Source of the DNA: an uncultured Planctomycetia bacterium
Lineage (GTDB): Bacteria; Omnitrophota; Gorgyraeia; Duberdicusellales; 4484-171
Assembly (NCBI GenBank): GCA_964629785.1
Contig: CAZVRU010000005.1
Coordinates: 27,225 to 90,615, forward strand
Direction: 5' to 3'
DNA length: 63,391 nucleotides
Shown: positions 1 through 63,391 of the stretch, in pieces
Position numbering within the stretch: position 1 is the first letter of the stretch
How the letters are laid out: every line of letters starts with the position of its first letter
Position numbers and translations under genes: made by a program
The notes under the pieces: generated by a model
What the model was told of the DNA's origin: nothing
Database searches by the model: none
Seen by the model: only the letters and a program-made list of their open reading frames with translations

Positions 1-73
1 CACTCCTCGAGGACCTGAGAGGAAAAGAAACCTGAATAAATTGCAGGTTCGAATCTCTTAAATTGATAATTAT

Positions 74-148
74 CGGGGCGTGGCTCAGCCTGGATAGAGC
101 GCTTGGTTTGGGACCAAGATGTCGGTGGTTCGAATCCACTCGCCCCGA
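74..148 (+). tRNA. tRNA-Pro(TGG)
   Basis: Acceptor CGGGGCG/CGCCCCG, anticodon arm CTTGG-tt TGG ga-CCAAG, T-loop GGTTCGAATCC; 3' CCA is not encoded (followed by TTTT). Confidence 0.97.
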
Positions 149-254
149 TTTTTAATTCCCGATCTTTTAAAATTATCGTAGATTATTAGCGAAACCTCTT
201 TATAATATACTACACTGTAGATGGTTATTCGTTCTTTTGAAAATTCGGATGGTT

Positions 255-331
255 GCGCCCATAGCTCAATCGGATAGAGCAACGGCCTTCTAAGCCGTAG
301 GCTGCAGGTTCGATTCCTGCTGGGCGCGCCA
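255..331 (+). tRNA. tRNA-Arg(TCT)
   Basis: Acceptor GCGCCCA/TGGGCGC, anticodon arm ACGGC-ct TCT aa-GCCGT, T-arm GCAGGTTCGATTCCTGC, encoded CCA. Confidence 0.97.
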
Positions 332-337
332 CCTGAT

Positions 338-361
338 TAGCTCATGGCTCATAGCTCATGG
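338..361. repeat. Heptamer tandem array T(A/G)GCTCA x3
   Basis: TAGCTCA TGGCTCA TAGCTCA TGG just after tRNA-Arg. Confidence 0.75.
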
Positions 362-476
362 AAGTTGGTTCAGATATTATAAGAGAATAAGGAACTTTAG
401 AAGAGGCTTGACTGTCTAAGATATACCCGGTACATATCAAGACCGGGCCCTTTCCTGAACCCGGCCGGGGAGAAAT

Positions 477-1700
477 ATGAAACGGAAAACTAAAAAATTA
501 TTGCGGATAGTGTTTACGGGGCTGGTTTTGATCATTTTGCCTTATGTGTTCATGTATCTGTATATAAACGAACGCGGCAAAGATCTGGTCATAGAAAGGC
601 TCAGTAAAAAGCTGAATTCCGAGGTACGGCTGAACAGCCTTTCCTTCAGTTTCCCCCTGCGTCTCAGTATGGTGGGCCTGGAAGCAAAGGGATTGAAGAT
701 AGGGCAGGCAACTGCCGACCTGGGTATTGGCAATCCTTTCTCCAATACTTTGCGTCTGGACAAACTTTATCTTAACAGGGCTATGATCACTATCGACGAT
801 TCCATGCTCAGTTCTTCGTTTTTCGACGGCAATCTGCCTGTTGCCCGGCCGGTGCCGCGGCAGGCCGGACTGATCTCCTCGGGAAAACCGGAAATAAAAG
901 TATTTGTAAAGACTCTGGTGCTGGAAGATTGTGCCTTGTTTCTGCAAAGCCGGAAAGTAAAGCCGGCCCTTGATCTGAAGATAGACGGAATAAACGGTAC
1001 GGTCAGGGATTTTTATTACCCGGTATTTACCAGATTTTCTTTTGATATTATTACCGGTATCGGCATAAATGAGGCAGGACAAAAGGATGTTCTCCAGTTC
1101 AACGGCTGGGTCGATTGGCCGAATAAGGCAATGGACGTATTGGTCAAGGCCAGCGAAGTGAATTATTTCATGTTCGATCCGTATTATCCGCCGTTCTGGA
1201 AAACCAAAAATCTGGAATTAAAAGAAGCATTTATGTCGCTGGATTCGAAACTGGTTGCCGAAAATGACCGTTTGCTTATCGATTATACGATCAGGGTCGA
1301 TAAGGTCAATTTTGTCGACAGCCCTGAAGATCCTGCCCGGATCAGGAATTTCCAGACAGTGCTTTCTCTGTTCACTCATAACGGAAAACCCGAATTGCGC
1401 CTGCGCCATGTGACTACCATGAGCCAGCCAACCTTTAAAGTGACTTTTATCGGCGAAGGATTGCTGGATCAGCTTAAGGCTATCGACGAAGAAGAATCGA
1501 AGGATACCCTTAATTATTATATGACCAAGAGTAAGGACATAGTGGAAAGCGGCGTGGATAAATTCCGTTCCCTGACCATAGATCCGCCGATCAAGGCAGT
1601 GGGCAGTCTGTTCGAAGAATTTTTCAAGAATCTGCAGCGGCTTACCGGAAAAAGTTACGAAAAAGAAGAAATGGCCGAAGACGTGGTTCCGGAGGAATAA
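477..1700 (+). CDS. AsmA/DUF748-like envelope protein with N-terminal membrane anchor
   Basis: 407-aa ORF, GGGGAG SD, basic N-terminus plus one TM helix, then beta-rich body. Family assignment is by resemblance only. Confidence 0.6.
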   Translation: MKRKTKKLLRIVFTGLVLIILPYVFMYLYINERGKDLVIERLSKKLNSEVRLNSLSFSFPLRLSMVGLEAKGLKIGQATADLGIGNPFSNTLRLDKLYLNRAMITIDDSMLSSSFFDGNLPVARPVPRQAGLISSGKPEIKVFVKTLVLEDCALFLQSRKVKPALDLKIDGINGTVRDFYYPVFTRFSFDIITGIGINEAGQKDVLQFNGWVDWPNKAMDVLVKASEVNYFMFDPYYPPFWKTKNLELKEAFMSLDSKLVAENDRLLIDYTIRVDKVNFVDSPEDPARIRNFQTVLSLFTHNGKPELRLRHVTTMSQPTFKVTFIGEGLLDQLKAIDEEESKDTLNYYMTKSKDIVESGVDKFRSLTIDPPIKAVGSLFEEFFKNLQRLTGKSYEKEEMAEDVVPEE

Positions 1701-1925
1701 AGGCAACCGAAGGACGTCCGCTCATTATATTCGCTAAGACGTTCGCTCCCTGCGGTCGCTAAGACGAGGGACGCAACCGCCTTTCGGCGGAAGGAAAAAG
1801 CCCTTCGACTCCCTTGGTTCGACTTCGCTCATCACAGATCAGTCGCTCAGGGTAAGTCAAAAGTAAAAAGGATAAAGGAAAAAGTTAGTTCAAAGATAGT
1901 CCACAGACCACGGTCGACAGCTTGG
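1701..1925. repeat. Intergenic heptamer/palindrome mosaic
   Basis: TAAGACG units around hairpin GCTCCCTGCGGTCGC (1745-1759), CCGCC-TTTC-GGCGG (1778-1791), nested CCCTTCGACT...CGCTCAGGG (1801-1856), then GTCAAAA/GTAAAAA/GGATAAA/GGAAAAA and ATAGTCC/ACAGACC/ACGGTCG units. Confidence 0.85.
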
Positions 1926-2010
1926 CTGGTGGCAGAATAAGCTTTGTTTTTTAAAGCTTTTATGTATAATAAGTAAATGTTCTTTTATATAGTGGAAAAA
2001 ATTTTGGGAC

Positions 2011-2087
2011 GGTGGGTGTAGCTCAGTTGGCAGAGCACTTGACTGTGGCTCAAGATGTCGAGGGTTCAAATCCCTTCACCCACCCCA
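2011..2087 (+). tRNA. tRNA-His(GTG)
   Basis: G-1 plus acceptor GTGGGTG/CACCCAC, C73, anticodon arm CTTGA-ct GTG gc-TCAAG, T-loop GGTTCAAATCC, encoded CCA. Confidence 0.97.
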
Positions 2088-2127
2088 AAATTTTTACATC
2101 CATGATTGCTCCCACCCCAAAATTTTT
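2079..2127 (+). repeat. 17-bp direct repeat of the tRNA-His 3' end
   Basis: CCCACCCCAAAATTTTT at 2079-2095 and 2111-2127, 15 bp apart. Confidence 0.85.
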
Positions 2128-2251
2128 CACCACTGAGTGATCCCCTGCGTAAAAGGAAATTACCCGCCAATACTGTTTATCCGTTTTTCCCGATGACCTG
2201 TAATCCCCTCGTTTTTTGTAGAACCGAAGTATTTAGTACGCAGTTTATTTT

Positions 2252-2303
2252 GCTATAAGCTGTCAGCCCGCCTTGCCGGTGAGGCAGGATGTCAGCCATG
2301 AGC
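2252..2303. repeat. Heptamer array with 22-bp REP-like palindrome
   Basis: CTATAAG CTGTCAG [CCCGCCTTGCCGGTGAGGCAGG 2267-2288] ATGTCAG CCATGAG. Confidence 0.8.
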
Positions 2304-2337
2304 CAGGTTTTGTCCTGCCAGCCTGATTTTACCAGCT

Positions 2338-2353
2338 TGAACCGCCCCGGTTC
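2338..2353 (+). repeat. 16-bp direct repeat, copy 1 (TGAACCGCCCCGGTTC)
   Basis: Exact match to 3379-3394; the pair flanks CDS 2438-3346. Confidence 0.8.
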
Positions 2354-2437
2354 GATCGGGCCCGATTTGTCTGGAGCGGATCGGCAAATGGCAGTATAAT
2401 ATTTTTAATATTTTCGGCATAAAAATCGGGAGGAATT

Positions 2438-3346
2438 ATGGTCCGCTACTTTATTTCTGTATTCCTTGTTATATTTTTAACATTTTTTTCCCTTCCTGCT
2501 TTTTGTCAGACCAACCAATCCGAAACCATAACCTTCACTACGTATTATCCGTCGCCTTTCGGGGTCTATAGACAGCTGCAGACGCAGACTTTGGGTGTCG
2601 GTGATACCAATTATGATTATGTGGTCGACAGTAACGACGTTCCTCCTGCGACCAGCCCCGGCGATGTCTGGATCGCAGGCCATGTCGGTATCGGTACCAA
2701 CAATCCGATCCGCGGGCTTACTGTTGTAGGAAGACAACTCCCCACGGATCCTGTTACAGGTCTTAGCTGTGACGGGGCCATTGGTTTATATCCGGAAGGG
2801 CCGAATGATTCTGCCGGCGTGGTTTTCGCTCAAAGTAAAGCAGACATGGAAAATTGTATAACTAACCGGGATGTGGCGTCTATAGGTATCGGCAATAGAA
2901 AAGGACATTTTGGCCGGGACGGCGTACCCGGCGATCTCAAGATCACTACTCGCAAAGGATATGACCTGCATTTTGTCACGCGTCAGCCAGGCCCTCCCGG
3001 GCCTACGCCCGCGCCAACGGCCATGATCGTAAAGAATAATGGCAATGTCGGTATCGGAAATTTAGATCCTCAGGCCAAACTTCACGTCGACGGTAATATT
3101 AGAGGGCAGTTGCAGTGCAGAGTAGTGCAGGGCCCCTGGAGAAAAGCAGGATCGACCGCCCATTGTGCTTCTGATGAATATGTAATATCTGGTGGCGGCA
3201 GCTGTCGCATATCGGCTAAGCAGCACGGATTTTTGCATGCCAGTTTCCCGGATGGCTTAAGCGGCTGGACAGCTGACTGTTATTCTTATAATTGGGGAAG
3301 TGATATTGATGTAAAAGCCTATGCTATTTGTTGTAAGAAAAATTAG
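2438..3346 (+). CDS. Secreted fibre/adhesin-like protein (TYYPSP N-terminal motif, G-x-VGIG repeats, Cys-rich C-terminal domain)
   Basis: GGGAGG SD, signal peptide ending LPAFC/Q, ITFTTYYPSPFGVY, GHVGIGT and GNVGIGN fibre-type repeats, C-terminal C...C..GGGSC...WTADC...AYAICC module. Confidence 0.75.
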   Translation: MVRYFISVFLVIFLTFFSLPAFCQTNQSETITFTTYYPSPFGVYRQLQTQTLGVGDTNYDYVVDSNDVPPATSPGDVWIAGHVGIGTNNPIRGLTVVGRQLPTDPVTGLSCDGAIGLYPEGPNDSAGVVFAQSKADMENCITNRDVASIGIGNRKGHFGRDGVPGDLKITTRKGYDLHFVTRQPGPPGPTPAPTAMIVKNNGNVGIGNLDPQAKLHVDGNIRGQLQCRVVQGPWRKAGSTAHCASDEYVISGGGSCRISAKQHGFLHASFPDGLSGWTADCYSYNWGSDIDVKAYAICCKKN

Positions 3347-3378
3347 CTTACCTCAATTTTTTTATGATAAAGATACTG

Positions 3379-3417
3379 TGAACCGCCCCGGTTCAAGCTT
3401 GAGGGTCGAACCAGGGC
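3379..3417 (+). repeat. 16-bp direct repeat, copy 2, extended into a hairpin
   Basis: TGAACCGCCCCGGTTC at 3379-3394; arm GCCCCGGTTC (3385-3394) pairs 9/10 with GAACCAGGGC (3408-3417). Confidence 0.75.
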
Positions 3418-3465
3418 AGAGTTTTTGTTAAGCCAGGATATAACTGCAACAAAGAAAGGATACAG

Positions 3466-3714
3466 ATGGCTGATCTGGTCGGTGTTTTAGCAGGCGTTTT
3501 GTGCGCGATATCTTTTTTCCCTCAGGTAATCAAGGTTTACCGGACAAAGCAGACTGCCGATCTGTCGATAGTAACTTTTTCCCTGTTTGCTGCCGGCATC
3601 GTGATGTGGCTGGTGTACGGATATCTCATGCACAGCCTCCCGATCATGCTGGCCAACGGCCTGATGCTCGCCTTTGTTGCGGCAATTGTCTTTGCCAAGA
3701 TCCGCTACCGATAA
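3466..3714 (+). CDS. SemiSWEET/PQ-loop family 3-TM transporter
   Basis: 82 aa, SFFPQVIKVYRTKQTADLS PQ motif, three hydrophobic helices, AAGGA SD. Confidence 0.85.
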   Translation: MADLVGVLAGVLCAISFFPQVIKVYRTKQTADLSIVTFSLFAAGIVMWLVYGYLMHSLPIMLANGLMLAFVAAIVFAKIRYR

Positions 3715-3781
3715 ATCTTGCTTTGCAAGCCGGAAAATCCTGTTATAATTAGATACTGAATTTCATTAAAAGGAGTCGAAA

Positions 3782-5293
3782 ATGAAGGTAATATTAGCAG
3801 GATTCAATGTCGATACCACGGTCTTAAATGAGCTGGAGAAAAGTGTTGGGAAGAGGGAAGACATCACGCCTGAGGTGCTGTCTGCTGCCTATGCCCGTAT
3901 CAGCCGCGATCCGCGGCCGGTCGATGAAATAAGAAAAGATGCCCGCAGTGAAGTTGAACGGTCCCGCAAGTCAAATTCCACGATCATTTTTAAAATGGGT
4001 CACCATTCGGTTGCCGAGCACGCAGTGTTCAATCTCGATGTTATCGGCGTATCCCGTTATGCCATGGAAGAACTGGAGAAGTTCCGCCTTTGTTCCTACA
4101 CGGAAAAATCCCAGCGTTATATTACTCTGGATAAAGATCATGTGATCCCTGCCGAGATCAAAGACACGGATCTGGAGAAGAAGTTCGTGTCCATGATCAA
4201 AGAACAGAACAAAGCCTATTTCGAATTTTTCGAAAAGCTTAAAGAATATGTATTCAAAAAATACTCTTGTCTGGCCGCAGATCCCAAAAATCATAATCTT
4301 CTCGAAGGATGGGCAAAAGAGGATGCCCGTTATATCACAGCCCTGGCTACCGAATCGCAGGCCGGTCAGACCATCAATGCCCGCAACCTGGAACTTTTAC
4401 TGCGGCGTTTCGCGTCTCATCCGCTCGATGAGGTGAGAAAACTGGGCCGGGCCATATATGAGCAGATCCATGAAGTAGCGCCTTCAATAGTCATTTTTCA
4501 TGAAGCCAATGACCGTGACCGGAATACTTATCCTGAATTGCAAAAACTGGCACGGGAATTGATAAAAGGCGCTTCTCCCAAGCCTGCTGCTTCATCCCAG
4601 GAAATACAGTTGGTCGAATATACTGCCGACGGCGATGCCCTGGTAGCGGCAGCCCTGCTGCACAGCGGTTCGGGGCTCACCTATGCCAAATGCAAGGATC
4701 TTATCGGCAATTTTTCCCAGGAAACCAAGGCCAGGATCTTTAAAGCTGCCTGGAAGAATATGCAGTTCTATGACACGATGCTGCGTGAATTCGAGTACGT
4801 CAATCTTACTTTCAATGTCGTGTTGTCGGCGGCCTGCTTCGGTCAGCTGAAACGCCACCGTATGTCCACGATAACTGCCCAGAACTATGATCCTTCTCTG
4901 GGCCTGACTGTTCCCGAATCGATAAAGGAAATAGGCGAAGATAAAAAATTCCTGGAGATCGCTGAAAAGAGCAGCGAGGTCTATGAAGAGATCAATAAGC
5001 GGTTTTCCCTGGCTGCGCCGTATATCCTTACCAATGCCCATCGTAAACGGGTATTGATGAGGCTAAATGCCCGGGAGTTGTACCATGTTTCGCGTCTGCG
5101 GGAAGATGCCCATGCCCAGTGGGATATACAGAATGTTTCCCGGTCGATGATCGATCAGGCCAAAAAGATCATGCCGCTTACCTTTGCTCTGGCCGGCGGC
5201 AAAGACCGCTATAACGATATTTATCAAAATATATTCGGGACATTGCCCAGGGTAACGCAGGTTGAATTACCCCGGGCCCGCACCATTAAATAA
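3782..5293 (+). CDS. thyX: FAD-dependent thymidylate synthase, tandem two-domain form
   Basis: GHHSVAEH, RLCSYTEKSQRY and NARNL in the first half; LKRHRMST and NARELYH...AQWDI in the second half; 503 aa. Confidence 0.85.
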   Translation: MKVILAGFNVDTTVLNELEKSVGKREDITPEVLSAAYARISRDPRPVDEIRKDARSEVERSRKSNSTIIFKMGHHSVAEHAVFNLDVIGVSRYAMEELEKFRLCSYTEKSQRYITLDKDHVIPAEIKDTDLEKKFVSMIKEQNKAYFEFFEKLKEYVFKKYSCLAADPKNHNLLEGWAKEDARYITALATESQAGQTINARNLELLLRRFASHPLDEVRKLGRAIYEQIHEVAPSIVIFHEANDRDRNTYPELQKLARELIKGASPKPAASSQEIQLVEYTADGDALVAAALLHSGSGLTYAKCKDLIGNFSQETKARIFKAAWKNMQFYDTMLREFEYVNLTFNVVLSAACFGQLKRHRMSTITAQNYDPSLGLTVPESIKEIGEDKKFLEIAEKSSEVYEEINKRFSLAAPYILTNAHRKRVLMRLNARELYHVSRLREDAHAQWDIQNVSRSMIDQAKKIMPLTFALAGGKDRYNDIYQNIFGTLPRVTQVELPRARTIK

Positions 5294-5416
5294 CTGCCTG
5301 CCTTTTTTTGCCGGATAAAAATAAGCAAAGCATTTCTTGATTACTCGCGTAGTTTTGCTAAAATTTGTTTAGATCACGGAATCTCTGCGGCAATTTTTTT
5401 TATCTGACGGTAGAGT

Positions 5417-7897
5417 ATGGAAAAGAAAAAACGTAGTCCCAGCTGGGTCAATATTTACAAAGACATGAGCGCTGCCGGTCTGAAGCGGTCCTTTCTTGCC
5501 CGGCGTCAGTATTCCCTGGCCAAAGACGATTATGCCGCTACTCTGAACGACGATTTCATGGCACTGGCCATTGCCGTGCGCGACCGGCTTATTGAAAGAT
5601 GGATCAATACTCAGCAGAAATATCACCGTGAGAACGTGAAGCGTGTCTATTATCTCTCCATGGAATTTCTCATCGGCCGTTTGCTGGGTAACAATATTAT
5701 GAACCTGCAGATATGGGGAGAGGCTGCCGCGGCTATGGAAGAATTGGGCCTGAATCTCGAAGACCTGAGGGACTGCGAAGCCGATGCCGGATTGGGTAAC
5801 GGCGGACTGGGCCGGCTTGCCGCCTGCGTGCTTGATTCTCTGGCGACTCTGGGGATACCGGCCGGAGGTTACGGCATACGTTATGAGTACGGCCTGTTCA
5901 ATCAGAAAATCGTCAACGGTTACCAGGTAGAATCCCTGGATGAGTGGCTTAGTAAAGGGAATCCCTGGGAGTTCCCCCGCCAGGAATACACGGTACGGGT
6001 GAAGTTCTACGGTCATACCTATATGTTCCGCGATGCCCAGGGAAAGCTGCGCGTCAAGTGGGTCGATACCGAGGATGTCCTGGCCATGCCTTATGATATA
6101 CCGGTTGCCGGTTACAACAATGATGTGGTAAATAACCTTCGTTTATGGTCGGCGCGCAGTACCGAGGAATTCGATCTTCAGTATTTCAATTACGGCGATT
6201 ATGAAGGAGCTGTATATAAAAAAGTGCTTTCCGAAAATATCACCAAAGTACTTTATCCCAATGACACAGTAAATCCGGGCAAAGAATTACGTTTAAAACA
6301 GGAATATTTTCTCACGGCTGCTTCGATAGCCGATATTATCCGCCGCTTTAAGGCCGAGAACCACGATCTGAGAGATTTTCCGGAAAAAATAGCGATCCAG
6401 CTCAATGATACTCATCCTTCACTGGCCATAGTGGAATTTATGCGCGTACTTGTAGATGAAGAAAATATCGACTGGGATACTGCCTGGGATGTGACAGTGC
6501 GGACTTTCGCCTACACTAATCATACTGTAATGCCCGAAGCCCTGGAATGCTGGCCGATACCGCTGTTCGAAGCGATACTGCCCAGACATATGCAATTGAT
6601 ATATGAGATCAACATGCGTTTTCTGCGCCGGGTGTCCCGCCTTTTCCCCGGGGATAATGACCGGCTGCGCCGCATGTCGATCATCGAAGAAGGCATTCCC
6701 AAGAAAGTACGCATGGCCCATCTTTCCATCGTGGGCGCGCATTCGGTAAACGGCGTTTCGCTCATGCACAGCGAGCTGCTGAGAAAAGATATTTTTCGTG
6801 ATTTTAACGATGTTTTTCCTGAACGTTTCAACAACAAGACCAACGGTGTGACCCCGCGCCGCTGGCTGCGTAAGACCAATACCCGTCTTTCATCTCTGAT
6901 CAGCGAAGCTATCGGAGACAAATGGGTCACTGATCTGGGAGAACTGCAGAAACTTTCCCGGTTTGTCGACGACAGTTCTTTCTGTCAGAAATGGCAGGAA
7001 GTCAAAAAAAGTAACAAAAAAGATTTTGCCGGATATATACGCAAGACTACGGGGATAGAGATAAATCCGGAATCGATTTTCGATGTCCAGGTAAAGAGGA
7101 TCCACGAGTATAAACGGCAGGCATTGTTCGGTCTGTTCATTATCTCGCAGTATCTAAAATTGAAAAAAGACCCTGCCGCGCCGTTTATCCCCCGCACCTT
7201 TATCGTGGGCGGCAAAGCTGCGCCTGGCTATATCATGGCCAAATTGATAATAAAATTTATCAACAATATCGCCGACGCGGTAAATAACGATCCGCTGGTA
7301 AAAGATAAGCTGAAAGTAGTTTTTGTCGAGGATTACCGTGTATCGGTTGCCGAAAAAATATTCCCGGCCACTGACCTTTCCGAGCAGATTTCCACTGCCG
7401 GCACCGAAGCGTCGGGTACCGGCTGCATGAAGATGATGATCAACGGTGCTTTGACCATCGGCACCTATGACGGGGCAAACATGGAGATGGCCGGGGCCGT
7501 AGGCAGCGATAATATTTTCATGTTCGGCCGGAAAGCGCCGGAATTAAGAGCCCTGCGGGAAAAAGGATATGATCCCCGCCGTTATATCGAAAACAACGAA
7601 ATACTGCGGGAAGTGGTAAGATTGATCCAGCATAACTTTTTTTCCCCGGTGAACTATAATCTGTTCGCTCCCATAGTAGGCAGTATCTACGATAACGATC
7701 CTTTTTTTATCTGCGCCGATTTCGAAAGTTACTGCGCGGCGCAGGAAAAGGTTTCCGGGGTCTATGCCGACCAGGCTCTCTGGACAAAAAAATCGCTCAT
7801 CAATGTTTCCTGCTCCGGACCTTTTTCCATTGACCGCACCGTACGGGAATATGCCCGCGATATCTGGAATTTACCGGTGCCTTTTCTTTCCCGCTAG
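5417..7897 (+). CDS. glgP: Glycogen/starch phosphorylase
   Basis: GLGNGGLGRLAAC, LNDTHP, YTNHT, QVKRIHEYKRQ, EASGTGCMK (PLP lysine). Confidence 0.97.
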   Translation: MEKKKRSPSWVNIYKDMSAAGLKRSFLARRQYSLAKDDYAATLNDDFMALAIAVRDRLIERWINTQQKYHRENVKRVYYLSMEFLIGRLLGNNIMNLQIWGEAAAAMEELGLNLEDLRDCEADAGLGNGGLGRLAACVLDSLATLGIPAGGYGIRYEYGLFNQKIVNGYQVESLDEWLSKGNPWEFPRQEYTVRVKFYGHTYMFRDAQGKLRVKWVDTEDVLAMPYDIPVAGYNNDVVNNLRLWSARSTEEFDLQYFNYGDYEGAVYKKVLSENITKVLYPNDTVNPGKELRLKQEYFLTAASIADIIRRFKAENHDLRDFPEKIAIQLNDTHPSLAIVEFMRVLVDEENIDWDTAWDVTVRTFAYTNHTVMPEALECWPIPLFEAILPRHMQLIYEINMRFLRRVSRLFPGDNDRLRRMSIIEEGIPKKVRMAHLSIVGAHSVNGVSLMHSELLRKDIFRDFNDVFPERFNNKTNGVTPRRWLRKTNTRLSSLISEAIGDKWVTDLGELQKLSRFVDDSSFCQKWQEVKKSNKKDFAGYIRKTTGIEINPESIFDVQVKRIHEYKRQALFGLFIISQYLKLKKDPAAPFIPRTFIVGGKAAPGYIMAKLIIKFINNIADAVNNDPLVKDKLKVVFVEDYRVSVAEKIFPATDLSEQISTAGTEASGTGCMKMMINGALTIGTYDGANMEMAGAVGSDNIFMFGRKAPELRALREKGYDPRRYIENNEILREVVRLIQHNFFSPVNYNLFAPIVGSIYDNDPFFICADFESYCAAQEKVSGVYADQALWTKKSLINVSCSGPFSIDRTVREYARDIWNLPVPFLSR

Positions 7898-8061
7898 TTA
7901 AAAGAGTGACAGTCTGATGATCAAATCCTGCGCCGGTCCGGAAAAGAGTTTTTTTGTGACTATTCGGCGTAAAGAAAAAACGGTTACCGGCAAAGAGGGT
8001 GTTGAATTAAAATAAAAAAAGGAGTATTATTATAAAAAGTTGTCTAAAAGGGGCACGGGGA

Positions 8062-8277
8062 ATGTATAAAAAATTGTATGCCTGTACTCATATCGGCGAA
8101 GCTGATATCATTGTGTCGCTGTTGAAGCGTAACGGATTCAATCCTTCGGAATTTTATACCTCCTGCCTTCCCGGGATCCTCGATGATGAACAGTATTATT
8201 ATGTAAAGATACTCGAGGAAGAATATCCCCAGGCAAAAGATTTTTTGGCCCGGCAGGGGTTTCCGAATTCGGTGTAA
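8062..8277 (+). CDS. Small protein, DUF2007-like putative signal transducer
   Basis: 71 aa, AAGGGG SD, EADIIVSLLKRNG...VKILEEEYPQAKDFL pattern typical of this ferredoxin-like family. Confidence 0.6.
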   Translation: MYKKLYACTHIGEADIIVSLLKRNGFNPSEFYTSCLPGILDDEQYYYVKILEEEYPQAKDFLARQGFPNSV

Positions 8278-8368
8278 TCGCAAAACAGCTTTTTAAAGGC
8301 GGATATCTGAGAAATCGCCGGCTTTCGGAACAGTCTGCAAACGATCTGCCGCGAAAGGAGTATTTATC

Positions 8369-8884
8369 ATGAAGAGCGGGAAAGTAAAACCGCATCTGGC
8401 CGAAGTATTGCTTACTTCGGAGATAAGCCGGTTTTTAAAGGAAAAAGAATTCCTTAATATAGCTACCTGTGATTTTGAACATAATCCTAATGTCGCTCCC
8501 AAGTTTTTATTGAAGATAGAAAAAGATACTATCTATCTGGCCGATTACATCCTGGGCCGTACCTGGCGTAATATAAAAATCAATCCTAAAGTATCGTTAT
8601 CCACTGTCAATTTTGACACATTGATGGGGTATCAGATAAACGGTTTTGCCGAGCTTATCGATAAAGGCGGTGAGTATAAACTTCTTTCCCGGGAGGTCAG
8701 CCGGCGCGCTGTCCATTTTTCCGTAAAACGGATCATTCAGGCGGTCCAGAGCGAAAAGAAAAGTGAACGCCATGAGGTCTCGTTTCCGGAAAAAATAGCT
8801 TTCATAAAAATAATGGTACAGGAAATAGTGGAGATCGCTCCCAGCGGCAAACTGGAACGCCGTGCTTCTCGCTTTAAACCGTGA
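8369..8884 (+). CDS. Pyridoxamine 5'-phosphate oxidase-like FMN-binding protein
   Basis: IATCD..NPNVAPK, TWRNIKINPKVSL, GYQINGFAE; AAGGAG SD. Confidence 0.75.
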   Translation: MKSGKVKPHLAEVLLTSEISRFLKEKEFLNIATCDFEHNPNVAPKFLLKIEKDTIYLADYILGRTWRNIKINPKVSLSTVNFDTLMGYQINGFAELIDKGGEYKLLSREVSRRAVHFSVKRIIQAVQSEKKSERHEVSFPEKIAFIKIMVQEIVEIAPSGKLERRASRFKP

Positions 8885-8960
8885 GACGTCCGTTTTGTCC
8901 TTCGGCAAGCTCAGGACACGCTAAGACGTTCGCTCCCCGCGGTCGCTAAGACGAAGGAGG
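8881..8960. repeat. Intergenic heptamer/palindrome mosaic
   Basis: GTGAGAC GTCC, GTCCTTCGGCAAGCTCAGGAC, then a 36-bp unit (8919-8954) 35/36 identical to 1732-1767. Confidence 0.85.
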
Positions 8961-8967
8961 GTATAAG

Positions 8968-9486
8968 ATGAAAAAATGTTTTATAGCTATAGTTTCAATG
9001 CTGACTGTATTGGTAACCGGTAATTTTTTATTTTGTGAAAACGGGAGGTGTGAAATGATCTTGAAAAGCCCTGAATTCGGGCATAATCAGTCTATGCCGG
9101 CGAAATTCACCTGTCAGGGGCAGGATATCAATCCGGCACTGACTATCGAAGGCATACCGGCAGAAGCTAAAAGCCTGGCTTTGATCATGGATGATCCTGA
9201 CGCTCCGATGGCCACCTGGATACATTGGGTAGTGTATAACATCCCGCTCATCGATTCGATCGCCGAGGATTCGGTACCCGGTGTCCAGGGAAAGAACAGC
9301 TGGGGCAGGAATGATTACGGCGGTCCTTGTCCGCCGTCCGGTACACACCGCTATTTTTTTAAGTTGTACGCGCTGGATTCTACCCTCGATATCGGCCCGG
9401 GAACAAGTAAAAGAGCCCTGGAAGAGGTAATGAAAAGTCATATCATCGAGCAGACCGAGTTGATAGGCCTTTATCAGAAGCATTGA
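8968..9486 (+). CDS. YbhB/YbcL family PEBP (Raf kinase inhibitor-like) protein
   Basis: DPDAP..TWIHWVVYNI, YGGPCPPSGTHRYFFKLYALD; N-terminal signal-like segment; second SD plus ATG at 9055. Confidence 0.92.
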   Translation: MKKCFIAIVSMLTVLVTGNFLFCENGRCEMILKSPEFGHNQSMPAKFTCQGQDINPALTIEGIPAEAKSLALIMDDPDAPMATWIHWVVYNIPLIDSIAEDSVPGVQGKNSWGRNDYGGPCPPSGTHRYFFKLYALDSTLDIGPGTSKRALEEVMKSHIIEQTELIGLYQKH

Positions 9487-9598
9487 ACAGGGGATAAGTG
9501 GAGATTGAAAATATTGCTGTAAAATAGTAAGATAAAAGTGGTCAGTACAGAAATAAGAGCAGCAGGCAGGGATATGATAATCTGAAAGGAGGGGTTCG

Positions 9599-9925
9599 AT
9601 GGGAGAAGTTCTGGTTGTTTTATTGTGGATCGCAGTCTATGCTTTTTTTGCCTTTTGTCTGCAGACCATTGCTGCCAAGACAAATACGGCCAATGCCTGG
9701 CTGGCCTGGATACCGATCGCCAATCTGGTGCTGATGTGCCAGATCGCCGGCAAACCTGTATGGTGGCTGATTCTTTTTTTAATCCCGTTTGTCAATATCA
9801 TTATCCTGCTGATTGTCTGGATGGCCATTGCCGAAGCGTGTAAAAAACCGTCCTGGATAGGTGTGCTGATGATCGTGCCTCTGGCCAACCTGGCGATCCC
9901 TGCTTATCTTGCTTTTGCCGATTAA
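9599..9925 (+). CDS. Small membrane protein (DUF5684-like)
   Basis: AWLAWIPIAN...KPVWWLILFLIPFVN...LMIVP signature, 4 TM. Confidence 0.7.
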   Translation: MGEVLVVLLWIAVYAFFAFCLQTIAAKTNTANAWLAWIPIANLVLMCQIAGKPVWWLILFLIPFVNIIILLIVWMAIAEACKKPSWIGVLMIVPLANLAIPAYLAFAD

Positions 9926-9937
9926 AGATCTATAGCG

Positions 9938-9969
9938 AAATGCCCCCTGCCCGGCAGGGGGCATTTTTT
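9938..9969 (+). terminator. Intrinsic terminator
   Basis: Perfect 13-bp stem AAATGCCCCCTGC-ccg-GCAGGGGGCATTT running into a T tract. Confidence 0.8.
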
Positions 9970-9988
9970 CAACAGACAAGGAGCAGTT

Positions 9989-10222
9989 ATGAAAGATACC
10001 GATTACGAAGGGTTCGACAGTTTCAAGGATAAGTTAACTGAGCTGAAAGGCCGGGAAATAGAGATCGTTCTCGATACCCCATCCGATATCTGCGAGATAA
10101 AAGGCACATTGGTCGATGTGGGCGGTGATTTTGTCGCTTTGACCACTGTCGGTGACCAGCGCCTGAAGATGTACAATGCCCGCTACATAATCAGTTGTTA
10201 TGTGGCCGGCGATACTGACTGA
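9989..10222 (+). CDS. Hypothetical small beta protein (Sm/SH3-like pattern)
   Basis: 77 aa, AAGGAG SD, L.GREIEIVL...IKGTLVDVGGDFVAL pattern. Confidence 0.6.
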   Translation: MKDTDYEGFDSFKDKLTELKGREIEIVLDTPSDICEIKGTLVDVGGDFVALTTVGDQRLKMYNARYIISCYVAGDTD

Positions 10223-10524
10223 TTTTTCTGCCTGTTTCCGCCTGCCCGGGCCGGTAAAAAAAGTTAAAAAAAGACGGCATTTTGCCGATAATTATAATAG
10301 AGGGGAAAAACGTTTTTGAAGAAAAAGGACATTGAAAATCAAGGTATTTTGAATTATGAGCAGGATCGCCGCTGCCGGCTGTCAATATTCTGTCGTCTCT
10401 ATCACATTCCACTTTGTAAAAAGAGGGTGCTTCAAACCTTGTGAGGGGGGGGTACCCTCTTTTATTTTATCCCCGTTTTCTGGTACAATAATACCGATAA
10501 ATCAGGTAAATCAAGAGGTGCAAC

Positions 10525-10986
10525 ATGGGAACAGCTAAAAAAGTAAAAGAGCAGCGGCATTTTATACGCCATCCGATGTGTTTCCCCCTTCGCTATACGG
10601 TAGTTGTAAAAAAAGGTAAAGACAACAAAGAAAAGAAGGCTTCTACCATAAATATCAGCCGGGGCGGTCTGCTTTTTTCCGCCAGGCGGTCGGTCGATGC
10701 CGGGGCGGTCATTGTCATAAAAATACCTTTTCAGAGCAAGATATTTAAAGTTAAAGCCAAAGTAGTGCATTGTGAAAAGCTTTCCGAAATATCTTTATAC
10801 GAGATCGGTGTAAGATTTTTGCGCTATAACGAAGCATTCAAAGTTAAATTGATCGAACAGATGTATTTGATCAGCGAATATCGTGACCTGAACAGTATTC
10901 GCCTGGGCCGCGACCTTACCATGCAGGAAGCTTCCAAGGAATGGGTAAAGCGTTATTCCAAACGTTTCCAGCGTCTTTACTGGTGA
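10525..10986 (+). CDS. PilZ-domain c-di-GMP receptor
   Basis: RHFIR (RxxxR) and NISRGG (D/NxSxxG) motifs, KVVHC...YEIGVRF; GAGG SD. Confidence 0.88.
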   Translation: MGTAKKVKEQRHFIRHPMCFPLRYTVVVKKGKDNKEKKASTINISRGGLLFSARRSVDAGAVIVIKIPFQSKIFKVKAKVVHCEKLSEISLYEIGVRFLRYNEAFKVKLIEQMYLISEYRDLNSIRLGRDLTMQEASKEWVKRYSKRFQRLYW

Positions 10987-11086
10987 TATTTCCTTTTTTC
11001 ATCTATTTCCCGACTAATTAATGTTTGCCTGCCTTGCTGCGCCGGTGGTATCATGGTAAATAGATATTATCGGGCGGTTGATCTTT

Positions 11087-12013
11087 ATGGATAGTGAAAC
11101 GAAGACAGATAAGCGGACAGGATCTTTTTCTCTGAGGACGAGCCGGGCTTTCCATGTTACCGGTAAAGGGATGCTTACCAACGGTATGCTGCTCGTTGTC
11201 AAGCTGGCGGCCGGCTTTGCGGGAAAAAGTAATGCCATGATCGCCGACGGATTTCATTCCCTGTCTGACTTTATCACCGATTTTCTGGTATTATGGGGAT
11301 TCCGGGAAACGGAAAAGCCGGCGGATCATTGCCATGATTACGGTCACGGAAAGATCGAAACACTGGTCACCTCGGTCATCGGAATCGGCTTGTTCATTGT
11401 GGGGATAAAGATCTTCTGGTCGGGAGCTGAAGTCGTTGTCGGAACAGTGAGGGGCCATCCTCTGGTCCGGCCGGGCTGGATCGCTTTCTATGCCGCATTG
11501 CTGTCTCTGGGAGTAAAGGAATGGATGTACCGCTATACTGTCAAGGTCGGCAGGGAGATTAAAAGCCAGGCAGTGATCGCTAATGCCTGGCATCATCGGT
11601 CTGACTCACTTTCCTCTCTGGCTGCCTTTATCGGCATCGGGGGAGCGATCGTTCTGGGAGAAAAGTGGCGGGTGCTCGATCCTCTGGCAGCGATCGCGGT
11701 AAGTTTTTTTATAGCCAGGACTGCTTTATCGATCGCCCGGGAGAGTTTTCAGGAATTGATCGAAGCTTCCTTGTCCGATGAGACGGAAGAGGAAATACTG
11801 CTTGTTGTGGAAAGCGTAGAGGGGGTGCGCAACCCCCATAATATGAAAACCCGTAAGATCGGCAATGATATTGCCGTGGATATTCATATCGAAGTGGATA
11901 AAAATATGAATATTGTCCAGGCTCATGAGATATCTTCTCAGGTAGAAACGAAATTGAAACAGCGGTTCGGTTCCCGTACCTTTGTTTCGGTACATGTGGA
12001 GCCCTCCCGCTAA
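11087..12013 (+). CDS. Cation diffusion facilitator (FieF-like)
   Basis: ADGFHSLSD, HDYGHGKIE, ANAWHHRSD, AHEIS..VE, VSVHVEP. ATG at 11087 preferred over TTG 11078. Confidence 0.92.
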   Translation: MDSETKTDKRTGSFSLRTSRAFHVTGKGMLTNGMLLVVKLAAGFAGKSNAMIADGFHSLSDFITDFLVLWGFRETEKPADHCHDYGHGKIETLVTSVIGIGLFIVGIKIFWSGAEVVVGTVRGHPLVRPGWIAFYAALLSLGVKEWMYRYTVKVGREIKSQAVIANAWHHRSDSLSSLAAFIGIGGAIVLGEKWRVLDPLAAIAVSFFIARTALSIARESFQELIEASLSDETEEEILLVVESVEGVRNPHNMKTRKIGNDIAVDIHIEVDKNMNIVQAHEISSQVETKLKQRFGSRTFVSVHVEPSR

Positions 12014-12798
12014 TGGCTGCAGTCACGATCAAAACACAGTTGAAAAAAGCAGGCCGGGTGGCCGCTGACATTCTGGATAAAGCCGCTGAAATCATCAAAC
12101 CGGGAGTGAGTACCGAAGAGGTCAGCCAACTGCTTGAGGAATACAGTAATTACCTCTATCCCGCTTTCCGCCTTGCCAGTAAAGGATACCATGGGTTTCC
12201 TGCGCCGCTTTGTATCTCGGTCAATGAATACATAATCCACGGCGTTCCTTCCGGACAAATAATAAAGCAGGGGGATCTGGTCAAAGTCGATGTGGTGGTA
12301 GAATATAAAGGGTGGTTCGCCGATACGGCCCGGACTTACGGGGTGGGCACACTGTCCGGGACGGCAATCCGTCTGACAGAGGCTACAGAACGGGCCCTGC
12401 AAGCGGCGATAGATGCTGCCCGGCCGGGTAATACTATCGGGGATATAGGATACGCGGTCCAGCAGTGCGCTGAGCAGGAAGGATTTTCGGTGATGCGTGT
12501 TTATTCCGGACACGGGATAGGAAGGGTCATGCATGATGAGCCGAGCATCCCCAATTTCGGCCGGCCGAAAGAAGGATTGCTTTTGAAACCGGGTATGATC
12601 CTGGCTATCGAACCGATGCTTTTTGCCGGCGCTTCGGATGTCGAAACAGGCCCGGACAATATCTCGATAAAGTCTGTAGACGATTCGCTTACTGCCCATT
12701 TCGAGCATACGGTGGTGGTTACCGGCAGCGGACCGGTGATCATTACTGCATCGGATCGCCGCGGTGGGGAAACAGTAAAAGAGGAGAGAAGACAATGA
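12013..12798 (+). CDS. map: Methionine aminopeptidase type I
   Basis: CISVNEYIIHGVP, GWFADTART, SGHGIG, AIEPM, AHFEHTV; TAATG overlap with the upstream gene. Confidence 0.95.
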   Translation: MAAVTIKTQLKKAGRVAADILDKAAEIIKPGVSTEEVSQLLEEYSNYLYPAFRLASKGYHGFPAPLCISVNEYIIHGVPSGQIIKQGDLVKVDVVVEYKGWFADTARTYGVGTLSGTAIRLTEATERALQAAIDAARPGNTIGDIGYAVQQCAEQEGFSVMRVYSGHGIGRVMHDEPSIPNFGRPKEGLLLKPGMILAIEPMLFAGASDVETGPDNISIKSVDDSLTAHFEHTVVVTGSGPVIITASDRRGGETVKEERRQ

Positions 12799-13064
12799 AT
12801 ATGCCGATGATTCTGGCGATAGCCGGTATTGTTATCGGGATCATGGGGGCGATCTGGGGCATTTGTCTGAGTTTTAAAAGAACCGCCGATCCTTTGCAGC
12901 ACCGGGTGTTAAGACAGTGTGTTTTTATAATGACCGGCAGCGCCGGGATAGCTATGCTTTTATTCTTTTTTCTGCCGATGTCATTTAAATTTTATTTCTG
13001 GCTGCCTTTCCCTTTCGCCTTTCTGCTTACCTTACTGTTGTGGAAACGGAATATAAAAGGATAG
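12795..13064 (+). CDS. Small 3-TM membrane protein
   Basis: ATGA overlap with map, GAGGAG SD, three hydrophobic segments. Confidence 0.6.
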   Translation: MNMPMILAIAGIVIGIMGAIWGICLSFKRTADPLQHRVLRQCVFIMTGSAGIAMLLFFFLPMSFKFYFWLPFPFAFLLTLLLWKRNIKG

Positions 13065-13069
13065 CGGGG

Positions 13070-13501
13070 TCAGCTGCCATGACCGTTTTCTTTTACCGGA
13101 GAACGGGCCTTCTTTTTTTCTGAGCGTATTTTTTTATCCCGAAGAATCTTTTCTTTGGCCCGTTTAGAACGTTTTCTTTTCTGTCTTTTTATTTTAGCAA
13201 TACGCTTTTCTTCGGCGCTTTTTTTGCCGATAAGCATTCGTTCTATCTTGTCGGTAAGGTTCCGCCGGGCCAGGAAACGGTTCAGCGCCTGAGAACGTTC
13301 TTTCTGGCATTTCACTTCCAGTCCGGTAGGCAGATGTTTCAGATATACGCAGGTAGAGGTCTTGTTCACGTTCTGCCCGCCGTGTCCGCCGGAACGGATA
13401 AAACGTTCGATCAGGTCGTCCTCTTTTATGCCCAGTTGTTCCATCTTTTTTTGCAGGGCTTTCTCTTTTTCGGCGCGCACCCCGTATTTTAAAAAATTCA
13501 T
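13070..13501 (-). CDS. arfB: Alternative ribosome rescue peptidyl-tRNA hydrolase
   Basis: RSGGHGGQNVNK GGQ motif, CQKERSQALNR, long basic C-terminal tail; true start ATG at 13501 with GGGGAG SD (the ORF-track start at 13813 is spurious). Confidence 0.9.
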   Translation of the reverse strand: MNFLKYGVRAEKEKALQKKMEQLGIKEDDLIERFIRSGGHGGQNVNKTSTCVYLKHLPTGLEVKCQKERSQALNRFLARRNLTDKIERMLIGKKSAEEKRIAKIKRQKRKRSKRAKEKILRDKKIRSEKKKARSPVKENGHGS

Positions 13502-13577
13502 GAAAATATCCTCCCCCCATATCATATCACAGAATAGAAAGCTGAAAAATGCCTGCGGCCAGAGGATTTTTCCGGGG

Positions 13578-13606
13578 TTGACGCGGGTAAGGCATAAGAG
13601 TATGAT
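13578..13606 (+). promoter_or_regulatory. Sigma70-type promoter
   Basis: TTGACG-17 bp-TATGAT upstream of CDS 13665, back-to-back with arfB. Confidence 0.6.
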
Positions 13607-13664
13607 TTTAAGTATAGTATTCAGACGATGATCGGGATTCGAGACCCGGGAAGGGAGAGGATAT

Positions 13665-13916
13665 ATGGACGCTGAACAGCAGAAAATAACCGAACTGGCC
13701 GAACAGAACATAAAGATTTCCCGCGCCCTGATGGATATTGCCGAGGCAGTGAAAAAGCTGGATATGGTCATCAGCGTTTTATCGGAAAAAACCGCGGTCA
13801 ATACCTCGATCATCGAAAATATACTGAAAGAAAAACTTCACCTGTCGCAGCCGGAAATAAATGTGTTGCTGGAAGAGGCCCGGCAAAATTACCGGCAACA
13901 GGGACAGACCGGCTGA
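13665..13916 (+). CDS. Hypothetical coiled-coil protein
   Basis: 83 aa, GAGGA SD, heptad-like amphipathic helices. Confidence 0.6.
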   Translation: MDAEQQKITELAEQNIKISRALMDIAEAVKKLDMVISVLSEKTAVNTSIIENILKEKLHLSQPEINVLLEEARQNYRQQGQTG

Positions 13917-14051
13917 CTACGGTTGTTGTTCTGAGCTGCACCATCTGGACTATCTTTCCCGTACAGAATATTTGATTGAAATCGCAGAGGTTGTTATCCC
14001 CGGAAAAGAGGGTGGCTGTAGCGGTATATTGTAGAAAAAAGGAGGTGGGTG

Positions 14052-14861
14052 ATGGAGGAGATGTGGGCTAAGATCTATGAATACGGAATGCTTTACGGTT
14101 TGAGCCTGCTGGCCGCGATCGTTATCTTTGTCGTAGGTAAATGGCTGGCCCATCTTATAGCCGGACTTATTGAAAAATTGCTCAACAAGGCCAATGTGGA
14201 TAAGACTCTGACCAAGTTCGTAAGGAATATGGTCTATGCCGCTTTGCTGGTTTTTGTCATTATCGCGGCATTAGGCAAGCTGGGAGTTCAGACTACTTCT
14301 TTTATCGCGGTGATCGGTGCTGCCGGCCTGGCAGTAGGCCTGGCATTGCAGGGGTCGCTTTCCAATTTCGCGGCCGGGGTTTTGTTGATTTTGTTCAAGC
14401 CGTTCAAAGTAGGGGATTTTATCTCAGCTGCCGGGACTCTGGGAACTGTCAGGGAAATACAGATATTCTGTACTGTTCTGGATCATTTCGATAACCGGCG
14501 GATCATCGTTCCCAATTCTAAAATTACCGGCGACAACATAACGAATTTCAGCGCGATCGAAAAAAGGAGAATCGACCTGGTGTTCGGTATTTCTTACAGC
14601 GATAATATTAAGACCGCGAAAGAAGCTCTGGAAAAAGTCGTTGCTTCTGATCCGCGTGTTCTGAAAGATCCCAAACCGGTCATTGCCGTTTCGGAATTGG
14701 CCGACAGCAGTGTCAACCTGGTATGCCGGCCCTGGGTAAAGCCCGGCGATTACTGGGATGTTTATTTCGATACTCTGGAGAAAGGCAAGCTGGAATTAGA
14801 AAAGAACGGGATTACTATTCCTTTTCCCCAGCGCGATATTCATATGTTCCAGGAAAAATGA
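14052..14861 (+). CDS. mscS: Small-conductance mechanosensitive channel
   Basis: IGAAGLAVGLALQGSLSNFAAG, PFKVGD, IVPNS, IPFPQRD; AAGGAGG SD. Confidence 0.95.
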   Translation: MEEMWAKIYEYGMLYGLSLLAAIVIFVVGKWLAHLIAGLIEKLLNKANVDKTLTKFVRNMVYAALLVFVIIAALGKLGVQTTSFIAVIGAAGLAVGLALQGSLSNFAAGVLLILFKPFKVGDFISAAGTLGTVREIQIFCTVLDHFDNRRIIVPNSKITGDNITNFSAIEKRRIDLVFGISYSDNIKTAKEALEKVVASDPRVLKDPKPVIAVSELADSSVNLVCRPWVKPGDYWDVYFDTLEKGKLELEKNGITIPFPQRDIHMFQEK

Positions 14862-14876
14862 TCTTTTCGCCTTTTA

Positions 14877-14906
14877 AAAGGACGGCCGGAGAAACGGCCG
14901 TCCTTT
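14877..14906 (+). terminator. Stem-loop after mscS (possible terminator)
   Basis: 12-bp stem AAAGGACGGCCG-gagaaa-CGGCCGTCCTTT. Confidence 0.55.
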
Positions 14907-14921
14907 GCCGGGCGGATTTTC

Positions 14922-15620
14922 ATGAAAAAGATTTGTAAGCATCCCACCATAAAGTCCTGGGCCAAAGAAGACCGGCCCCGGGAAAAATTACTGGCCCAGG
15001 GAGAGCATCGGCTCGGCGATTCGGAGCTTCTGGCTATTTTGCTGCGTACCGGAAGCAAAGGAGAAAGCGCTCTCGACCTGGCCCGTCTGATCCTGCGAAA
15101 ATTCAAAACTTTCCGCGCCATGAGCCGCGCTGATAGCGACCAGTGGAAAGAGTTCAAAGGTCTGGGGGAAGCAAAGCTGGCTCAGTTGAAGGCTGCTATC
15201 GAAATAGGCCGGCGATTCGGTGAAGAGCAGATCAAAGAAAAAAAATTCAGAATAAAGTCTTCGCGCGACGCAGTCGATATACTTATGCCGCGGATGCGTG
15301 ATCTGAAAAAAGAACTGTTCAAGGTGCTGCTGCTGGACGCCAAGAACAAGGTCATCGATATCGCGGAAGTGGAAGAAGGAACAGTGAATTGCGCTTACCC
15401 TCTGCTGCGGGAGATTTTTCAGAAAGCCCTTCAGAATTGCGCGGTTTCCCTGATCTGCGCTCACAATCATCCTTCCGGCGATCCCGCGCCAAGCCGGGAA
15501 GACCGGGATTTTACCAGAGATCTCTGCCGGGCCGCCGGTATAATGCAGATGAAAATGCTGGATCATATCATCATCGGAGACAATAATTATTACAGTTTTG
15601 CCGATTCCGGGGAGCTGTAA
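14922..15620 (+). CDS. radC: RadC family protein (HhH plus JAB/MPN)
   Basis: DRPREKL, SELLAILLRTG, GLGEAK, AHNHPSGDP.PS.ED, LDHIIIG. Confidence 0.93.
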   Translation: MKKICKHPTIKSWAKEDRPREKLLAQGEHRLGDSELLAILLRTGSKGESALDLARLILRKFKTFRAMSRADSDQWKEFKGLGEAKLAQLKAAIEIGRRFGEEQIKEKKFRIKSSRDAVDILMPRMRDLKKELFKVLLLDAKNKVIDIAEVEEGTVNCAYPLLREIFQKALQNCAVSLICAHNHPSGDPAPSREDRDFTRDLCRAAGIMQMKMLDHIIIGDNNYYSFADSGEL

Positions 15621-15870
15621 AATTTAGTCGATAGTCGATGGCCGATAGTCGATAGTAGAAATGAGAAGATGAGAAATGAGTTGGGAGTCAGGAGTTCGGA
15701 GTAGAAAATTTTTACGCGTCCTTCGTCCCTCATCCCAGCGCAGTGGTCGTTTCACGTCTTACGTTTTGGCTAAGAGCTAACAGCCTGCCTCGCGGCAAGG
15801 CGGGCCAAGAGCTAAGAGCCGGAGCGCGCCGTAGGCGGCTTTCGGACTCTCTGCTCTCTACTTTTGGAAA
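15621..15870. repeat. Large intergenic heptamer/palindrome mosaic
   Basis: TAGTCGA x5 degenerate (15625-15659), ATGAG-type units, GGAGT-type units, CGTCCTT/CGTCCCT, CTAAGAG units split by CCTGCCTCGCGGCAAGGCGGG (15784-15804), CGCC-GTA-GGCG (15827-15837), CTCTCTG/CTCTCTA. Confidence 0.9.
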
Positions 15871-15936
15871 AATAAAGTGTTTACTCGGGTCAGGGGAGGA
15901 GTATAATAATTTCTTTTTAATTATGTGAGATAAAAT

Positions 15937-17622
15937 ATGTTTGACCAGACCCTGCAGATCATAGAGAAAATATCATTTTTTCACCTGAACATCCTTTTTC
16001 TTCTGGGATTGGCCCTGTTCGGCGGTACTATCGGCGGCAGGCTTTTCCAGAAACTGCGCATTCCTCAGGTAGTGGGCTATATCGTTATCGGTATCGCCAT
16101 CGGCCAGGCCGGACTTCAGATCGTCGATCAGGCCACGATCGAAATGCTTAAACCGTTCAATTATTTTGCTCTGGGATTGATCGCTTTTGTCATCGGCGGT
16201 GAATTGAAGAAAGAGGTATTCCGTAAATACGGCCGTCAGTTCATGTATACATTGTTTGCCGAAGGCCTGTTCGCTTTTGTCTCTGTGACCCTGCTGGTCG
16301 GTTTTATCGGCTCTCTGTTCTTGCCTGACAAACGTCTGGTCTGGGGGCTGGCTCTTCTTATCGGCACCATCTCTTCGGCTACCGATGCCGCGTCGACACT
16401 GAATGTTTTTACCGAATATAAGACCAGAGGGCCGCTTACCATTACTACCCTGGGTATAGTGGCTCTGGACGATGCTTTAGCCTTTTTGCTATTCGCGATA
16501 GTCGCCAGTTTTATCGGCAGTATGACCGGTTATGAGCATCTGGGGCTGATGCAGTCTTTCGGCGCTATTTTTTATGAGATCGGAGGTTCGATCTTTGTAG
16601 GGGTTTTTTCCGGAATGATATTGTCCTGGATGTTGCGGCATTACAGTGAGGAAGACAGGATCCTGGCTTTTTCGCTCGGTGCCGTACTTATCGTGCTGGG
16701 CCTTTCTCTGGCGGTCAACGTAGATATGCTGATCGCGGCCATGGCAATGGGAACGGTGGTGGTCAATGTCACGCCCCGCAAGAGCAAAGAGATATTTTCT
16801 CTGGTGGGCAGGTTCACTCCGCCGATCTACGTCCTGTTTTTTGTTCTGGTGGGAGCCACTCTTGATGTCCGATCGGTGCCTTTGCATATTATAATTTTCG
16901 TTTTTCTTTATTTAGGAGGGCGTACCCTGGGAAAGATCGCCGGAGCCCGCCTCGGCACCTGTTTTTCCCGTGCTCCGGAAAAAGTGCGGCGCTATCTGCC
17001 CTTGTGTCTTTTCAGCCAGGCCAGCGCGGCAATCGGTCTGGCGATACTTGCCTCGCAGAGATTTCCCGGCGAGATCGGAAATACGATCGTTCTGATCATT
17101 ACCGCTACTACCTTCGTTCTTCAGCTTGTGGGCCCCTCTTTCGTAAAAAAAGCCGTAACTGCTGCCGGGGAAGTGGGTTTGAATATCAGTGAAAAGGATT
17201 TTATCCGCACGCTTCGAGCCGGAGATGTCATGGATGCCGATCCGCCGCTGATCTATAAGGATATGTCTCTGGCCCAGATCCTTAAGATATTCAGTGAATA
17301 TAATAATCTTTTTTATCCGGTGGCCGACAAGGAAAAAAGACTTCAGGGGATCATCACCGTGGACAGTATCAAAAAGACTTTTCTTGAGGCGGGATTGAGC
17401 AATCTGGTGGTAGCCGATGATCTGAAAGAGAAGGTCCTGGCTGCAGTGTCCCCGGATACGGGTATGAACGATGTCCAGGCTTTGCTGGAACGCTATAACC
17501 TGGAATATATGCCGGTGATCACTGCCGATAACCGGGTGGCCGGGTTTATCGAGCGCCGCTCAGTAGAAAAGATCCTGGCGACCCGATTTCTGGAATTCCA
17601 GAAAAAAGCCGATATTTCCTGA
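15937..17622 (+). CDS. Cation:proton antiporter (Kef/CPA-type) with C-terminal CBS pair
   Basis: About 12 TM, LRIPQVVGYIVIG, SATDAA, ALDDA; C-terminal AGDVMD...GIITVDSI and MPVI...GFIER CBS repeats. Confidence 0.85.
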   Translation: MFDQTLQIIEKISFFHLNILFLLGLALFGGTIGGRLFQKLRIPQVVGYIVIGIAIGQAGLQIVDQATIEMLKPFNYFALGLIAFVIGGELKKEVFRKYGRQFMYTLFAEGLFAFVSVTLLVGFIGSLFLPDKRLVWGLALLIGTISSATDAASTLNVFTEYKTRGPLTITTLGIVALDDALAFLLFAIVASFIGSMTGYEHLGLMQSFGAIFYEIGGSIFVGVFSGMILSWMLRHYSEEDRILAFSLGAVLIVLGLSLAVNVDMLIAAMAMGTVVVNVTPRKSKEIFSLVGRFTPPIYVLFFVLVGATLDVRSVPLHIIIFVFLYLGGRTLGKIAGARLGTCFSRAPEKVRRYLPLCLFSQASAAIGLAILASQRFPGEIGNTIVLIITATTFVLQLVGPSFVKKAVTAAGEVGLNISEKDFIRTLRAGDVMDADPPLIYKDMSLAQILKIFSEYNNLFYPVADKEKRLQGIITVDSIKKTFLEAGLSNLVVADDLKEKVLAAVSPDTGMNDVQALLERYNLEYMPVITADNRVAGFIERRSVEKILATRFLEFQKKADIS

Positions 17623-17849
17623 TAAATAACCTTTCTTTTCGAACTCCTTTAAACCGAAAACAAAAGTTTTCTTCGAATATAGCAAAATTATCCCTGAATA
17701 TGGTATAAACATAGACTTGTTCGGAAAACTGCAGGCGTATATCAAGGGGGGGTATATATGCCGAAAAACTGTTTCCTGCATAAAAATAATCATATTTTAC
17801 TGGTACATTGTTGCCAGCCTTCCCCCCTTAGTTAAAAAAAGGAAGGTGT

Positions 17850-18176
17850 ATGGGAGCTAAACACTATTTTTTCAGAAAGCGTGATGGTCAGGTAAATGAT
17901 CAGCAAAAGGCGTCTCAGGCCGATACTTCTCTGCCAAGCTTTTCCGGTCTGGAGATAGTCGAGGTTATCCGGGAAAAATACTGCTACGTGATATATATGA
18001 ACCTGCCGGGAAGTTCCCGGGTGTTTAAGTTCAGCATCAAAAAGGACGGCAGTGTGCGGGGTTTTTCCCATAACCATACTCTTGAGCTGACTGATTCGTG
18101 TCAGCAGACGATCAGGGAAAAATTCAATTTTTATTTCCGGCAAAATCAGTCCTATATCATCTCCAATAACCATTGA
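17850..18176 (+). CDS. Hypothetical protein
   Basis: 108 aa, AAGGAAGG SD, fills the gap between two genes; no family recognised. Confidence 0.55.
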   Translation: MGAKHYFFRKRDGQVNDQQKASQADTSLPSFSGLEIVEVIREKYCYVIYMNLPGSSRVFKFSIKKDGSVRGFSHNHTLELTDSCQQTIREKFNFYFRQNQSYIISNNH

Positions 18177-18324
18177 TCTTTATTAGATCTTTTTTCCTGC
18201 CTGATTCAATGGTCCTGTCCGGCTCTGAGCCTTGCCGCACCGTTAATGACCTTCCATCCAAAAGAAAAGATATAATTCCTGCCGCTATCTTGTATCCGGG
18301 ACAGAGGCGTGCTATCATAAAGCC

Positions 18325-19371
18325 ATGTTTTCCCGGATCAAAAAACGTATCGACCGCCAATTGAAGCTTTTTTTCGAAAGCGCGGATAAGGTTTATGAGC
18401 TGCGCCGTGCTTCCCCGCTTCTTTATCGGACTATCAAGGAATTCATTCTCAGGCCAGGCAAACGGGTGCGTCCGGTATTGTGTATAGTGGGGTATAATGG
18501 TTTTTCTTCGCGGCTTCCGGCCGGACTTTATGAGGCTGCCTTGTCCATAGAACTTCTTCATGATTTTATGCTGATCCATGACGATATTGTCGACCGTTCC
18601 GACATGAGAAGAGGCAGACCGGCCCTGCATTCTGTTTTTTCCGCGCAGTACCGTCGCTGCAAGAACGTGAAATTTACCGGCCAGGACCTGGCTATTGTTG
18701 CCGGTGATGTGGTTTATGCTCTGGCCCTGCACGCTTTGAACGCCGTAAAAGTCAGCGAAGAGCGGAAGGCAAGGGCTTTGCAGATACTTGTCCGGGCGGC
18801 CCTGCACACAGGGATGGGAGAGTTCATCGAACTCGTCAATGATGCCCGGAGCCTGGCAGCGATGACCCGGAAAGACATCGATAAGGTCTATGATTATAAG
18901 ACCGCTTACTATACTTTTGCCGCACCATTGTGTATGGGCGCGCTGCTTGCCGGAGCCCGGCAGTCCCAGGTGGATATTCTGCGGACTTACGGTATGCATC
19001 TGGGCAGAGCTTTTCAGATAAGGGATGACATCCTGGGTTTGTTCAAAGAAGAATCGGAGACCGGAAAATCATCATTGACCGATCTGCAGGAAGGGAAGAA
19101 GACGATCCTGGTCTGGTATGCCTATCGCCATAGCAGCCGAAAAGATAAAAAAATGATCCAGGATCTGATCAGCCGCGGCCGCGCTACCCGCAAAGACCTG
19201 ATGATCGTAAGAAAGATAGTGAGGTCTTGCGGGGCTCTGGCCTATGCCGAAAAAGAGATATCTCTGCTGGCTGTATCGGCCCGGGCTGTTTTGCAGAGTT
19301 CTTCTATGAAATCCCGTTATAAAAAGGCTTTATTATCTTTTGGCGACAGCCTTTTTGCCTGCCCGCGGTAA
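18325..19371 (+). CDS. Polyprenyl diphosphate synthase (GGPP/IdsA-like)
   Basis: GKRVRP, FARM IHDDIVD..DMRRG, KTA, SARM FQIRDDILG, DLQEGKKT. Confidence 0.92.
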   Translation: MFSRIKKRIDRQLKLFFESADKVYELRRASPLLYRTIKEFILRPGKRVRPVLCIVGYNGFSSRLPAGLYEAALSIELLHDFMLIHDDIVDRSDMRRGRPALHSVFSAQYRRCKNVKFTGQDLAIVAGDVVYALALHALNAVKVSEERKARALQILVRAALHTGMGEFIELVNDARSLAAMTRKDIDKVYDYKTAYYTFAAPLCMGALLAGARQSQVDILRTYGMHLGRAFQIRDDILGLFKEESETGKSSLTDLQEGKKTILVWYAYRHSSRKDKKMIQDLISRGRATRKDLMIVRKIVRSCGALAYAEKEISLLAVSARAVLQSSSMKSRYKKALLSFGDSLFACPR

Positions 19372-19470
19372 AGATTTGGATTTTGCTGTGATCGGGAAAA
19401 GCGGCCGGACCGGGATTTGTGCCTATCCTGTTTTTTCCGTTTTTATCTAAAATGATATAAAACAGCCTGA

Positions 19471-19499
19471 TTGGCAAAAAGCAGGGGCTGTGATAAAAT
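19471..19499 (+). promoter_or_regulatory. Possible sigma70-type promoter
   Basis: TTGGCA-17 bp-TAAAAT with TG just upstream of the -10, about 125 nt before CDS 19628. Confidence 0.45.
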
Positions 19500-19627
19500 A
19501 ATTTTTCAGAAAGATCCTGGCATCGCCTGGTCAGGAAGATATAGCGAGGGGGGACCGACCGTTGTATTCTTTCCTTAAATGCAGCTTGCCGGGTTGATTA
19601 TCGCAATTTTATAGCGGGGGGCAATTC

Positions 19628-20836
19628 ATGAGTGATTCAGACAAAACCAGAGAAGAGATGATCGAGGAACTGAAGACGCTTAAAGGAGAGGTGTCGACCG
19701 GCCGGGAGCGTATCCGGCGTTTGCTGAGTCAGCTGAAAACAGTGCGCAGCCTTCATGAGATATTGTTGCGGGTCGATAATCTCGATTCTTTTTTTCAGGA
19801 TGTCTGCGAAGTACTGGCTGAGATAGAAGGATTCAAATGCGTATGGATAGGCCGTATTCAAAGCGGCAGTTATGAAGTGAATCCGGTTGCCTGCGCCGGT
19901 GAAGGAAAAGAATGCCTGACCATGGTAAAAATAACCTGGGATGATTCCCGTTATGGTAAAGGCGCGGTGGGACAGGCTATACGCAGCGGCAAGGTCTGCA
20001 AAGTCGCCGATACGGAACACGACCCGGCTTATGATGCCTGGCGGGAAGAAGCGATGAAAAGAGGCTATCATTCTTCTATTGCTCTTCCTTTACGGATCGA
20101 TGAAGAGATACTGGGAGTGCTTCAGGTATTTTCGGGGAATACAGACGATTTCGGCCTGGAGGAAATAGATTTTCTTAACGAAATATGCCGTGATATCAAT
20201 ATAGGTATCCGCTCTTTCAGCCTGGAGAATGAATTGCAGCTGAAACTCGATCATGTCCGTAAGACCCTGGGTAAGACAGTCGAATCTATAACCAGGATGA
20301 CGGAAATACGCGACGCCTATACCAGCGGTCATCAGCAGCGGGTTGCCAAGCTGGCCTGCGCCATTGCCCGGGACATGGGCCTTTCGGCCCATCAGATAGA
20401 AGGTATCCGGGTGACCGGTCTGCTGCACGATATCGGAAAGATCGCCGTACCTATCGAGATACTGACCAAACCCGGCCGCTTAAGCGTGTTCGAATTCAAT
20501 ATCATCAAAACCCATCCCGAAATAGGTTTTGAGATAGTAAAAGGTATCGATTTTCCCTGGCCGGTGGCCCAGGGCATATTTCAGCACCATGAACGTTTCA
20601 ATGGCAGCGGCTATCCTCTGGGTATTGCCGGAGAGAAGATCTGTCTGGAAGCCAAGATCCTGGGGGTTGCCGACGTGGTCGAAGCCATGTCTTCGCACCG
20701 TCCTTATCGTCCGGCTCTGGGAACGGCTAAAGCTCTGGGCGAAATCCTTCAGAAAAAAGACATTCTCTATGATCCGCATGTGGTCGACAGTTGCCTGCGT
20801 ATTTTCAAAGAGGAGGAATTCGATTTTAACCTCTGA
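19628..20836 (+). CDS. GAF plus HD-GYP cyclic di-nucleotide phosphodiesterase
   Basis: GAF (GAVGQAIRSG, SSIALPL), YTSGHQQRV, HDIGK, HHERFNGSGYP, VADVVEAM.SHRPYR. Confidence 0.92.
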   Translation: MSDSDKTREEMIEELKTLKGEVSTGRERIRRLLSQLKTVRSLHEILLRVDNLDSFFQDVCEVLAEIEGFKCVWIGRIQSGSYEVNPVACAGEGKECLTMVKITWDDSRYGKGAVGQAIRSGKVCKVADTEHDPAYDAWREEAMKRGYHSSIALPLRIDEEILGVLQVFSGNTDDFGLEEIDFLNEICRDINIGIRSFSLENELQLKLDHVRKTLGKTVESITRMTEIRDAYTSGHQQRVAKLACAIARDMGLSAHQIEGIRVTGLLHDIGKIAVPIEILTKPGRLSVFEFNIIKTHPEIGFEIVKGIDFPWPVAQGIFQHHERFNGSGYPLGIAGEKICLEAKILGVADVVEAMSSHRPYRPALGTAKALGEILQKKDILYDPHVVDSCLRIFKEEEFDFNL

Positions 20837-21107
20837 AAAGCGGTGTTATTTTTCTCTGCCCCAGGTTTTATCTTTTCGCGGAAATATTACCCGGCAGCAG
20901 TTATCGAGTTAAACGGTCTTTCAGACCGTCGATTTTGATCTTTTTCTGCCCCTTCAGTCTGCCCCTATCTGAATATATTATATTTAAATTTTTCCTGCTC
21001 TTGTTATAATAGAAAAAGGAATATATTTCTCCTGCTTTCTTTTGTCGTACACACCTTTTGTGCTGCCCGGGAAATGTTCGTGTGCCTGGAAAAAAGGACT
21101 GCAGTAC

Positions 21108-24100
21108 ATGAAAATCGCTAAAAAGATCGGTGTTGTATATTTTGTCAGCGCGGTGCTTATGACTATCATCGCCCTGACGATCATTTATCTTATAACCAGA
21201 AATGCCTTCAAAGAATCGATGGGAAATCATCTCGCGTCTCTGGTCAGGTCGCGAGCTCATCATGCCGTTACCTATCTTGATGCCAGTGAGGAGTCGGTAA
21301 AACAATTGTCCAAGAGCATTCTTATCAAAAGGATTCTCAGTATACCGGCCAGTTCGCGGGAGTACGGGATTTTAAAAGAAGAGGTAATGGAACGGATAAA
21401 TGATACAGTAGCGGCAAAAAAGGATCTTTTAGATATCGATATAACAAATGCTCAGGGTATCGTAGTGGCTTCCACCAATTACCGGCATAGCGGCAGGCCG
21501 CGCCGGATGAGCGGCGGGCGTTTGCGGCAGCACGGCAGGATTTTGATCGAGGATGTGTACTGGGACCCCGAAGAAGAGAAAGGGCTTATGGGGTTTGCCG
21601 CCCCGGTCGAAGATAAAAATGAGATCCGGGGGATGGTGTATATGAAATTCCGGCTGGACACTATCGAGGAAATAGTCGGTGATCTGACCGGGATGGGTGA
21701 AAGCGGCGAAGCATATCTGATCAACGAAAACGGGTACATGATCACTCCTTCCCGGTTCATGGAAAATACCTTTCTTAAGGTGGGGATCGGAAGTCAAAAA
21801 GAAATGGCCTGTTTCGACCGGGCCGATGCTTCTGTTTACGATTTGAGATCATGTGCAGATTACCGGGGAGTGAAGGTAGTGGGAGTCTATACTGCCATTC
21901 CCGAACTGAAATGGACGCTTGTCTCCGAGATAGAGGCAAAAGAAGCATGGTCGCTTCTGGGCCGGATACGGGGAATGCTTATCGCTCTGACAGCGATAAT
22001 CCCTTTGCTGGCCTGGGCCATCGGACGCCTTCTGGCTCTGCTGATCATGAAACCTTTGCAGGCTTTGCGGGTAGGGGCGGAAATAATCGGCGACGGTAAT
22101 CTTTATTACACTACCAATATAAGGACCGACGATGAAATAGGAGAACTTTCCCAGGCTTTCGACGAGATGACCGAACACCTGCGTAAGACCACCATATCCC
22201 GCGATTACATCAATAATATCATCGAAAGCATGAATTACAGCCTGATCGTAGTGTCGCCGGATTGTATGATCGAGATGGTCAACGAGGCTACCTTAAAGAT
22301 GCTCGATTATCAACGGGAAGAATTGCTGGGGAAAAAACTGGATTCGGTATTTGCCGGCACTGATGAAGAAAGATGTATTTGCGAGGAGATGAAAGAACTG
22401 ATCCGCCAGGGAAAGATCGTCCGCTATGAACGGTTTTACAAGACAAAAAAGGGAAAGCTTATTCCGGTACTGTTTTCCAGCACGGTGCTTAAAGAAAAAG
22501 GCGCGCGACACGATGTCACGGCAGGCATACTCTGCGTGGCCGAAGATATCAGCGAACGGAAACAGGCCCAGGAGGCGCTGCGCGAGAGTGAGCGCCGTTT
22601 GTCCGAAGTGGTGCAGGGTATTACTTTGCCGATCTTCGTGATCGACAAAGAGCATCGCATCATGTATTGGAACCGGGCCTGCGAAAAACTGACCGGTTTG
22701 CCGGCCGAAGAAATGACAGGTACGAGCGATCAATGGAAAGCTTTTTATGCCGGTCCCCGCCCCTGCCTGGCAGATCTTTTGCTGGAAGACGATCCGGAAG
22801 AGAAGATCAGAATCCATTATCAGAGCGCCTACTGGATAAAAAGAAAAACCCCGCGCGGGGCCTATGAGATCGAGGACTTTTTTTCCGGTCTGGGAGAAGA
22901 CGGTAAATGGCTGCACGGTACGGCCTCATTGATCAGGGATTCGAAAGGCGAAGCTATCGCGGTAATCGAGACAGTAGAGGATATAACCGAACGAAAACAT
23001 GCCGAAGAAGAGATCAGAGAAAGCCAGCGCCGGACCAGCGAGATAATCCAGGGCTGTGCCATTCCTTTGTTCGTCATCGATAAAGATCACCGGGTAACTC
23101 ACTGGAACCGGGCCTGCGAAAAACTGACCGGTTTTTCGGCGGAAGAAATAGTCGGCACCAGAAAACACTGGATCCCTTTTTACAGCGGCCCCCGTCCCTG
23201 CCTGGCCGATCTGGTCCTGGACCGTATTTCCGAGGATGTGATCCGTTCTTTTTACCAGGGCGCGGATTTTGCCGTGTCCGATCTTATGGAAAGATCATAT
23301 GACGTGGAGATGTTCTTTTCCGGTCTGGGCGAACAGGGCTGCTGGCTGCGGTTTACTGCCGCGCTGATCAGGGATTCGAAAGGCGAAGTCATTGCTGCTA
23401 TCGAGACTCTGGAAGATATCACCGAACGCAAAAAACTGTTCAAATTGAAAGACGAATTCGTCAGTAACGTGTCTCATGAACTGCGCACGCCGCTCACTAC
23501 TATTCGCGAGGCGGTTGCCCAGATGAACGAAGGTATTTTAGGCCAGACCACTACTTTGCAGAGAGAAGTCCTTTCCATAGGCCTTTCCGATATCGACCGT
23601 CTGACCAGGATCATAAATAATCTGCTTGATATATCGAGGATCGAAGCAGGCGAAGTGGAGATCAGGCGGGAACCGGTCGATATCGTTTCTTTGACAAAGG
23701 AGGTCATAGTCCTTTTCACCCCTCAGGCTCAGTCCCGAAAACTGGAACTGCGTCATTCTTTTTCCCGGGAAAAGATGATGATCTATATCGACCGGGACAA
23801 GATCAAACAGGTATTTACCAATCTGGTCGGCAATGCCATGAAATTTACTTCGCAGGGATATATCGAAGTCGTCGTGAAAGAAAAAGACAGTATAATCGAA
23901 TGTAAAGTGCGGGACAGCGGTATCGGTATCAGCGAGCATGACCTGCCTTTTTTGTTCAGTAAATTTTATCAGATCGGCAGGGGAGCAGGACCCGGCGAAA
24001 AAGGAACGGGACTGGGCCTTTCCATTGCCAAAGGGATAGTCGAACTGCACGGCGGCGGCATCTTTGTGGAAAGCAGGCCGGAGAAAGGTACGGTGTTCAC

Positions 24101-24563
24101 CGTGCTTCTGCCCAAGTATACTCCCCGCGAACTGTTTGCCGAGCATCTGACCAAAGGCCTGGGCGAAGCCCTGAAAGAGAACCGGCTTTTAGCTGTTTTG
24201 ATATTCAAGATAACCAATCTGATCGAGCTCGGCTCGATGATGGACCAGGAGACTATCGATGCGATCCTGCACGGTCTTCAGGATACGATCGTCAATAATC
24301 TTCACCGTCAGACCGACAGATTCATCCGCGATAAAAATACCATCTATGTGATGTTCTGCGCTGTCGACCGGGACGACGTGGCCATGCTTCGGGAAAGGAT
24401 CACCGAAAAGATAAAACATTATTTGAAAAAAAAGGTACAGAAATATCTTAAAATAAAGCTGGCCAGTTCCAGTGTAATATTTCCCGATGACGGGACCAAT
24501 GCCGAGGAACTGCTGTCCGCGGCCGAAAAACATATCGTTGAAAAGGAGCGGGAACATGCCTAA
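21108..24563 (+). CDS. Sensor histidine kinase: Cache-HAMP-3xPAS-HisKA-HATPase-degenerate GGDEF-like tail
   Basis: Two TM, GESGEAYL, DEIGELSQAF, DISERK/DITERK PAS ends, VSHELRTPL, NLVGNAMKF, GTGLGL, C-terminal FPDDGTNAEELL. Start at ATG 21108 inferred. Confidence 0.9.
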   Translation: MKIAKKIGVVYFVSAVLMTIIALTIIYLITRNAFKESMGNHLASLVRSRAHHAVTYLDASEESVKQLSKSILIKRILSIPASSREYGILKEEVMERINDTVAAKKDLLDIDITNAQGIVVASTNYRHSGRPRRMSGGRLRQHGRILIEDVYWDPEEEKGLMGFAAPVEDKNEIRGMVYMKFRLDTIEEIVGDLTGMGESGEAYLINENGYMITPSRFMENTFLKVGIGSQKEMACFDRADASVYDLRSCADYRGVKVVGVYTAIPELKWTLVSEIEAKEAWSLLGRIRGMLIALTAIIPLLAWAIGRLLALLIMKPLQALRVGAEIIGDGNLYYTTNIRTDDEIGELSQAFDEMTEHLRKTTISRDYINNIIESMNYSLIVVSPDCMIEMVNEATLKMLDYQREELLGKKLDSVFAGTDEERCICEEMKELIRQGKIVRYERFYKTKKGKLIPVLFSSTVLKEKGARHDVTAGILCVAEDISERKQAQEALRESERRLSEVVQGITLPIFVIDKEHRIMYWNRACEKLTGLPAEEMTGTSDQWKAFYAGPRPCLADLLLEDDPEEKIRIHYQSAYWIKRKTPRGAYEIEDFFSGLGEDGKWLHGTASLIRDSKGEAIAVIETVEDITERKHAEEEIRESQRRTSEIIQGCAIPLFVIDKDHRVTHWNRACEKLTGFSAEEIVGTRKHWIPFYSGPRPCLADLVLDRISEDVIRSFYQGADFAVSDLMERSYDVEMFFSGLGEQGCWLRFTAALIRDSKGEVIAAIETLEDITERKKLFKLKDEFVSNVSHELRTPLTTIREAVAQMNEGILGQTTTLQREVLSIGLSDIDRLTRIINNLLDISRIEAGEVEIRREPVDIVSLTKEVIVLFTPQAQSRKLELRHSFSREKMMIYIDRDKIKQVFTNLVGNAMKFTSQGYIEVVVKEKDSIIECKVRDSGIGISEHDLPFLFSKFYQIGRGAGPGEKGTGLGLSIAKGIVELHGGGIFVESRPEKGTVFTVLLPKYTPRELFAEHLTKGLGEALKENRLLAVLIFKITNLIELGSMMDQETIDAILHGLQDTIVNNLHRQTDRFIRDKNTIYVMFCAVDRDDVAMLRERITEKIKHYLKKKVQKYLKIKLASSSVIFPDDGTNAEELLSAAEKHIVEKEREHA

Positions 24564-24921
24564 AAAAATAATGATCGTCGACGACGAGCCCTATATCCTG
24601 AAAATGATCGCGGTACGCCTGAAAAGCAACGGCTACGAAGTCGTTACTGCGGGGGACGGGGCCCAATGTCTGTCCCGAGTGGAAAAAGAGAATCCCGACG
24701 CTGTTCTGCTCGATCTGATCATGCCCGGTTTGAGCGGGTTTGAGGTCTGCCGGAAGCTGAAAGAGAACGAAAAGACAAGGCATATCCCGGTGATCATGCT
24801 TACGGCCCTGGCCCAGAAAAGCGATATTGCCCAGGGCCTGGAAGCAGGAGCCTGTTTTTTTGTCACTAAACCGTATAATCCCGAAGATCTTCTGGAAAAG
24901 ATCCAAAAAGCCATAGAATGA
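24556..24921 (+). CDS. Single-domain response regulator (CheY-like receiver)
   Basis: IVDDE, LLDLIMPGLSG, IMLTA, VTKPY; overlaps the kinase stop. Confidence 0.93.
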   Translation: MPKKIMIVDDEPYILKMIAVRLKSNGYEVVTAGDGAQCLSRVEKENPDAVLLDLIMPGLSGFEVCRKLKENEKTRHIPVIMLTALAQKSDIAQGLEAGACFFVTKPYNPEDLLEKIQKAIE

Positions 24922-24990
24922 TTTTTCTGGGTAGATAAAAGTTGATGACAGGGGGTAGTTTCGTATAAAATAGATAAAAAAGGAGGCCGT

Positions 24991-25707
24991 ATGAAAAAAC
25001 AATTTACTCTGGTGGAGATCATTATCGCTCTGGTGATCGTTCTTATCCTGGTGACCACAGGTATTATCGGTTATCAAAAAGCCATGCAGAATACGCGGAT
25101 GATGGTTTCCTCTGCCAATATGATGGGCCTGCTCGCGGCAGTGGAAGTCTATGTCCTGGAGAACGACAGTCTGCCGGCAACTCTGGGCCAGTTATTGCCT
25201 GAACATCTGGAAAAAGGCTATGCTTATGCCTATGCTGAAACAAGCTGGCTGACCAAGTTGTGTTTCAAACTCTATGAACTGTCAGAACGTTCTCTGGCCT
25301 GGGCCAAGGCTCAAGATAATGATTTTTTAGACTATGAAAATCTTAAACGTTACGGGGCCACGCAAAACATGTTCAAGGTTCCGGTAAGTTCGGATAACGA
25401 ATCCTACTGCTACGCGATAAATAATAATATTGCCGGCAGGAAATGGGATGAAATAAGCGACAATTGCCTGATCATTGCCGAAGCTCTGCCTGGAAGCGAA
25501 AAAAAGCTGACAGGCTCGGGTGATTTTGCCACCCAGTATTCCACAGGGATACTGAACCTGGGAAGCAAATTCGGTCTGGGCGTGACCAAAGGTAAAATAA
25601 TAGTATTTAAAATGACGCAGGAGGACATGGCGGGTTATCTACCTTATGATGTGGATAAAGATATACTGGATCCTTTCTTTTGTGAGCCTTGTTCGCAAAA
25701 GAAATAG
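24991..25707 (+). CDS. Type IV pilin/pseudopilin-like protein, paralogue A
   Basis: AAGGAGG SD, MKKQ-FTLVEIIIALVIVLIL hydrophobic helix with Glu+5. Confidence 0.8.
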   Translation: MKKQFTLVEIIIALVIVLILVTTGIIGYQKAMQNTRMMVSSANMMGLLAAVEVYVLENDSLPATLGQLLPEHLEKGYAYAYAETSWLTKLCFKLYELSERSLAWAKAQDNDFLDYENLKRYGATQNMFKVPVSSDNESYCYAINNNIAGRKWDEISDNCLIIAEALPGSEKKLTGSGDFATQYSTGILNLGSKFGLGVTKGKIIVFKMTQEDMAGYLPYDVDKDILDPFFCEPCSQKK

Positions 25708-25742
25708 GATTAGATTGTTTTAAAAAATGAAAATTTTTGCTG

Positions 25743-28136
25743 ATGTTTAATTTTTTGCGCAACAGGAACTTTTTTTATCCCCTGGTGCTCTGGCTGATCG
25801 TTTTTCTCTGGTACCTGGTGATATTTCCTTTGTTCGAACCGCTGCGCCTTCAGACCGGGGATCTTTTTTCTTCTCAGGCTTTTTATCTTTTTTCCCAACC
25901 GCCTCAGGAATCGTCCGAAATTGCGATCGTGGCTATCGACGATTTTTCCCTGCAGAAACTCGATCTTAAATGGCCCTGGAAAAGAAGCGTTACTGCCCGG
26001 CTGCTGAAGGCTATTGCCTCTTACGAACCCAGGGCCGTTGGTTTTGACGTGGTCTTTTCCGGTACTTCGCGACCGGAAGAAGATGCCGAACTGGTTTCGG
26101 CCTTGAGCGGTTTTTCTCCGGTGGTTCTGGCCTGCGTGCTTAAACAGGGGCCGGACCAGATGCCTGATCCCATGTTCGCCCGGGCCGCGACTTCGACAGG
26201 TTTTGTCAACCGGCCTACCGGCGAAGGCCTGCTGGTCGGCAATGCTGTTTCCACCGGCAGTAAGGTAGTAAGAAATACCCGTACTTATTATGCCGGTGAT
26301 GACGGCGCGAACGTCTATTCCATCGATATTGAGTTACTGGCTGCCTGGCAGGGTATTTCCCGGGAAGAGATCAGGCTGGTGCCGGATCAGGGGATAATGC
26401 TCGGTAAAGGATTTTCGGTGCCGGCTGACGAGGTGCTTCCCCTTAATTATCTGGTCCATCCCCGCGAAATGAATATTATTCCGGCAGTGCAGGTCATGGA
26501 AAAAAAAGTTCCGCTGGCGGCGCTCAAGGACAAACTTGTGCTGGTAGGCACTACTGCTCCTTTGATCCATGACGAGCATGTCACGCCTCTGGGGATCTTT
26601 CCCGGCGTGACTATTATCGCCAATTCTCTGACGATGATGCTCAGCAGCCGCTTTCTTTTCATTATTCCCTTATGGCAGATCCTGGTTCTGGCCCTGGCCG
26701 GCGGAACTTCGATCGTCTGGCTGAACAACCGTTTTTCCTTTGCTCTGGCAACATTATTGTCGGTTCTTATGCTCGGTTGTACTATAGTCGCCGGCCTTTA
26801 TCTCCGGGCCCGCGATATACAATTCGATTATTTTACTTTTTTCTTTCTTCTGGCAACGGCCTATCTGACCGTGCTTCTTTATAAATACGGTTCTTTGATC
26901 TATTTCGGAAACCGCATGAAAAATCTGGCGGTCAGAGACCACCTTACCGGTTTTTACACGCCGCGCTATTTTCTGCTGAAGACCGATGAGAAATTACGCG
27001 ACCGGAGCAAAGAGGCAGTGGTTTTTACCCTGCGTATCGATAATTATCAGCAGATAGTCCTTTCCCTGGATTTTAACGAAGTAAAAAACGTTTTAAAAAC
27101 GGCAGCCGATTACATAGGTGTTCAGTTCGGCCGGGATTTTCCCGGTATTTTTTTCAGCCGGTTGTCAGTGGATATGTTCGCCGGCACAGCGCGTAATATC
27201 AGGAAAGAAGAAGCGGAAAAAAAGATCAATGATTTTCTCGCCAACAGCAGCCGGGTCACTTTTAAAGCGGCGGATAAGGTTTTTCCTCTGATTTTTTCCT
27301 GTATGGCAGTCCATAAGCCGCGCAACGGTTTTCTGGACAGCAAAGGCCTGCTGTCCCGGCTGCACAGCCTGAGCAAAGAAAAGACCGATGATTTTGTCGG
27401 TCAATGCCGCTGGATAGAAGCAAACGAAGTTGTCTGGGATATGAACCGGCAGGCAACGCCTTCGGACATGCTTGATTTTCTGGTCAGTGACGTGGAAAGC
27501 AGGAACAAAGAACTGGAAACGATGCTCAAAGATCTTCTCGAATCGAAAAAAGAGACCGAAGAAGCTTATTTCGATACGATCCGCGCTTTGATCAAGGCTC
27601 TGGAAGAAAAAGACACCTATACCCAGGGACATTCGGAAAGAGTAGCCCGCTATGCCCGGGCTATTGCCCGCAAAACAGGCCTGTCCGACCAGGAATGCGA
27701 TTTTTTATATAAGGCCGGTCTGCTGCACGATATCGGTAAGATCGGCGTGCCTGATTATATACTGCGCAAAAAAGAAAGATTGACCGACGAAGATTATAAT
27801 ATGATCAGAAGGCATGTACTGATCAGCGGAGAGATACTGAAGCCGTTAAAACCGTTCCATGATCTTATTCCGGTGATCGTGGCCCATCATGAACGGTTCG
27901 ACGGTACAGGCTATCCTTACGGACTGGGCGGCGATATGATCCCCCAAGGGGCTCAGATCCTGGCAACAGTCGATGCTTTCGATGCCATTACCTGCGGCCG
28001 GGGCTATAAGAAAGGCCTTACTGTGGCCGAAGCTCTGCAGGAAATGGAAAAAGGCCGGGGATCTCAGTTCAATCCTGTTTATGTGGATATTTTGAAAGAA
28101 GTTATTGCTTCGGGAGAACTGAAGCTGTCGTTTTAA
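25743..28136 (+). CDS. CHASE2-3TM-degenerate GGDEF-HD-GYP protein
   Basis: IAIVAIDD.SL, WPWKRS, GFDVVF, LKDKLVLVG, PGVTIIAN (CHASE2); RDHLTG...RIDNY...SRLSVDMF (eroded GGDEF); YTQGHSERV, HDIGK, HHERFDGTGYP. Start could be TTG 25737. Confidence 0.88.
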   Translation: MFNFLRNRNFFYPLVLWLIVFLWYLVIFPLFEPLRLQTGDLFSSQAFYLFSQPPQESSEIAIVAIDDFSLQKLDLKWPWKRSVTARLLKAIASYEPRAVGFDVVFSGTSRPEEDAELVSALSGFSPVVLACVLKQGPDQMPDPMFARAATSTGFVNRPTGEGLLVGNAVSTGSKVVRNTRTYYAGDDGANVYSIDIELLAAWQGISREEIRLVPDQGIMLGKGFSVPADEVLPLNYLVHPREMNIIPAVQVMEKKVPLAALKDKLVLVGTTAPLIHDEHVTPLGIFPGVTIIANSLTMMLSSRFLFIIPLWQILVLALAGGTSIVWLNNRFSFALATLLSVLMLGCTIVAGLYLRARDIQFDYFTFFFLLATAYLTVLLYKYGSLIYFGNRMKNLAVRDHLTGFYTPRYFLLKTDEKLRDRSKEAVVFTLRIDNYQQIVLSLDFNEVKNVLKTAADYIGVQFGRDFPGIFFSRLSVDMFAGTARNIRKEEAEKKINDFLANSSRVTFKAADKVFPLIFSCMAVHKPRNGFLDSKGLLSRLHSLSKEKTDDFVGQCRWIEANEVVWDMNRQATPSDMLDFLVSDVESRNKELETMLKDLLESKKETEEAYFDTIRALIKALEEKDTYTQGHSERVARYARAIARKTGLSDQECDFLYKAGLLHDIGKIGVPDYILRKKERLTDEDYNMIRRHVLISGEILKPLKPFHDLIPVIVAHHERFDGTGYPYGLGGDMIPQGAQILATVDAFDAITCGRGYKKGLTVAEALQEMEKGRGSQFNPVYVDILKEVIASGELKLSF

Positions 28137-28171
28137 AAAGGAAAATCCTGAAATAAGAAAGGAGACAGTTC

Positions 28172-28900
28172 ATGCGTAAAAATTTTACCCTGGTAGAGAT
28201 CGTGATCTCTCTGGCAGTGGTGCTTATTCTGGCGATGTCCGGGATAGTCGGGTACCGGCAGTTGCTGGATAACGCGCGTTAGCGTGTCTGCAAGACCAAT
28301 CTTAATGCTTTGACCGCGGCAGTCGAGATCTATGCCCTGGAGAACGATGTGGTGCCGGCGACTCTGGGCGAATTAGAGATCGAACATCTGCAGCGGGGCT
28401 ATGCCCGGGCTATAAACAGCCGTGACCTGGTTACCCGCGCTGCCTATGTTTTTGTTTCTTTTGACTGGTCTTGCCGCAAAGCGGCAGGTATTATGCCGGC
28501 CTATGCCTATAATTTTCTCAGCCCGGAAGAATTGGGAAAATACGGGGTCAAGATCGACATGTTCATCTGCCCGGCTGACGAAAACGGTCCGCCTTCCTAC
28601 GGCATCAATAATTCTATTGCCGGGAAAAGATGGCGGGATATTCCCGAAGACACGCTGATCGTGGGCGACTGCGATAAAACTGTTTTTTCCGGTGAACAAG
28701 ACCTGTCCTTACGTCATATCCGCAAAATAGGGTTGGAACATATTGCCCAGGGGATCAATAAAGGCAAATCAAACCAACAGATAACAGGCAGTGCTGCTAT
28801 AACAGGAAATACGGGCCCGGATCAGGAGTTAAAAGATAACCGCGGGAATCGTTGGGGGTTGTTGAGAAGATTGTTTGAGCTATTTTTTAAGGACAAATAA
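28172..28900 (+). pseudogene. Type IV pilin-like paralogue B with one in-frame TAG (pseudogene, readthrough or sequence error)
   Basis: AAAGGAG SD, ATG 28172 MRKN-FTLVEIVISLAVVLIL; TAG at codon 37 (28280-28282); the same frame continues to TAA 28900 and aligns with paralogue A on both sides of the stop. Confidence 0.8.
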
Positions 28901-28979
28901 ATAACAGGTTTAATGTGATTCAGAAAAAAACAGCGCTGCTGAAAAAATAATGTGAATTTTGAGCAAAGGACCTGGAGAA

Positions 28980-29018
28980 GCCCCGGGCAAAGACCTGTTC
29001 TGTCCCGGGGTCTTTTTT
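28980..29018 (+). terminator. Intrinsic terminator between pilin B and gap
   Basis: GCCCCGGG...CCCGGGGT stem followed by CTTTTTT. Confidence 0.55.
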
Positions 29019-29060
29019 ATTAAAAATTAATTGCATTTAAGATTGAAATTGTTATAATAA

Positions 29061-30128
<1,068 letters not shown>

Positions 30129-30205
30129 GTCATCGAAAAGATAATGATGATGTCCCGGTTTCGGGAAAAGATCCCGGACCGGGATCACGGCATCAGGAGG
30201 ATCGT

Positions 30206-31384
30206 ATGAATAAAGTAACAGTAAAGGATCTTGATCTTAAGGGAAAAAAAGTACTGGTCCGCGTGGATTATAATGTCCCTTTAGGCGAAGACGGCCGGAT
30301 AACCGACGATAACCGTATCCGGGCCAGTCTGGAAACTCTGCGTTATATCCTTGATGCCGGAGCCCGTAAAGTCATTCTGGTAAGTCATCTCGGCCGGCCC
30401 AAGGGACAGGTCGTGGATTCTCTGCGCCTGGACCCGGTAGCCAGAAAACTGCAGGAATTGATCGGCCAGCCGGTATTGAAGCTCGATAAGTGCGTGGGCG
30501 AAGAGGTCAATAAGGCCATCGAATCTCCTCAGACCAAGATCGTGCTTCTGGAAAATGTCCGTTTTTATTCTCAGGAGACCAAAGGCGACGAGGAATTTTC
30601 CCGCCAGCTCGCTTCTCTGGCCGATGTCTATGTAAACGATGCTTTCGGCACGGCACACCGGGCTCATGCTTCGACCACTATAGTCGCCGGATATCTTCCC
30701 TCGGCCATAGGTTTTCTGATCGAAAAAGAGATCACTTATTTAAGTAAAGCTTTGTCCCCGGAAAAACCGTATGTGATCATTCTGGGCGGAGCCAAGGTTT
30801 CGGATAAGATCGGTGTAGTGGATAATCTTATGGAAAAGGCCGATGTCTTTTTGATCGGCGGGGCAATGGCCTATACTTTTCTTAAAGCTCAGGATATCCC
30901 GGTCGGCAATTCGCGGGTGGAAGAGGATAAGGTCGAGCTGGCCAGAGAGATACTGACCAAGGCCGAAGAAAAGAACGTGCAGATAGTTCTGCCGGTCGAT
31001 CATGTAGCCGTGGAAAGTATCGATAAGCCGGAAACCAAGACAATAGCCGAAGAGATACCTGACGGATTCATGGGGGTCGATATCGGCCCCATAACCATAA
31101 ATACTTTTGCCGATATATTGAAAAAAGCCAAAACAGTTCTCTGGAACGGTCCGGTGGGGATCTTTGAGAATCCCAGGTATGCCGAAGGAACAAAAGAAAT
31201 AGCCATGACCCTGGGGGATCTGGTCGGGGTTACGGTTATCGTAGGGGGCGGCGATTCGGCTGCCGCGGCCAGCGAATTCAGCGTCAAAGACAAGCTGTCG
31301 CATGTTTCCACCGGCGGCGGCGCGTCCCTGGAATTTCTGGAAGGTAAAGAACTGCCCGGTATCGCGGCCATATCCGATAAGTAA
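30206..31384 (+). CDS. pgk: Phosphoglycerate kinase
   Basis: VRVDYNVP, SHLGRPKG, LENVRF, NDAFGTAHRAH, STGGGASLE; AGGAGG SD before ATG 30206. Confidence 0.97.
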   Translation: MNKVTVKDLDLKGKKVLVRVDYNVPLGEDGRITDDNRIRASLETLRYILDAGARKVILVSHLGRPKGQVVDSLRLDPVARKLQELIGQPVLKLDKCVGEEVNKAIESPQTKIVLLENVRFYSQETKGDEEFSRQLASLADVYVNDAFGTAHRAHASTTIVAGYLPSAIGFLIEKEITYLSKALSPEKPYVIILGGAKVSDKIGVVDNLMEKADVFLIGGAMAYTFLKAQDIPVGNSRVEEDKVELAREILTKAEEKNVQIVLPVDHVAVESIDKPETKTIAEEIPDGFMGVDIGPITINTFADILKKAKTVLWNGPVGIFENPRYAEGTKEIAMTLGDLVGVTVIVGGGDSAAAASEFSVKDKLSHVSTGGGASLEFLEGKELPGIAAISDK

Positions 31385-31389
31385 AAGCA

Positions 31390-31515
31390 GGGTGTAGGGG
31401 TTAGCGGTCAGGGGTTAGGGCCGCACTTCGTGCGGAAGGGAAAATATATTAACTCTTTACTTGTAACTTGTAATTTTTTTCTGTAAACCATCGACTATAG
31501 ACTATCGACCATAGA
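31390..31515. repeat. Heptamer mosaic between pgk and tpiA
   Basis: GGGTGTA GGGGTTA GCGGTCA GGGGTTA, hairpin CCGCAC-TTC-GTGCGG (31421-31435), TACTTGT AACTTGT, CCATCGA CTATAGA CTATCGA CCATAGA (31488-31515). Confidence 0.88.
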
Positions 31516-31550
31516 CGTATAACGAAGATACATTAAGAAGGAGAGAACAG

Positions 31551-32324
31551 ATGCGAAAACCCATGATTGCCGGCAACTGGAAGATGTATAAAACGATCAA
31601 TGAAGCCCTGGAACTTACCACTGCGCTGAAGAAAGAACTGGCTCAGGTCCAGGCCGCGGATGTGGTCGTCTGTCCTGTTTTTACGGCGCTGAACAGCGTG
31701 TTTCAGAATATCGGCGATAGCGAAATAGGCCTGGGTGCCCAGGATCTGTACTGGGAAAAAGAAGGCGCGTTTACCGGAGAGATCTCTCCGATCATGATCA
31801 AGGATTGCGGATGCGATTATGTGATCGTCGGACATTCGGAACGCCGTAAATATTTCGGCGAGACTGATGCCGATGTCAATAAAAAGGTCAAGGCCGCATT
31901 GGCCGTAGGCCTGACACCGATCATGTGCATAGGCGAGACTCTGGAACAGCGGGAAAAAAACGAGACTCTGGAAGTGGTTACCCGGCAGCTGAACGGCGGG
32001 TTCGCAGGAATCGAGAAGTTCGATGCCATGAACGTGGTCATTGCCTATGAACCGATATGGGCTATCGGTACCGGCAAGACCGCTACTCCGGCCCAGGCAC
32101 AGGAAGTACACGGGGCCATTCGCAAATGGCTTACTGATAAGTATACTTCGGGAGCTTCCGACACAATGCGTGTCCTTTACGGCGGCAGCGTCAAGCCGGA
32201 AAATATAAAAGAACTGATGAGCCAGGAAGATATCGACGGGGCCCTGGTCGGCGGCGCGTCCCTGAAAGCCGGTTCATTTATTGATATTGTAAAAAACTCC
32301 CTTTTGCCGGATAATAAGAGTTAA
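31551..32324 (+). CDS. tpiA: Triosephosphate isomerase
   Basis: AGNWKM, GHSERR, AYEPIWAIGTG, LVGGASL. Confidence 0.98.
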   Translation: MRKPMIAGNWKMYKTINEALELTTALKKELAQVQAADVVVCPVFTALNSVFQNIGDSEIGLGAQDLYWEKEGAFTGEISPIMIKDCGCDYVIVGHSERRKYFGETDADVNKKVKAALAVGLTPIMCIGETLEQREKNETLEVVTRQLNGGFAGIEKFDAMNVVIAYEPIWAIGTGKTATPAQAQEVHGAIRKWLTDKYTSGASDTMRVLYGGSVKPENIKELMSQEDIDGALVGGASLKAGSFIDIVKNSLLPDNKS

Positions 32325-32345
32325 TTACGAGGTAATCAAAACGAC

Positions 32346-32711
32346 ATGTATACTTTTGTGCTGGCTATTCATATCATCGTGGTGATCGGGTTACTTGCCC
32401 TTATTCTCATTCAGAGAGGGAGAAGCGGCGGTCTGGTCGAGGCCCTGGGAGGAGTGGAATCGATATTCGGAACAAAGACCAGCGGCCTTTTCGTGAAACT
32501 GACCGTAACGCTTGCTATTCTTTTCTTTGTCACCTCTATCTCTCTTGCCTATCTTTCCAAGCAGAGGAGTAAGTCTCTTTTCGAGACATTACCTGTCAGG
32601 GAAGAGGCAGGAGAAAACAAAGAAGAGACTGCTTTGGCTGTTCAGGAAGAAGCACCTGCGCAGGCAGAGCCGGCGGCCACTGCTCCCCAGGCTGATGAGA
32701 ACAGTAAGTAA
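32346..32711 (+). CDS. secG: Preprotein translocase subunit SecG
   Basis: Two TM with ILIQRGRSGGL...FG linker, follows tpiA. Confidence 0.9.
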   Translation: MYTFVLAIHIIVVIGLLALILIQRGRSGGLVEALGGVESIFGTKTSGLFVKLTVTLAILFFVTSISLAYLSKQRSKSLFETLPVREEAGENKEETALAVQEEAPAQAEPAATAPQADENSK

Positions 32712-34431
32712 AGCCCTTTTTATCATTCTGACCTGTGTATTCTTTTCTGCTCCGGTCCGGGCCGGAGTATGGGAGGAACCTGTTACCAGTTATACCCTGC
32801 ATTGCGGTCAGCCCGGCGGCCGGCTTATTTTTTCCACGACCAGTGATCCCAAATCATTCAATCCCGTAGTTGCCAAAGAAACTTCGACCACGGCTATCAC
32901 CGGTTTTTTATTCGAAGGTCTTACCGATACCGATCCTCTTACCCTGGAAGTGATACCCTGTCTTGCCGAAAGCTGGGAAAGCGAAAACGGTAAAGTATGG
33001 ACTTTTCATCTGCGCCGCGACGTGCGCTGGAATGACGGACAGCCGTTTACGGCCGATGATGTAGTCTTTACCTATAATCAGCTTATCTACAATCCCGATA
33101 TTCCCAGTTCAAGCCGTGATATCTTTACCCTGGAGGGAAAACCGATCATCGTGGAAAAGATCGATGATTATACGGTACGATTCACTCTTCCCTCTGTGTT
33201 CGCCCCTTTTCTGAAAGCTCTGGGCGATGATATCCTGCCCCGACATAAATACGAGCCGCTGGTCGAAAAAAAAGCTTTTAATTTCAGCATGGGCCTTGAT
33301 GCCCGGCCCCGGGATATCGTGGGCAGCGGCCCTTTCCGCCTGAAACAGTATGTACCCGGCGAACGGGTGGTGCTGGAGAAAAATCCCTATTACTGGAAAA
33401 AAGACGATTGCCAACAGGCCCTGCCTTATCTAAACGAGATAATTTTCGTGGTGGTCCAGGACGAGAACGCGGCTTTGCTCAGGTTCATGGAAAAAGAGAT
33501 AGATTATTTCGGGATGAACCCGCAGTCTCTGGCCATCCTCGGTCCCCGCCAGGAAAAAGACAGTTTTACCATTTATAATGCCGGTCCGGCTCTGGGCACC
33601 AATTTTGTGGTTTTTAATCAGCATCCCGGCATCAATCCCCAGACAAAAAAACCTTTTGTCGCTCGCTGTAAGCTGAAATGGTTTCAGGATGAACGGTTTC
33701 GAAAGGCTGTTTCCTGGGCCATCGACCGGCAGAAAATAATCGATGTGGTCTTCAACGGTCTGGGGGTGGCTATTGATTCTCCGGTCAGCCCGGCTAACCC
33801 GCTTTTTTATAATCCCGATGTTATCCGTTATTCTTATGATCCGGATAAGGCCCGTCAGCTTCTGGCTGAAGCCGGTTTTCGGGACCGCGATAACGACGGT
33901 ATTATCGAAGATAGTCAGGGTAATAAAGTGGAAATAAGTTTTTTTACCAACGGCGACAACAACCTGCGCATTGTCATGGCCACTCTGGTCAAAAAAGATC
34001 TGGAAAATATCGGCATGAAGATAAATTTTCTTCCTCTGGAGTTCAATAATCTGGTTACCAAACTGGTGGCCAGTTTTGACTGGGAAATGATTCTGCTGGG
34101 GTTTACCGGCGGGGTAGAGCCGCACTTCGGGAAAAATGTCTGGTCCTATTCAGGGACCCTGCATGCCTGGAACCAGTCCAAACAACCTCTTTATCCCTGG
34201 GAAAAAGAGATCGAGTCTATTTTCGATCAGGGGGTGAAAACGCTCGATCCGGCGGAGCGGAAAGAATTTTATGACCGCTGGCAATATATAGTTTCCGATA
34301 AACTTCCTCTGATCTACACGGCTACCGGTTATACCCTGTACGCGGTGCGTAATAAATTCGGTAATGTTTATCCTACGGTCTACGGCGGCGCCTTCGGCCA
34401 TATCGAAAATGTTTATATTTTAAAACAATGA
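32695..34431 (+). CDS. oppA: Peptide ABC transporter substrate-binding protein (family 5)
   Basis: Signal peptide from ATG 32695, DPKSFNP, LAESW, WNDGQPFTADDV.FTY, GSGPF.L, RKAVSWAIDR. Confidence 0.88.
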   Translation: MRTVSKALFIILTCVFFSAPVRAGVWEEPVTSYTLHCGQPGGRLIFSTTSDPKSFNPVVAKETSTTAITGFLFEGLTDTDPLTLEVIPCLAESWESENGKVWTFHLRRDVRWNDGQPFTADDVVFTYNQLIYNPDIPSSSRDIFTLEGKPIIVEKIDDYTVRFTLPSVFAPFLKALGDDILPRHKYEPLVEKKAFNFSMGLDARPRDIVGSGPFRLKQYVPGERVVLEKNPYYWKKDDCQQALPYLNEIIFVVVQDENAALLRFMEKEIDYFGMNPQSLAILGPRQEKDSFTIYNAGPALGTNFVVFNQHPGINPQTKKPFVARCKLKWFQDERFRKAVSWAIDRQKIIDVVFNGLGVAIDSPVSPANPLFYNPDVIRYSYDPDKARQLLAEAGFRDRDNDGIIEDSQGNKVEISFFTNGDNNLRIVMATLVKKDLENIGMKINFLPLEFNNLVTKLVASFDWEMILLGFTGGVEPHFGKNVWSYSGTLHAWNQSKQPLYPWEKEIESIFDQGVKTLDPAERKEFYDRWQYIVSDKLPLIYTATGYTLYAVRNKFGNVYPTVYGGAFGHIENVYILKQ

Positions 34432-35399
34432 TACGTTTTGTCTTAAAACGTCTATTGATCACTGTACCTCTTCTCCTGGGCATGACCTTTTTGACTTTTT
34501 TTCTTATACAGCTGGCGCCGGGAGATTTTCTCGATACCCTGCGGCTTAATCCCCAGATATCGGAGGATACGATCGCTCTTTATAAACAGACCTTTAATCT
34601 CGACAAACCGGTGATCGTTCAGTACCTGGTCTGGCTGAAAAATATTTTCCGCGGTCAGTGGGGATACTCTTTTGCCTATAAAGCGCCGGTGCTCACGGTC
34701 ATTTCTTCCCGGGCCCTGAACACTCTGCTTCTTTCCTTATCGGCCATTGTTTTTACCTGGCTTTTGGTGATCCCTCTGGGAGTGATCGTGGCTCTGCATC
34801 ATAAAATAGCAGCCGAGAAGATCGTGTCTTTTTTTTCCTATCTGGCTATTTCCAGTCCGTCTTTTTTTATTGCTTTTCTTCTTTTGTACGGGGCCACTTT
34901 TCTGCATTTTCTGCCTCTGGGCGGCATGCGGTCTCTGGGTTATTATGAGCTGTCTCCGCTGGCCAGGATTTTCGATATTGCCCGGCATCTGATCATCCCT
35001 ACCCTTGCTTTATCTCTGGGCAGTATTGCTTCTTTGCAGAGGATAATGAAGGCTAATCTGCTCGAGGTCATGGGCTCCCCCTATATACTGGCGGCCCAGG
35101 CCCGCGGTCTTTCCCGGCGGCGGATCCTTTATGTCCATGCTTTGAAAAACGCTTTTAATCCCATGATCACTATTTTCGGATATCAGTTTTCGGCGCTGCT
35201 GAGCGGCGCGGCATTTATCGAAATAGTCACCGGCTGGCCCGGTCTGGGCACTGTACTGCTTGAGGCAGTGCGTTCCCAGGATCTTTACCTGGTAATGGGC
35301 TCGGCAGTGATCGGAGGATTGATGCTTATTGCCGGTAATCTTCTGGCCGATATCATGCTGGCAATATGGGACCCGCGGATACGATATGGAGGAAAGTAA
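34428..35399 (+). CDS. oppB: Peptide ABC transporter permease B
   Basis: LAPGD, WGYSF, AAQARGL, HALKNA, WPGLG. Confidence 0.92.
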   Translation: MIRFVLKRLLITVPLLLGMTFLTFFLIQLAPGDFLDTLRLNPQISEDTIALYKQTFNLDKPVIVQYLVWLKNIFRGQWGYSFAYKAPVLTVISSRALNTLLLSLSAIVFTWLLVIPLGVIVALHHKIAAEKIVSFFSYLAISSPSFFIAFLLLYGATFLHFLPLGGMRSLGYYELSPLARIFDIARHLIIPTLALSLGSIASLQRIMKANLLEVMGSPYILAAQARGLSRRRILYVHALKNAFNPMITIFGYQFSALLSGAAFIEIVTGWPGLGTVLLEAVRSQDLYLVMGSAVIGGLMLIAGNLLADIMLAIWDPRIRYGGK

Positions 35400-35612
35400 G
35401 ATAAATGTCAGACGTGAGACGTCCGTCCTGCCCGCCATTTTCAATGGCGAGGCGGACTAAGACGAAGGACGATACCGCTTTGCGGAGTTATAAATTATGA
35501 ATTAGAGTATTGTCAATGGTCGATAGCCGATAGTAAGAGACATGCCATTTAAATTATAATCGCCATCGACAATAGACCATAGACTGTCGACTGTAAACTG
35601 CCGAAGGCAAAA
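35400..35612. repeat. Heptamer mosaic between oppB and oppC
   Basis: GTCAGAC GTGAGAC, CCTGCC[CGCCATT-TTC-AATGGCG]AGGCGG (35427-35455), TAAGACG AAGGACG, CCGC-TTT-GCGG, TGGTCGA TAGCCGA, CCATCGA/CCATAGA/CTGTCGA run, TGCC-GAA-GGCA (35599-35609). Confidence 0.88.
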
Positions 35613-35614
35613 TT

Positions 35615-36676
35615 ATGAGTACTTTTAAGGAATTGATCAAAAACAGGCTGGCTTTAATGGCGATGATAGGGCTGGGCGCTCTTTATATAGCTGCCGTGTT
35701 CGCGCCTTTTTTCGCGCCGTATCATTACGATGATCAGGCCGTAGACAAGCTGTGGAGCGCGCCGACCAAAGTGCACTTTTTCGACCGGGAAAAAAAGATG
35801 TATTTCAAACCCTTTGTCTATGGGCAGACCATGACCGTGGATAAATATTTCCGGCGCGTTTACAGCGAAGACCGGACAAAGGTGTATCCGCTGCGTTTTT
35901 TCGTGCGGGGTTTTAAATACCGCTTGTTCGGTCTGGTAAGCAGCGACCTTCATCTGTTCGGAACAAATAAAGGGCGGATATATCTGCTGGGGGCCGATCT
36001 GAAAGGAAGGGATATCTTTTCCCGCATCATCTACGGAGCCAGGATATCCCTGTCCATCGGTATTATCGGTTCGCTGATATCGTTTGCCCTGGGTATCCTG
36101 CTGGGCAGTATTTCCGGTTATTACGGAGGAAAGATCGATACCCTGCTAATGCGTATAGTAGAAATGATCATGATGCTTCCCGGTTTTTATCTGATGCTGG
36201 CTTTGCGTGCCGCTCTTCCGCCGCACCTCAGCACTACTCAGATATACCTCTGGATGGTGGTGGTATTTTCTTTTATCGGCTGGGCTTCTCTGGCCCGGGT
36301 TATCAGGGGTCAGGCTTTGTCCTTAAGGGAGCGCGATTATGTCTATGCGGCTAAGGCCATGGGCATTGCCGATCTGAAGATAATCATCAGGCATATCATA
36401 CCGCATACTTTTTCCTATGCGATAGTGGCGATCGTGCTCAGTATTCCCGGCTATATTTTAAGCGAGTCGGCTTTGAGCCTGATCGGTCTGGGCATCCAGG
36501 AACCAGAAGCAAGCTGGGGCAATCTTCTTTCGGCAGCCATGGGTATAGTAAATATCAAGCTTTATCCCTGGATACTTTTTCCCGGTATATTCATTATTGT
36601 CGCTACCATGTGTTTTTATGTCATCGGCGAAGCGTTAAGGGATGTGATGGACCCCAAACGAAAAATGAAACTGTAG
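35615..36676 (+). CDS. oppC: Peptide ABC transporter permease C
   Basis: LGADLKGRDIFSRIIYGARISL, AAKAMG, ESALS.IGLG, SWG. Confidence 0.92.
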   Translation: MSTFKELIKNRLALMAMIGLGALYIAAVFAPFFAPYHYDDQAVDKLWSAPTKVHFFDREKKMYFKPFVYGQTMTVDKYFRRVYSEDRTKVYPLRFFVRGFKYRLFGLVSSDLHLFGTNKGRIYLLGADLKGRDIFSRIIYGARISLSIGIIGSLISFALGILLGSISGYYGGKIDTLLMRIVEMIMMLPGFYLMLALRAALPPHLSTTQIYLWMVVVFSFIGWASLARVIRGQALSLRERDYVYAAKAMGIADLKIIIRHIIPHTFSYAIVAIVLSIPGYILSESALSLIGLGIQEPEASWGNLLSAAMGIVNIKLYPWILFPGIFIIVATMCFYVIGEALRDVMDPKRKMKL

Positions 36677-36829
36677 TCGTATATAGTTTACCCCACATTT
36701 CCCTGTGGGTAATAACGGATACTGCGTGCGGAAGCGCGCCGAGGATAAAATATAAGAAAAATAAAAGGACGCGAGGATCAAGTATCTAACATCTTTCTCT
36801 CTACTCTCTACTTGCTACTCGCTACTTTT
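36674..36829. repeat. Heptamer mosaic between oppC and oppD
   Basis: CCCACA-TTTCCC-TGTGGG hairpin, then CTCTCTA CTCTCTA CTTGCTA CTCGCTA CTTTT (36797-36829). Confidence 0.8.
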
Positions 36830-36848
36830 CAAGATGGACAGGTAACCT

Positions 36849-37637
36849 ATGGACCCTATTCTAAAAGTAAAAGAACTGAGTGTCGAGTATAAAACCGCTT
36901 ACGGTACTGCCCGGGCTTTGCAGAAAGTAAGTTTTACTGTAGAGCAGGGGGAGATAATGGGTATTGTCGGCGAATCAGGCAGCGGTAAAAGCACTCTTGG
37001 CCTCTCGATACTGGGATTGCTTCCTGAGAATGCCGCGGTCCGGGGAGAGATCCTGCTCCGGGGACAGGATATTTTTTCTCTGAACCCGGCCCGGCTTCGT
37101 CTGGTGCGCGGCCGCCAGGCAGGAATGGTCTTTCAGGCCCCGGCTTCGTCTTTTAATCCGGTTTTGAGCATCGAGTATCAGTTTCGGGAAGTGTTGCAGG
37201 AGAATCTTGCCGGGAAAGACCGCAAAAAGATCCCGGATCTGATGAACGATTTTTTCCGGAAAGTAAGGCTGCCTGACCCTCAGCGAATACTGAAAAGTTA
37301 TCCGCATCAGCTTTCCGGCGGTCAGCTTCAGCGGGTTGCCCTGGCCATGGCTCTGGCAACCGGTCCCCGCATCCTTATTGCCGATGAGCCGACTTCTAGC
37401 CTGGATGTGACCGTGGAGAGCCAGATCATTAATCTGCTGAGGCAGTTAAAGAACGAATTGGATATTTCTATAGTTTTCATCACTCATAATCTGGATCTGG
37501 TGGAAGTTTTATGTGACCGTGTCTGCGTTCTTTATAAAGGGGTGGTCAGAGAAATAAAAACCAAAAACGAACTTTTTCAGAATCCGGCCGATGATTATAC
37601 GCGGGAATTATTAAGGTCACTCAGGGAGCTGGCATGA
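36849..37637 (+). CDS. oppD: Peptide ABC transporter ATPase D
   Basis: GESGSGKST, YPHQLSGGQLQR, ADEPT. Confidence 0.92.
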   Translation: MDPILKVKELSVEYKTAYGTARALQKVSFTVEQGEIMGIVGESGSGKSTLGLSILGLLPENAAVRGEILLRGQDIFSLNPARLRLVRGRQAGMVFQAPASSFNPVLSIEYQFREVLQENLAGKDRKKIPDLMNDFFRKVRLPDPQRILKSYPHQLSGGQLQRVALAMALATGPRILIADEPTSSLDVTVESQIINLLRQLKNELDISIVFITHNLDLVEVLCDRVCVLYKGVVREIKTKNELFQNPADDYTRELLRSLRELA

Positions 37638-38545
37638 ACGATAAAAATGTGTTGCTGGAAACAAAAAAACTGAGCAAGTATTTCTTCCATGCCCAAGGAG
37701 AAGTGCGCGCTCTGGACGATATAACGATCAGCGCTTATCAGGCCAGGACCGCGGCCCTGGTGGGCGAATCAGGCTGCGGCAAGACGACTTTCGCCAAGAC
37801 CGTGATGGGGCTTTACCGTCCGGACAGCGGCACTATCGCTTACCGGCGGCGCCCTGTAGACGATGCCCGCAGTCAGTCTTTTCTGCGCAGCAAAGTCCGG
37901 ATCGTATTCCAGGACCCTTTTTCAAGCGTCGATCCGCGCTGTTCCCTTTTTACGATTTTGGATGAAGCCTTAAGTGTGTTTAAAAAGATCCGGCGCGGTC
38001 AGGCCAGGGAAATATGCGGCGAGCTTTTGAAGAACGTGGAGCTGGATCCCGAACTTCTAAATCGTTATCCTCATCAGGTGTCGGGCGGTCAGCTTCAGAG
38101 ACTATGTATTGCCCGCAGTCTGGTCAATGATCCGGAGATGATCATTCTCGATGAGCCGACTTCCAGCCTCGATGTGACCACAGCTTCCCGGATAATCTCG
38201 CTTTTGCAGAAGCTGCAGGATGAATTAAACATCGGTTATCTGTTTATTTCGCATAATTTAAAACTGGTACGGCACTTGGCCCATTTTATTTATGTGATGT
38301 ATAAGGGACAGGTAGTGGAATGGGGAGATATGGACCGGGTCTATGAAAACCCGGCTCATCCTTATACCCGGCTTCTTTTGCAGGCAGCATCGTACCGTCT
38401 GAAAGAATTTCCGGTATATGAGGAGAAAAGGGAGCAGGGATGCGTTTTTCTGCAGCGCTGTCCGGCCCGCCAGGAAAGATGCCGGCAGGTCATACCCCTT
38501 AAAAAAATAGGCGAGCAGCACTGGGTCCGCTGCTGTAATGCCTGA
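37634..38545 (+). CDS. oppF: Peptide ABC transporter ATPase F
   Basis: GESGCGKT, YPHQVSGGQ, HPYT, C-terminal GCVFLQRCP...C...VRC oligo_HPY tail. Confidence 0.92.
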   Translation: MNDKNVLLETKKLSKYFFHAQGEVRALDDITISAYQARTAALVGESGCGKTTFAKTVMGLYRPDSGTIAYRRRPVDDARSQSFLRSKVRIVFQDPFSSVDPRCSLFTILDEALSVFKKIRRGQAREICGELLKNVELDPELLNRYPHQVSGGQLQRLCIARSLVNDPEMIILDEPTSSLDVTTASRIISLLQKLQDELNIGYLFISHNLKLVRHLAHFIYVMYKGQVVEWGDMDRVYENPAHPYTRLLLQAASYRLKEFPVYEEKREQGCVFLQRCPARQERCRQVIPLKKIGEQHWVRCCNA

Positions 38546-38562
38546 CCCGGTTCTTAATTGAT

Positions 38563-38591
38563 TTGACACTGTATATCAGGTTATATATAAT
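38563..38591 (+). promoter_or_regulatory. Consensus sigma70 promoter of the lysS operon
   Basis: Perfect TTGACA-17 bp-TATAAT, 51 bp upstream of lysS. Confidence 0.8.
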
Positions 38592-38642
38592 AGCCTGTAC
38601 ATTATAAACGGCGCAAAAGTCTGTTATCAGAGAAGGAAAACC

Positions 38643-40058
38643 ATGGAATATCTGGAAAAACTGCATAAGATCAGGGAACAGTTCGGTGATCCTTTCCAGG
38701 AAACAAAATTTCCCAAATCAGGATCTATTCAGCAGGTTTTAGACGCCTTTGAAGAGGAAAAAGAGATCAGTCTGGCCGGCCGTCTGGTCACCAAAAGGGA
38801 ACACGGCAAATCCGCTTTTGCTCATATAGCGGATGTGACCGGCAAGATCCAGATATATGCTCAGCTTAATAAGCTGGGGGATAAGTACCGCCTGTTCAAA
38901 GAACTGGATATCGGCGATATCATCGGCGTGCAGGGTAAATTGTTCGTGACCAGGACCGGGGAAAAGACGTTGTATGCCGAAAATCTGGTGCTTTTATCCA
39001 AATGTCTGCACGGTCTGCCGGAAAAATGGCATGGTCTGAAAGATATCGAGACCAGGCACCGTCAGCGCTATGTAGATCTGATCGCTTCTCAGGAAAGCCG
39101 CGAGGTTTTTCTGAAACGGATCGGCATTCTCAGGGATATCAGGGCTTTTTTCCGGGAACGCGGTTATGCCGAAGTGGAAACGCCGATGCTTCAGCTTATT
39201 CCCGGCGGGGCGAACGGAGCCCCGTTTGCCACTCATTATAATGCCATCGATAGCGACGTTTATCTGCGTATAGCTCCCGAATTGTTTCTAAAAAGACTGC
39301 TGGTGGGCGGTTTCGATAAAGTGTTCGAGATCAACCGCAGTTTCAGGAACGAAGGGATATCTACCCGGCATTCCCCTGAATTTACCATGCTTGAGGCTTA
39401 TGCCTGTTATGAGGATTTCGAGTATCAGATAAAGATATGCGAAGACCTTATTTCTTCGCTGGTCCAGTCTCTGTACGATACCATGCAGATAGAATATCAG
39501 GGACAGATCATAGATTTTTCCCCGCCCTGGCCCCGCCTTTCTTTTGCCGGTCTGTTCAAAGAGGAGTTCGGGGTGCTGCCCGGGGATGATCAGGATAAAG
39601 TCCTGGAAAAGGTGACTGCCCGGCTCGATCTTTCTCTGAAAGAACTGAGCCGTTCTCAGATATTGAATATTACCGAGGAATTGATCGAGAAACGTTATCC
39701 GAAAAAGACGCCGGTGTTCGTCGTCGATTTTTTCAAATGGATGTCGCCTCTTGCCAAATCTCAGAAAGAAAATCCGGAGATCGTAGAGCGTTTCGAACTG
39801 TTTATCGCCGGTCTGGAAGTGGCCAACAGTTATTCGGAATTGAACGATCCTCTGGAGCAGGAAAAAAGGTTCAAAGCCCAGTTAAAGACAGAAGAAGAAC
39901 TGCCGAAAAAGATCGACGAGGATTTTCTGGTCAGTCTTCGTTACGGTATGCCGCCTGCGGCAGGACTGGGCATCGGGATAGACCGGCTGGTCATGATCCT
40001 GCTCGATCAGCCTTCGATACGTGACGTTATTCTGTTTCCGCTTCTTAAACCACTATAA
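38643..40058 (+). CDS. lysS: Lysine--tRNA ligase class II
   Basis: OB domain, ETPML, LRIAPEL.LKRL, FRNEG, ERFELF, GIGIDRL. Confidence 0.97.
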   Translation: MEYLEKLHKIREQFGDPFQETKFPKSGSIQQVLDAFEEEKEISLAGRLVTKREHGKSAFAHIADVTGKIQIYAQLNKLGDKYRLFKELDIGDIIGVQGKLFVTRTGEKTLYAENLVLLSKCLHGLPEKWHGLKDIETRHRQRYVDLIASQESREVFLKRIGILRDIRAFFRERGYAEVETPMLQLIPGGANGAPFATHYNAIDSDVYLRIAPELFLKRLLVGGFDKVFEINRSFRNEGISTRHSPEFTMLEAYACYEDFEYQIKICEDLISSLVQSLYDTMQIEYQGQIIDFSPPWPRLSFAGLFKEEFGVLPGDDQDKVLEKVTARLDLSLKELSRSQILNITEELIEKRYPKKTPVFVVDFFKWMSPLAKSQKENPEIVERFELFIAGLEVANSYSELNDPLEQEKRFKAQLKTEEELPKKIDEDFLVSLRYGMPPAAGLGIGIDRLVMILLDQPSIRDVILFPLLKPL

Positions 40059-40059
40059 A

Positions 40060-41214
40060 ATGCGGGTAGAATTTTTTCTTGCCTGGCGTTATCTTTTTAG
40101 AGGGAAAGCCCATCATATCCCTTTTGTCAGCGTGCTTTCCTGTATCGGTATTATACTGGGTGTGGCTACTCTGGTCATAGTCATGTCGGTGATGAACGGT
40201 TTTGACCGCGATCTGGCCGGCAAGCTTCTCAGTTTCAATCATCATCTGGTCGTGGAAAGTTATACCCCGGCCCTGTTATATGATATAAAAGACGGGATAA
40301 AAGATATGGCTGACGTGAAAAGCGCGACTCTTTACGCCCAGACCCAGGTTTTCTGCCAGTGCGATGATTACATAATACCGGTTGCCGTGCGCGGTATCGA
40401 TCTGAACGATAAACAGGAAAAAGAACTGTTTTATTCTTTTGTCCGCAAAGAGACCGGCGACCAGGGGTTTTTTGCCGGCGAGGCCCTGCAGCAGAGATTC
40501 TATCTGAAAGACAAAATTTCTTTTTATCCGTTGCATAAGAAACCGAAGCTTCAGGAAGTGCTTTTACGGGGCATTTTCCGGATCGGTCTCTATGATCTGG
40601 ACAGTTCTTATCTTATCGGAAGCCTTGAAGACACCATTTCTTTGAGCGAGCATTACGGGCTTTTTCTGGGAGTACGGATAGATCATCCTTTTGAAGCGGG
40701 AAAAGTCAAAGAACAGATCGAAAAAGCTTATCCTTCGCTGATCGTCAGTACCTGGATCGACATGAACCGGGTATTGTTCAGCGCTCTTAAACTGGAAAAG
40801 ATCACCATGTTCTTTATTCTGAGCCTGATCATCCTGGTGGCCACTTTCAGCGTATTTTCGATATTGATGGTAAAGGTAGTGGAAAAGACAAAAGAAACGG
40901 GGATACTTAAGGCCGTAGGTTGTACGGCACGCACGATAACGGCGATATTCACTTTGCAGGGTTTTCTCTTAAGCGTTGTGGGCATCGTTATCGGACTGGC
41001 CGCCGGCAGCGGAGTCTGTTATCTGCTGGAGCACTATCATTTTATCGAGATCCCCAGAGAGATCTATTATATCGATTATTTACCGGTATACGTAAGTTAC
41101 CGCGATCTGGGGGCGATCTCGCTGATAAGCCTGCTGCTTTCGCTGGTGGCCAGCATAATACCTGCTTTGCGGGCGTCGCGCCTGTCAGTATGCGAGGCAT
41201 TGCGTTATGAATAA
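40060..41214 (+). CDS. lolC: Lipoprotein-releasing ABC permease LolC/E
   Basis: VMSVMNGF, LKLEK, EK.KETGILKAVG, IYYIDYLP. Confidence 0.85.
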   Translation: MRVEFFLAWRYLFRGKAHHIPFVSVLSCIGIILGVATLVIVMSVMNGFDRDLAGKLLSFNHHLVVESYTPALLYDIKDGIKDMADVKSATLYAQTQVFCQCDDYIIPVAVRGIDLNDKQEKELFYSFVRKETGDQGFFAGEALQQRFYLKDKISFYPLHKKPKLQEVLLRGIFRIGLYDLDSSYLIGSLEDTISLSEHYGLFLGVRIDHPFEAGKVKEQIEKAYPSLIVSTWIDMNRVLFSALKLEKITMFFILSLIILVATFSVFSILMVKVVEKTKETGILKAVGCTARTITAIFTLQGFLLSVVGIVIGLAAGSGVCYLLEHYHFIEIPREIYYIDYLPVYVSYRDLGAISLISLLLSLVASIIPALRASRLSVCEALRYE

Positions 41215-41881
41215 ACTGCTGGAATTGAAGAACGTGACCAAGATCTACCGCAGCGGCAATGTCTCTTTGACGGCCCTTAAACAGGTCAGTGTTTCTTTCC
41301 AGCCGGGCGAATATACGGCGCTGATCGGTCCTTCGGGAGCCGGCAAATCGACCTTGATGCATATTGCCGGGGGCCTGGAGCCGCCGAGCCGCGGTTCGGT
41401 ACTTTACCGGGGTGAAGATATTTACCGGATGCGGGACAGCCGGATAGCCGGTTGGAGAAATAAAACAGTGGGATTTGTCTTTCAGTTCTATTATCTTATC
41501 GAAGAGCTGACTGTCCGGGAGAACGTGATCCTGCCTTTTCTGCTTTGCCCGGGAAAGCGAAAAACTGCTTTAAAGAAAGCCGGTGAGGTGTTAGAATATC
41601 TGGATATCGGGGATAAAAAAAACAGTTTTCCCAGTGAATTGAGCGGCGGTCAGAAGCAAAAAGCGGTTCTGGCCAGGGCCATTATCAACGATCCGGAAAT
41701 ACTGTTTTGCGATGAACCGACAGGCAATCTGGATACTGCATCGGCGGAAAAAGTCCTCGAGCTGTTGTCTTTGCTGCATAAGGAAAAAGGTAAGACTGTG
41801 GTCATCGTCACTCATAATCCGGAGATAGCCCGGAAAGCGCAGAGGATCGTGGGCCTGAGTGACGGCGAATTGAATGTATAA
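41207..41881 (+). CDS. lolD: Lipoprotein-releasing ABC ATPase LolD
   Basis: GPSGAGKST, GFVFQFYYL, LSGGQKQK, DEPTGNLD. Confidence 0.82.
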   Translation: MNKLLELKNVTKIYRSGNVSLTALKQVSVSFQPGEYTALIGPSGAGKSTLMHIAGGLEPPSRGSVLYRGEDIYRMRDSRIAGWRNKTVGFVFQFYYLIEELTVRENVILPFLLCPGKRKTALKKAGEVLEYLDIGDKKNSFPSELSGGQKQKAVLARAIINDPEILFCDEPTGNLDTASAEKVLELLSLLHKEKGKTVVIVTHNPEIARKAQRIVGLSDGELNV

Positions 41882-41893
41882 TAAGGAGGCAGT

Positions 41894-42775
41894 ATGAAGA
41901 TATATCTTAACGGTAAATTGGTCGATAAAAAGGACGCGAAAGTATCGGTGTTCGATCACGGTTATTTATACGGCGACGGTGTTTTCGAGGGCATACGTTC
42001 TTATAATTGTCTGGTATTCAAGCTGAACGAGCATATCGACCGTCTTTATGAATCGGCTCATTCGATCATGCTTCAGATCAGGATGACGAAAAAACAGATG
42101 GTGGCAGCTATTGTCCAGACCCTTAAGGCCAACAAATTGAAAGATGCCTATATCCGGGTGATTATATCCCGCGGCGAAGGCGACCTGGGACTGGACCCGC
42201 GTAAATGCAAAGGCAACGAAACGATAGTGATCATTGCCGATAAGATCGCTCTTTATCCCCGCGATCTGTACCTGAAGGGGATGAAATTGATGACCGTACC
42301 TACTACCCGGAATCTGCCGGAAGCAGTGAACCCTCAGATCAAATCGTTGAATTATCTCAATAATATCCTGGCCAAGATCGAGGCGGTCAATGCCGGTTAT
42401 CAGGAGGCCTTGATGCTTAATCATCTGGGATATGTATCGGAATGTACGGGAGATAATATTTTCGTGGTCAAAAAGAACAAATTGTATACCACGCCGCAAT
42501 GCATGGGCACTTTACGGGGTATTACCAGGGACGCGGTGCTTGATATCGCCAGGAAACTGAAGATCGAGACCTGTGAACACGTAGTGACGCGCCACGAACT
42601 CTATATTGCCGATGAATGTTTTTTGACCGGTACGGCAGCTGAGATTATACCGGTGGTCGATCTTGACGGAAGGAAGATCGGCGACGGTAAGCCGGGTAAA
42701 GTGACGAAACGCATCAGACAGGAATTTACCGCTCTTACCAGGAAGGCCGGAGTAAAATATACCCTGGGTAAATAA
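41894..42775 (+). CDS. ilvE: Branched-chain amino acid aminotransferase (class IV)
   Basis: YGDGVFEG, HIDRL, KSLNYL, ECTGDNIF, GITR, FLTGTAAE. Confidence 0.93.
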   Translation: MKIYLNGKLVDKKDAKVSVFDHGYLYGDGVFEGIRSYNCLVFKLNEHIDRLYESAHSIMLQIRMTKKQMVAAIVQTLKANKLKDAYIRVIISRGEGDLGLDPRKCKGNETIVIIADKIALYPRDLYLKGMKLMTVPTTRNLPEAVNPQIKSLNYLNNILAKIEAVNAGYQEALMLNHLGYVSECTGDNIFVVKKNKLYTTPQCMGTLRGITRDAVLDIARKLKIETCEHVVTRHELYIADECFLTGTAAEIIPVVDLDGRKIGDGKPGKVTKRIRQEFTALTRKAGVKYTLGK

Positions 42776-42852
42776 GTCTCTCCCGATCAACACGTCGCCG
42801 ATAAAAACCGGAGAAGTTTTTTGCGCGGTTTAGTTTAGAACCGGGGAAAATC

Positions 42853-43347
42853 ATGTTGTGCGATATCTGTCACAAAAATATTGCCACGGTACACCTGACC
42901 GAGATCATTAACAGTAAGGTGATCGAACTGCATCTCTGTCAGGACTGTGCCAGCGTCAAGACCGAAGAGCTGAAACATCAGCTCAGTCTGTCTGATTTTT
43001 TCAGCGGCCTTATCCAGACCCCGCGGGAGGCCCCGGCAAAACCGCTTTATTGTCCTTTCTGTAATCTTTCTTTCGAAGATTTCAAGAAAAGAGGCAGGTT
43101 CGGTTGTGCCCGGTGTTACGAGGCTTTCCGGGATCAGCTGATATCTTTGTTGAGAAAGATCCAGGGGTCGGCTGCCCATGTCGGTAAAACACCTTTTTCT
43201 CTGGCCGAAAGCAAAAGTGTTCAGGCCAGGATAAAAGAGATGAGAGAACGCCTGGGCCGGGCGATTAAACTGGAAGAATACGAAGAAGCAGCCCGGATCA
43301 GGGATTGTCTCCGGAAGCTGGAAAGAGAAAAAAAAGACGATGAGTGA
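42853..43347 (+). CDS. mcsA: McsA (CxxC motifs plus UVR domain)
   Basis: MLCDIC, LCQDCA, CPFC, FGCARCY, EEYEEAARIRD. Confidence 0.92.
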   Translation: MLCDICHKNIATVHLTEIINSKVIELHLCQDCASVKTEELKHQLSLSDFFSGLIQTPREAPAKPLYCPFCNLSFEDFKKRGRFGCARCYEAFRDQLISLLRKIQGSAAHVGKTPFSLAESKSVQARIKEMRERLGRAIKLEEYEEAARIRDCLRKLEREKKDDE

Positions 43348-44395
43348 GATCTTCGAGTTTTTCATGAAAAAAGGAAAAAGCTGGCTCGATTCCGGCGGCC
43401 CTGATTCGTCTATCGTTGTTTCTTCCCGGATCAGGCTGGCCCGGAACCTCTCGGCCTATCCCTTTCCGGAAAAAGCTGCTCTGGAACAGAAATATGAGAT
43501 CCTGAAATCAGTGGAAGATGCCTGCCGGACAGTTGCCGGTTTTGACGATGCCTTTTATGTCTCCCTGGAGGAACTTAGCGATCAGGAGAGGAAGCTGTTA
43601 TGGGAAAGGCACCTTATCAGTCAGGAGCACACTTTTGAGCCGCAGGGCAAAGGACTTATTGTCTCAGCCGACGAAAAGATCTCGATGATGATCAATGAAG
43701 AGGACCATATCCGCCTGCAGTATCTCAGTTCCGGTTTTTCCCTGTTGAAAAGCTGGGCAATCGTAACTGCTCTGGATGATGAATTGTCGAAAAGACTTAC
43801 TTTCGCTTTTTTACCCGATCTGGGTTATCTGACCTCCTGTCCCACCAATGTCGGCACTGCTTTAAGGGCTTCCTGCATGCTTCATCTTCCGGCCCTGGTT
43901 TTGACCAAACGTATTAATAAGGTCCTGGAACTGCTGGCCAAACTTTCTTTTACTGCCCGCGGTTTGTTCGGCGAAGGGACCCAGGCCCTGGGTAATTTTT
44001 TTCAGGTATCCAATCAGGTCACTCTGGGGCTTTCCGAAGAGGATCTGATAGAAAATCTTTCGGGAGTGATCAATCAGGTCAAAGATCAGGAAGAGCAGGC
44101 CAGGGAAACGATGGTCAAACGATATAAATTCACTGTCGAAGATAATGTCTGGCGTTCTCTGGGTATATTGAAGAATGCCCGGATAATAACCACCAGGGAG
44201 GCGCTCTCTCATCTTTCGATGTTGTATTTGGGGATAGATTTAGGTATAATTAAGGGGATTAACCGGGATATATTAAATAATCTATTTATTATAATACAGC
44301 CCGCGCATCTGCAGTATATGGAACATAAGACATTGAAGGAAGAAACGCGGGACTATCTAAGGGCTTCATTGTTGAGAAAGGATTTAGGAGGATAA
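43340..44395 (+). CDS. mcsB: Protein arginine kinase
   Basis: SSRIRLARN, MINEEDHIR, GYLTSCPTNVGT. Confidence 0.95.
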   Translation: MSEIFEFFMKKGKSWLDSGGPDSSIVVSSRIRLARNLSAYPFPEKAALEQKYEILKSVEDACRTVAGFDDAFYVSLEELSDQERKLLWERHLISQEHTFEPQGKGLIVSADEKISMMINEEDHIRLQYLSSGFSLLKSWAIVTALDDELSKRLTFAFLPDLGYLTSCPTNVGTALRASCMLHLPALVLTKRINKVLELLAKLSFTARGLFGEGTQALGNFFQVSNQVTLGLSEEDLIENLSGVINQVKDQEEQARETMVKRYKFTVEDNVWRSLGILKNARIITTREALSHLSMLYLGIDLGIIKGINRDILNNLFIIIQPAHLQYMEHKTLKEETRDYLRASLLRKDLGG

Positions 44396-44397
44396 GC

Positions 44398-46836
44398 ATG
44401 TTTAATCGTTTTACTGAACGGGCGAGAAAAGTCCTGGTGCTGGCTAAAGAAGAAGCACGCCGTTTTAACCATGATTATATCGGGACCGAGCATATTCTGC
44501 TGGGCCTGGTACGGGAAGGGGAAGGAGTTGCCTGCGCCGTATTGCAGAATCTGGGCGCGGACCTGGACCGTTTACGTATGGAGATCGAGAAGCTGATCAG
44601 CCCGGGAAGCGCGACCAGCGTGGTCGGCGATATACCTTTTACGCCGCGGGCCAAAAAAGCCCTGGAACTGGCAGCCGAAGAAGCCCGTTCTCTGGGCCAC
44701 AATTATATCGGCACCGAACATATTCTGCTGGGGTTGATCAGGGAAGGCGAAGGCCTGGCCAATCAGGTGTTGTATGGTATGGGTATCGATCTGGGCAGGG
44801 TCAAAGACGAAATATCTTCCCTTCTCGGCGGAACTCACTCGTCTGCCGCAAGCGGCGGAGCTTCCCATGCCACATCCAAGACTCCGGCTCTCGATTCATT
44901 CGGACGCGACCTGACCAAATATGCCCGGGACGGAAAACTCGACCCGGTTATCGGGCGCAGTACCGAGATCGAACGGGTCATCCAGGTTTTGTCGCGCCGT
45001 ACCAAGAACAACCCGGTACTGTTAGGCGAAGCCGGAGTTGGTAAGACCGCTATCGTGGAAGGACTGGCTCAGAGCATTGTCAGCGGAAACGTGCCTGAGG
45101 TTTTGCGCGGCAAACGGATCATCGGATTGGACCTGGCTTTGATGATAGCCGGGACTAAATACCGGGGACAGTTCGAAGAAAGAATAAAAGCGGTTATGGA
45201 AGAGATAAAACGTTCTAAAGATACTATTATTTTTATCGATGAACTGCATACCCTGGTCGGTGCCGGGGCCGCCGAAGGAGCGATCGATGCCTCCAATATA
45301 CTGAAGCCGGCCCTGTCGCGGGGAGAGATACAGTGTATCGGCGCTACCACGCTTGACGAGTACCGGAAATATATCGAAAAGGACGCTGCTCTGGAACGAA
45401 GATTCCAGCCCATTTATGTGGAGCCTAATACCGTCGATGAGACTTTTCAGATATTAAAAGGTCTGCGGGACAAATACGAAGCTCATCATCGGGTCCAGTT
45501 TACGGACGAAGCTTTGTGGGGCGCGTCAAAACTTTCCGACCGGTATCTTTCCGACCGTTTTCTGCCGGATAAGGCCATAGACCTTATCGATGAATCAGGA
45601 GCCCGGGCCCGTCTGGCAGTGTTGACCGTTCCTGACGAGATACAGGAGCTGGAAAAACGTCTTGCCGAGATAATTACCGAAAAAGAAGCGCTGATCAAAC
45701 AGCAGGATTTCGAAGCTGCGGCGCGTTTAAGGGACGAAGAGAAAAGTCTGCGTTTGAAACTGGAAAGTCTGCGCCGGGACTGGAACAAGAAGCGCGATCA
45801 GATCATTCCCACGGTAAATGAAGAAGATATGGCCAAACTGGTAGCCCAGATCACCGGTATTCCTATTTACCGTCTGGAACAGAAAGAATCGGAAAAGCTG
45901 ATGAAGATGGAATCAGAATTAGGCAAGACCGTTATCGGTCAGGACCAGTCGCTGGCTTCTATTGCCCGGGCCGTGCGCCGGGCCAGGGCCGGGATCAAAG
46001 AACCGCGGCGTCCTATCGGCTCGTTTATCTTTCTCGGGCCTACCGGCGTGGGAAAGACCCTTCTGGCTCAGGCTCTGGCTGAATTCATGTTCGGCAATGA
46101 AGAAGCTTTGATCCAGATCGATATGAGCGAATATATGGAAAAATTCAACGTATCCCGTCTGGTAGGCGCGCCTCCCGGTTACGTGGGATATGAAGAGGGC
46201 GGTCAGCTTACCGAAAGAGTGCGCCGCCGGCCTTATTCGGTGGTTTTGCTCGATGAGATCGAAAAAGCTCATCCCGATGTGTTTAACCTGTTGCTGCAGA
46301 TCCTGGAAGAAGGGCGGCTTACCGACAGTTTCGGCCGCAAAGTCGATTTCCGGAATACTATTATGATCATGACTTCCAATGTCGGGGCCGATATAATCCG
46401 GAAACGCGGCTCTCTGGGGTTCAAAACGATCACCGAAGAAATAAGTTACGAAGATATGAAACAATTGCTTTTGGAGGAAGTAAAAAAGACCTTCAAACCG
46501 GAATTTTTGAACCGGCTCGATGAGATCATCGTGTTTAAACCGCTGGACAAAGAATCGTTGAGCAATATAGTCAATATCGAGCTGGAGCATGTCAATGACC
46601 GGCTTAAAGATCAGGGATTCTTTGTCGAGATGACTCAGGAAGCCAAAGATCTATTTATCGAAAAAGGATTCGACCCGGTATTCGGTGCCCGGCCGTTAAA
46701 AAGGATCATTCAGCGTTTTCTGGAAGATCCTCTGGCCGAAGATATCATTACGGGACGTTTCGGGAAACAGGAAAAGGGACAGGAATTGCTCAAGGTCGTA
46801 GCCCGTAAAGAAGGAGATCACCTCGTCTTTGAATGA
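44398..46836 (+). CDS. clpC: ATP-dependent Clp protease ATPase subunit
   Basis: Two Clp-N repeats, [11 protein letters not shown] linker, [14 protein letters not shown]. Confidence 0.97.
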
Positions 46837-47720
46837 AAAAATACCGGACACTCTTACACTTTCTGATCATCATTGCATGCTGTCATCTGCCCTTCGGCAG
46901 CCTGTGTGCCGCCCCTTCCGTTAATTCCGATGATTTTTTTGTGTTTTTGTCGGATTTTTCTCTGGGTAATATCGATATAAAAGGGAATGTCCATATAAAC
47001 ATATCGGAACAGAACGAATATCTGGTTTATGCCTTAACTGCCGAGAACGTGCGATTGGGCGACTTACCGCTGAATAGCGTCGAGGCCAAGGTGACCAAAA
47101 AGAACAACGAGTATATAATCACCTATATAAAAGGCGATATCTTTCTGGCCACGGGGAAAATAGATTTTTCCCGCAATTTTCTTTCTTTGAACATAAATGT
47201 CAATTTTCCTCTTTTTCTAAAACAGGTTAAAGGTGAAATGCGGGGTAAATTGTCGGTGGAAGGGGATATCAATAAGCCGTGGATCAAGGGGACACTTTAC
47301 GTGAAAGACGGTACTTATGGCGGGCAGAATTTCAGCCGGGCAACATTTTCCTGTTCCGGATATCCGCCTTATCTGCGTTTGAGCGATGCCGAGATAATTC
47401 TTTATGACGGTTCGCGCTACAGTATGGAAGGATTTATAAATCTTAACGATTTCCAGACTTTATTTTCTTCCTCGACTTTGAGCTCGCAGGAAGTCAACCT
47501 GGGCGAATGGAAAGTCTTTTCCGGCGACAGCGGAGCCGGTTTTGCCAAGGATATCGACAGTCATATGGGCGTAGCTTTCGGCAGTTCGCTTAAAAACGGT
47601 GATGAAACGGAAAATCTCGGCGCGGAGTTCCGTTATCAGCTGGCTGAGGATAAATTTTTGAAATTGCGAATGGAAGAGGATCGTTCGATAGTGGGATTCG
47701 AAAAAAGGCACGAATTTTAG
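46833..47720 (+). CDS. Secreted beta-rich protein, TamB/AsmA-like (tentative)
   Basis: ATGA overlap with clpC, signal-like N-terminus, GKLSVEGDINKPWIKGTL repeat-like strand, C-terminal amphipathic strands ending in Phe. Confidence 0.55.
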   Translation: MKKYRTLLHFLIIIACCHLPFGSLCAAPSVNSDDFFVFLSDFSLGNIDIKGNVHINISEQNEYLVYALTAENVRLGDLPLNSVEAKVTKKNNEYIITYIKGDIFLATGKIDFSRNFLSLNINVNFPLFLKQVKGEMRGKLSVEGDINKPWIKGTLYVKDGTYGGQNFSRATFSCSGYPPYLRLSDAEIILYDGSRYSMEGFINLNDFQTLFSSSTLSSQEVNLGEWKVFSGDSGAGFAKDIDSHMGVAFGSSLKNGDETENLGAEFRYQLAEDKFLKLRMEEDRSIVGFEKRHEF

Positions 47721-47722
47721 TC

Positions 47723-48487
47723 ATGCGGATAATAAAGAATCTCGAAGTTTTTTTTAAATACCTCGGTAATCTGGCGATCTTTATCAAGGACACCTTTTAT
47801 TTCCTTTTTACCCATAAAAGGGATTTTACTGCGCTGCTGAAAGAGATGGTTTTTATCGGGGTAAGCAGCCTTTCGCTTGTCGCCCTGATCTCCTTTTTTG
47901 TGGGGATCATCATCGCCTTCCAGACGGCTTATCAGCTTAAACAGCTGTCATCGGAAATATATATAGCATCGCTGGTGGCTTTGTCCCTGACGCGTGAACT
48001 GGGCCCGGTGCTGAGTTCGCTGATCGTCGCTGCCCGCAGCGGAGCTTCGATAACTGCCGGGATCGGTTCGATGAAAATAAGCGAACAGGTAGATGCTCTG
48101 GAAGCTTTTGCCGTAAGCCCGATTAATTACCTGGTAGTGCCTAAGCTGATCAGCCTTTTGTTCACTTTGCCGCTTCTGGTGATCTATGCCGACGGCATGG
48201 GGATCGTCGGCGGTTATATAGTAGGTTCCATGAAGTTCGGCATTCCCTTTAATTTTTATTTCCGATTGACCTTCGAGGCTCTCAAGTACAAGGATATTCT
48301 CAGCGGATTGATCAAAAGTTTTTGTTTCGGCGGTATCATCGCTTTTGTTTCCTGTTATGAAGGGTTCCAGCCCCAGTCTTCATCGGATGTGGCCACGGTG
48401 GTGACCAAGGCAGTGGTGCGTTCTTTTATCCTGATCATTATCTGTGATTGTATACTTACGGCCCTTTTTTATTTCGTTTTCGTATGA
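47723..48487 (+). CDS. mlaE: MlaE-type ABC permease
   Basis: RELGPVL, ARSGAS.TA.IGSMK.SEQVDALE, LVVPK. Confidence 0.92.
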   Translation: MRIIKNLEVFFKYLGNLAIFIKDTFYFLFTHKRDFTALLKEMVFIGVSSLSLVALISFFVGIIIAFQTAYQLKQLSSEIYIASLVALSLTRELGPVLSSLIVAARSGASITAGIGSMKISEQVDALEAFAVSPINYLVVPKLISLLFTLPLLVIYADGMGIVGGYIVGSMKFGIPFNFYFRLTFEALKYKDILSGLIKSFCFGGIIAFVSCYEGFQPQSSSDVATVVTKAVVRSFILIIICDCILTALFYFVFV

Positions 48488-49242
48488 GTATATTAAAATT
48501 ATCGCATATCAGCAAAGCTTTTAACGGCAAAAAAGTACTCGATGACATAAGTCTGGACATCGAGTCCGGCGAAGCTTTTTTGATCCTGGGCCGCAGCGGC
48601 GCGGGCAAGACCGTGCTCTTGAAACATATGCTGGGCCTGCTTTCTCCCGATAAAGGGAAAGTATTTGTCGACAACACCGATCTCAGCAAGATACCCCAGG
48701 AACGTATGGACAGGATACGGCTTAAATTCGGGGTGGTTTTTCAGAACAGCGCTTTGTTCGATTCGCTTACGGTAAAGGAAAACGTAGGTTTTGCTCTCTA
48801 TCATCATTCCGATCTGAGCGAGGAAAAGATAAAAAAAGAAGTGACGGAAACCCTTAAACTGGTAGGGCTTTCCGATATAAACGATAAATATCCTTACGAA
48901 TTGAGCGGCGGGATGAGGAAGCGGGTGGCTATCGCCCGGGCCATCATCTACCGTCCTAAAATAATCATCTATGACGAACCGACCACCGGTGTCGATCCGA
49001 TATCGGTGGATAAGATCGTGTCGTTGATCAAAGATCTTCATCAGAGACTTTCGATAACCACTCTGGTGGTCACCCACGACCTTCCGGTCGGGTTGAAGAT
49101 CGCCCAGCGCTGCGCCTTTCTCCTTCAGGGTAAGATCATCTTCGAAGGAAAAAAGGAAGAGCTGGAGCATATCAAGGACGAACGAGTAATACAGTTCATG
49201 AAAGGCAGTTCAGAAGGACCTATAAAGGAGACGGAGGTATAG
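48484..49242 (+). CDS. mlaF: MlaF-type ABC ATPase
   Basis: GRSGAGKT, FQNSALFDS, LSGGMRKRVA, YDEPTTGVDP; ATGA overlap with mlaE. Confidence 0.9.
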   Translation: MSILKLSHISKAFNGKKVLDDISLDIESGEAFLILGRSGAGKTVLLKHMLGLLSPDKGKVFVDNTDLSKIPQERMDRIRLKFGVVFQNSALFDSLTVKENVGFALYHHSDLSEEKIKKEVTETLKLVGLSDINDKYPYELSGGMRKRVAIARAIIYRPKIIIYDEPTTGVDPISVDKIVSLIKDLHQRLSITTLVVTHDLPVGLKIAQRCAFLLQGKIIFEGKKEELEHIKDERVIQFMKGSSEGPIKETEV

Positions 49243-49243
49243 G

Positions 49244-49954
49244 ATGAAAAGGAAAATGCTGGATGTAAGAAAACTTCTTCTGGAGATAAAAATAGGTGTT
49301 TTTATTTTAGGAGCGGCAGCTCTTGTCTTCGTGGCGGCTTTATCGATAAGGGAAATTTCTTTTATGGAAGGAAGCTATATCATAAAAGTCGATTTTAATT
49401 TTGCCGAAGGATTGAAATCTTCATCCCCGGTGCGTTTTTGCGGGGTCAATGTGGGAGAAGTAAAAAGAGTGGAGGTGATAAAGACCGCTGCTTCGCCCAC
49501 GGTTTATGTGTATGCCAAGATACAGCGCAGTGTTCAGATACCGTCTAATTCGAGGTTTTTGATAAATTCGCTGAGTCTTTTCGGCGAAAAATATCTGGAA
49601 ATAATACCGCCGGAGGAGGTCGACGGCTATATAAAAGAAAATGAAGTGGTGGAAGGGATCTCGCCGGTGCCTTTGTTCAATGTCATGGCTTCTTTTCACA
49701 AGACGATGCAGGAACTTGACGCTTTTGTCAATGAAGACGAGTTCAAGGAATCGATCAAAGAGATCGTCTTGAACATAAAAGGAGTCACCGGAGACCTGCA
49801 CGCCATTCTTCAGGAAATAAAATCCCAGGAGGGTAATTTAGGGAGGTTTATCTACGATGATTCTCTTTATCAGAAAACCGAAGAATTCATTGAAGATATA
49901 AAACAAAATCCCTGGAAACTCCTCTATAAACCCAAAAAGCGCAGATGTAATTAG
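49244..49954 (+). CDS. mlaD: MCE/MlaD family protein with helical C-terminus
   Basis: One TM, AEGLK.SSPVRFCGV.VG.V, SLFGEKYLEI, GNLGRFIYD..LY, NPW. Confidence 0.88.
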   Translation: MKRKMLDVRKLLLEIKIGVFILGAAALVFVAALSIREISFMEGSYIIKVDFNFAEGLKSSSPVRFCGVNVGEVKRVEVIKTAASPTVYVYAKIQRSVQIPSNSRFLINSLSLFGEKYLEIIPPEEVDGYIKENEVVEGISPVPLFNVMASFHKTMQELDAFVNEDEFKESIKEIVLNIKGVTGDLHAILQEIKSQEGNLGRFIYDDSLYQKTEEFIEDIKQNPWKLLYKPKKRRCN

Positions 49955-50001
49955 CTTTTCCCGGGTTGGGTGTATTTTAAAATTTTAACCGGTATTGGCT
50001 T

Positions 50002-51333
50002 ATGTTCGTCTGTTCGCAATGCGGATATCAATCGATAAAGTGGCTGGGTAAATGCCCGGTATGCGAAAGCTGGGAATCTTTTGCCGAAGAAAAAAGGGTG
50101 TCGCCGGCTAAGCGTGCTGCGGCGCCGCGTTCTTCTCTTACCACTCTGGGTGAGGTCGGCAGCCGTAAACTCGACCGGATCTCGACGGGGATCTGTGAAC
50201 TGGATAATGTTCTGGGAGGCGGTCTGGTCAAAGGCGAAGTAGTGCTTCTCGGCGGCGAGCCGGGTGTGGGAAAATCGACATTGCTGCTTGAGGTAAGCGC
50301 CTTTTTGTCCCGGCAGGGTAAAGTGCTTTATGTCAGCGCCGAAGAATCGATAGAACAGGTGGCTTTGCGGGCCCAGCGTCTGAACATTCCGGAAAGCGGA
50401 TTTTTTCTTCTTAATGAAGACAATCTGGCCGAGGTATACAGCCATTTGCAGGCTGAACATTTCGATTATCTGATCATCGATTCTATCCAGGTGGTTTCTC
50501 ATCCTGAGCTGGAATCGCAGAAAGGCAGTGTCTCTCAGATAAAGGGGTGTGCCGATTTTCTTACTCAGATAGCTAAATCCACCGGTACGGTCGTGTTCAT
50601 CGTCGGTCATGTGACCAAAGAAGGAGCTATTGCCGGTCCTAAACTTCTCGAACATATAGTGGATTGTGTGCTTTATTTCGAGAGCGAAGTGATATCCAGT
50701 TTCAGAATCATACGGTCGATCAAGAACCGTTTCGGGCCGGCCGGCGAACTGGGAGCTTTCGAGATGACTTCTCAGGGATTGCGGGAATTGAAAAGTCTTT
50801 CTGATCTGTTTTTCCCTCACAAAACCCAGCCTGTGGCCGGCAGCAGCGTGGTCTGTGTGGTAGAGGGGATCAGGCCGATCATCGTGGAATTGCAGTCTCT
50901 GACCAGCAGTTCTTATTTCGGAGTAGTACGCCGCCGGTCCCTGGGATTTGATTTTAACCGTTTTTCGCTTCTGGTAGCGATAATCGAAACAAACCTAAAG
51001 CTTTCTCTGGCCGGAGAGGATGTTTTTTTAAGCGTCAGCGGAGGGTTCAGGATAAACGATCCCAGCGCCGATCTGGGGGCCTGTATGGCCATAGTTTCCA
51101 GTTTCCGGGATACGACTATCCCTGCTGGTTCGGTATTTCTGGGCGAGGTCGGTCTGGCCGGTGAGGTGCGGCCGATAAGCGCAATTCATGCCCGGTTAAA
51201 GGAGATAAAACGGGCCGGTTTTAAAAAGGTTTTTCTTCCCCGGGCCAATCTCAAAGAGGTCGGCCATGGCTTCAAGGGCCTTGAAGTCGAACCGGTTGAT
51301 TTTTTGAAAGAAGCCGTGACCAGGACATGGTAG
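50002..51333 (+). CDS. radA: DNA repair protein RadA/Sms
   Basis: CSQCG...W.GKCPVC, GGEPGVGKST, KNRFG, C-terminal Lon-like domain. Confidence 0.97.
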   Translation: MFVCSQCGYQSIKWLGKCPVCESWESFAEEKRVSPAKRAAAPRSSLTTLGEVGSRKLDRISTGICELDNVLGGGLVKGEVVLLGGEPGVGKSTLLLEVSAFLSRQGKVLYVSAEESIEQVALRAQRLNIPESGFFLLNEDNLAEVYSHLQAEHFDYLIIDSIQVVSHPELESQKGSVSQIKGCADFLTQIAKSTGTVVFIVGHVTKEGAIAGPKLLEHIVDCVLYFESEVISSFRIIRSIKNRFGPAGELGAFEMTSQGLRELKSLSDLFFPHKTQPVAGSSVVCVVEGIRPIIVELQSLTSSSYFGVVRRRSLGFDFNRFSLLVAIIETNLKLSLAGEDVFLSVSGGFRINDPSADLGACMAIVSSFRDTTIPAGSVFLGEVGLAGEVRPISAIHARLKEIKRAGFKKVFLPRANLKEVGHGFKGLEVEPVDFLKEAVTRTW

Positions 51334-51346
51334 AATATAGGGGAGA

Positions 51347-51365
51347 AAAAGTAGCGAGTAGAGAG
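51347..51365. repeat. Short heptamer array
   Basis: AAAAGTAG CGAGTAG AGAG; the reverse complement closely matches the array at 36797-36829. Confidence 0.65.
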
Positions 51366-51444
51366 AGGGAGCAATATTTCATAATCAGGCTCCCTTCGGA
51401 TATAATTTAATTATTTTTCGATCTTATCAAAAGGAGGTTTTCGT

Positions 51445-52422
51445 ATGATGAGTCTTACCTTGATCCGTATCTTTTTCGTACTCATCTGTGCCGGCGTGGG
51501 ATATCTTCTGGGGGGACCGCAGAATATGACTTTTGTCTTTGTCGGTCTGGTGATCGGCGTGCTGATGGTCTTTTTCGAAACGCTGGCCCGCCGTATTTCC
51601 CTTAAAGGGCTCTCGGCCGCGGTTTTCGGTATCGTGCTGGGTATGATCATGGCCCGTTTGTTCAGCGATTTTCTGAACCTGTTCCAGATGCCGGAAGAAG
51701 TGGGCTATGGCCTGCGGGTTTTTATCACCCTGGTATTTGTCTATGTCGGACTTACCCTGGGGCTTAAAGGCCGGGAAGAATTCCATCTGGTCATTCCTTA
51801 TGTGCGGTTTAAGAGACAGGAGATGAGAGAGGACAATGTCGTGGTCGACACCTCGAGTATTATCGATGGACGGATCATCGATATCGTCAAGTGCGGATTT
51901 CTCGATGCCAGATTTGTTGTACCCCGTTTTGTGCTTAAAGAACTCCAGACCCTGGCCGATTCCACTGATCACCTGAAAAGGCAGAGGGGTAAACGGGGCA
52001 TCGAGATATTGCATACCCTTAAAAAAGAACCCAATGTCGAAGTAGAGATCAGCGAACAGGATTTCGAAGGGATAACCGAAGTGGATGCCAAGGTGGTCAG
52101 CCTGGCCAAACTGATGGACGGCAAGATACTGACTACCGATTATAATCTTAACCGTATTGCTCAGCTTGAAGGTGTCAGAGTCCTTAATGTGAACGATCTT
52201 TCCAATGCTTTGAAACCGATCCTTCTTCCCGGTGAACAGATGGCCCTTAAACTCATCAAGGAAGGAAAAGAAGCCAACCAGGCAGTGGGATACCTGGATG
52301 ACGGGACAATGGTCATCGTGGAGAACGCCCGCTGGCTGATCGGGAAAAAGGTCGACGTGGAAGTGACTTCGGTACTGCAGTCTCCCAGCGGCAGGATCAT
52401 TTTTACCAAACTTACCGGATAG
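51445..52422 (+). CDS. Membrane PIN/TRAM domain protein (YacL-like)
   Basis: 4 TM, VDTSSIIDGRI, ELQ.LADS, TTDYNL, GYLDDGTM, TSVLQ. Confidence 0.92.
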   Translation: MMSLTLIRIFFVLICAGVGYLLGGPQNMTFVFVGLVIGVLMVFFETLARRISLKGLSAAVFGIVLGMIMARLFSDFLNLFQMPEEVGYGLRVFITLVFVYVGLTLGLKGREEFHLVIPYVRFKRQEMREDNVVVDTSSIIDGRIIDIVKCGFLDARFVVPRFVLKELQTLADSTDHLKRQRGKRGIEILHTLKKEPNVEVEISEQDFEGITEVDAKVVSLAKLMDGKILTTDYNLNRIAQLEGVRVLNVNDLSNALKPILLPGEQMALKLIKEGKEANQAVGYLDDGTMVIVENARWLIGKKVDVEVTSVLQSPSGRIIFTKLTG

Positions 52423-52433
52423 GAAAGTGTCTT

Positions 52434-53102
52434 ATGAGCATCGGTGTGGTACTGGTCTGTGCCGGCAGGGGGGTGCGGCTTAAACAGGGAAAAGCCAAGG
52501 CATTTGTAAAAGTGGCCGGACAGCCGCTTTACCGCTGGAGCCTTGATCTTTTTTCCCGGATACGCTCTATAAACCACATTGTCGTGGTCGCCGACAAAGC
52601 CTATCATCCTCTGATCCGGCGCTGTAAATGCGGAAAACCGCTGAGCCTGAGCCAGGGCGGCAGCCGCCGCCAGGATTCCGTGTATAACGGCGTCAGAGCT
52701 TTACCGGAAAGTATTGACAAAGTGATAGTCCATGACGGGGCCCGGCCGCTTTTGAACGAGAAGACAGTAAAAAAACTGATAAAAGCTCTTTCCGGTTATG
52801 ATTCGGTGACCTGCGGTCTGCCGGTAAAAGAAGCATTGAAAAAAGAGAAGCGCGGTTTTATCCGGGAAACAATGCGGCGTGAGCATGTCTGGTCTATCCA
52901 GACTCCCCAGGCCTTTGACCGCAAAAAGCTGTTGCAAGCTTACGCTGAATTCCGCCGGAATACAGTCTATGATGAGACCCAGCTTATGGAATTGGCAGGA
53001 GTAAAAACAAAACTTATCGAAGGCGATCCCCTTAATATCAAGATCACTTATCCTGACGATCTTAAAATGGCTGAGCTTCTGCTTTGCAGAAGCAGGGGGT
53101 AG
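52434..53102 (+). CDS. ispD: 2-C-methyl-D-erythritol 4-phosphate cytidylyltransferase
   Basis: AGRG.RL, RQDSVYNG, VHDGARP, IQTPQ, NIKITYPDDL. Confidence 0.93.
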   Translation: MSIGVVLVCAGRGVRLKQGKAKAFVKVAGQPLYRWSLDLFSRIRSINHIVVVADKAYHPLIRRCKCGKPLSLSQGGSRRQDSVYNGVRALPESIDKVIVHDGARPLLNEKTVKKLIKALSGYDSVTCGLPVKEALKKEKRGFIRETMRREHVWSIQTPQAFDRKKLLQAYAEFRRNTVYDETQLMELAGVKTKLIEGDPLNIKITYPDDLKMAELLLCRSRG

Positions 53103-53285
53103 CGTTTAGGGGCCGGGGGTCAGGCCCGTCTTGCCGGCGAGGCAGGGTTGCGACTGCGTCGCAGAAAAGGATTAATATGGATAAATTTTGAGAGAGATGG
53201 TTAATAACAATATAAAGCGTAATATGTATCTGGAATTTTTTTTTAGCGGGGCTTAACCCTAAACCCTATCCGCTATCCGCTATAA
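53093..53285. repeat. Heptamer mosaic between ispD and ispF
   Basis: G-rich arm TAGCGTT TAGGGGC, 22-bp palindrome 53125-53146, GCGAC-TGC-GTCGC (53150-53162), AT-rich core, C-rich arm AACCCTA AACCCTA TCCGCTA TCCGCTA (53255-53282). Confidence 0.88.
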
Positions 53286-53298
53286 CCTGTATTTGATT

Positions 53299-53781
53299 AT
53301 GGACGACTACAGAATAGGAACCGGTTTCGACGTACACAGATTCGCAGAGAAAAAAGAAGGAGATCTGATTTTGGGCGGCATAGTGATCGACAGCCCTTAT
53401 TCTCTGGAAGCGGTATCTGACGGAGATGTGGTGCTTCATGCTGTCTGCGACGCGCTATGCGGCGCTGCCGGCCTGGGAGATATAGGGGACATGTTCCCGC
53501 CTGAGGACAAGGCCAGCGCCGGAATATCGAGCCTGCAAATCGTTAAGGCTGTTCAGGAAAAAGTAAAGGATAAATACGTTATGGTCAATATGGATATCAC
53601 GATCATAGCCGAAAAGCCGCGTCTTTCCGGGCAGAAAGAGGCGATGACCGGTTCTCTGCAAAATATTTTTTCTGCGAATGAGGTCAATATAAAGATAAAA
53701 TCGAAAGAAGGGCTGAACATACTGGGCGGCAGTGAGGCTATCGCCTGTATGGCCACAGTGCTTTTAAAAAAGAGGGGATAG
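53299..53781 (+). CDS. ispF: 2-C-methyl-D-erythritol 2,4-cyclodiphosphate synthase
   Basis: RIGTGFDVH, SDGDVVLHAVCDALCGAAGLGDIG, NIK.KS.E. Confidence 0.95.
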   Translation: MDDYRIGTGFDVHRFAEKKEGDLILGGIVIDSPYSLEAVSDGDVVLHAVCDALCGAAGLGDIGDMFPPEDKASAGISSLQIVKAVQEKVKDKYVMVNMDITIIAEKPRLSGQKEAMTGSLQNIFSANEVNIKIKSKEGLNILGGSEAIACMATVLLKKRG

Positions 53782-53822
53782 CGTTTAGCGATTAGCGTTT
53801 AGGGTTGCCTGCAATGCAGGCA
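53779..53822. repeat. Heptamer array after ispF
   Basis: TAGCGTT TAGCGAT TAGCGTT TAGGGTT (53779-53806), then TGCCTGC-AAT-GCAGGCA. Confidence 0.88.
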
Positions 53823-53922
53823 AAAAATGTTCTGAATACTTGTTGCTTTTAGTAATTAGAAATTTATTTCCTGTCGCCATGTCACCCTCTGACTTGTCGA
53901 CTATACGAAAAAAGGAAGGGAT

Positions 53923-55386
53923 ATGATAAGGATACAGAATACCCTGACCGGGAAAAAAGAGGAATTCAAACCCCTGAAGCCGTCTCAGGTGAAGATGTAC
54001 GCCTGCGGCGTGACTGTCTATGATCACTGCCATATCGGCCATGCCCGGTCTCTTTATCTGTTCCAGGTGATAAAGAAATATCTTGAGTTCCGGGGCTATA
54101 ACGTCTCTTTTGTGCGCAATATCACCGATGTCGACGACAAGATCATCAACAAAGCCCGGGCCTGGGCTGATGAACAGGGTATTTCCCTGGAAGAGGCTTT
54201 TGAAAAGGTCAGAAAGACTTATATCGAAAGTTACCGGGAAGACCTGCAATTGCTGAACCTGCCTTTAGCGGACAGCGAGCCTCAGGCTACAAAGAACATA
54301 GAGGAAATGAAAGAGTATATCAAAAAACTTATCGATAAAGGTTATGCTTATGAAGCCGGCGGCAGTGTCTATTTTTCGGTGCGCAAATTCAAAGATTACG
54401 GTAAATTGTCGGGAAAGAAGATCGATGACCTGCTTGAATCGGTGCGCATCGATTCTGATCCCGATAAAAAAGATCCGCTCGATTTCGCTCTCTGGAAAAA
54501 AACAAAAGAAGACGAGCCCTGCTGGCCCAGTCCCTGGGGAAAAGGGCGGCCGGGCTGGCATATCGAGTGTTCGGTCATGAGCCAGAAATATCTCGGCGTC
54601 GATACTCTGGATATTCACGGCGGCGGCCGGGATCTGGTCTTCCCCCATCATGAGAACGAACTGGCCCAGTCCGAAGCTCTGACCGGAAAACCTTTTGCCT
54701 GTTACTGGATCCATCACGGACTGCTTTCCATTAATAACCAGAAAATGGCCAAGTCTCTGGGCAATTTCGTGACTATCAAGGATATCGTCAGAAAATATCC
54801 GGCCGATATCCTGAAACTGTTCTATCTCCAGGCCCATTATGCCAGCACCGTGGATTTTTCCTGGGAAAGAATGGATGAGGCGAAGAAAGCCTTGGATAAG
54901 ATAGCGATCCTGTATAATAATCTTAAGATTACTATCGAAAAGTTAAAAGAGAAATGGAATGAAAGCAATGAGACTGCTTATGAAAAAAATATGGCGGCAG
55001 CCCAAAGAAGAGTCGATGAGTACAAGAACAGGTTCATCGAATACATGGACGATGATTTTAACACGGCCCGGGCCCTTTCGGTAATATTCGATCTGGTCAA
55101 TGAATGCAACCGTATTATGGACAGTAAAAAGCCGGGCGATGAAGCCTTTCTGGATGAGGCCCGAAAACTGCTGGAAGAATTTGCCGGGTTGTTTTTGCTG
55201 AGCCTTGAATACCGGAAAGAACTGCCGCTTCCTGCCGGGGAGATAGAGGCAATGGTCGAGGCCAGAAAGAAATTAAAACAGCAGAAGGATTATAAGGCGG
55301 CAGACGGCATCCGCGCCGACCTGGAAAAACAGGGAATTATCCTTGAAGATAAACGCGACGGCACCACTGTCTGGAGAGTTAAATGA
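53923..55386 (+). CDS. cysS: Cysteine--tRNA ligase
   Basis: CG.TVYD..HIGHAR, GRPGWHIECS, FPHHENE, KMAKS, DDFNT. Confidence 0.97.
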   Translation: MIRIQNTLTGKKEEFKPLKPSQVKMYACGVTVYDHCHIGHARSLYLFQVIKKYLEFRGYNVSFVRNITDVDDKIINKARAWADEQGISLEEAFEKVRKTYIESYREDLQLLNLPLADSEPQATKNIEEMKEYIKKLIDKGYAYEAGGSVYFSVRKFKDYGKLSGKKIDDLLESVRIDSDPDKKDPLDFALWKKTKEDEPCWPSPWGKGRPGWHIECSVMSQKYLGVDTLDIHGGGRDLVFPHHENELAQSEALTGKPFACYWIHHGLLSINNQKMAKSLGNFVTIKDIVRKYPADILKLFYLQAHYASTVDFSWERMDEAKKALDKIAILYNNLKITIEKLKEKWNESNETAYEKNMAAAQRRVDEYKNRFIEYMDDDFNTARALSVIFDLVNECNRIMDSKKPGDEAFLDEARKLLEEFAGLFLLSLEYRKELPLPAGEIEAMVEARKKLKQQKDYKAADGIRADLEKQGIILEDKRDGTTVWRVK

Positions 55387-56018
55387 AAAAGAAAAAAGGA
55401 TTTTTCGTCACGGTCGAGGGACTGGAAGGAAGCGGCAAAAGCAGTGTCATCGTGTTTCTGGAAAAGTATCTGAAAAAGCAGAAACTTTTGGTAAAAGTGT
55501 TCCGTGACCCCGGTTCTACCAAAACCGGCGAAATGATCCGGGATATTCTTCTGGCCAATAAAAGCAAAGTATCGGCCCAGACCGAATTGTTGTTGTACCT
55601 GGCTGCCCGCAGCCAGCTTATCGAGGAAAAACTGCTGGCCGCTTTCAAAAAATATGATGTGGTTATCTGCGACCGGTTTTACGATTCGACTATCGCCTAT
55701 CAGGGATACGGTCTGGGCCTGGGCAAACTGGCCGAAGAGGGGGCTTTGCTGTTCAACCGGGGAGTCGTTCCCGATCTGACCCTGCTTCTGGAAAGCGACG
55801 TGAAAAGGTCTTTGAACCGCATCAAAAATAAGGACCGCATCGAAAGCCGTCCTTTTGTTTTCCATAATAAGCTGAAAAAAGGATTTGCCGCCCTGGCTTG
55901 TAAAAATAAAGACCGGATAAAGGTCATTCCGGCTGATTCGAACCTGGACGAGATATACAAACATGTTTCGCTCAGCGTAGATAAATATCTGAAGAAATGG
56001 AAGCTCATCAAAAGATAA
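55383..56018 (+). CDS. tmk: Thymidylate kinase
   Basis: EGLEGSGKS, DRFYDST.AYQG, PDLT, DRIE. Confidence 0.95.
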   Translation: MKKKKGFFVTVEGLEGSGKSSVIVFLEKYLKKQKLLVKVFRDPGSTKTGEMIRDILLANKSKVSAQTELLLYLAARSQLIEEKLLAAFKKYDVVICDRFYDSTIAYQGYGLGLGKLAEEGALLFNRGVVPDLTLLLESDVKRSLNRIKNKDRIESRPFVFHNKLKKGFAALACKNKDRIKVIPADSNLDEIYKHVSLSVDKYLKKWKLIKR

Positions 56019-56785
56019 TAGATTATTTTTCTTTTCTGAAAAAGAAAGACTGTATTTCTTTTTCCTATCTTTTTACCGGCAAAGATCTGCTGGAGATAAG
56101 CCGGACCGTGGCCAGAGTGGTCAATTGCCGGGAAAGCGATACATTTTGCGGTAACTGTCCTGCCTGCCGGGATCTAAAGAGGGATGTCTCGGCCGATATT
56201 ATGATCGTCGATGAGCCGCTATCCATAAAGATAGAGCATATCCGTCAGGCCCAGCGTTTCCTGAGCTTAAAGACAGTAAATACGGAACGTAAGGTGCTGA
56301 TCATCAATAATGCCCATACCATGGGCGAAGAAGCAGCCAATGCTTTTTTAAAGACCCTGGAAGAGCCGCCGGCGCATTCCCTGATCATTCTTCTGACCAG
56401 CCGTCTGGACAGTATTCTGCCGACGATAATCTCCCGCTGCCGTAAACTTTACTGCCCGGCGCCGGATGAGTACTGTTTTTCCGACCGTTCTCTGATGGAA
56501 AAATTTATTTCCCAGAGCAGGCTGAAGCTTAAAGAACGGGTGGCAGCCGAGGGCCTTTTTTCCGATCTGATTGTCTTTCTGAGAGATAGGATTATTTACC
56601 GGATCACGGGAGAGAGAAAGAAGTTGCTTGAGCCCGGCAGTTATGAGATAATTTTACCTTCAGAGGACACCCCTGAAGTGCTTATCGGCCAGCTTGAGCA
56701 GGCTTTGGAATTATACAATGAACTGGATACCATAAATCTTAATCTGGCCGGAAATATCATGCAGGCAGCTCTTACCTCTTGTTGA
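55997..56785 (+). CDS. holB: DNA polymerase III delta' subunit (short, divergent)
   Basis: CGNCPAC, IKIEHIR, AANAFLKTLEEPP, LPTIISRC; position tmk-holB-PSP1. Confidence 0.85.
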   Translation: MEAHQKIIDYFSFLKKKDCISFSYLFTGKDLLEISRTVARVVNCRESDTFCGNCPACRDLKRDVSADIMIVDEPLSIKIEHIRQAQRFLSLKTVNTERKVLIINNAHTMGEEAANAFLKTLEEPPAHSLIILLTSRLDSILPTIISRCRKLYCPAPDEYCFSDRSLMEKFISQSRLKLKERVAAEGLFSDLIVFLRDRIIYRITGERKKLLEPGSYEIILPSEDTPEVLIGQLEQALELYNELDTINLNLAGNIMQAALTSC

Positions 56786-56877
56786 TCCGGTATAAAGACG
56801 ATCAGGCATCCCGGAGAAGGCAGACAATAAGCTGCCGGACCGGTCAGTCAGGGCGAAGATAAAGGCGGTGAACAAAG

Positions 56878-57654
56878 ATGAGAATAGCGATAGTACGTTT
56901 AAGAGAGGCAGGAAACATCGGTAATTATATCGCCACTGACGATATAAGGCCCGGGGCTCTGGTCATTGTGGAAGGAGACCGGGGAGTAGATTACGGGGAA
57001 GTATTGGAGATATTCGAGGAAGACAAGAAAGTCAATTTCAAGAAGATAGTAAGAGTAATGAGCCCCGAGGATAATAAGCAGATCAGGGACAACGAGAAAC
57101 AGGCAAAAGACGCATTGCAGATATGCAGCCGTAAGGTGCGCGAACATAAGCTTAATATGAAGCTGGTCGAGGCCGAATATTCTTTCGACCGCAAAAAGAT
57201 AATATTTTATTTTACTTCCGAAGGCCGGATCGATTTTCGGGAACTGGTCAAAGATCTGGCAAAAATATTCAAGATACGCATCGAGATGCGCCAGATCGGC
57301 GTTCGTGACGAAGCCCGTTTGTTCGGAGGGGTCGGCCCCTGCGGACGGCCGCTGTGCTGCGTGAGATTTTTGAAGAATTTCGAACCGGTAAGCATCAAAA
57401 TGGCCAAAACCCAGCGACTTCCTCTCAATCCCTCGAAAATATCCGGCATTTGCGGACGTCTGATGTGCTGTCTGTTTTACGAATACAAGAATTACAAAGA
57501 ACTTGCCAAAGGACTTCCCAAGGAAGGTCAGGTGGTCCAGACCGGCAGAGGCAAGGGCAAAGTGATCGCAGTAAACGTATTAAAACGGCAGGTCTATGTC
57601 AATCTGGAAGACGGATGCATAGAAAAGGTCAGTTATCCGCAGAAAGATGAATAA
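56878..57654 (+). CDS. PSP1/YaaT (RicT) family protein
   Basis: RIDFRELVKDLA, RIEMRQIGVRDEA, CGR.LCC, KISG.CGRLMCCL.YE. Confidence 0.93.
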   Translation: MRIAIVRLREAGNIGNYIATDDIRPGALVIVEGDRGVDYGEVLEIFEEDKKVNFKKIVRVMSPEDNKQIRDNEKQAKDALQICSRKVREHKLNMKLVEAEYSFDRKKIIFYFTSEGRIDFRELVKDLAKIFKIRIEMRQIGVRDEARLFGGVGPCGRPLCCVRFLKNFEPVSIKMAKTQRLPLNPSKISGICGRLMCCLFYEYKNYKELAKGLPKEGQVVQTGRGKGKVIAVNVLKRQVYVNLEDGCIEKVSYPQKDE

Positions 57655-59176
57655 AGCTTATATCACTACGCCTCTTTATTATGTCAACGGTTCTCCCCAT
57701 ATAGGACACGCCTACAGTACTATCTGCGCCGATACTTATGCCCGCTTTAACCGGCTGTGCGGCCGCGAAGTCTTTTTTCTTACCGGTACTGACGAGCACG
57801 GTGAAAAGATACGCAAAGCTGCCGAGGCATCCGCTAAAGAGCCCCGCGAGTTTGTCGACGCGATCGTGGAAAATTTCCGGGATCTCTGGAAAACCCTGGA
57901 TATCTCATATGATTTCTTCATTCGTACCACGGACCGGGATCATGTCTCGGTAGTACAAAAAGCGGTTCAAAACCTTTATGAGAAAGGGGATATCTATAAA
58001 TCGGTGTATACAGGATATTATTGTGTGCACTGCGAGTCTTTTTTCAGCGAATCGCAGGTGAAAGATTCGGGCTATCTCTGCTGTGACTGCAAACGTCCTC
58101 TGGAAGAAATAGAAGAAGCCAATTATTTTTTCCGTTTATCCAGATATGAGCAATGGCTCACTGATTATTTAAAGGATAACCCCGGTTTCATTTTTCCCGC
58201 GATACGTTACAACGAAGTGACCGGATTTCTCAAAAACAACCGTCTTGATGATCTCTGCATTTCCCGTCCCAAAAAAAGGGTCAGCTGGGGCATAGAACTT
58301 CCTTTCGACACCGATTATATAATCTATGTCTGGTTCGATGCTTTGCTTAACTATATCAGCGCTCTTGGTTACGGGAGCGGGGAAAAGCGATTCGAAAAGT
58401 GGTGGCCGGCTGATGTTCAGTTCATGGCCAAAGATATTTTGCGTCAGCATGCGGTGTTCTGGCCGGTCATGCTTCATGCTCTGGGTATCGATCCGCCGCG
58501 TCTGGTCTGTGCTCACGGCTGGTGGCTGGTAAAAGAAGAGAAAATGTCCAAATCAAAAGGCAATGTAATCAATCCCTATGATCTGGTAAACGAATTCGGC
58601 AGAGATGCTTTGCGCTATTTTCTTCTGCGGGAGATTTCTTTCGGCATGGACGGAAGTTTTTCCCGTCAGGCTCTGATCAGCCGGATCAATTCCGACCTGG
58701 CCAATGATCTGGGTAATCTGGTGTTCAGAGTGCTGAATATGGCCGAGAAATATTTTTCCGGCCGGCTGGCCTCTTCCCGTACCGACATCCCCGAAGTTTT
58801 CAAAATCTATACCGAAAGCCTGGCCGAAAAATACGCGGCCCGGATGGAATCTCTTGATTTTTCCGGGGCTCTGGAAGAGGTGTGGAATTTCGTCAAGGTC
58901 ATGAATAAATTCATAGAAGACACCAAACCCTGGGCATTATGGAAAGAAAAAAAGCAGGACGAGCTGGCCTGGTTCATGCGTTCTCTGGTCGAAGGCATAA
59001 AGATAGTAGCGGTTTTGATCTCCCCGGTCATGCCCGATACCGCTTTTTCGATTTTTCGGCAGATCGGCAGCCCGCGGGAAAAGACCGGATTAAAGATCGA
59101 AGATGCCCGATGGACTTCGGCTGAATACAGGATCAGCAAAGAGGCCCCTTTATTTCCCCGGATAGATGTTGATTGA
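57647..59176 (+). CDS. metG: Methionine--tRNA ligase (short monomeric form)
   Basis: PHIGHAY, TGTDEHG, YVWFDAL, KMSKS; no C-terminal tRNA-binding domain. Confidence 0.96.
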   Translation: MNKAYITTPLYYVNGSPHIGHAYSTICADTYARFNRLCGREVFFLTGTDEHGEKIRKAAEASAKEPREFVDAIVENFRDLWKTLDISYDFFIRTTDRDHVSVVQKAVQNLYEKGDIYKSVYTGYYCVHCESFFSESQVKDSGYLCCDCKRPLEEIEEANYFFRLSRYEQWLTDYLKDNPGFIFPAIRYNEVTGFLKNNRLDDLCISRPKKRVSWGIELPFDTDYIIYVWFDALLNYISALGYGSGEKRFEKWWPADVQFMAKDILRQHAVFWPVMLHALGIDPPRLVCAHGWWLVKEEKMSKSKGNVINPYDLVNEFGRDALRYFLLREISFGMDGSFSRQALISRINSDLANDLGNLVFRVLNMAEKYFSGRLASSRTDIPEVFKIYTESLAEKYAARMESLDFSGALEEVWNFVKVMNKFIEDTKPWALWKEKKQDELAWFMRSLVEGIKIVAVLISPVMPDTAFSIFRQIGSPREKTGLKIEDARWTSAEYRISKEAPLFPRIDVD

Positions 59177-59927
59177 TACTCATTGTCACATCAATTCTCT
59201 GGCTGACGACCGGATCGATGAGCTTCGCGCCATCAGTCCGGAAGATAAAATTTTTGTCGATGTAAGTATCGACCCTCATTCTTCGGAAAGATCCCTGGCT
59301 CTGGCCGGCTCGATGCCCTGTGTTTATTCCTGTCTGGGCTTTCATCCTTTCAGTATTGATCAATATCAGGAAAAAACAGCGGAAAAATATGCCGGATATA
59401 TCCGCAATAACAGTAAGGTGATCGGTATCGGTGAAGTAGGCCTTGACTGCACGGCATCGTTTGCCATGGAAGATCAGGTGAAGATACTGGAAAAGTTCAT
59501 CGATCTGGCCGGGCAGAACCAACTGCCCCTGGCGATCCATAACCGTCTAAATTCTTTTTTGATCTTCGAGGTGCTGGACCGGTTTATGAAGACTTATGAT
59601 AAGGTAGTGTTCCATTGTTTTTCCCAGGACAGTGAATTCCTGCGGCGGATAATCGACAAGAACGGTATGGTATCTTTTTCTCTGAACATCCTGCGCCGCA
59701 AAAAAAAGATCGTCGATGCCCTGCAAGAGATACCGCTGGATAATCTTATCCTGGAGACCGATTCTCCTTATATGAGGATCGAGGGACAGCCTTCGCATCC
59801 CCTGGATATCGAAAAGGTATATGAGTTTGTGTCCCGGGAAAAAGACCTTGAACGAGCGGCACTGGAAAAGAAGATAAGGGAAAACGTCAGCCGGATATTC
59901 AGGATACAGGCAGAGGACAGGAAGTAG
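59166..59927 (+). CDS. tatD: TatD family nuclease
   Basis: DTHCH, GFHP, IGEVGLD, IHNR, FHCFS, LETDSPY. Confidence 0.93.
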   Translation: MLIDTHCHINSLADDRIDELRAISPEDKIFVDVSIDPHSSERSLALAGSMPCVYSCLGFHPFSIDQYQEKTAEKYAGYIRNNSKVIGIGEVGLDCTASFAMEDQVKILEKFIDLAGQNQLPLAIHNRLNSFLIFEVLDRFMKTYDKVVFHCFSQDSEFLRRIIDKNGMVSFSLNILRRKKKIVDALQEIPLDNLILETDSPYMRIEGQPSHPLDIEKVYEFVSREKDLERAALEKKIRENVSRIFRIQAEDRK

Positions 59928-60290
59928 AGGGTAGCCCTTCGACTTCGCTCAGGACAAGCAAGTAGAGAGTAGAGGGTAGAGAGTAGAGGGTAGAGGGTAG
60001 AGAGTGCCGCCTGCGGCACAGATCGAAGGACGAGGGATGACCGCTTCGCTAAGACGAGGGATGAGAAAAAATCGCAAATTGCAACCTGCCTCGACGGCAA
60101 GGCGGGAATCAGCATTGCAAAATGAGATATGAGAAGAGGAGAGATGAGAAATGAGTTTGGAGAAAGAAGAGTATTCTCTTTCAATTTATAACTCATGATT
60201 CATAATTTAAGTATTGACTATCGGCCATAGACCATCCCGATGCTGCGTTCGGGACGAGTAGACTATCGACCATGTATAGATATCGACTGA
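59920..60290. repeat. Composite heptamer/palindrome element upstream of mtnA
   Basis: CCCTTCGACTTCGCTCAGG, GTAGAG(A/G) x6 (59962-60003), GCC-TGC-GGC, GAAGGAC/GAGGGAT units, 22-bp palindrome 60085-60106, ATGAGA units, CATAATT units, CTATCG/CCATAGA units. Confidence 0.92.
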
Positions 60291-60312
60291 GAGTTAAAGA
60301 GAGAAATAAACT

Positions 60313-61365
60313 ATGCGAGCGATAAAGTTCAGAAATAACAGGCTGTTTTATCTGGATCAGACTTGTTTGCCGGTCAGAGAGGTATGGCAGGAGTGCCGCT
60401 CTCTGTCGGATGCGGTAGAGGCGATCAGACAACTTAAAGTGCGGGGCGCGCCGATGATCGGTGTGTTTGCCGCCTATTCTTTATATATCGCGGTTCGCGA
60501 TCGCCGGGACGAGTCGCCGGCTTCTCTTTTGAAGTATTTCGATAAAGCCTGTACTGCTTTGATCAAAAGCCGGCCTACGGCAGTAAATCTGGCCTGGGCT
60601 GTGGAAAGGGTTCGCGAAGCAGCAAAATCCTGCCGTAAGGAAAAAGTAAAAAAAGTGATCTCTACGGTTATCAGCGAGGCCAAGGCGATCGATCATCAGG
60701 ATGTAAAGCTTTGCGCCGCTATCGGTAAATATGGGCTAAAGCTTATCCGTTCCGGCGATGTTCTGCTGACCCACTGCAATGCCGGCCTTCTGGCCACTGC
60801 CGGTAACGGCACGGCTTTAGCGGTGATCTATGAGGCGGCCAGAAAGTTTAAAAATATCAGGGTCTATGCCGACGAGACAAGGCCGCTGCTGCAGGGAGCC
60901 CGTCTGACCTGCTGGGAACTTATGAAGAACAAAGTCGGGGTCACGCTTATCTGCGATAACATGGCTGCCGATCTCATGCGCCGCGGTCTGATCGATAAAA
61001 TAATCGTGGGCGCGGACCGGATCACGGCTCAGGGTGACGTAGCCAATAAGATCGGGACCTACGGTCTGGCAGTTAATGCTTTTTATCATAAAGTGCCTTT
61101 TTATGTGGCAGCCCCTTTTTCCACCTTTGATCTGACTATCGATAAGGGGGAAGATATACCTATCGAACAGCGCAGTGCCGGTGAAGTGCGCCGGATACTG
61201 GGAAAGCTTGCTGTTGCTCCCAGGGAAGTTCCGGTATATAATCCGGCTTTTGATGTGACGCCGCATAAGCTGATCACGGCTATTATTACCGACCGGGGCA
61301 TTATCAGGCCGCCGTTCAGTAAGAATATCAAAAGAATATTTTCGAATAAAAAAAGTGATATTTGA
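60313..61365 (+). CDS. mtnA: S-methyl-5-thioribose-1-phosphate isomerase
   Basis: VRGAP.IG, SRPTAVNL, THCNAG.LAT, ETRP.LQGARLT, ANKIGTY, NPAFDVTP. Confidence 0.95.
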   Translation: MRAIKFRNNRLFYLDQTCLPVREVWQECRSLSDAVEAIRQLKVRGAPMIGVFAAYSLYIAVRDRRDESPASLLKYFDKACTALIKSRPTAVNLAWAVERVREAAKSCRKEKVKKVISTVISEAKAIDHQDVKLCAAIGKYGLKLIRSGDVLLTHCNAGLLATAGNGTALAVIYEAARKFKNIRVYADETRPLLQGARLTCWELMKNKVGVTLICDNMAADLMRRGLIDKIIVGADRITAQGDVANKIGTYGLAVNAFYHKVPFYVAAPFSTFDLTIDKGEDIPIEQRSAGEVRRILGKLAVAPREVPVYNPAFDVTPHKLITAIITDRGIIRPPFSKNIKRIFSNKKSDI

Positions 61366-61368
61366 TGA

Positions 61369-61635
61369 GGAAGTAGCGGGTAGCCCTTCGACAGGCTCAG
61401 AACAAGCGGGTAGAGAGACCCGCCTGCGGCGCAGAAGTAAAAAGAAAAAAGGCAAAAGGCACTTGGGAAATTGCAAATTGTAAATTGTAACCTGCCTCGA
61501 CGGCAAGGCGGGAATTAGCATTGCAAAATTAAGATATAAGAAATGAGAGTATTCTCTTTTCAATTCATGACGCATAATTCGCAATTCATAATTTAAGTAT
61601 TGGCTATCGACCATCGACTATAGATTATAGACAAT
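61369..61635. repeat. Composite heptamer/palindrome element downstream of mtnA (homologous to 59920-60290)
   Basis: CCCTTCGACAGGCTCAGAAC, GCC-TGC-GGC, AAAAGG units, AAATTG units, 22-bp palindrome 61491-61512, CATAATT units, CTATCGA CCATCGA CTATAGA units. Confidence 0.92.
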
Positions 61636-61663
61636 TTAACTTATAACGTTTAAGATCAGAGCT

Positions 61664-62509
61664 ATGAATGAACTGCAGTGGGTAGAGTTTTTACGGAAAA
61701 AGAAAACGAATAATAAAAAGATCGTTGCCGGTATCGGCGATGATTGCGCGGTTATTCGGCAGGGAAAAGGTTATCTTTTATACAGCAGTGATCTTTTTAT
61801 CGAAAATGTCCATTTTGACAGAAAAAAGATGAGCTTTAAGGATATCGGACAGCGGGCCGCGGCCCGGGCCATGTCCGATATAGTTGCCTGCGGCGGCATC
61901 CCCAGGTATCTGGGGGTTTCCTGCGGCCGGCCCCGTTCCTGCCCGGCCGAAAGGCTTAAGAATGTGTACAGGGGTATCGAAGAGTACTGCAAAGGATATG
62001 ATGTAACTCTTATCGGCGGAGATACTTCCCTGGCTTCTGAACTGGTTTTTGATATCTGGGTAATAGGAGATACCGATAAATATGTTCTGCGCAGTACGGC
62101 CCGCGAGGGGGACGCGATCTTTGTTACCGGCCGGCTGGGCCGGCTCGCTTTCGATCAGGTGTTCGATCTGAGGGTCAGGGAGATCAGCCGGTTGACACAT
62201 GAATATAAGATAAATTCCCTGATCGATATTTCGGACGGGTTCATCATCGATCTTTTTCGTGTCCTGGAGGCCAGCGGCAAAGGCGCCTTGCTCTGCGCTG
62301 ACCGGCTTCCTTTGACCAGAGGCATGGATGATCTGTTCAGAGGGGAAGACTATGAATTGATATTTACCGTGGATAAAAAAGAAGATATGCGCCGGCTGAA
62401 AAAGAAATATTTTTATGTGGGAGATGTCACTGCGGCAAAAAAAGGCTATTGCCTGCGCCTGGGCAATGAAGTAAAAAAGATAGACGTTAAAGGGTATCTT
62501 CATTTTTAA
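61664..62509 (+). CDS. thiL: Thiamine-monophosphate kinase
   Basis: GIGDDCA, ENVHF, MSDIVACGG, IGGDT, DISDG, GEDYEL. Confidence 0.93.
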   Translation: MNELQWVEFLRKKKTNNKKIVAGIGDDCAVIRQGKGYLLYSSDLFIENVHFDRKKMSFKDIGQRAAARAMSDIVACGGIPRYLGVSCGRPRSCPAERLKNVYRGIEEYCKGYDVTLIGGDTSLASELVFDIWVIGDTDKYVLRSTAREGDAIFVTGRLGRLAFDQVFDLRVREISRLTHEYKINSLIDISDGFIIDLFRVLEASGKGALLCADRLPLTRGMDDLFRGEDYELIFTVDKKEDMRRLKKKYFYVGDVTAAKKGYCLRLGNEVKKIDVKGYLHF

Positions 62510-62516
62510 ACAGAAA

Positions 62517-63008
62517 ATGATCAAAGAAAAAAAGTCTGCGGCAATGGAAATCTTCAGCTCTTCTGAGGCAGAGACCAGAGGCGTAGCCGTTCAACTGGCC
62601 GCTAAACTGAAAAAAGGCGATGTCGTATTACTGGAAGGCCCGCTGGGTGCCGGTAAAACCGTATTTGTCAAAGGTGTATTGCAGGGGCTGGGTTTTTCCC
62701 GCGATGAGGCCCGCAGCCCTACTTTTACCCTGGTCCGTCAATACCGCCGCAGGAAGATAACGGTATATCATCTGGATCTGTACCGTATCTGCTGTGCCGA
62801 AGAACTGGTCAATCTGGGCTATGAAGAATATCTCTATTCGCCGCCGGGGATCACTCTTGTAGAATGGGCGGAAAAAATAGAGGGGATAGAGTCGGATTTT
62901 ATAAGAGTAAAGATCGCCTATAAAGGCCGGGAAAGCCGGAGCATCAGAATAGATTTCAGGAATCATCCGGAATTTACCTTGCGAAATCATGAGATTTTTA
63001 GGGATTGA
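62517..63008 (+). CDS. tsaE: tRNA threonylcarbamoyladenosine biosynthesis ATPase
   Basis: GPLGAGKT, SPTFTLV, HLDLYR, VEWAE. Confidence 0.95.
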   Translation: MIKEKKSAAMEIFSSSEAETRGVAVQLAAKLKKGDVVLLEGPLGAGKTVFVKGVLQGLGFSRDEARSPTFTLVRQYRRRKITVYHLDLYRICCAEELVNLGYEEYLYSPPGITLVEWAEKIEGIESDFIRVKIAYKGRESRSIRIDFRNHPEFTLRNHEIFRD

Positions 63009-63391
63009 GAGTTCGACCGAAAAGCTTTCTCTGGGGGCCCTGGATAATGAACAGGTCCTTTTTTCCTTTTACCGGCAAACTGAACGTTCTGCTTCCCGGG
63101 CAATCGACGATCTGGGCCGTCTGCTGAAAAAACATCGAATGGCGGTAAAGGATTTTGATTGTCTGGTTGTCGGTTCAGGGCCGGGTTCCTTTACCGGTTT
63201 GCGCATCGCTTTCAGTTTAGCAAAAGCCTGGAATTGCGCTCTGGGCATACCGGTAATTCCTCTGGGCAGTTTTTTGTCCGTTGCCGAAAAGGTGAAAGAT
63301 CAGGCCTGCCGCATCGCGGTTTTTTCCGATGCCCGTAAAAATATGATCTATGCCGCCACCTACAGCCTGCGGGACAAAAGAGTCTTTCAGG
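62989..63391 (+). CDS. tsaB: tRNA threonylcarbamoyladenosine biosynthesis protein TsaB (5' part, runs off the window)
   Basis: Own translation from ATG 62989: MRFLGIESST...VVGSGPGSFTGLRIAFS...DARKN; no stop before the window end. Confidence 0.92.
   Translation, partial: MRFLGIESSTEKLSLGALDNEQVLFSFYRQTERSASRAIDDLGRLLKKHRMAVKDFDCLVVGSGPGSFTGLRIAFSLAKAWNCALGIPVIPLGSFLSVAEKVKDQACRIAVFSDARKNMIYAATYSLRDKRVFQ

Follow-up and report, generated by a model that had tools for sequence, protein, structure and literature searches.

The intergenic spacers of the window, i.e. the whole 63,391-nt stretch of DNA analysed here, whose host belongs to the Omnitrophota, are probably mosaics generated by three separate processes acting on the non-coding DNA of this lineage. 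Through the first, STRR-like heptanucleotide microsatellite arrays would arise and then lengthen, shorten and diversify by whole units; this whole-unit change was observed, and replication slippage would be its simplest cause. Successive unit types keep one 7-nt phase, as would be expected if variant units were amplified locally. Through the second, non-autonomous elements of 20-30 nt, some of them GC-rich palindromes, would enter these tracts without target duplication, the insert named H1 being the best case; they may be mobilised in trans by a hairpin- or single-stranded DNA-recognising HUH/Y1 enzyme (RAYT or IS200/IS605-like) encoded elsewhere. Through the third, whole cassettes would be copied between spacers by recombination, as indicated by the collinear pair around mtnA. 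The net outcome would be the growth of housekeeping spacers, which measure 3-170 nt in relatives and 140-385 nt here, and effects on mRNA, such as 3' hairpins serving as decay barriers, would be a putative by-product.

Results

Period-7 arrays in non-coding DNA

Runs were detected with a 14-position window at a strict (at least 12 matches) or a relaxed threshold (at least 11 matches), and the null model was obtained by shuffling the intergenic pieces 200 times with dinucleotide frequencies preserved. Non-coding DNA represents about 12% of the window and held 18 of the 20 period-7 runs found at the relaxed threshold, for 0.28 intergenic runs expected and a maximum of 2 in any shuffle. Eleven runs were found at the strict threshold, ten of them intergenic (0.03 expected from shuffles) and one in a low-complexity coding stretch. 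Periods 4-6 and 8-11 gave no run with at least 12 of 14 matches over the whole window, and intergenic counts for periods 4-11 other than 7 ranged from 0 to 2 for about 0.3 expected from the shuffles, with no comparable excess. The same arrays were recovered independently by TRF. An excess of period-7 repeats over shuffled controls, required by the sequence-only reading, was thus found in the window, and all 13 spacers that it described as made of heptamer runs hold arrays, shared modules or both (Table 1). The gene pairs that it named were also confirmed, the genes identified being pgk/tpiA, oppA-D, radA, ispD, ispF, cysS, tatD, mtnA and thiL. Positions 60087-61511 are matched exactly by an independent assembly from the same sample (L001).

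The vocabulary of units had been reported to recur on either strand. Units were indeed found on both strands and are enriched in non-coding DNA, 15-fold for GARGGAYG, 11-fold for AATTATG, 10-fold for GTAGAGR, 6-fold for AAATTGY, 4-fold for ATGAGAR and about 2-fold for each of the TAGTCGA and TAGCGTT families; TAAGACG has seven intergenic copies and none in coding DNA. Composite modules of 25-55 nt, with 83-97% identity, are scattered over unlinked spacers. The description of short palindromes interleaved with the arrays is accurate for some inserts, which fold into stable hairpins (z -3.3 to -4.0), but neither for H1, a weak quasi-palindrome (z about -1), nor for the GTAGCCCTTCGAC...AAGC insert, which forms no hairpin (z +1.5). 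The hairpins do not look like intrinsic terminators, which combine a GC-rich hairpin with a T-run: none of the mosaic hairpins is among the predicted terminators, and they are followed by A-rich sequence instead of T-tails.

Table 1. Arrays, modules and inserts in the spacers of the window
Position	Strand	Feature
337-362	+	TAGCTCA/TGGCTCA array, about 3.5 units, directly 3' of tRNA-Arg
1732-1766	+	Composite module CGCTAAGACG-TTCGCTCCCTGCGGT-CGCTAAGACG, 97% identity to 8919-8953
1801-1887	+	TTCGAC/GCTCAG-type modules, then A-rich period-7 array (1854-1887)
2252-2307	.	GCTGTCA/ATGAGCC period-7 tract with H1 lying in phase within it (2267-2288, minus); match across the junction 0.86 at offset 7
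8899-8953	+	CCTTCGGCAAGCTCAGGACA module and second copy of the TAAGACG composite module
15624-15704	+	Unbroken period-7 tract past radC stop: TAGTCGA x4, ATGAGAA x3, GGAGTYN x3
15716-15763	-	GAGGGAC/GAAGGAC/TAAGACG units as reverse complements
15769-15819	+	GCTAAGA period-7 tract broken in phase by H1 (15784-15804, plus); match 0.71 at offset 7, 0.86 at offset 14
15847-15861	-	CTCTCTR units (GTAGAGR reverse complement), upstream of CPA2 antiporter gene
31395-31435	+	TAGGGGT/TAGCGGT array past pgk stop, then hairpin CCGCAC-TTC-GTGCGG (31421-31435)
31452-31516	-	ACTTGTA array and TCGACYATAGAC array (TAGTCGA family reverse complement), immediately upstream of tpiA
35409-35485	+	oppB-oppC spacer, 5' part: GAGACG units, nested hairpin (35425-35457), TAAGACGAAGGACG, hairpin CCGCTTTGCGG
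35512-35600	.	Upstream of oppC: TGGTCGA/TAGCCGA array (35512-35533, plus) and TCGACNATAGAC array (35563-35600, minus)
36795-36828	-	CTCTCTA/CTCGCTA array (GTAGAGR/GTAGCGA reverse complement), upstream of oppD
51351-51371	+	GTAGCGA/GTAGAGA units past radA stop
53099-53163	.	GTAGCGT/TTAGGGG tract starting with ispD stop codon, then H1 (53125-53146, minus) and hairpin TGCGAC-TGC-GTCGCA
53255-53288	-	AACCCTA/TCCGCTA array upstream of ispF; forms an inverted pair with the array 3' of ispF (40 nt, 78% complementary)
53776-53823	+	TAGCGTT array in which the first TAG serves as ispF stop, then hairpin TTGCCTGC-AAT-GCAGGCAA
53894-53907	-	Short TCGACTA unit upstream of cysS
59921-60312	+	tatD-mtnA cassette (whole)
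from 59921	+	tatD-mtnA cassette, start: GTAGAGG units supplying tatD stop
		tatD-mtnA cassette: GTAG-tagged non-hairpin insert (59931-59959), then GTAGAGR x6.4 (59957-60007)
		tatD-mtnA cassette: hairpin (60004-60019), then GAAGGAC/TAAGACG units (60023-60065)
		tatD-mtnA cassette: AAATYGC units with H1 (60085-60106), ATGAGAN array (60122-60155), then CATAATT units
		tatD-mtnA cassette, end: TCGACYA arrays (60216-60287) split by 24-nt hairpin insert (60236-60259)
61366-61663	+	mtnA-thiL cassette, collinear paralogue of the tatD-mtnA cassette
		mtnA-thiL cassette, start: GTAGCGG units, insert (61380-61407), hairpin (about 61419-61431), AAAAGGC array
		mtnA-thiL cassette: AAATTGY array (61468-61490), H1 (61491-61512)
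		mtnA-thiL cassette, end: CATAATT/CGCAATT units (61573-61593), TCGACYA array (61602-61632)

Array turnover and comparison with relatives

The two cassettes flanking mtnA are collinear over about 300 nt, with 76% identity in aligned columns, and their arrays differ by indels of 35 nt (5 units) and 28 nt (4 units). Likewise, L132 and L169, which are 99.1% identical, show only two indels in 4.6 kb, each of them a change of one 7-bp unit in an array adjacent to H1. The arrays thus change by whole units, as slippage would give, and the transposition initially invoked for the arrays themselves is not needed.

In syntenic relatives, the orthologous spacers are shorter and cannot be aligned; the spacers are thus not static, in agreement with what had been supposed. 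The ispD-ispF spacer measures 190 nt in the window and 49 nt in L205; ispF-cysS 141 nt, compared with 122 nt in L202 and 3 nt in L205; tatD-mtnA 385 nt, compared with 169 nt in L202 (the genes are not adjacent in L205); and mtnA-thiL 298 nt, compared with 100 and 121 nt in L202 and L205, respectively. The arrays of these relatives (about 62% protein identity) cannot be aligned with those of the window and share its vocabulary in part, a common vocabulary which could reflect selection instead of neutral turnover. As modules are independent and vary in order, and relatives bear other hairpin families, the notion of 'one' element system had to be given up.

The insert H1

H1 is a quasi-palindrome of 22 nt (range 21-23) with consensus CCTGCCTC-N1-4-GGCAAGRCGGG. 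Its five copies in the 63 kb are all singletons and occur in both orientations; two are clearly in phase with the surrounding array, whose unit changes from locus to locus, two paralogous copies lie beside AAATTGY units and one is at a tract edge. With up to 2 mismatches allowed, no copy was detected in 1.25 Mb of labelled control loci or in the nearest relatives. At least 120 metagenome stretches with unrelated surroundings, among them a CPR (Nomurabacteria) genome, carry H1 in one orientation or the other; part of these matches must be due to chance, and those on three viral contigs look like chance matches. A single direct tandem doublet was found, in L114. Copies are scarcer in long open frames, with 44% of them located there for an 84% coverage of the loci by such frames, and are flanked by a purine at -1 (80%) and a pyrimidine at +1 (88%).

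On metagenome contigs, lag-7 direct repeats flank H1 in 13.4% of cases vs 2.4% at random non-ORF positions (6-fold, p = 5e-5), a statistical preference for short-period arrays. Flanking 7-nt repeats are present at only 9-18% of H1 copies and are explained by pre-existing arrays. The suggestion that arrays serve as a landing pad for small inserts is consistent with these figures, as well as with the location of H1 within or at the edge of period-7 tracts and with the 24-nt hairpin insert inside an mtnA-flanking array. Between L139 and L207/L208 (CPR, 86-92% identical), H1 is exactly present or absent as 22 bp without target duplication, in an array whose period is 9 nt and not 7. H1 therefore behaves like the mobile non-autonomous unit that had been postulated, and its discreteness and its insertion without target duplication were shown in a CPR genome rather than in this window. 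Since the window organism offers no strain variants, mobility within its own genome is judged from the comparison of paralogues only.

No transposase-like gene was detected in the window, either by Pfam/NCBIfam scans of nearly all of the 52 called protein-coding ORFs (five ORFs, identified only by synteny with L202 and L205, were left out) or, for RAYT/Y1 transposases, by tblastn of a RAYT query against the whole window, which agrees with the remark that no mobilising gene is adjacent. RAYT-like genes with flanking REP hairpins are present in the clade (L205) and on H1-bearing contigs, and RAYT homologues are no commoner in H1 loci than in control loci. The RAYT genes of L205, L086 and L137 are flanked by hairpins of their own, different from H1, and the enzyme acting in trans from elsewhere, asserted in the sequence-only reading, is kept here as a putative one.

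Discussion

Whether H1 is a promiscuous 22-bp mobile palindrome crossing phyla of ultra-small bacteria (Omnitrophota and CPR/Patescibacteria), which a putative enzyme would place without target duplication and preferentially into short-period tandem arrays, is a tentative proposal that we regard as possible but doubtful. A second hairpin family, CATTCCCGCG..CGGGAATC, shows a similar cross-phylum pattern. If this proposal were true, heptamer arrays would be what a new class of minimal transposition physically targets, perhaps in slipped or single-stranded form.

Mosaics could also be regarded as selected cis-acting RNA or DNA signals, which seems rather unlikely. A TAG-rich unstructured tract and a stable hairpin would then form a 3'-UTR module (mRNA decay barrier or three-frame ribosome-stop buffer), and the reverse-complement tract ahead of a start codon a 5'-UTR or promoter module. 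Several observations point in this direction. Arrays extend to gene ends, their first unit supplying the stop codon in three cases; TAG-bearing units lie 3' of stop codons and their reverse complement before start codons, with a TAG:CTA ratio of 35:9 in the first 60 nt past stop codons. A recurrent plan (stop codon, TAG-type array, GC hairpin, A-rich stretch) is found at pgk, ispD, ispF, tatD and mtnA, and L202 keeps it, including inverted array pairs in the ispF-cysS spacer. Some hairpins are very stable, as mentioned above, and both mtnA cassettes have in common a conserved block of 31 nt containing a TTGRCT motif. However, TAG stop codons are not significantly enriched (p = 0.12), and the three-frame-stop asymmetry is weak (25 sense vs 20 antisense among 175 arrays from many genomes). 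Folds of whole spacers are no better than those of shuffles (z -0.55, +0.29 and +0.39), terminator-like and promoter-like sites show no excess over shuffles in the window, where the hairpins lack T-tails, and no Rfam family was matched. The occurrence of H1 in both orientations and the lack of sequence conservation among orthologous spacers also argue against selected signals.

That the spacers are only slippage-prone simple repeats, with chance palindromes or local sequence as inserts and nothing mobile, is very improbable. Whole-unit indels are the sole dynamics directly seen in arrays, and a heptamer SSR excess, known in many bacteria, is attributed to polymerase slippage according to PMC4692102, which cites Mrazek 2007 on this point. 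Nevertheless, chance does not account for an identical H1 of 21-22 nt at five unlinked spacers and on many unrelated contigs, another phylum included, nor for composite modules of 36-55 nt with 93-97% identity in unlinked spacers, and the exact H1 indel at an otherwise conserved CPR site contradicts it. A strict form of the sequence-only reading, in which scaffold and inserts would spread together as one coherent composite transposon, non-autonomous and about 300 nt long, is improbable as well. The collinearity of the tatD-mtnA and mtnA-thiL spacers would suit it, as would a Logan contig ending exactly at the repeated part, but this collinearity is limited to the adjacent pair, the other 11 spacers sharing modules in varying order or subset. 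Terminal inverted repeats and target duplications are absent, and the two copies lie on either side of a single gene, an arrangement equally well explained by local duplication or gene conversion. Under the three-process reading that we favour, slippage explains neither the period of 7 nor the rule placing TAG after stops and its reverse complement before starts.

Comparison with known systems

The nearest known counterparts are found in cyanobacteria (STRR arrays together with SDR mini-elements), in Xanthomonas (heptamer repeats) and among REP/BIME mosaics. RAYT transposases and their REP/REPIN elements, some of the REPs being GTAG-tagged, have been described (PMC3116915, PMC2817692, PMC3733652), a terminal GTAG or CGTC tag being characteristic of REPs (PMC3733652). 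Like REP/BIME elements, the spacers contain small extragenic GC-rich palindromes, mostly 3' of genes and between co-directional genes, with G-T pairs in stems and mosaic combination; insertion into other palindromes has been reported for REPs. Several hairpins or inserts begin with or follow GTAG, modules other than H1 bearing it at 59931, 59997, 61380 and 61410. As regards REP palindromes, H1 has a modest stability, lies mostly outside open frames and has a copy number known for 63 kb only. Unlike REPs and REPINs, it carries no GTAG/CGTC tag but only its purine and pyrimidine flanks, forms no inverted doublets in the window and flanks no cognate RAYT, whether in the window or in L205, L086 and L137. 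REPINs are thought to be vertically inherited, whereas H1 is patchy across phyla. H1 also shares with MITEs a non-autonomous, intergenic and multi-copy nature, but MITEs are longer (over 50-100 nt) and carry terminal inverted repeats as well as target-site duplications, whereas H1 has 22 nt and makes no duplication.

G-rich heptamers were reported by Rehm et al. 2015 (PMC4692102), GGGAATC in Xanthomonas and GGGGAYT in Nostoc PCC 7120, together with an excess of heptamer SSRs, pairs in inverted orientation and, between close species, lengths that vary while the repeat type is kept. The intergenic excess specific to period 7 and the frequent convergent pairs are common to both cases. However, theirs is one G-quadruplex-prone unit type, whereas many non-G4 units and interleaved small elements are found here.

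STRR arrays occur in heterocyst-forming cyanobacteria, with several unit families per genome (CCCCAGT, TTGGTCA and CAACAGT), in non-coding DNA including within operons and in either orientation. SDR mini-elements are reportedly dispersed, near-identical units of 21-27 nt that lie within other repeats including heptamer arrays, are missing from orthologous sites of relatives and encode no enzyme. STRR heptanucleotide arrays go back to Mazel et al. 1990 (Calothrix PCC 7601, as cited in PMC4692102), and the SDRs of Nostocaceae to Elhai 2008 (Genome Res 18:1484, as cited in PMC3116915 and PMC5861425), with no SDR-like repeats reported outside Nostocaceae (PMC5861425). The arrays described here resemble STRRs by their tandem 7-nt units of several families at many non-coding loci, in both orientations and within operons. 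They differ by their NTAG/NTAA-anchored units (GTAGAGR, TAGTCGA, TAGCGTT, and also TAAGACG), none of which belongs to the STRR families, by their marked orientation relative to gene ends and by their non-cyanobacterial host. H1 is likened to SDRs by description and not by the sequence of SDR1-8: it has 21-23 nt, dispersed near-identical copies and no coding gene, lies within tandem short-period repeats, and shows presence/absence variation between orthologous sites, seen in a CPR genome rather than in the window organism, but its hosts are Omnitrophota and CPR. Repeats resembling known cyanobacterial ones are thus now found in a new phylum.

Period-7 arrays of the intergenic spacers

Periodicity was scored in a sliding test of 14 positions, at least 12 of which (11 at a looser threshold) had to match the base 7 nt ahead. 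At the stricter setting the window (63.4 kb, 48% G+C, nearly all genes on the + strand) contained 11 period-7 runs, 10 of them within its non-coding 12%, and periods 4-6 and 8-11 gave no run in the whole window; at 11/14, 18 of 20 period-7 runs were intergenic. In 200 dinucleotide-preserving shuffles of the intergenic pieces, 0.28 runs (maximum 2) were expected against these 18, and 0.03 against the 10 observed at the stricter threshold; other periods yielded 0-2 runs for an expectation of about 0.3. The same heptamer arrays were found by TRF. The intergenic heptamer repeats described in the sequence-only reading are thereby confirmed: arrays and/or modules common to other spacers were present in 13 of its 13 spacers, and the words it listed occurred on both strands, at densities in non-coding DNA that were 2 to more than 100 times higher. 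Because small genes occur in four of the stretches counted as intergenic (a response-regulator receiver-like ORF, a pilin-like N-terminus, secG and one small ORF), less than 12% of the window is truly non-coding, and these figures underestimate the period-7 enrichment.

NCBIfam identified gap-pgk-tpiA-secG, oppABCD(F), radA, a PIN/TRAM gene, ispD, ispF, cysS, tatD, mtnA, thiL and tsaE, which bears out the gene names proposed earlier. The sequence-only reading saw no mobilising gene adjacent to the spacers, and no transposase was found anywhere within the window, by Pfam/NCBIfam on nearly all ORFs called and by tblastn with a RAYT query. The best named relatives of the mtnA product were Candidatus Omnitrophota, the nearest just 63% identical. 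One other assembly only, from the same sample (SRR2187629), contained the window sequence, and no strain variants were found, identical proteins being confined to that sample.

Other features of the window were recorded as well. A 503-aa ORF of about twice the usual length, in which two stretches match the Thy1 (ThyX) family, may represent a thymidylate synthase that has undergone duplication or fusion. The sole clear minus-strand gene encodes a 247-aa protein whose RF-1 (peptide chain release factor) domain is confined to the C-terminal half. Identical copies of a 16-nt small hairpin, TGAACCGCCCCGGTTC, lie upstream and downstream of an unannotated 302-aa ORF, and the perfect palindrome AAATGCCCCCTGC-ccg-GCAGGGGGCATTT (13-bp stem), after which comes TTTT, is probably a genuine intrinsic terminator, unrelated to the mosaics.

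Consecutive unit types of an array keep one 7-nt phase. The tract after radC passes from four TAGTCGA units through TAGTAGA to three AATGAGA and three GGAGTYN units, a succession suggesting that mutated units were amplified locally. Units with TAG or TAA (GTAGAGR, TAGTCGA, TAGCGTT, TAGGGGT, TAAGACG) lie directly 3' of stop codons and reverse complements (CTCTCTA, TCGACTA, AACCCTA) just 5' of the next start codon, the TAG:CTA ratio in the first 60 nt 3' of stop codons being 35:9. The stop codons of ispD, ispF and tatD are the TAG of the first array unit. Repeats extend into gene ends: ispD and ispF resemble each other to 80% over their final ~20 coding nt plus stop codon, and tatD terminates within AGGAAGTAGMGGGTAGCCC, the start of the cassette, a sequence that also begins 1 nt after the mtnA stop. 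From this likeness and the position of the tatD stop, arrays may have replaced C-terminal codons. The repeats inflate spacers inside operons and can supply gene stop codons, which affects the annotation of metagenome-assembled genomes.

Inserts, modules and cassettes

Short inserts break up the arrays of the window. One of them, the 22-nt quasi-palindrome H1 (CCTGCCTC-N-GGCAAGRCGGG), occurs in five copies: two clearly keep the phase of the heptamer tract around them, one stands at a tract edge, and the other two are paralogous, with AAATTGY units on their flanks. Stable small hairpins and a GTAG-headed insert are also present. Identical modules are dispersed among the spacers. A TTCGCTCCCYGCGGT insert lies between two copies of CGCTAAGACG at both 1732 and 8919, these being 97% identical. 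The tatD-mtnA and mtnA-thiL spacers are collinear paralogues, and these two cassettes differ by array indels of 35 nt (5 units) and 28 nt (4 units) and by a 24-nt hairpin insert within a TCGACYA array. An independent Logan contig from the same sample (L001) ends inside both mtnA-flanking H1 copies; short-read assemblies are therefore broken by these repeats.

Coordinates of features in the window and in retrieved contigs
Feature	Sequence	Position
H1 copies	window	2267(-), 15784(+), 53125(-), 60085(+), 61491(+)
Stable small hairpins	window	31421, 53805, 60004
GTAG-headed insert, 28-29 nt, not a hairpin	window	59931, 61380
tRNAs	window	73-149, 255-331, 2012-2087
Repeats at gene ends	window	53080-53109, 53759-53788, 59919-59943, 61368-61392
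Small genes in stretches counted intergenic	window	24573-24920, 28171-28281, 32346-32711, 9988-10220
503-aa ORF	window	3782-5293
247-aa protein gene	window	13070-13813 (minus strand)
TGAACCGCCCCGGTTC hairpin	window	2338-2353, 3379-3394
302-aa ORF	window	2438-3346
Perfect palindrome	window	9938-9966
Logan contig L001	window	60087-61511
H1 copy with empty site in relatives	L139rc	4279-4300
CATTCCCGCG(N2-5)CGGGAATC hairpin	L205	1290-1370, 7940, 11118
CATTCCCGCG(N2-5)CGGGAATC hairpin	L137; L139; L106	
Inverted array pair	L077	5536-5559/5576-5599
Inverted array pair	L041	8477-8546/8616-8792
RAYT-like Y1 transposase	L205	12020-13055
RAYT homologue	L086	3230-4060
RAYT homologue	L137	70-600
L086-type REP	L139 (reverse complement)	~3190-3230

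Turnover in relatives and arrays in other phyla

Gene order was kept in the three closest-relative contigs (L202, L203 and L205, all from Omnitrophota). Period-7 mosaics were also found in L202 and L203, with part of the window vocabulary (TAGTCGA/TGGTCTA, TAGCGNN, hairpin GCCGCCTGCGGC, TTCGAC/GCTCAG modules) and the same plan, in which stop codons are followed by a forward array and start codons preceded by a reversed one; their arrays at orthologous spacers could not be aligned with those of the window. L205 carried a different hairpin, GTCATTCCCGCGAAAGCGGGAATC, and five other Omnitrophota loci had no period-7 runs. The trait is therefore lineage-specific, with a quick turnover. The sequence-only reading had opposed mobile spacers to static ones, identical in distant relatives, and the unalignable arrays of syntenic relatives show that they are not static.

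Lengths (nt) of orthologous spacers
Spacer	Window	L202	L205
ispD-ispF	190	–	49
ispF-cysS	141	122	3
tatD-mtnA	385	169	genes not adjacent
mtnA-thiL	298	100	121

Eighty listed mtnA-anchored control loci from diverse labelled genomes of distant phyla (1.25 Mb) contained 72 period-7 runs, versus 5, 26, 9, 39 and 20 for periods 5, 6, 8, 9 and 10. Among the loci listed, the period-7 runs clustered in Acidobacteriota and Planctomycetota, usually as inverted pairs. Dense arrays of this kind, each consisting of a forward run, a short loop and a reverse-complement run with a unit specific to each locus, were seen in L041, L077, L044, L021, L036 and L051 (Acidobacteriota) and in L031 and L039 (Planctomycetota). 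The excess agrees with the published excess of heptamer SSRs in many bacteria, where convergent pairs were reported and array length differs between close Xanthomonas species (PMC4692102). Whole-unit indels were observed between two H1-bearing contigs, L132 and L169, which are 99.1% identical: over 4.6 kb they show no more than two indels, each of one 7-bp unit in an array adjoining H1.

Distribution of H1

Scanning metagenome contigs with the H1 pattern returned at least 120 stretches, whose hosts have almost no DNA in common and range in G+C from 0.29 to 0.69. Among the matches listed, H1 was rarer in long open frames than their extent would predict (such frames cover 84% of the loci but hold 44% of the copies); the base before it (-1) was a purine in 80% and the base after it (+1) a pyrimidine in 88%, and in many contigs it stood in phase inside a heptamer array, the unit of which varied by locus (TCAACCA, AATTACA, CAAGATA, GAGATGN, CAGCTGT). 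Of the listed copies outside ORFs, 13.4% had lag-7 direct repeats (5/7 matches or more) on their flanks, compared with 2.4% of positions drawn at random outside ORFs (Fisher p = 5e-5), and no enrichment around the listed copies was found at other lags.

The multi-copy host contig L139 was assigned to Candidatus Nomurabacteria/Paceibacterota (CPR) through a 100%-identical RNase R. One of its H1 copies is an exact 22-bp presence/absence difference with respect to two close-relative contigs (86-92% nucleotide identity); the site, ...TTTATAAA[H1]CTTTAAAG..., has no target duplication and lies in a short tandem array with a local period of 9 nt. Neither the 1.25-Mb control set nor the nearest relatives of the window contained H1, even with up to 2 mismatches allowed. 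A second hairpin family, CATTCCCGCG(N2-5)CGGGAATC, was common to L205 and CPR contigs and absent from the same 1.25 Mb. Among hairpins with an H1-type loop, 124 of 129 had an identical stem and the remaining 5 included no compensatory change, so that covariation speaks neither for nor against. No paper on the H1 sequence was found in the literature. One invariant 22-mer is common to Omnitrophota and CPR genomes and has a clean empty site, which offers a handle on the presumed mobilising enzyme through phylogenetic profiling of genes co-occurring with H1. Spread across phyla of a 22-bp element targeting tandem arrays is, in our estimate, rather doubtful.

Possible origin of the mosaics

It appears fairly probable that the mosaics comprise three layers. 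Heptanucleotide arrays would be driven by slippage; mini-elements devoid of target site duplications would insert preferentially into these arrays, presumably moved by a trans-acting enzyme specific for hairpin or single-stranded DNA; and cassettes would be copied by recombination. Slippage as the cause, the class of the enzyme and any RNA consequence are what we infer. Of the single modular mobile system proposed in the sequence-only reading, the landing-pad part is supported by the enrichment of H1 in arrays and the mobile part by its 22-bp presence/absence in a CPR genome, whereas the single system gives way to three layers; the proposal is thus partly supported.

Arrays could also be footprints, that is 7-bp target duplications accumulated by repeated insertion and excision of H1; this was rejected because the empty site shows no duplication and more than 80% of the listed H1 copies lack flanking 7-nt repeats. 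A block of all three frames by stop-bearing heptamers finds no more than a local trend in its favor (TAG:CTA 35:9; TAG stop codons, p = 0.12), and was rejected as not general across 175 arrays. Phages were rejected as H1 vectors, the only three viral-contig matches being chance-like and in GC-rich coding DNA. RAYT homologues occurred in 2 of the 120 H1 loci listed versus 2 of the 80 control loci listed, and the hairpins on either side of those in L086, L137 and L205 are not H1; a RAYT was hence rejected as the cognate enzyme of H1. Whole spacers folded no better than shuffles (z ~0), and long RNA stem-loops were rejected on this ground. Promoter-like and terminator-like sites were without excess, the mosaic hairpins are followed by A-rich, not T-rich, sequence, and no Rfam family was hit, even with the E-value limit relaxed to 1.

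The RAYT loci have features of their own. In L205, a RAYT-like Y1 transposase (PF01797, 287 aa) between thiL and tsaE has the same 43-nt hairpin, CTTAAGTTTACAAAACAGTTCCGAACTGTTTTGTAAACTTAAG, unrelated to H1, on both sides, which is a classic REP-RAYT arrangement. In the AT-rich H1-bearing contigs L086 and L137, the homologues are surrounded by REPIN-like pairs, ATCTAGGCCGGACCTAGAT and TACGAAGGCAAGGCCTTCGTA, respectively. The L086-type REP is also found in L139, where the spacer that holds it has acquired several mini-elements when compared with the close relative L207.

Relation to known repeat systems

SDR mini-elements of Nostocaceae were reportedly described by Elhai in 2008, a study cited in PMC3116915 and PMC5861425. 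To our knowledge, heptamer arrays have remained unexplained since 1990 and mobile elements of 20-odd nt since 2008. Full-text searches on Omnitrophota intergenic repeats and on REP/RAYT in CPR gave nothing relevant, by which this kind of system is new to the phylum Omnitrophota. STRR arrays together with Nostocaceae SDR mini-elements are a functional match to the window mosaics. Reports of mobile elements of 20-odd nt come from Nostocaceae only (PMC5861425), and the combination of arrays and mini-elements in Omnitrophota and CPR shows that it is no cyanobacterial oddity. The mosaics are also similar to REP/BIME mosaics, including GTAG-tagged REPs (PMC3733652), because several window inserts begin with or follow GTAG. 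However, unit sequence and host set the mosaics apart from STRR, host from SDR, and the tag, the doublet structure and the cognate RAYT from REP/REPIN-RAYT; the mosaics therefore work like these systems, yet appear to belong to none of them.

Follow-up and report, generated by a model that had tools for sequence, protein, structure and literature searches.

A 21-22-nt DNA hairpin shared by several bacterial phyla is probably an ultra-small, non-autonomous mobile element

How does one short sequence come to lie in several intergenic spacers of a bacterial chromosome, in one of them splitting a tandem array of heptamers? The sequence in question, CCTGCCTCG(A)CGGCAAGGCGGG (hereafter M), is GC-rich and 21-22 nt long, and it was noticed in a 63,391-nt stretch of DNA (the window), which represents a housekeeping region of an Omnitrophota-like chromosome. 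Pattern searches allowing up to three mismatches found exactly five copies of M in the window, the same five that the initial annotation had listed, whereas none is expected from 100 shuffles (Table 1). All five copies are intergenic.

M is found to pair into a 7-bp stem that includes one G.T pair and closes a loop of 7-8 nt. Its arms are invariant and its loop occurs in the variants GAC, GCC or GC. The imperfect palindrome described at the outset is a modest one, with z-scores of -0.6 to -1.9 relative to shuffles, and in the copy at 53125 a G-to-A change breaks one of the stem pairs. The element at 35427-35455, which had been read as an interrupted sixth copy, turned out to be something else: only the arms of M are present, the M loop TCGACGGCA is missing and a different perfect hairpin, CGCCATTttcAATGGCG, is found in its place. 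This element, which folds with an energy of -10.6 kcal/mol (z -4.1), is a relative or chimera of M and not M plus an insertion.

Table 1. Copies of M and associated features in the window
Feature	Position	Strand	Description
M copy	2267-2288	-	22 nt, one mismatch; CCTGCCTCACCGGCAAGGCGGG on minus strand; flanked by CTGTCAG / ATGTCAG heptamer units; upstream of ORF 2438-3346
CTAAGAG heptamer array	15770-15818		Host of the 15784 copy; split by M
M copy	15784-15804	+	Exact 21-mer variant CCTGCCTCGCGGCAAGGCGGG; spacer between radC and Na/H exchanger gene
Arms-only relative	35427-35455	+	CCTGCC / AGGCGG around 17-nt perfect hairpin CGCCATTTTCAATGGCG; oppB-oppC spacer
M copy	53125-53146	-	22 nt, one mismatch; CCTGCCTCGCCGGCAAGACGGG on minus strand; ispD-ispF spacer
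M copy	60085-60106	+	Exact 22-mer; CAAATTG background; part of longer repeated unit AAATTGCAA-M-AATCAGCATTGCAAAAT; spacer between tatD and mtnA-like gene
AAATTGY heptamer array	61468-61490		5' of the 61491 copy; TRF period 7, 3.3 copies
M copy	61491-61512	+	Exact 22-mer; TAAATTG background

Four of the window copies (2267, 15784, 60085 and 61491) have a period-7 array context, and it had been proposed that removal of M restores the heptamer register of its host. At two sites the restoration is strong. Exact 21-nt excision at 15784 yields CTAAGAG CTAACAG CCAAGAG CTAAGAG, with lag-7 matches at 17/21 positions across the joined flanks (top 0.7% of intergenic junctions), and excision of exactly 22 nt at 2267 yields 14-16/21 (top 3%). 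Because the optimal excision length at both sites is the length of the motif itself, no target duplication is indicated. At 60085 and 61491, however, restoration of the register is weak (10-13/21, with an optimum at 23-24 nt removed), and the copy at 53125 lies outside any heptamer array (9/21 lag-7 matches). Moreover, the 60085 and 61491 copies share both an NAAATTG background and ~30 nt of flank (AAATTGYAA-M-AATYAGCATTGCAAAAT) and are not independent, so that the heptamer backgrounds number three and not four. The common flank also indicates that some of the spread of M has occurred via block duplication or within larger units. Heptamer arrays are found in many intergenic spacers of the window genome and of a relative (L170), whereas tabulation of the flanks of 168 copies beyond the window placed only three in period-7 arrays (L033, L121 and L164). 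The general preference for heptamer arrays that was first suspected is not upheld by these counts; the preference is genome-specific, array spacers being the places in the window genome where a neutral insertion of M can survive.

The five window copies are part of a much larger population. In the source sequencing run the summed k-mer depth over M is ~6068, as compared with ~35-40 for single-copy sequence, and the Logan contigs of this run break at M (60085 and 61491 copies). The depth suggests that the source genome holds ~100 or more copies, about 150 from the depth ratio. In 596 Gb of sequence, the exact 22-mer is found at 65 genome loci, where ~0.07 would be expected by calculation, and a relaxed pattern is found at at least 117 loci with unrelated flanks. 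Going by the labels of the MAG records, the titles of M-bearing records name Patescibacteria, Bacteroidota, Omnitrophota, Bdellovibrionota, Gammaproteobacteria, Elusimicrobiota and Ratteibacteria, and two isolates, Flagellimonas sp. S174 (complete genome) and Gangjinia marincola JCM 16082, also carry M. The sequence is letter-for-letter identical across several of these phyla, and the median GC content of the host loci is 41%. The flanks make up 168 distinct contexts. The bases next to M are biased towards a purine at -1 (79%) and a pyrimidine at +1 (86%); no conserved target tetranucleotide was found, with little or no preference beyond these two positions. M is also found inside larger repeat units in Omnitrophica RBG_13_46_9, Lentimicrobiaceae, Bdellovibrionales and Ratteibacteria, and at three loci (L001, L026 and L031) it is centred in a MITE-like palindrome.

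The probability that such matches reflect chance or artefact (adapter sequence, chimeras or mis-binning) is negligible, and this explanation can be dismissed for the three main variants of M, the exact 21- and 22-mers of which exceed expectation by orders of magnitude. A few observations do speak for it: by calculation, 596 Gb should contain ~13 chance matches to the relaxed pattern, variants with odd loops in high-GC coding DNA (Streptomyces, Mesorhizobium, Pannonibacter) resemble such matches, and 30 of the 49 metagenome matches to the hairpin junction pattern described below are not composites, nearly all of them being one recurring unrelated sequence. M is nevertheless internal to contigs of many independent assemblies and present in isolates, and the different behavior of 21-mers and 22-mers within ORFs cannot come from an artefact.

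This difference is pronounced. The 21-mer form of M lies within long ORFs in 13/36 cases and the 22-mer form in 4/100 (odds ratio 13.6, p = 5e-6), a contrast that is a selection filter on insertions. The hosts are genuine genes: those with an in-frame 21-nt M include cca, dnaX, recN and leuS, and the products of M-bearing genes comprise the CCA-adding enzyme, an M14 peptidase, a GT4 glycosyltransferase, DnaX, RecN/SMC and LeuRS; the in-frame copies are translated as PASRQGG, LPRGKAG or RLAARQ. Relative to flanking genes, M is oriented in the sense direction in 19 cases and antisense in 23, and it is found at 12 convergent ends versus 13 divergent ones, neither of which represents a bias. No Rfam match to M was obtained. 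By these orientation, gene-end and Rfam results, M is not an RNA-level signal.

Comparison of orthologous loci provides filled and empty sites. M is present in Flagellimonas sp. S174 (L173) at a site where F. flava (L177) has an exact 22-nt gap. Among 80 orthologous loci M is present at three, at one of which it has decayed by 5 substitutions. The empty sites sought by the initial annotation are thus available in Flagellimonas but not for the window copies, no empty allele of which was found in a metagenome search for empty and filled alleles. A syntenic relative of the window (L170) has no M over 20 kb, and its spacers are not alignable to those of the window. Filled/empty pairs fit insertion and precise excision alike. 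Together with the diverse flanks, the high copy number and the in-frame 21-mers, they support the earlier proposal of a small unit whose movement is independent of the flanking DNA and leaves no target duplication.

The same data make it highly improbable that M is an immobile cis-element conserved by selection for its function as a terminator, an mRNA stabiliser or a protein-binding site. The intergenic location of the window copies, the invariance of M across phyla and the stability of the hairpin as RNA (~-10 kcal/mol) would suit such a role. However, M shows no orientation or 3'-end preference, no T-tract and no Rfam family, is lacking at 77/80 orthologous sites and in the syntenic relative, and is found in frame within unrelated proteins. 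As the sole explanation a cis-element is largely refuted; secondary co-option of some copies is possible, and REP elements are sometimes co-opted for such functions.

Hairpins related to the Ssn nucleases are a further setting for M. Ssn proteins are site-specific GIY-YIG ssDNases, the genes of which are flanked by 20-50-nt hairpin repeats (NTS/SRM) that occur in hundreds of copies in many phyla (Chenal et al. 2025, PMC11893778). At one locus (L005), a GIY-YIG gene has an intact hairpin, GTCATTCCCGCGAAAGCGGGAATCCAG, on one side and on the other side the same hairpin with M after GTCATTCCCG, the junction showing a 4-nt microhomology (CCCG/CCCG). M lies inside the hairpin at the same position and in the same orientation at two other loci (L092 and L134), and the same hairpin::M junction is found in 19 metagenome composites with ~15 distinct flanking contexts. 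GTCAY hairpins with M in the loop give 39 matches, ~4-fold the ~10 expected by chance. The recurrence at a single site could reflect spread of an SRM::M composite instead of repeated targeting.

It is quite unlikely, in our view, that an uncharacterised Ssn clade has M as its cognate motif, or that M is a passenger in SRM hairpins that are cut or repaired. SRMs are, like M, small hairpin repeats, and they have a tie to ssDNA chemistry. M is physically nested in them at a fixed position and, in L005 and L092, is carried by an SRM directly beside a GIY-YIG gene of 95-98 aa, both of which argue for a link to Ssn, as does the excess of GTCAY hairpins. At these genes M is seen solely as an insert in a canonical NTS-like SRM, as a guest and not as the motif that flanks ssn. 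With no GTCWY head, however, M departs from the published SRM consensus HGTCWYN(0-2)YYVSBRHN(0-5)WNVSBRGN(0-2)RNCYNB (PMC11893778). A small GIY-YIG gene is found at only 5/165 M loci, about the background density by estimate, and near only 4/19 composites. The window has no GIY-YIG ORF among those tested and no SRM, its one match to the consensus being at chance level and inside a gene. Furthermore, NmSsnA cleaves upstream of its hairpin and not in the loop (PMC11893778), and a nuclease does not by itself account for copying.

Also considered unlikely is the HUH/Y1 mechanism, in line with the REP-like unit of the initial annotation: a RAYT or a tyrosine transposase of the IS200/IS605 type would move M, as a REP-like hairpin, by working on ssDNA at the replication fork. 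Y1 transposases join ssDNA flush, and M lacks a target-site duplication, can form a hairpin and favours hairpin-forming or slippage-prone DNA. IS200/IS605 elements need a TnpA gene, a fixed tetra- or pentanucleotide as target and two subterminal hairpins that differ, whereas M is a single 21-22-nt hairpin for which neither a TnpA gene nor a hairpin pair nor a fixed target is seen, the bias extending over just one nucleotide on either side; the DNA between paired M copies at L023 encodes housekeeping genes. No Y1-like gene or transposase was found in the window, and a crude HUH...Y motif screen covering 2,052 ORFs near 165 copies yielded no Y1-type ORF. More generally, no protein family was found to be enriched near M. 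The resemblance to IS200/IS605 lies in the hairpin form and the missing target-site duplication, these transposons using ssDNA hairpin substrates and inserting flush without target duplication (10.1101/279083).

With REPs and REPINs, M shares its short imperfect palindrome, extragenic location, high copy number, non-autonomy, lack of target-site duplication and occurrence in mosaic clusters with other repeats. The window copies are, however, singletons and not inverted REPIN doublets, the closest pair (60085/61491) being direct and 1.4 kb apart, and M favours neither strand with respect to the genes beside it. M is also intragenic, as in-frame 21-mers, and identical across phylum-level groups, whereas REPs are extragenic and REP/RAYT (Y1 HUH) pairs are lineage-specific and vertically inherited, with RAYT genes flanked by their own REPs (PMC3116915), an arrangement not seen for M.

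We give little credence to a spread of M with no dedicated enzyme, by template-switching, gene conversion at hairpin or repeat sites and hitch-hiking in larger repeats. The microhomology at the SRM junction is consistent with such a process, as are the targets, which are slippage-prone arrays and hairpin apices, and the location of M within longer repeated units in several genomes. But microhomology is lacking at most junctions, copy-choice would hardly yield insertions in unique coding sequence or a unit of exactly the same length wherever it lands, and arms that are identical across phyla imply sequence-specific recognition.

Among known repeats outside these systems, the GC clusters of yeast mitochondria are GC-rich short palindromes in AT-rich spacers, occasionally in frame in genes, and are not known to have an established mechanism; unlike M they belong to eukaryotic organelles, measure 30-50 bp and form other sequence families. 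Rickettsia palindromic elements, reportedly described by Ogata et al. in 2000 as ~100-150 bp long and restricted to Rickettsia, are likewise selfish palindromic repeats found in frame in genes, where they add a peptide at permissive sites, but M is 21 nt long there and is found in several phyla, with no Rickettsia record among the matches. The closest known kind is the small dispersed repeats of Nostoc and Anabaena (SDR4-6). These were reportedly described by Elhai et al. in 2008 as hairpin-like, highly repeated sequences of 21-27 nt, and are said to be embedded in tandem heptamer arrays and mini-transposons and variably present at orthologous sites. To our knowledge, no enzyme has been assigned to them. 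M matches SDRs in its length, its abundance (5 copies in 63 kb and ~150 in the source run by depth), its location in heptamer arrays and MITE-like centres and its presence or absence at orthologous sites. It probably differs in its sequence, and it differs in its identity across several phyla with Omnitrophota as host, in its in-frame occurrence within protein-coding genes and in its nesting in Ssn-related hairpins. Nostoc SDRs are treated in PMC3116915, PMC2884548 and PMC5861425, the last of which records no SDR-like repeat outside Nostocaceae in the HIP1-enriched cyanobacteria that it covers. Among the M matches listed, none is to a cyanobacterial record.

Taken together, the evidence makes M a probable member of the small dispersed repeat kind, an ultra-small mobile DNA hairpin of 21-22 nt that is non-autonomous. 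Present in many copies, it is gained or lost at sites as one precise unit with no target-site duplication, and it settles where insertion is tolerated: in the Omnitrophota genome of the window, heptamer-array spacers between genes, and in other phyla, the loops of Ssn-related hairpins, MITE-like centres and permissive loops of protein-coding genes, the last open to the 21-nt (3n) variant alone. Old copies decay. Since the loop varies between arms that do not, M would appear to be recognised by its sequence, and it may be mobilised in trans by an enzyme encoded elsewhere and not adjacent to it. This enzyme would probably act on single-stranded or extruded-hairpin DNA and make flush, not staggered, joins; candidates are an HUH/Y1 transposase, a small GIY-YIG ssDNA nuclease together with repair, or something else. 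At 21-22 nt, M would be among the smallest mobile DNA elements seen, and in its letter-for-letter identity across phyla it is unlike the lineage-specific REP/RAYT systems.

The initial annotation had reported five copies of a 21-22-nt hairpin motif, CCTGCCTCG(A)CGGCAAGGCGGG (hereafter M), and five were found in the window by reading the sequence in place and by mismatch searches (see the table), with zero matches expected in shuffled sequence. All are intergenic, and M folds into a 7-bp stem that includes one G.T pair and a 7-8-nt loop, with an unremarkable energy. A proposed sixth copy at 35427 proved to be something else, since there M's arms enclose another perfect hairpin in place of M's loop. 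The gene content of the window is housekeeping and almost all on the plus strand (tRNAs, thyX, glgP, radC, gap-pgk-tpi, the opp operon, aspS, clpC, ispDF, cysS, metG, mtnA and others), its triose-phosphate isomerase (TIM) has its best named relatives in Omnitrophota, and no transposase, HUH or GIY-YIG ORF was found among its ORFs. A 503-aa ORF at 3782-5293 has two ThyX (Thy1) stretches and is apparently a tandem-domain flavin-dependent thymidylate synthase. Searched at the gathering threshold, Rfam returned three tRNAs and nothing else for the whole window; a known RNA family for M was rejected, the only match from a permissive Rfam scan of one spacer being a chance one to ylbH. The matches from a literature search for M's own sequence were unrelated and eukaryotic. 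The stretch CGCGGCAAGGCGG partly resembles what we take to be a conserved stretch of 23S rRNA (CGCGGCAAGACGG), a likeness that is probably a coincidence.

Table. Copies of M in the window and spacers with heptamer arrays in the window and in the syntenic locus L170
Feature	Position	Strand	Sequence	Found by
M, exact	60085-60106	+	window	mismatch search
M, exact	61491-61512	+	window	mismatch search
M, 21-nt variant	15784-15804	+	window	mismatch search
M, one mismatch	2267-2288	-	window	mismatch search
M, one mismatch	53125-53146	-	window	mismatch search
Heptamer-array spacer	15625-15680		window	
Heptamer-array spacer	31459-31521		window	
Heptamer-array spacer	35563-35584		window	
Heptamer-array spacer	36797-36827		window	
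Heptamer-array spacer	53266-53283		window	
Heptamer-array spacer	53779-53806		window	
Heptamer-array spacer	59961-60005		window	
Heptamer-array spacer	60122-60155		window	
Heptamer-array spacer	61468-61490		window	
Heptamer-array spacer	9904-9983		L170	
Heptamer-array spacer	13831-13949		L170	

Many window spacers contain short arrays of varied heptamers mixed with small GC-rich hairpins. Similar arrays are known from filamentous cyanobacteria (STRR) and, as TAACTGA repeats, from Beggiatoaceae; the host here belongs to an Omnitrophota lineage. The spacers of L170 (74% TIM identity) likewise hold heptamer arrays, but with other heptamer units, and M is absent there over 20 kb. It had been claimed that removing M restores the register of the arrays, and we examined this by excising M, joining the flanks and counting lag-7 matches. 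The claim held for two copies: excision at 15784 gave 17/21 matches, a score that only 0.7% of intergenic junctions reach, excision at 2267 gave 14-16/21, and in both cases the best score was reached only on removing exactly 21 or 22 nt, which marks these copies as clean insertions without target duplication. Restoration was weak for the copies at 60085 and 61491 (10-13/21), which follow one modular spacer plan, have ~30 nt of flank in common and are therefore not independent, and the copy at 53125 lies outside any heptamer array. The further proposal that M prefers heptamer arrays does not generalise, since outside the window just 3 of 168 copies lie in strong period-7 arrays; the preference is a property of this genome's spacers. 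Elsewhere (L121 ~2560-2650, L118 ~6470-6560 and L164), M lies within a CAAGATA heptamer array inside the ORF of a Portnoybacteria GT4 glycosyltransferase (..RYKIPASRQGGQDTRYKH..), and CAAGAWA heptamers flank M in two Ratteibacteria loci.

Other small elements share these spacers. A second GC-rich element (CCCTTCGACTTCGCTCAGGACAAGC and relatives) is found at 59935-59959, with similar sequences at 61378-61401 and 8898-8918 and a composite at 1801-1857; it also interrupts heptamer arrays (GTAGAGG/AGTAGAG) and, translated in frame, gives peptides such as FDFAQDK. A third unit, GTTCGCTCCCYGCGGTCG, lies between direct CGCTAAGACG repeats in two different spacers (1741-1758 and 8928-8945), and the flanks that its copies have in common may reflect block duplication. 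The consecutive spacers 59928-60312 and 61366-61663 follow one modular plan: a stop codon, GTAG-type heptamers with a CCCTTCGAC element, a CCGCCTGCGGC hairpin, AAATTG heptamers with M, and then GAGTATTCTCTTT(T)CAATT...TAATTTAAGTATTGRCTATCG, a tail found in part also at 35491-35530. The plan looks like a shared promoter or leader module.

The window sequence occurs in a single sequencing run, a marine-sediment metagenome that is its source, and the Logan contigs of this run terminate at M. Summed k-mer depth over the M core is ~6068, compared with ~35-40 for single-copy sequence, which suggests ~150 copies of M by k-mer depth in a sample that is a metagenome. Part of the AAATTGCAA / AATCAGCAT flank accompanies about one quarter to one half of the source-run copies, and in this genome M is therefore carried within a longer unit as well. 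Longer genome-specific repeats likewise contain M in Omnitrophica RBG_13_46_9, Lentimicrobiaceae and Ratteibacteria, and in a Bdellovibrionales MAG it sits at the centre of a MITE-like palindrome. All three copies in Omnitrophica RBG_13_46_9 (L082, L087, L122) lie in one repeat, TTAACCCGCCTTCGCG-M-GAATTCCCC..., whose upstream CCCGCCTT is able to pair with the 3' AAGGCGGG of M to form an extended hairpin. Perfect extension of the stem by at least 5 bp was observed in 11 cases compared with ~4 expected from a shuffled-partner control, a modest excess which argues against M being just the end of some longer conserved hairpin.

The exact 22-mer was found at 65 loci in species-representative genomes, where our own calculation gives ~0.07 expected by chance. 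Three variants dominate (loop GAC, loop GCC and a 21-mer with loop GC), and a relaxed pattern with a free loop of 2-4 nt matched at least 117 loci; odd-loop matches in high-GC coding DNA are probably chance matches, of which about a dozen are calculated for the relaxed pattern. Among the matches listed, record titles name many Patescibacteria classes, Bacteroidota (Flavobacteriaceae, Lentimicrobiaceae, Bacteroidales, Ignavibacteria), Omnitrophica RBG_13_46_9, Elusimicrobiales, Ratteibacteria, Bdellovibrionales, Bacteriovorax and Gammaproteobacteria MAGs, and two of the carriers are cultured flavobacteria. The arms of M are letter-identical across Omnitrophota, Patescibacteria, Bacteroidota, Bdellovibrionota and Gammaproteobacteria. 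Median GC is 41% for the host loci, and the flanks are unrelated (168 distinct contexts) except for a purine at -1 in 79% and a pyrimidine at +1 in 86%. Carriage by phages was considered and rejected: only three viral contigs matched, two of which look like chance coding matches.

Filled and empty sites in other genomes back the earlier claim of mobility without target duplication. In Flagellimonas sp. S174 the sequence downstream of a conserved 191-aa gene reads ...CTTCCTTGTTTTCGATA[M]CAATTTTCTT..., and the orthologous site of F. flava DSM 22638 reads ...CTTCCTTGTTTTCGATAC-GATTTTCTT..., an exact 22-nt gap with a boundary ambiguity of 1 nt. M is present in 3 of 80 orthologous loci, one of the three being decayed by five substitutions. 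On the Saccharibacteria contig L005, a 98-aa GIY-YIG gene has an intact hairpin, GTCATTCCCGCGAAAGCGGGAATCCAG, on one side and on the other the same hairpin with M' inserted after GTCATTCCCG. The same position and orientation were seen again in L092 (Kerfeldbacteria), L134 (Falkowbacteria) and 19 metagenome composites with ~15 distinct flanking contexts and several M loop variants. One of the composites encloses a third hairpin. These sites show that M enters or leaves DNA as an exact unit and that no target sequence is duplicated. For the window copies themselves, an empty allele was sought in L170, where M is absent but the spacers are unalignable, and in run X2, which yielded fragments only; a filled-or-empty pattern for the ispD-ispF copy had no match in metagenomes. 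In the metagenomes (L253-L301), 30 of 49 matches to the composite junction pattern were not composites, nearly all being one recurring sequence (..CTCATTCCCGCCCGCCTTGCCGCAGGGGAATCA..) apparently unrelated to M; 21-nt patterns can give such family-specific false matches.

The hairpins that host M in these composites match a described class. NTS and Ssn-related motifs (SRM) are hairpins of 20-50 nt, present in hundreds of copies in many phyla, that flank the genes of small single-domain GIY-YIG nucleases (Ssn), which cut them as ssDNA (Chenal et al. 2025, PMC11893778). In 39 matches a GTCAY head stands no more than 30 nt from M, with ~10 expected by chance; the two orientations, with 16 and 23 matches, are not mutually exclusive, and the GTCAY host hairpins match the NTS/SRM named in that study. 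M's own sequence, however, falls outside the SRM consensus, and no SRM was found in the window. An Ssn-linked route for moving M is a doubtful explanation. At L276 (~9619-9700) nesting is triple, an NTS-like hairpin holding M', then a small hairpin (CTTGCCCTCGTGAAAACGAGGG) and then the closing arm. About 300 nt downstream of the matched gene in L173-L188, Flagellimonas/Allomuricauda spacers range from bare to mosaics of several GTCAY-headed hairpins (for example GTCACTTCGAG...TATCGAGAAGTG), which vary between species in presence and nesting; a related 24-nt family, CCTGCCCGTTCCGGTCAAGGCGGG, occurs in L184, L011 and L028.

M also enters genes. Among the three main variants at loci of at most 55% GC, long ORFs contain the 21-mer in 13 of 36 cases and the 22-mers in 4 of 100 (odds ratio 13.6, p = 5e-6). 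Real host genes include those for CCA-adding enzyme, M14 peptidase, GT4 glycosyltransferase, DnaX, RecN/SMC and LeuRS, in which M is translated as PASRQGG, LPRGKAG or RLAARQ; homologues have gaps or variable loops at these positions. M tolerates many targets, is filtered by reading frame and decays. In Levybacteria CCA-adding enzymes (P0122, P0125, P0128, P0130, P0137, P0139, P0152), FAQGKP-type peptides recur in a variable loop and look like the peptides expected from the window's CCCTTCGAC... element, suggesting a further gene-entering element family.

We propose that M is recognised by sequence; its mobilisation would occur in trans, on DNA that is single-stranded or extruded as a hairpin, and would produce flush joins. 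The initial annotation had suggested a HUH/Y1 transposase, an idea left unsupported: a crude motif screen of the ORFs around 165 copies found no HUH-Y-like ORF and there is no conserved target tetranucleotide, and we regard such an enzyme as unlikely. No gene bracketed by M emerged as an autonomous parent element either; in L023 the DNA between the two copies carries recR and sugar-kinase genes and no transposase. When the 2,052 ORFs of 165 loci were clustered all against all, no protein family proved to be enriched near M, and only housekeeping families (response regulators, LeuRS, ABC transporters, GatB/YqeY) emerged. Enzyme-free template switching or hitch-hiking we hold to be the least probable of the routes named here, and the remaining probability goes to an enzyme not yet considered. 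M is oriented without bias with respect to the genes beside it (19:23) and is not enriched at convergent gene ends (12 convergent vs 13 divergent). These counts speak against an RNA role of the terminator type and do not point to strand-specific insertion.

Wherever the defining tests of REP/REPIN-RAYT, IS200/IS605 and SRM were run, M fell outside these systems. Rickettsia palindromic elements share its in-frame insertion into genes, but M is about six times smaller. Closest in architecture, judging from their descriptions, are the small dispersed repeats (SDR) of Nostocaceae, which are 21-27 nt long, hairpin-like and embedded in heptamer arrays and mini-transposons. To our knowledge SDR are the only described class of such small elements, have had no known mechanism since 2008 and were thought limited to one cyanobacterial family. 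M differs in belonging to another sequence family with non-cyanobacterial hosts, in its letter-identical arms across phyla, in its in-frame copies in essential genes and in its nesting in Ssn-related hairpins.

With confidence a little short of even, we read M as one of the smallest mobile elements known, 21-22 nt long and previously undescribed, that is spread over several phyla, invades the loops of Ssn-associated hairpins, is tolerated as a seven-residue insert in essential dnaX, cca, recN and leuS, and is one family in a layered, largely unannotated set of nested "hairpins within hairpins". On this tentative reading, the identity of the arms from phylum to phylum would mean that the machinery which mobilises M is itself conserved or passes promiscuously between phyla, or else that there is a shared template. 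Elements of this size break short-read assemblies, and M adds spurious-looking peptides to real CPR-bacterial proteins and creates "hypothetical" mini-ORFs; it could also mark recent horizontal exchange. Its nesting in Ssn-related hairpins provides a tie to a newly found class of ssDNA nucleases. The identity across phyla and the coding insertions were unexpected, and since an identical 22-mer occurs in several phyla, the question of mechanism is general and now tractable by comparative genomics, by asking which gene family tracks copy number. Cultured flavobacteria (Flagellimonas sp. S174 and Gangjinia marincola) carry a copy and thus make experiments possible, and elements of this size test how little DNA suffices for mobility.

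Follow-up and report, generated by a model that had tools for sequence, protein, structure and literature searches.

Similar mosaic-repeat spacers on both sides of mtnA in a Candidatus Omnitrophota genome do not mark the gene as a mobile cassette

The window analyzed here, a stretch of 63,391 nucleotides from a Candidatus Omnitrophota genome, carries on its plus strand tatD (59166-59927), mtnA (60313-61365), and thiL (61664-62509), which code for a TatD/YchF-family hydrolase, S-methyl-5-thioribose-1-phosphate isomerase, and thiamine-phosphate kinase. MtnA (TIGR00512, 428 bits) and ThiL (TIGR01379, 194 bits) score above their cut-offs of 279 and 184 bits, while the TatD match to NCBIfam TIGR00010 (8.6e-50, 169.5 bits) lies under the curated cut-off of 206 bits. 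The order PSP1-metG-tatD-(x)-mtnA-(x)-thiL-tsaE is kept in four Omnitrophota relatives (L002, L003, L004, and L202) with MtnA proteins of 59 to 63% identity, the nearest MtnA among 5.8 billion proteins also being 63% identical. In L004 tatD directly abuts mtnA, in L003 the gap between mtnA and thiL is 12 bp, and in L202 the spacers around mtnA measure 169 and 100 bp and are unrelated in sequence to those of the window. Judged from this gene order, mtnA is ancestral at its position, as part of an old conserved string metG-tatD-mtnA-thiL-tsaE. Elsewhere in the window, a gap gene suspected of being broken was found intact at 29124-30128.

Pairwise alignment and blastn-short show that the two spacers that bracket mtnA (59928-60312 and 61366-61663) have five blocks in common, arranged in identical order. 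These pair 59929-59943 with 61378-61392 (15/15), 59995-60022 with 61408-61435 (89%), 60076-60123 with 61482-61529 (46/48), 60168-60181 with 61546-61559 (14/14), and 60198-60228 with 61584-61614 (29/31). Shuffles predict 0.00 occurrences of a 25-nt hairpin block and 0.01 of the 19-nt ATTCATAATTTAAGTATTG block in the window, where each has exactly two, and the longest unbroken identity is 27 nt, within a block matching at 40 of 41 positions. The five-block colinear likeness is thus far above chance, and every match quoted in the initial annotation of this DNA is present where it had been placed. That annotation had also described heptamer copy number and unit type as variable between the blocks, and TRF agrees: the AGTAGAG array has 6.4 units upstream versus ∼1.5 downstream, ATGAGAG has 4.7 units upstream versus ∼1 to 2 downstream, and AAATTGT (3.3 units) and AAAAGGC (2 units) occur in the downstream spacer only.

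The upstream element, which lies on the plus strand throughout, begins within tatD. Read directly from the sequence, its 5' end (59907-59959) consists of four GTAG/CAG-type heptads (CAGGCAG, AGGACAG, GAAGTAG, and AGGGTAG, from 59907) followed by block 1 (GTAGCCCTTCGACTTCGCTCAGGACAAGC), which matches 61369-61407 and has a related copy at 1797-1860. The last six codons of tatD and its stop codon fall in these heptads, which encode a six-residue C-terminal extension of TatD (QAEDRK) that the relatives lack. An AGTAGAG/GGTAGAG array of 6.4 units follows (59961-60005, TRF score 69 to 83), with reverse-complement counterparts at 36797-36827 and 15860-15875, and leads into hairpin 1 (GTGCCG-CCTG-CGGCAC, 60004-60019; fold −10.4 kcal/mol, z −2.05). 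Variants of hairpin 1 are found at 61419-61431, in reverse complement at 15825-15840, and in the relative L202 at 7999-8014. Hairpin 1 is preceded by heptads that contain GTAG, whereas hairpin 2 is not. The next segment, a duplicated linker GAAGGACGAGGGATGA / CGCTAAGACGAGGGATGA (60020-60067), matches 1756-1771 and 8919-8958 and was not found in the downstream copy by pairwise alignment.

The hairpin-2 module (60069-60123) comprises AAATYGC units, the core CCTGCCTCGACGGCAAGGCGGG (60085-60106), and then AATCAGCATTGCAAAAT; it is 93% identical to 61475-61529 and folds at −17.2 kcal/mol (z −2.2). We considered a strand-specific hairpin arising from the G.T wobble and rejected it, since the module folds with roughly equal ease on either strand. 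Beyond the module come an ATGAGAG array of 4.7 units (60122-60155, TRF), with the same heptamer also at 15657-15687, and a low-copy linker AGAGTATTCTCTTT ... ATTCATAATTTAAGTATTG (60168-60228) that within the window is common only to 61546-61614. The element closes with CTATCGR/CCATAGA heptamer units (60216-60285) broken by the hairpin TCCCGATGCTGCGTTCGGGAC (60235-60255), and a near-identical module is present in L202 at ∼11030.

The downstream element (61366-61663, plus strand; delimited by pairwise alignment, TRF, blastn-short, and sequencing depth in the source run X1) repeats this plan in shorter form. Block 1 (61369-61407) is followed by GGGTAGAGAG, and the hairpin-1 variant at 61419-61431 by two AAAAGGC and 3.3 AAATTGT units; the hairpin-2 module then occupies 61475-61529 (core 61491-61512), with AGAGTATTCTCTTT at 61546, ATTCATAATTTAAGTATTG at 61584, and CTATCGA-type units at 61603-61635. 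One 7-nt unit fewer is present at 61602 in a related strain (95% similar) of run X2, as read from a single low-depth contig; the population at ∼95% identity occurs in the anaerobic-digester runs X2 and X3, whereas the source run comes from sediment.

Copy numbers were estimated as summed depths of Logan contigs in the metagenome, a measure that copies from other organisms could inflate. Against a single-copy depth of 31 to 41 in X1, the hairpin-2 core sums to 5,400 to 6,800, i.e., ∼150 times single copy, the GTAGAG array to ∼900 (∼24 times), and block 1 to ∼400 (∼10 times), and the hairpin TCCCGATGCTGCGTTCGGGAC reaches ∼6 times. The 3' linker region stands apart with depths of 30.6, 40.6, and 55.9, a sum of 127 that corresponds to exactly three copies. 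With only three linker copies, the pair around mtnA are genuine sisters, and the remaining copy of this low-copy 3' half lies at another place in the source metagenome. Several alternative modules follow the hairpin-2 module in X1 contigs. Metatranscriptomes were searched as well, and none of the RNA runs contains the locus.

The same style of spacer recurs across the window. At least five spacers follow one module order in colinear alignment, one of them inverted, with a preferred polarity that runs from a GTAG/TTAG-type 7-nt array through one or more small GC-rich hairpins and linker blocks to a CTATCGA/CCATAGA-type 7-nt array; the composite element with preferred module order and variable arrays proposed at the outset is therefore borne out. 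Besides the mtnA pair, members lie between radC and nhaP (15621-15880, minus strand, in reverse complement relative to its genes), where (CTAAGAG)4 encloses an in-phase copy of hairpin 2 (15783-15803); at the pgk-tpiA junction (31385-31530, plus strand), with GTAG/TTAG heptads, a UUCG-loop hairpin, and then a CCATCGA/CTATAGA array; and at the oppB-oppC junction (35400-35614, plus strand). The mosaic spacer at the ispD-ispF junction (53103-53292, plus strand) carries a reverse-orientation hairpin-2 variant (53125-53146) and a CTATCCG array. Modules are common to other spacers of the window in both orientations, and there are five hairpin-2 copies or variants in the 63 kb, all intergenic. Autocorrelation peaks at lags of 7, 14, and 21 appear in intergenic DNA only, with period 3 alone in coding DNA, and 18 of the 30 TRF rows in the window have a period of 7, 14, or 21.

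Mosaic spacers interrupt the conserved operons oppB|C|D, pgk|tpiA, and ispD|F, and spacers of similar style are present in L202 and L004, the former holding several module sequences of the window at other loci. The architecture splits conserved operons and turns over quickly between relatives. Hairpin 1, CCCGATGCTKCRTTCGGGAC, and the CYATMGA units are conserved across genomes whose proteins are only ∼60% identical, which hints at a constraint of function or recognition that a purely neutral view does not explain. The 300- to 400-bp composites end in heptamer arrays; they lack terminal inverted repeats as well as any clear target-site duplication, so that the features that define a MITE around the whole element are missing. 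Across the 63-kb window, Pfam and tblastn turned up no enzyme capable of mobilizing these modules, nor did Pfam and tblastn with a RAYT-like open reading frame (ORF) of L004 as query reveal a RAYT. In L004 itself, that ORF is flanked by a different palindrome.

The hairpin-2 core, 21 to 22 nt with a 7-bp stem that includes one G.T/G.U pair, reaches well beyond this genome. Exact matches to it are present in no fewer than 120 metagenome contigs, including Curtissbacteria and Phycisphaerae, often in register with a surrounding heptamer array or in the reading frame of a gene. In-frame 21-nt inserts occur in metagenome genes for TatD, TsaD, MurD, RF, Alr, PGK, and SerRS; none was observed inside the genes of the window. 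Among Curtissbacteria TatD orthologues, L176 has the core, L205 a related palindrome at that site, and L206 nothing. The other modules of the element are absent from these 120 loci, and only the hairpin-2 core is therefore shared across lineages. The proteins that cluster beside the core in the same loci are of housekeeping and T9SS types only, with no enrichment of any candidate mobilizing enzyme; the loci were retrieved by exact match and offer too few variants to judge compensatory variation in the stem.

Taken together, these data make it quite likely that the spacers around mtnA are sister copies from one subfamily of a genome-wide, noncoding mosaic repeat that has colonized many junctions of this genome. 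The repeat combines three kinds of parts, namely, REP-like hairpins (the hairpin-2 core at ∼150 per genome equivalent), microsatellite arrays of period 7 whose unit number rises and falls, and a few low-copy linkers. In this scenario mtnA stayed put and the junctions on either side were filled later, one spacer having been copied nonreciprocally from the other or from the third copy, either by transposition-like insertion or by gene conversion seeded by shared high-copy modules. The arrays may then have diverged through gain and loss of units, possibly by slippage, and the upstream copy would have overrun the original tatD stop codon. The elements themselves may be selfish or neutral and are most likely carried passively within a polycistronic transcript, with transcription presumably reading through them.

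The initial annotation had instead suggested that mtnA was inserted as a cassette between tatD and thiL, with or by the flanking repeats, or is regularly excised through them. Direct repeats do bracket a single gene with no other methionine-salvage genes nearby, and their 27 nt of unbroken identity are near the minimum for RecA-dependent recombination. However, four Omnitrophota genomes at ∼60% protein identity keep tatD-mtnA-thiL without these spacers, their junctions being empty, tiny, or unrelated, an outcome that the annotation itself had named as evidence against insertion. The depth of mtnA (40.6) equals that of its flanks (tatD, 35.3; thiL, 30.6), and repeats of this type flank many unrelated genes. 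Neither spacer has paired attC core sites (RYYYAAC ... GTTRRRY) on either strand or terminal inverted repeats, and no integrase, transposase, or tyrosine recombinase is found among the proteins of the 63-kb window. What look like deletion junctions lacking mtnA (60135>61540 and 60162>61599) are contigs with 5 to 12 mismatches and indels that run on into unrelated sequence and hence represent diverged paralogous copies rather than recombinants; an apparent circular joint (61618>61340) was dismissed as one contig placed twice owing to spacer paralogy. We give the cassette almost no credence, and insertion of mtnA in this way is for practical purposes refuted.

It is very unlikely, too, that the spacers were assembled independently from a common pool of modules whose shared grammar merely mimics copying. 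Other spacers do show the same order with different module subsets, and the hairpin-2 module has several continuations in X1. Yet the mtnA pair shares low-copy blocks with only three copies in the metagenome, an AC loop in hairpin 2, which is the rarer variant (elsewhere in 9 of 121 instances), and 93 to 96% identity over 48 to 55 nt around hairpin 2, all of which point to recent common descent of the two spacers.

More weight, although still a minor share, falls to selection, under which the spacers would be duplicated regulatory regions, the 3' blocks (AGAGTATTCTCTTT...CATAATTTAAGTATTG and the CTATCGA units) a promoter, 5'-UTR, or protein-binding array coregulating mtnA and thiL, and the hairpins transcript-end or stabilizer structures of the upstream gene. 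The low-copy blocks, which include a −10-like CATAAT, are placed 60 to 140 nt ahead of the start codon of each gene; CYATMGA arrays stand immediately 5' of the start in at least five spacers and occur in L202 as well; and mtnA and thiL have weak Shine-Dalgarno sequences. In Beggiatoaceae, TAACTGA heptamers have a similar position immediately 5' of start codons, and a role as regulator sites has been proposed for them (PMC4679880). Against this, the best sigma-70-like scores (8.5 and 9.5 of 12) are at chance level, one candidate being separated from the ATG by only 7 nt. The spacers yielded no T-tract terminators, and consensus scans of the mosaic spacers within operons gave no strong sigma-70-like promoters or terminators. 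Minimum-energy folds of the whole spacers do not outperform those of shuffled sequence (z +0.29 and −0.55), one member of the family points against the direction of its genes, and relatives express the same genes without any spacer. We find a selected regulatory role unlikely. A known RNA family was also considered and discarded, as Rfam at gathering thresholds returns three tRNAs only in the window and a permissive scan of 59850-61720 gave one match at chance level.

Among known systems, the mosaics most resemble the REP/BIME elements of Escherichia coli and other Proteobacteria, BOX elements, and heptanucleotide repeats, each in part. Like REPs, the hairpin-2 core is a short GC-rich imperfect palindrome within the usual 20 to 40 nt or so, at ∼10^2 copies per genome (∼150 times single copy here) and mainly extragenic, as are all five copies or variants of the window; like BIMEs, it lies in operons or after genes, in mosaics with other motifs, and in either orientation. 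The sequences are, however, unrelated, each element holds a single hairpin 2 with linker motifs instead of the alternating orientation or inverted doublets of BIMEs and REPINs, and BIMEs lack the 7-nt tandem arrays that vary here. REP families are normally species or genus specific, whereas the hairpin-2 core spans phyla. REPs also have a conserved 5' GTAG beside the palindrome, and they flank the gene of a cognate RAYT, a Y1 HUH transposase. The boxA-boxB(n)-boxC elements of Streptococcus pneumoniae share the modular build, the fixed order (here five colinear spacers) with variable internal unit number (here differing array lengths), the intergenic location, the ∼100 or more copies, and the lack of coding capacity. 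They differ in belonging to another phylum and in varying a 45-nt boxB rather than the several heptamer microsatellites per element seen here; given phylum and composition, we take homology to boxA, boxB, or boxC to be unlikely.

With cyanobacterial STRRs, the Beggiatoaceae TAACTGA repeats, and the long SSRs of Mrazek et al. (2007), as summarized in PMC4679880, the spacers share 7-nt arrays that are enriched in noncoding DNA, often 5' of start codons, patchy among lineages, and polymorphic in unit number between strains, the last on one low-depth X2 contig. Among the long SSRs of prokaryotes, a period of 7 nt has been noted to be the most frequent class. Here, unlike in those repeats, many heptamers occur in one genome, in order and interleaved with conserved hairpins, one of which is exactly 3 × 7 nt and in phase with the arrays. 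The hairpin-2 core elsewhere also recalls Rickettsia palindromic elements in lying between genes as well as in frame within conserved coding sequences, to whose products it contributes a short peptide, present or absent among orthologues in the metagenome contigs; those elements measure 100 to 150 bp and are confined to Rickettsia, in contrast to a core of 21 to 22 nt in at least three phyla. An integron cassette would likewise place a single promoterless-looking gene between similar structured direct repeats, but the locus has no attC core sites, intI, or cassette array; in place of variable cassette content there is an ancient gene order kept in four relatives, and the repeats flank operon genes genome-wide.

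A tentative extension, which we regard as possible rather than probable, is that the core (CCTGCCT-CGNGGCA-AGGCGGG, 21 nt or three heptads) represents a mobile palindromic element of minimal size that is shared by Omnitrophota, Patescibacteria/Curtissbacteria, and Planctomycetota/Phycisphaerae. It would insert between genes, in frame in essential genes, and in register in 7-nt arrays, with insertion or replication bypass duplicating 7-nt flanks and so seeding or extending arrays; the mtnA mosaics would be the accumulated product. If true, this would tie the cross-lineage GC-rich palindromes of uncultured bacteria to the prevalence of period-7 microsatellites.

A nonexhaustive search of the searchable literature found no earlier description of mosaics of hairpins and ordered heptamers. 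It returned nothing relevant on Omnitrophota repeats and no paper on the insert peptides, while the papers matched by the short DNA strings were all unrelated and mostly eukaryotic.

The look-alike spacers are no sign of mtnA being a mobile cassette, and a tempting misreading of the locus is removed: the gene is an old resident of a housekeeping gene string. The mosaic repeats matter for annotating metagenome-assembled genomes because they break short-read assemblies, as in the Logan contig L001, which terminates exactly inside the hairpin-2 module, and because they create spurious ORFs and lengthen real ones, as at the C terminus of TatD. With its in-frame insertions present or absent among orthologues and its in-phase placement in 7-nt arrays, the cross-phylum core could make directly testable why 7-nt tandem repeats abound in some bacteria.

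The spacers on either side of mtnA (60313-61365), 385 bp toward tatD (59166-59927; YchF/TatD family, 8.6e-50, below the curated NCBIfam cut-off) and 298 bp toward thiL (61664-62509), are built from the same small hairpins, 7-nt tandem arrays (heptads) and linker blocks; mtnA, thiL and tsaE all matched NCBIfam above the curated cut-off. The repeat matches quoted in the initial annotation were all found in place, and pairwise alignment and blastn-short gave five colinear blocks (15/15, 25/28, 46/48, 14/14, and 29/31), with arrays between them that, as it had described, differ between the two copies in length and unit type. Both a 25-nt hairpin block and the 19-nt block ATTCATAATTTAAGTATTG are present at exactly two places in the window, versus 0.00 and 0.01 occurrences, respectively, expected from shuffles. 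The upstream element starts within tatD, where the heptads CAGGCAG AGGACAG GAAGTAG AGGGTAG from 59907 specify six extra C-terminal residues followed by the stop codon, neither present in four relatives, and both mtnA and thiL are preceded by 25-45 nt of unique sequence directly ahead of the start codon. Since the two copies have in common low-copy blocks as well as the less frequent loop variant, AC, of hairpin 2 (a 21-22-nt palindromic core), they are sister copies, which would have arisen by non-reciprocal copying and later diversified via array slippage. Antisense ORFs running through these spacers, at 59768-60196 (-) (142 aa) and 60817-61614 (-) (265 aa), are almost certainly spurious and repeat-generated; the heptamer arrays within them yield periodic peptides such as LLSTLYPLLSTLYSLL.

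Such spacers are not peculiar to mtnA. Nearly all window genes lie on the + strand, with 100-700-bp spacers at many junctions, and 18 of the 30 Tandem Repeats Finder rows have a period of 7, 14 or 21, all outside genes except one 21-nt row at the mtnA 3' end. In non-coding DNA, autocorrelation has maxima at lags 7 (0.319), 14 (0.298) and 21 (0.276) versus ∼0.26, whereas coding DNA shows period 3 only. Five spacers (tatD-mtnA, mtnA-thiL, pgk-tpiA, oppB-oppC, and radC-nhaP, the last as reverse complement) could be aligned colinearly, with GTAG/TTAG-type heptads followed by hairpin 1 (GCCGCCTRCGGC), hairpin 2, an AT-rich linker and a CTATCGA/CCATAGA array; other spacers have one to three modules in common, in both orientations. 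By Pfam annotation, mosaics are located within classical operons (oppB|oppC|oppD, pgk|tpiA, and ispD|ispF|cysS). Further pieces at 1701-1900 and 8885-8967, one between a gene and a tRNA and the other between PNPOx and PEBP genes, contain CGCTAAGACG units, a CCGCC-TTTC-GGCGG hairpin and TTCGAC...GCTCAG repeats resembling block 1, the 5' shared block.

Other genes of the window have features of their own. A 1173-aa sensor histidine kinase contains repeats of 245 and 135 nt in direct orientation (22542-23432; 435-nt spacing, 70-75% identity) that are probably duplicated PAS domains. The thyX-like ORF at 3782-5293 (503 aa), presumably about twice the usual ThyX length, has two Thy1 domain matches, so it may be a ThyX with tandem or fused domains. 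Our crude gene map has very few minus-strand ORFs; the only one of them with a Pfam match, 13070-13813 (-) (247 aa), has the RF-1 (GGQ) domain alone. Its product may be ArfB-like, or else a release factor with a 5' part that requires a frameshift.

It had been proposed that mtnA was inserted as a cassette between tatD and thiL. The window was placed in Candidatus Omnitrophota, with best MetRS matches of 58-60% identity in a search of one genome per species, and mtnA is ancestral at this position. Three relatives (L002, L003, and L004) retain the order PSP1-metG-tatD-(x)-mtnA-(x)-thiL-tsaE; tatD directly abuts mtnA in L004, 12 bp separate mtnA from thiL in L003, and L002 and L003 have an additional DUF362/4Fe-4S-type ORF between tatD and mtnA (Pfam from the L203 context). 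The closest MtnA among 5.8 billion proteins, 63% identical, lies on contig L202 in the order cysS-tmk-holB-PSP1-metG-tatD-mtnA-thiL-tsaE-tsaB-alr, with spacers of 169 and 100 bp at mtnA whose sequence is unrelated to ours. The tatD-mtnA-thiL order is thus kept in all four relatives without the window spacers, the outcome that the initial annotation had itself named as refuting insertion.

L202 and L004 are also rich in heptamer arrays and hairpins, and at other junctions L202 and the window have the following modules in common: GTGCCGCCTGCGGCGG with TAGTCGA/TGGTCTA units after it, CCCCGATGCTTCATTCGGGAC, and TTCGAC...GCTCAG-ACAAG. Its mosaic spacers at 7985-8598 and 10803-11267 (465-614 bp) contain modules nearly identical to ours while the proteins are only ∼60% identical, so conservation is higher for the non-coding modules than for the surrounding proteins. 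The individual copies turn over, and the repeat system therefore predates them. In L004, a RAYT-like ORF (14335-15370; IS200/Y1-type, by eye) with the palindrome CCCTTAAAGTTACAAAACAGTTGACAACTGTTTTGTAACTTTAAGGG on both sides breaks the same conserved gene string between thiL and tsaE, and the mtnA-thiL spacer (13315-13492) holds an unrelated heptamer element with AAATCCG units on the left and the reverse complement CGGATTT on the right, together a long inverted repeat.

Excision of mtnA by recombination between the repeats had also been suggested. The locus was found in three runs, one from marine sediment (X1, the source metagenome) and two, with low coverage, from anaerobic digesters. In X1, where summed Logan contig depths put single-copy sequence at 31-41, the depth of mtnA (40.6) matches that of tatD (35.3) and thiL (30.6). 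The low-copy 3' part (61544-61627) has a depth of 127 (30.6 + 40.6 + 55.9), corresponding to the two mtnA-flanking copies and one more. This third copy differs by 12 substitutions and 7 indels and lies on a 329-nt contig that runs on into unrelated sequence; the apparent deletion joints 60135>61540 and 60162>61599 therefore derive from paralogues and could be ruled out as recombinants. The sole contig with mtnA, L001, has both ends exactly within the hairpin-2 core, showing how the repeat disrupts assembly. In digester run X2, one 7-nt unit at 61602 is missing from a contig of 95% similarity.

Other modules are far more abundant in X1, with summed depths of 5400-6800 for the hairpin-2 core, ∼800-1300 for the 55-nt hairpin-2 module, ∼900 for the GTAGAG array, ∼400 for block 1 and ∼250 for the CCCGATGC hairpin. 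The 63-kb window contains five copies or variants of the core (15783-15803, 60085-60106, and 61491-61512; reversed at 2267-2288 and 53125-53146), a density that extrapolates to a copy number of the same order as the depth ratio. A search of metagenome contigs with CCTGCCTCG-N0-3-GGCAAGGCGGG found exact matches to the 21-22-nt core in at least 120 contigs (L082-L201); those listed come from many samples and environments, with GC of 0.29-0.66 and unrelated flanks. Three phyla have the core: Omnitrophota (the window organism), Candidatus Curtissbacteria (L176), and Phycisphaerae (L157). It was absent from 80/80 metG loci (Omnitrophota relatives, Bacillota, and Atribacterota) even with three substitutions allowed.

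Among the matches listed, the 7 bases left and right of the hairpin resemble each other (0.359 versus 0.265 in shuffled pairings, z ∼6.6), with at most one mismatch in 13 of 121 instances; the excess is far largest at k = 7, smaller at k = 8 (z ∼3.4), and near baseline at other lengths. Fifteen listed instances lie in phase within heptamer arrays, 13 of them in the 21-nt form, exactly three heptads (in-register examples are L086, L087, L094, L109, L123, L146, L148, L197, and window 15769-15817, where the copy at 15783 reads CTAAGAG CTAACAG / hairpin / CCAAGAG CTAAGAG). The in-register 21-nt form and the flank likeness at k = 7 together suggest a mechanistic link between hairpin and heptamer arrays, and we hypothesize that the hairpin causes 7-nt duplications.

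The core also occurs inside genes: 31 listed matches fall in long ORFs by a crude ORF call, 28 of them in sense. Conserved genes with an in-frame core encode TatD, TsaD, MurD, a release factor, alanine racemase, PGK, and SerRS (L176:6249-7052 (-), L160, L193, L168, L146, L132, and L119), the core adding LPRGKAG, PASRQGG or CLAARRA depending on frame. A literature text search did not find these peptides, and short DNA strings matched unrelated papers only. At one and the same site, TatD orthologues of Curtissbacteria come in three forms: L206 (5084-5899) lacks an insert, L176 has the 21-nt core encoding LPRGKAG, and L205 (4419-5414) has a related perfect palindrome, CCTGCCTGCCGGCAGGCAGG, its TatD bearing more palindromic in-frame inserts as well. 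This in-frame location and variable presence recall Rickettsia palindromic elements. Overall, the elements resemble REP/BIME and BOX-type mosaics in how they work, with heptanucleotide simple-sequence repeats (PMC4679880) added. They fail the REPIN/BIME pairing test. Having no terminal inverted repeats, they were rejected as MITEs; integron cassettes were likewise rejected, with no attC core sites in the spacers and no integrase encoded in the 63-kb window. Genes for a transposase or a RAYT were also absent from these 63 kb.

Local hairpins are of moderate stability (z ∼ -2), and whole-spacer folds are no better than shuffles. No terminator-like sites were found on the + strand of either mtnA-flanking spacer, and sigma-70-like scores were 6.5-9.5 of 12 in mosaic spacers within operons versus 10-12.5 in spacers at evident operon starts. 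From these folds, terminator searches and scores, we infer that the mosaics are read through within polycistronic transcripts as tolerated passengers.
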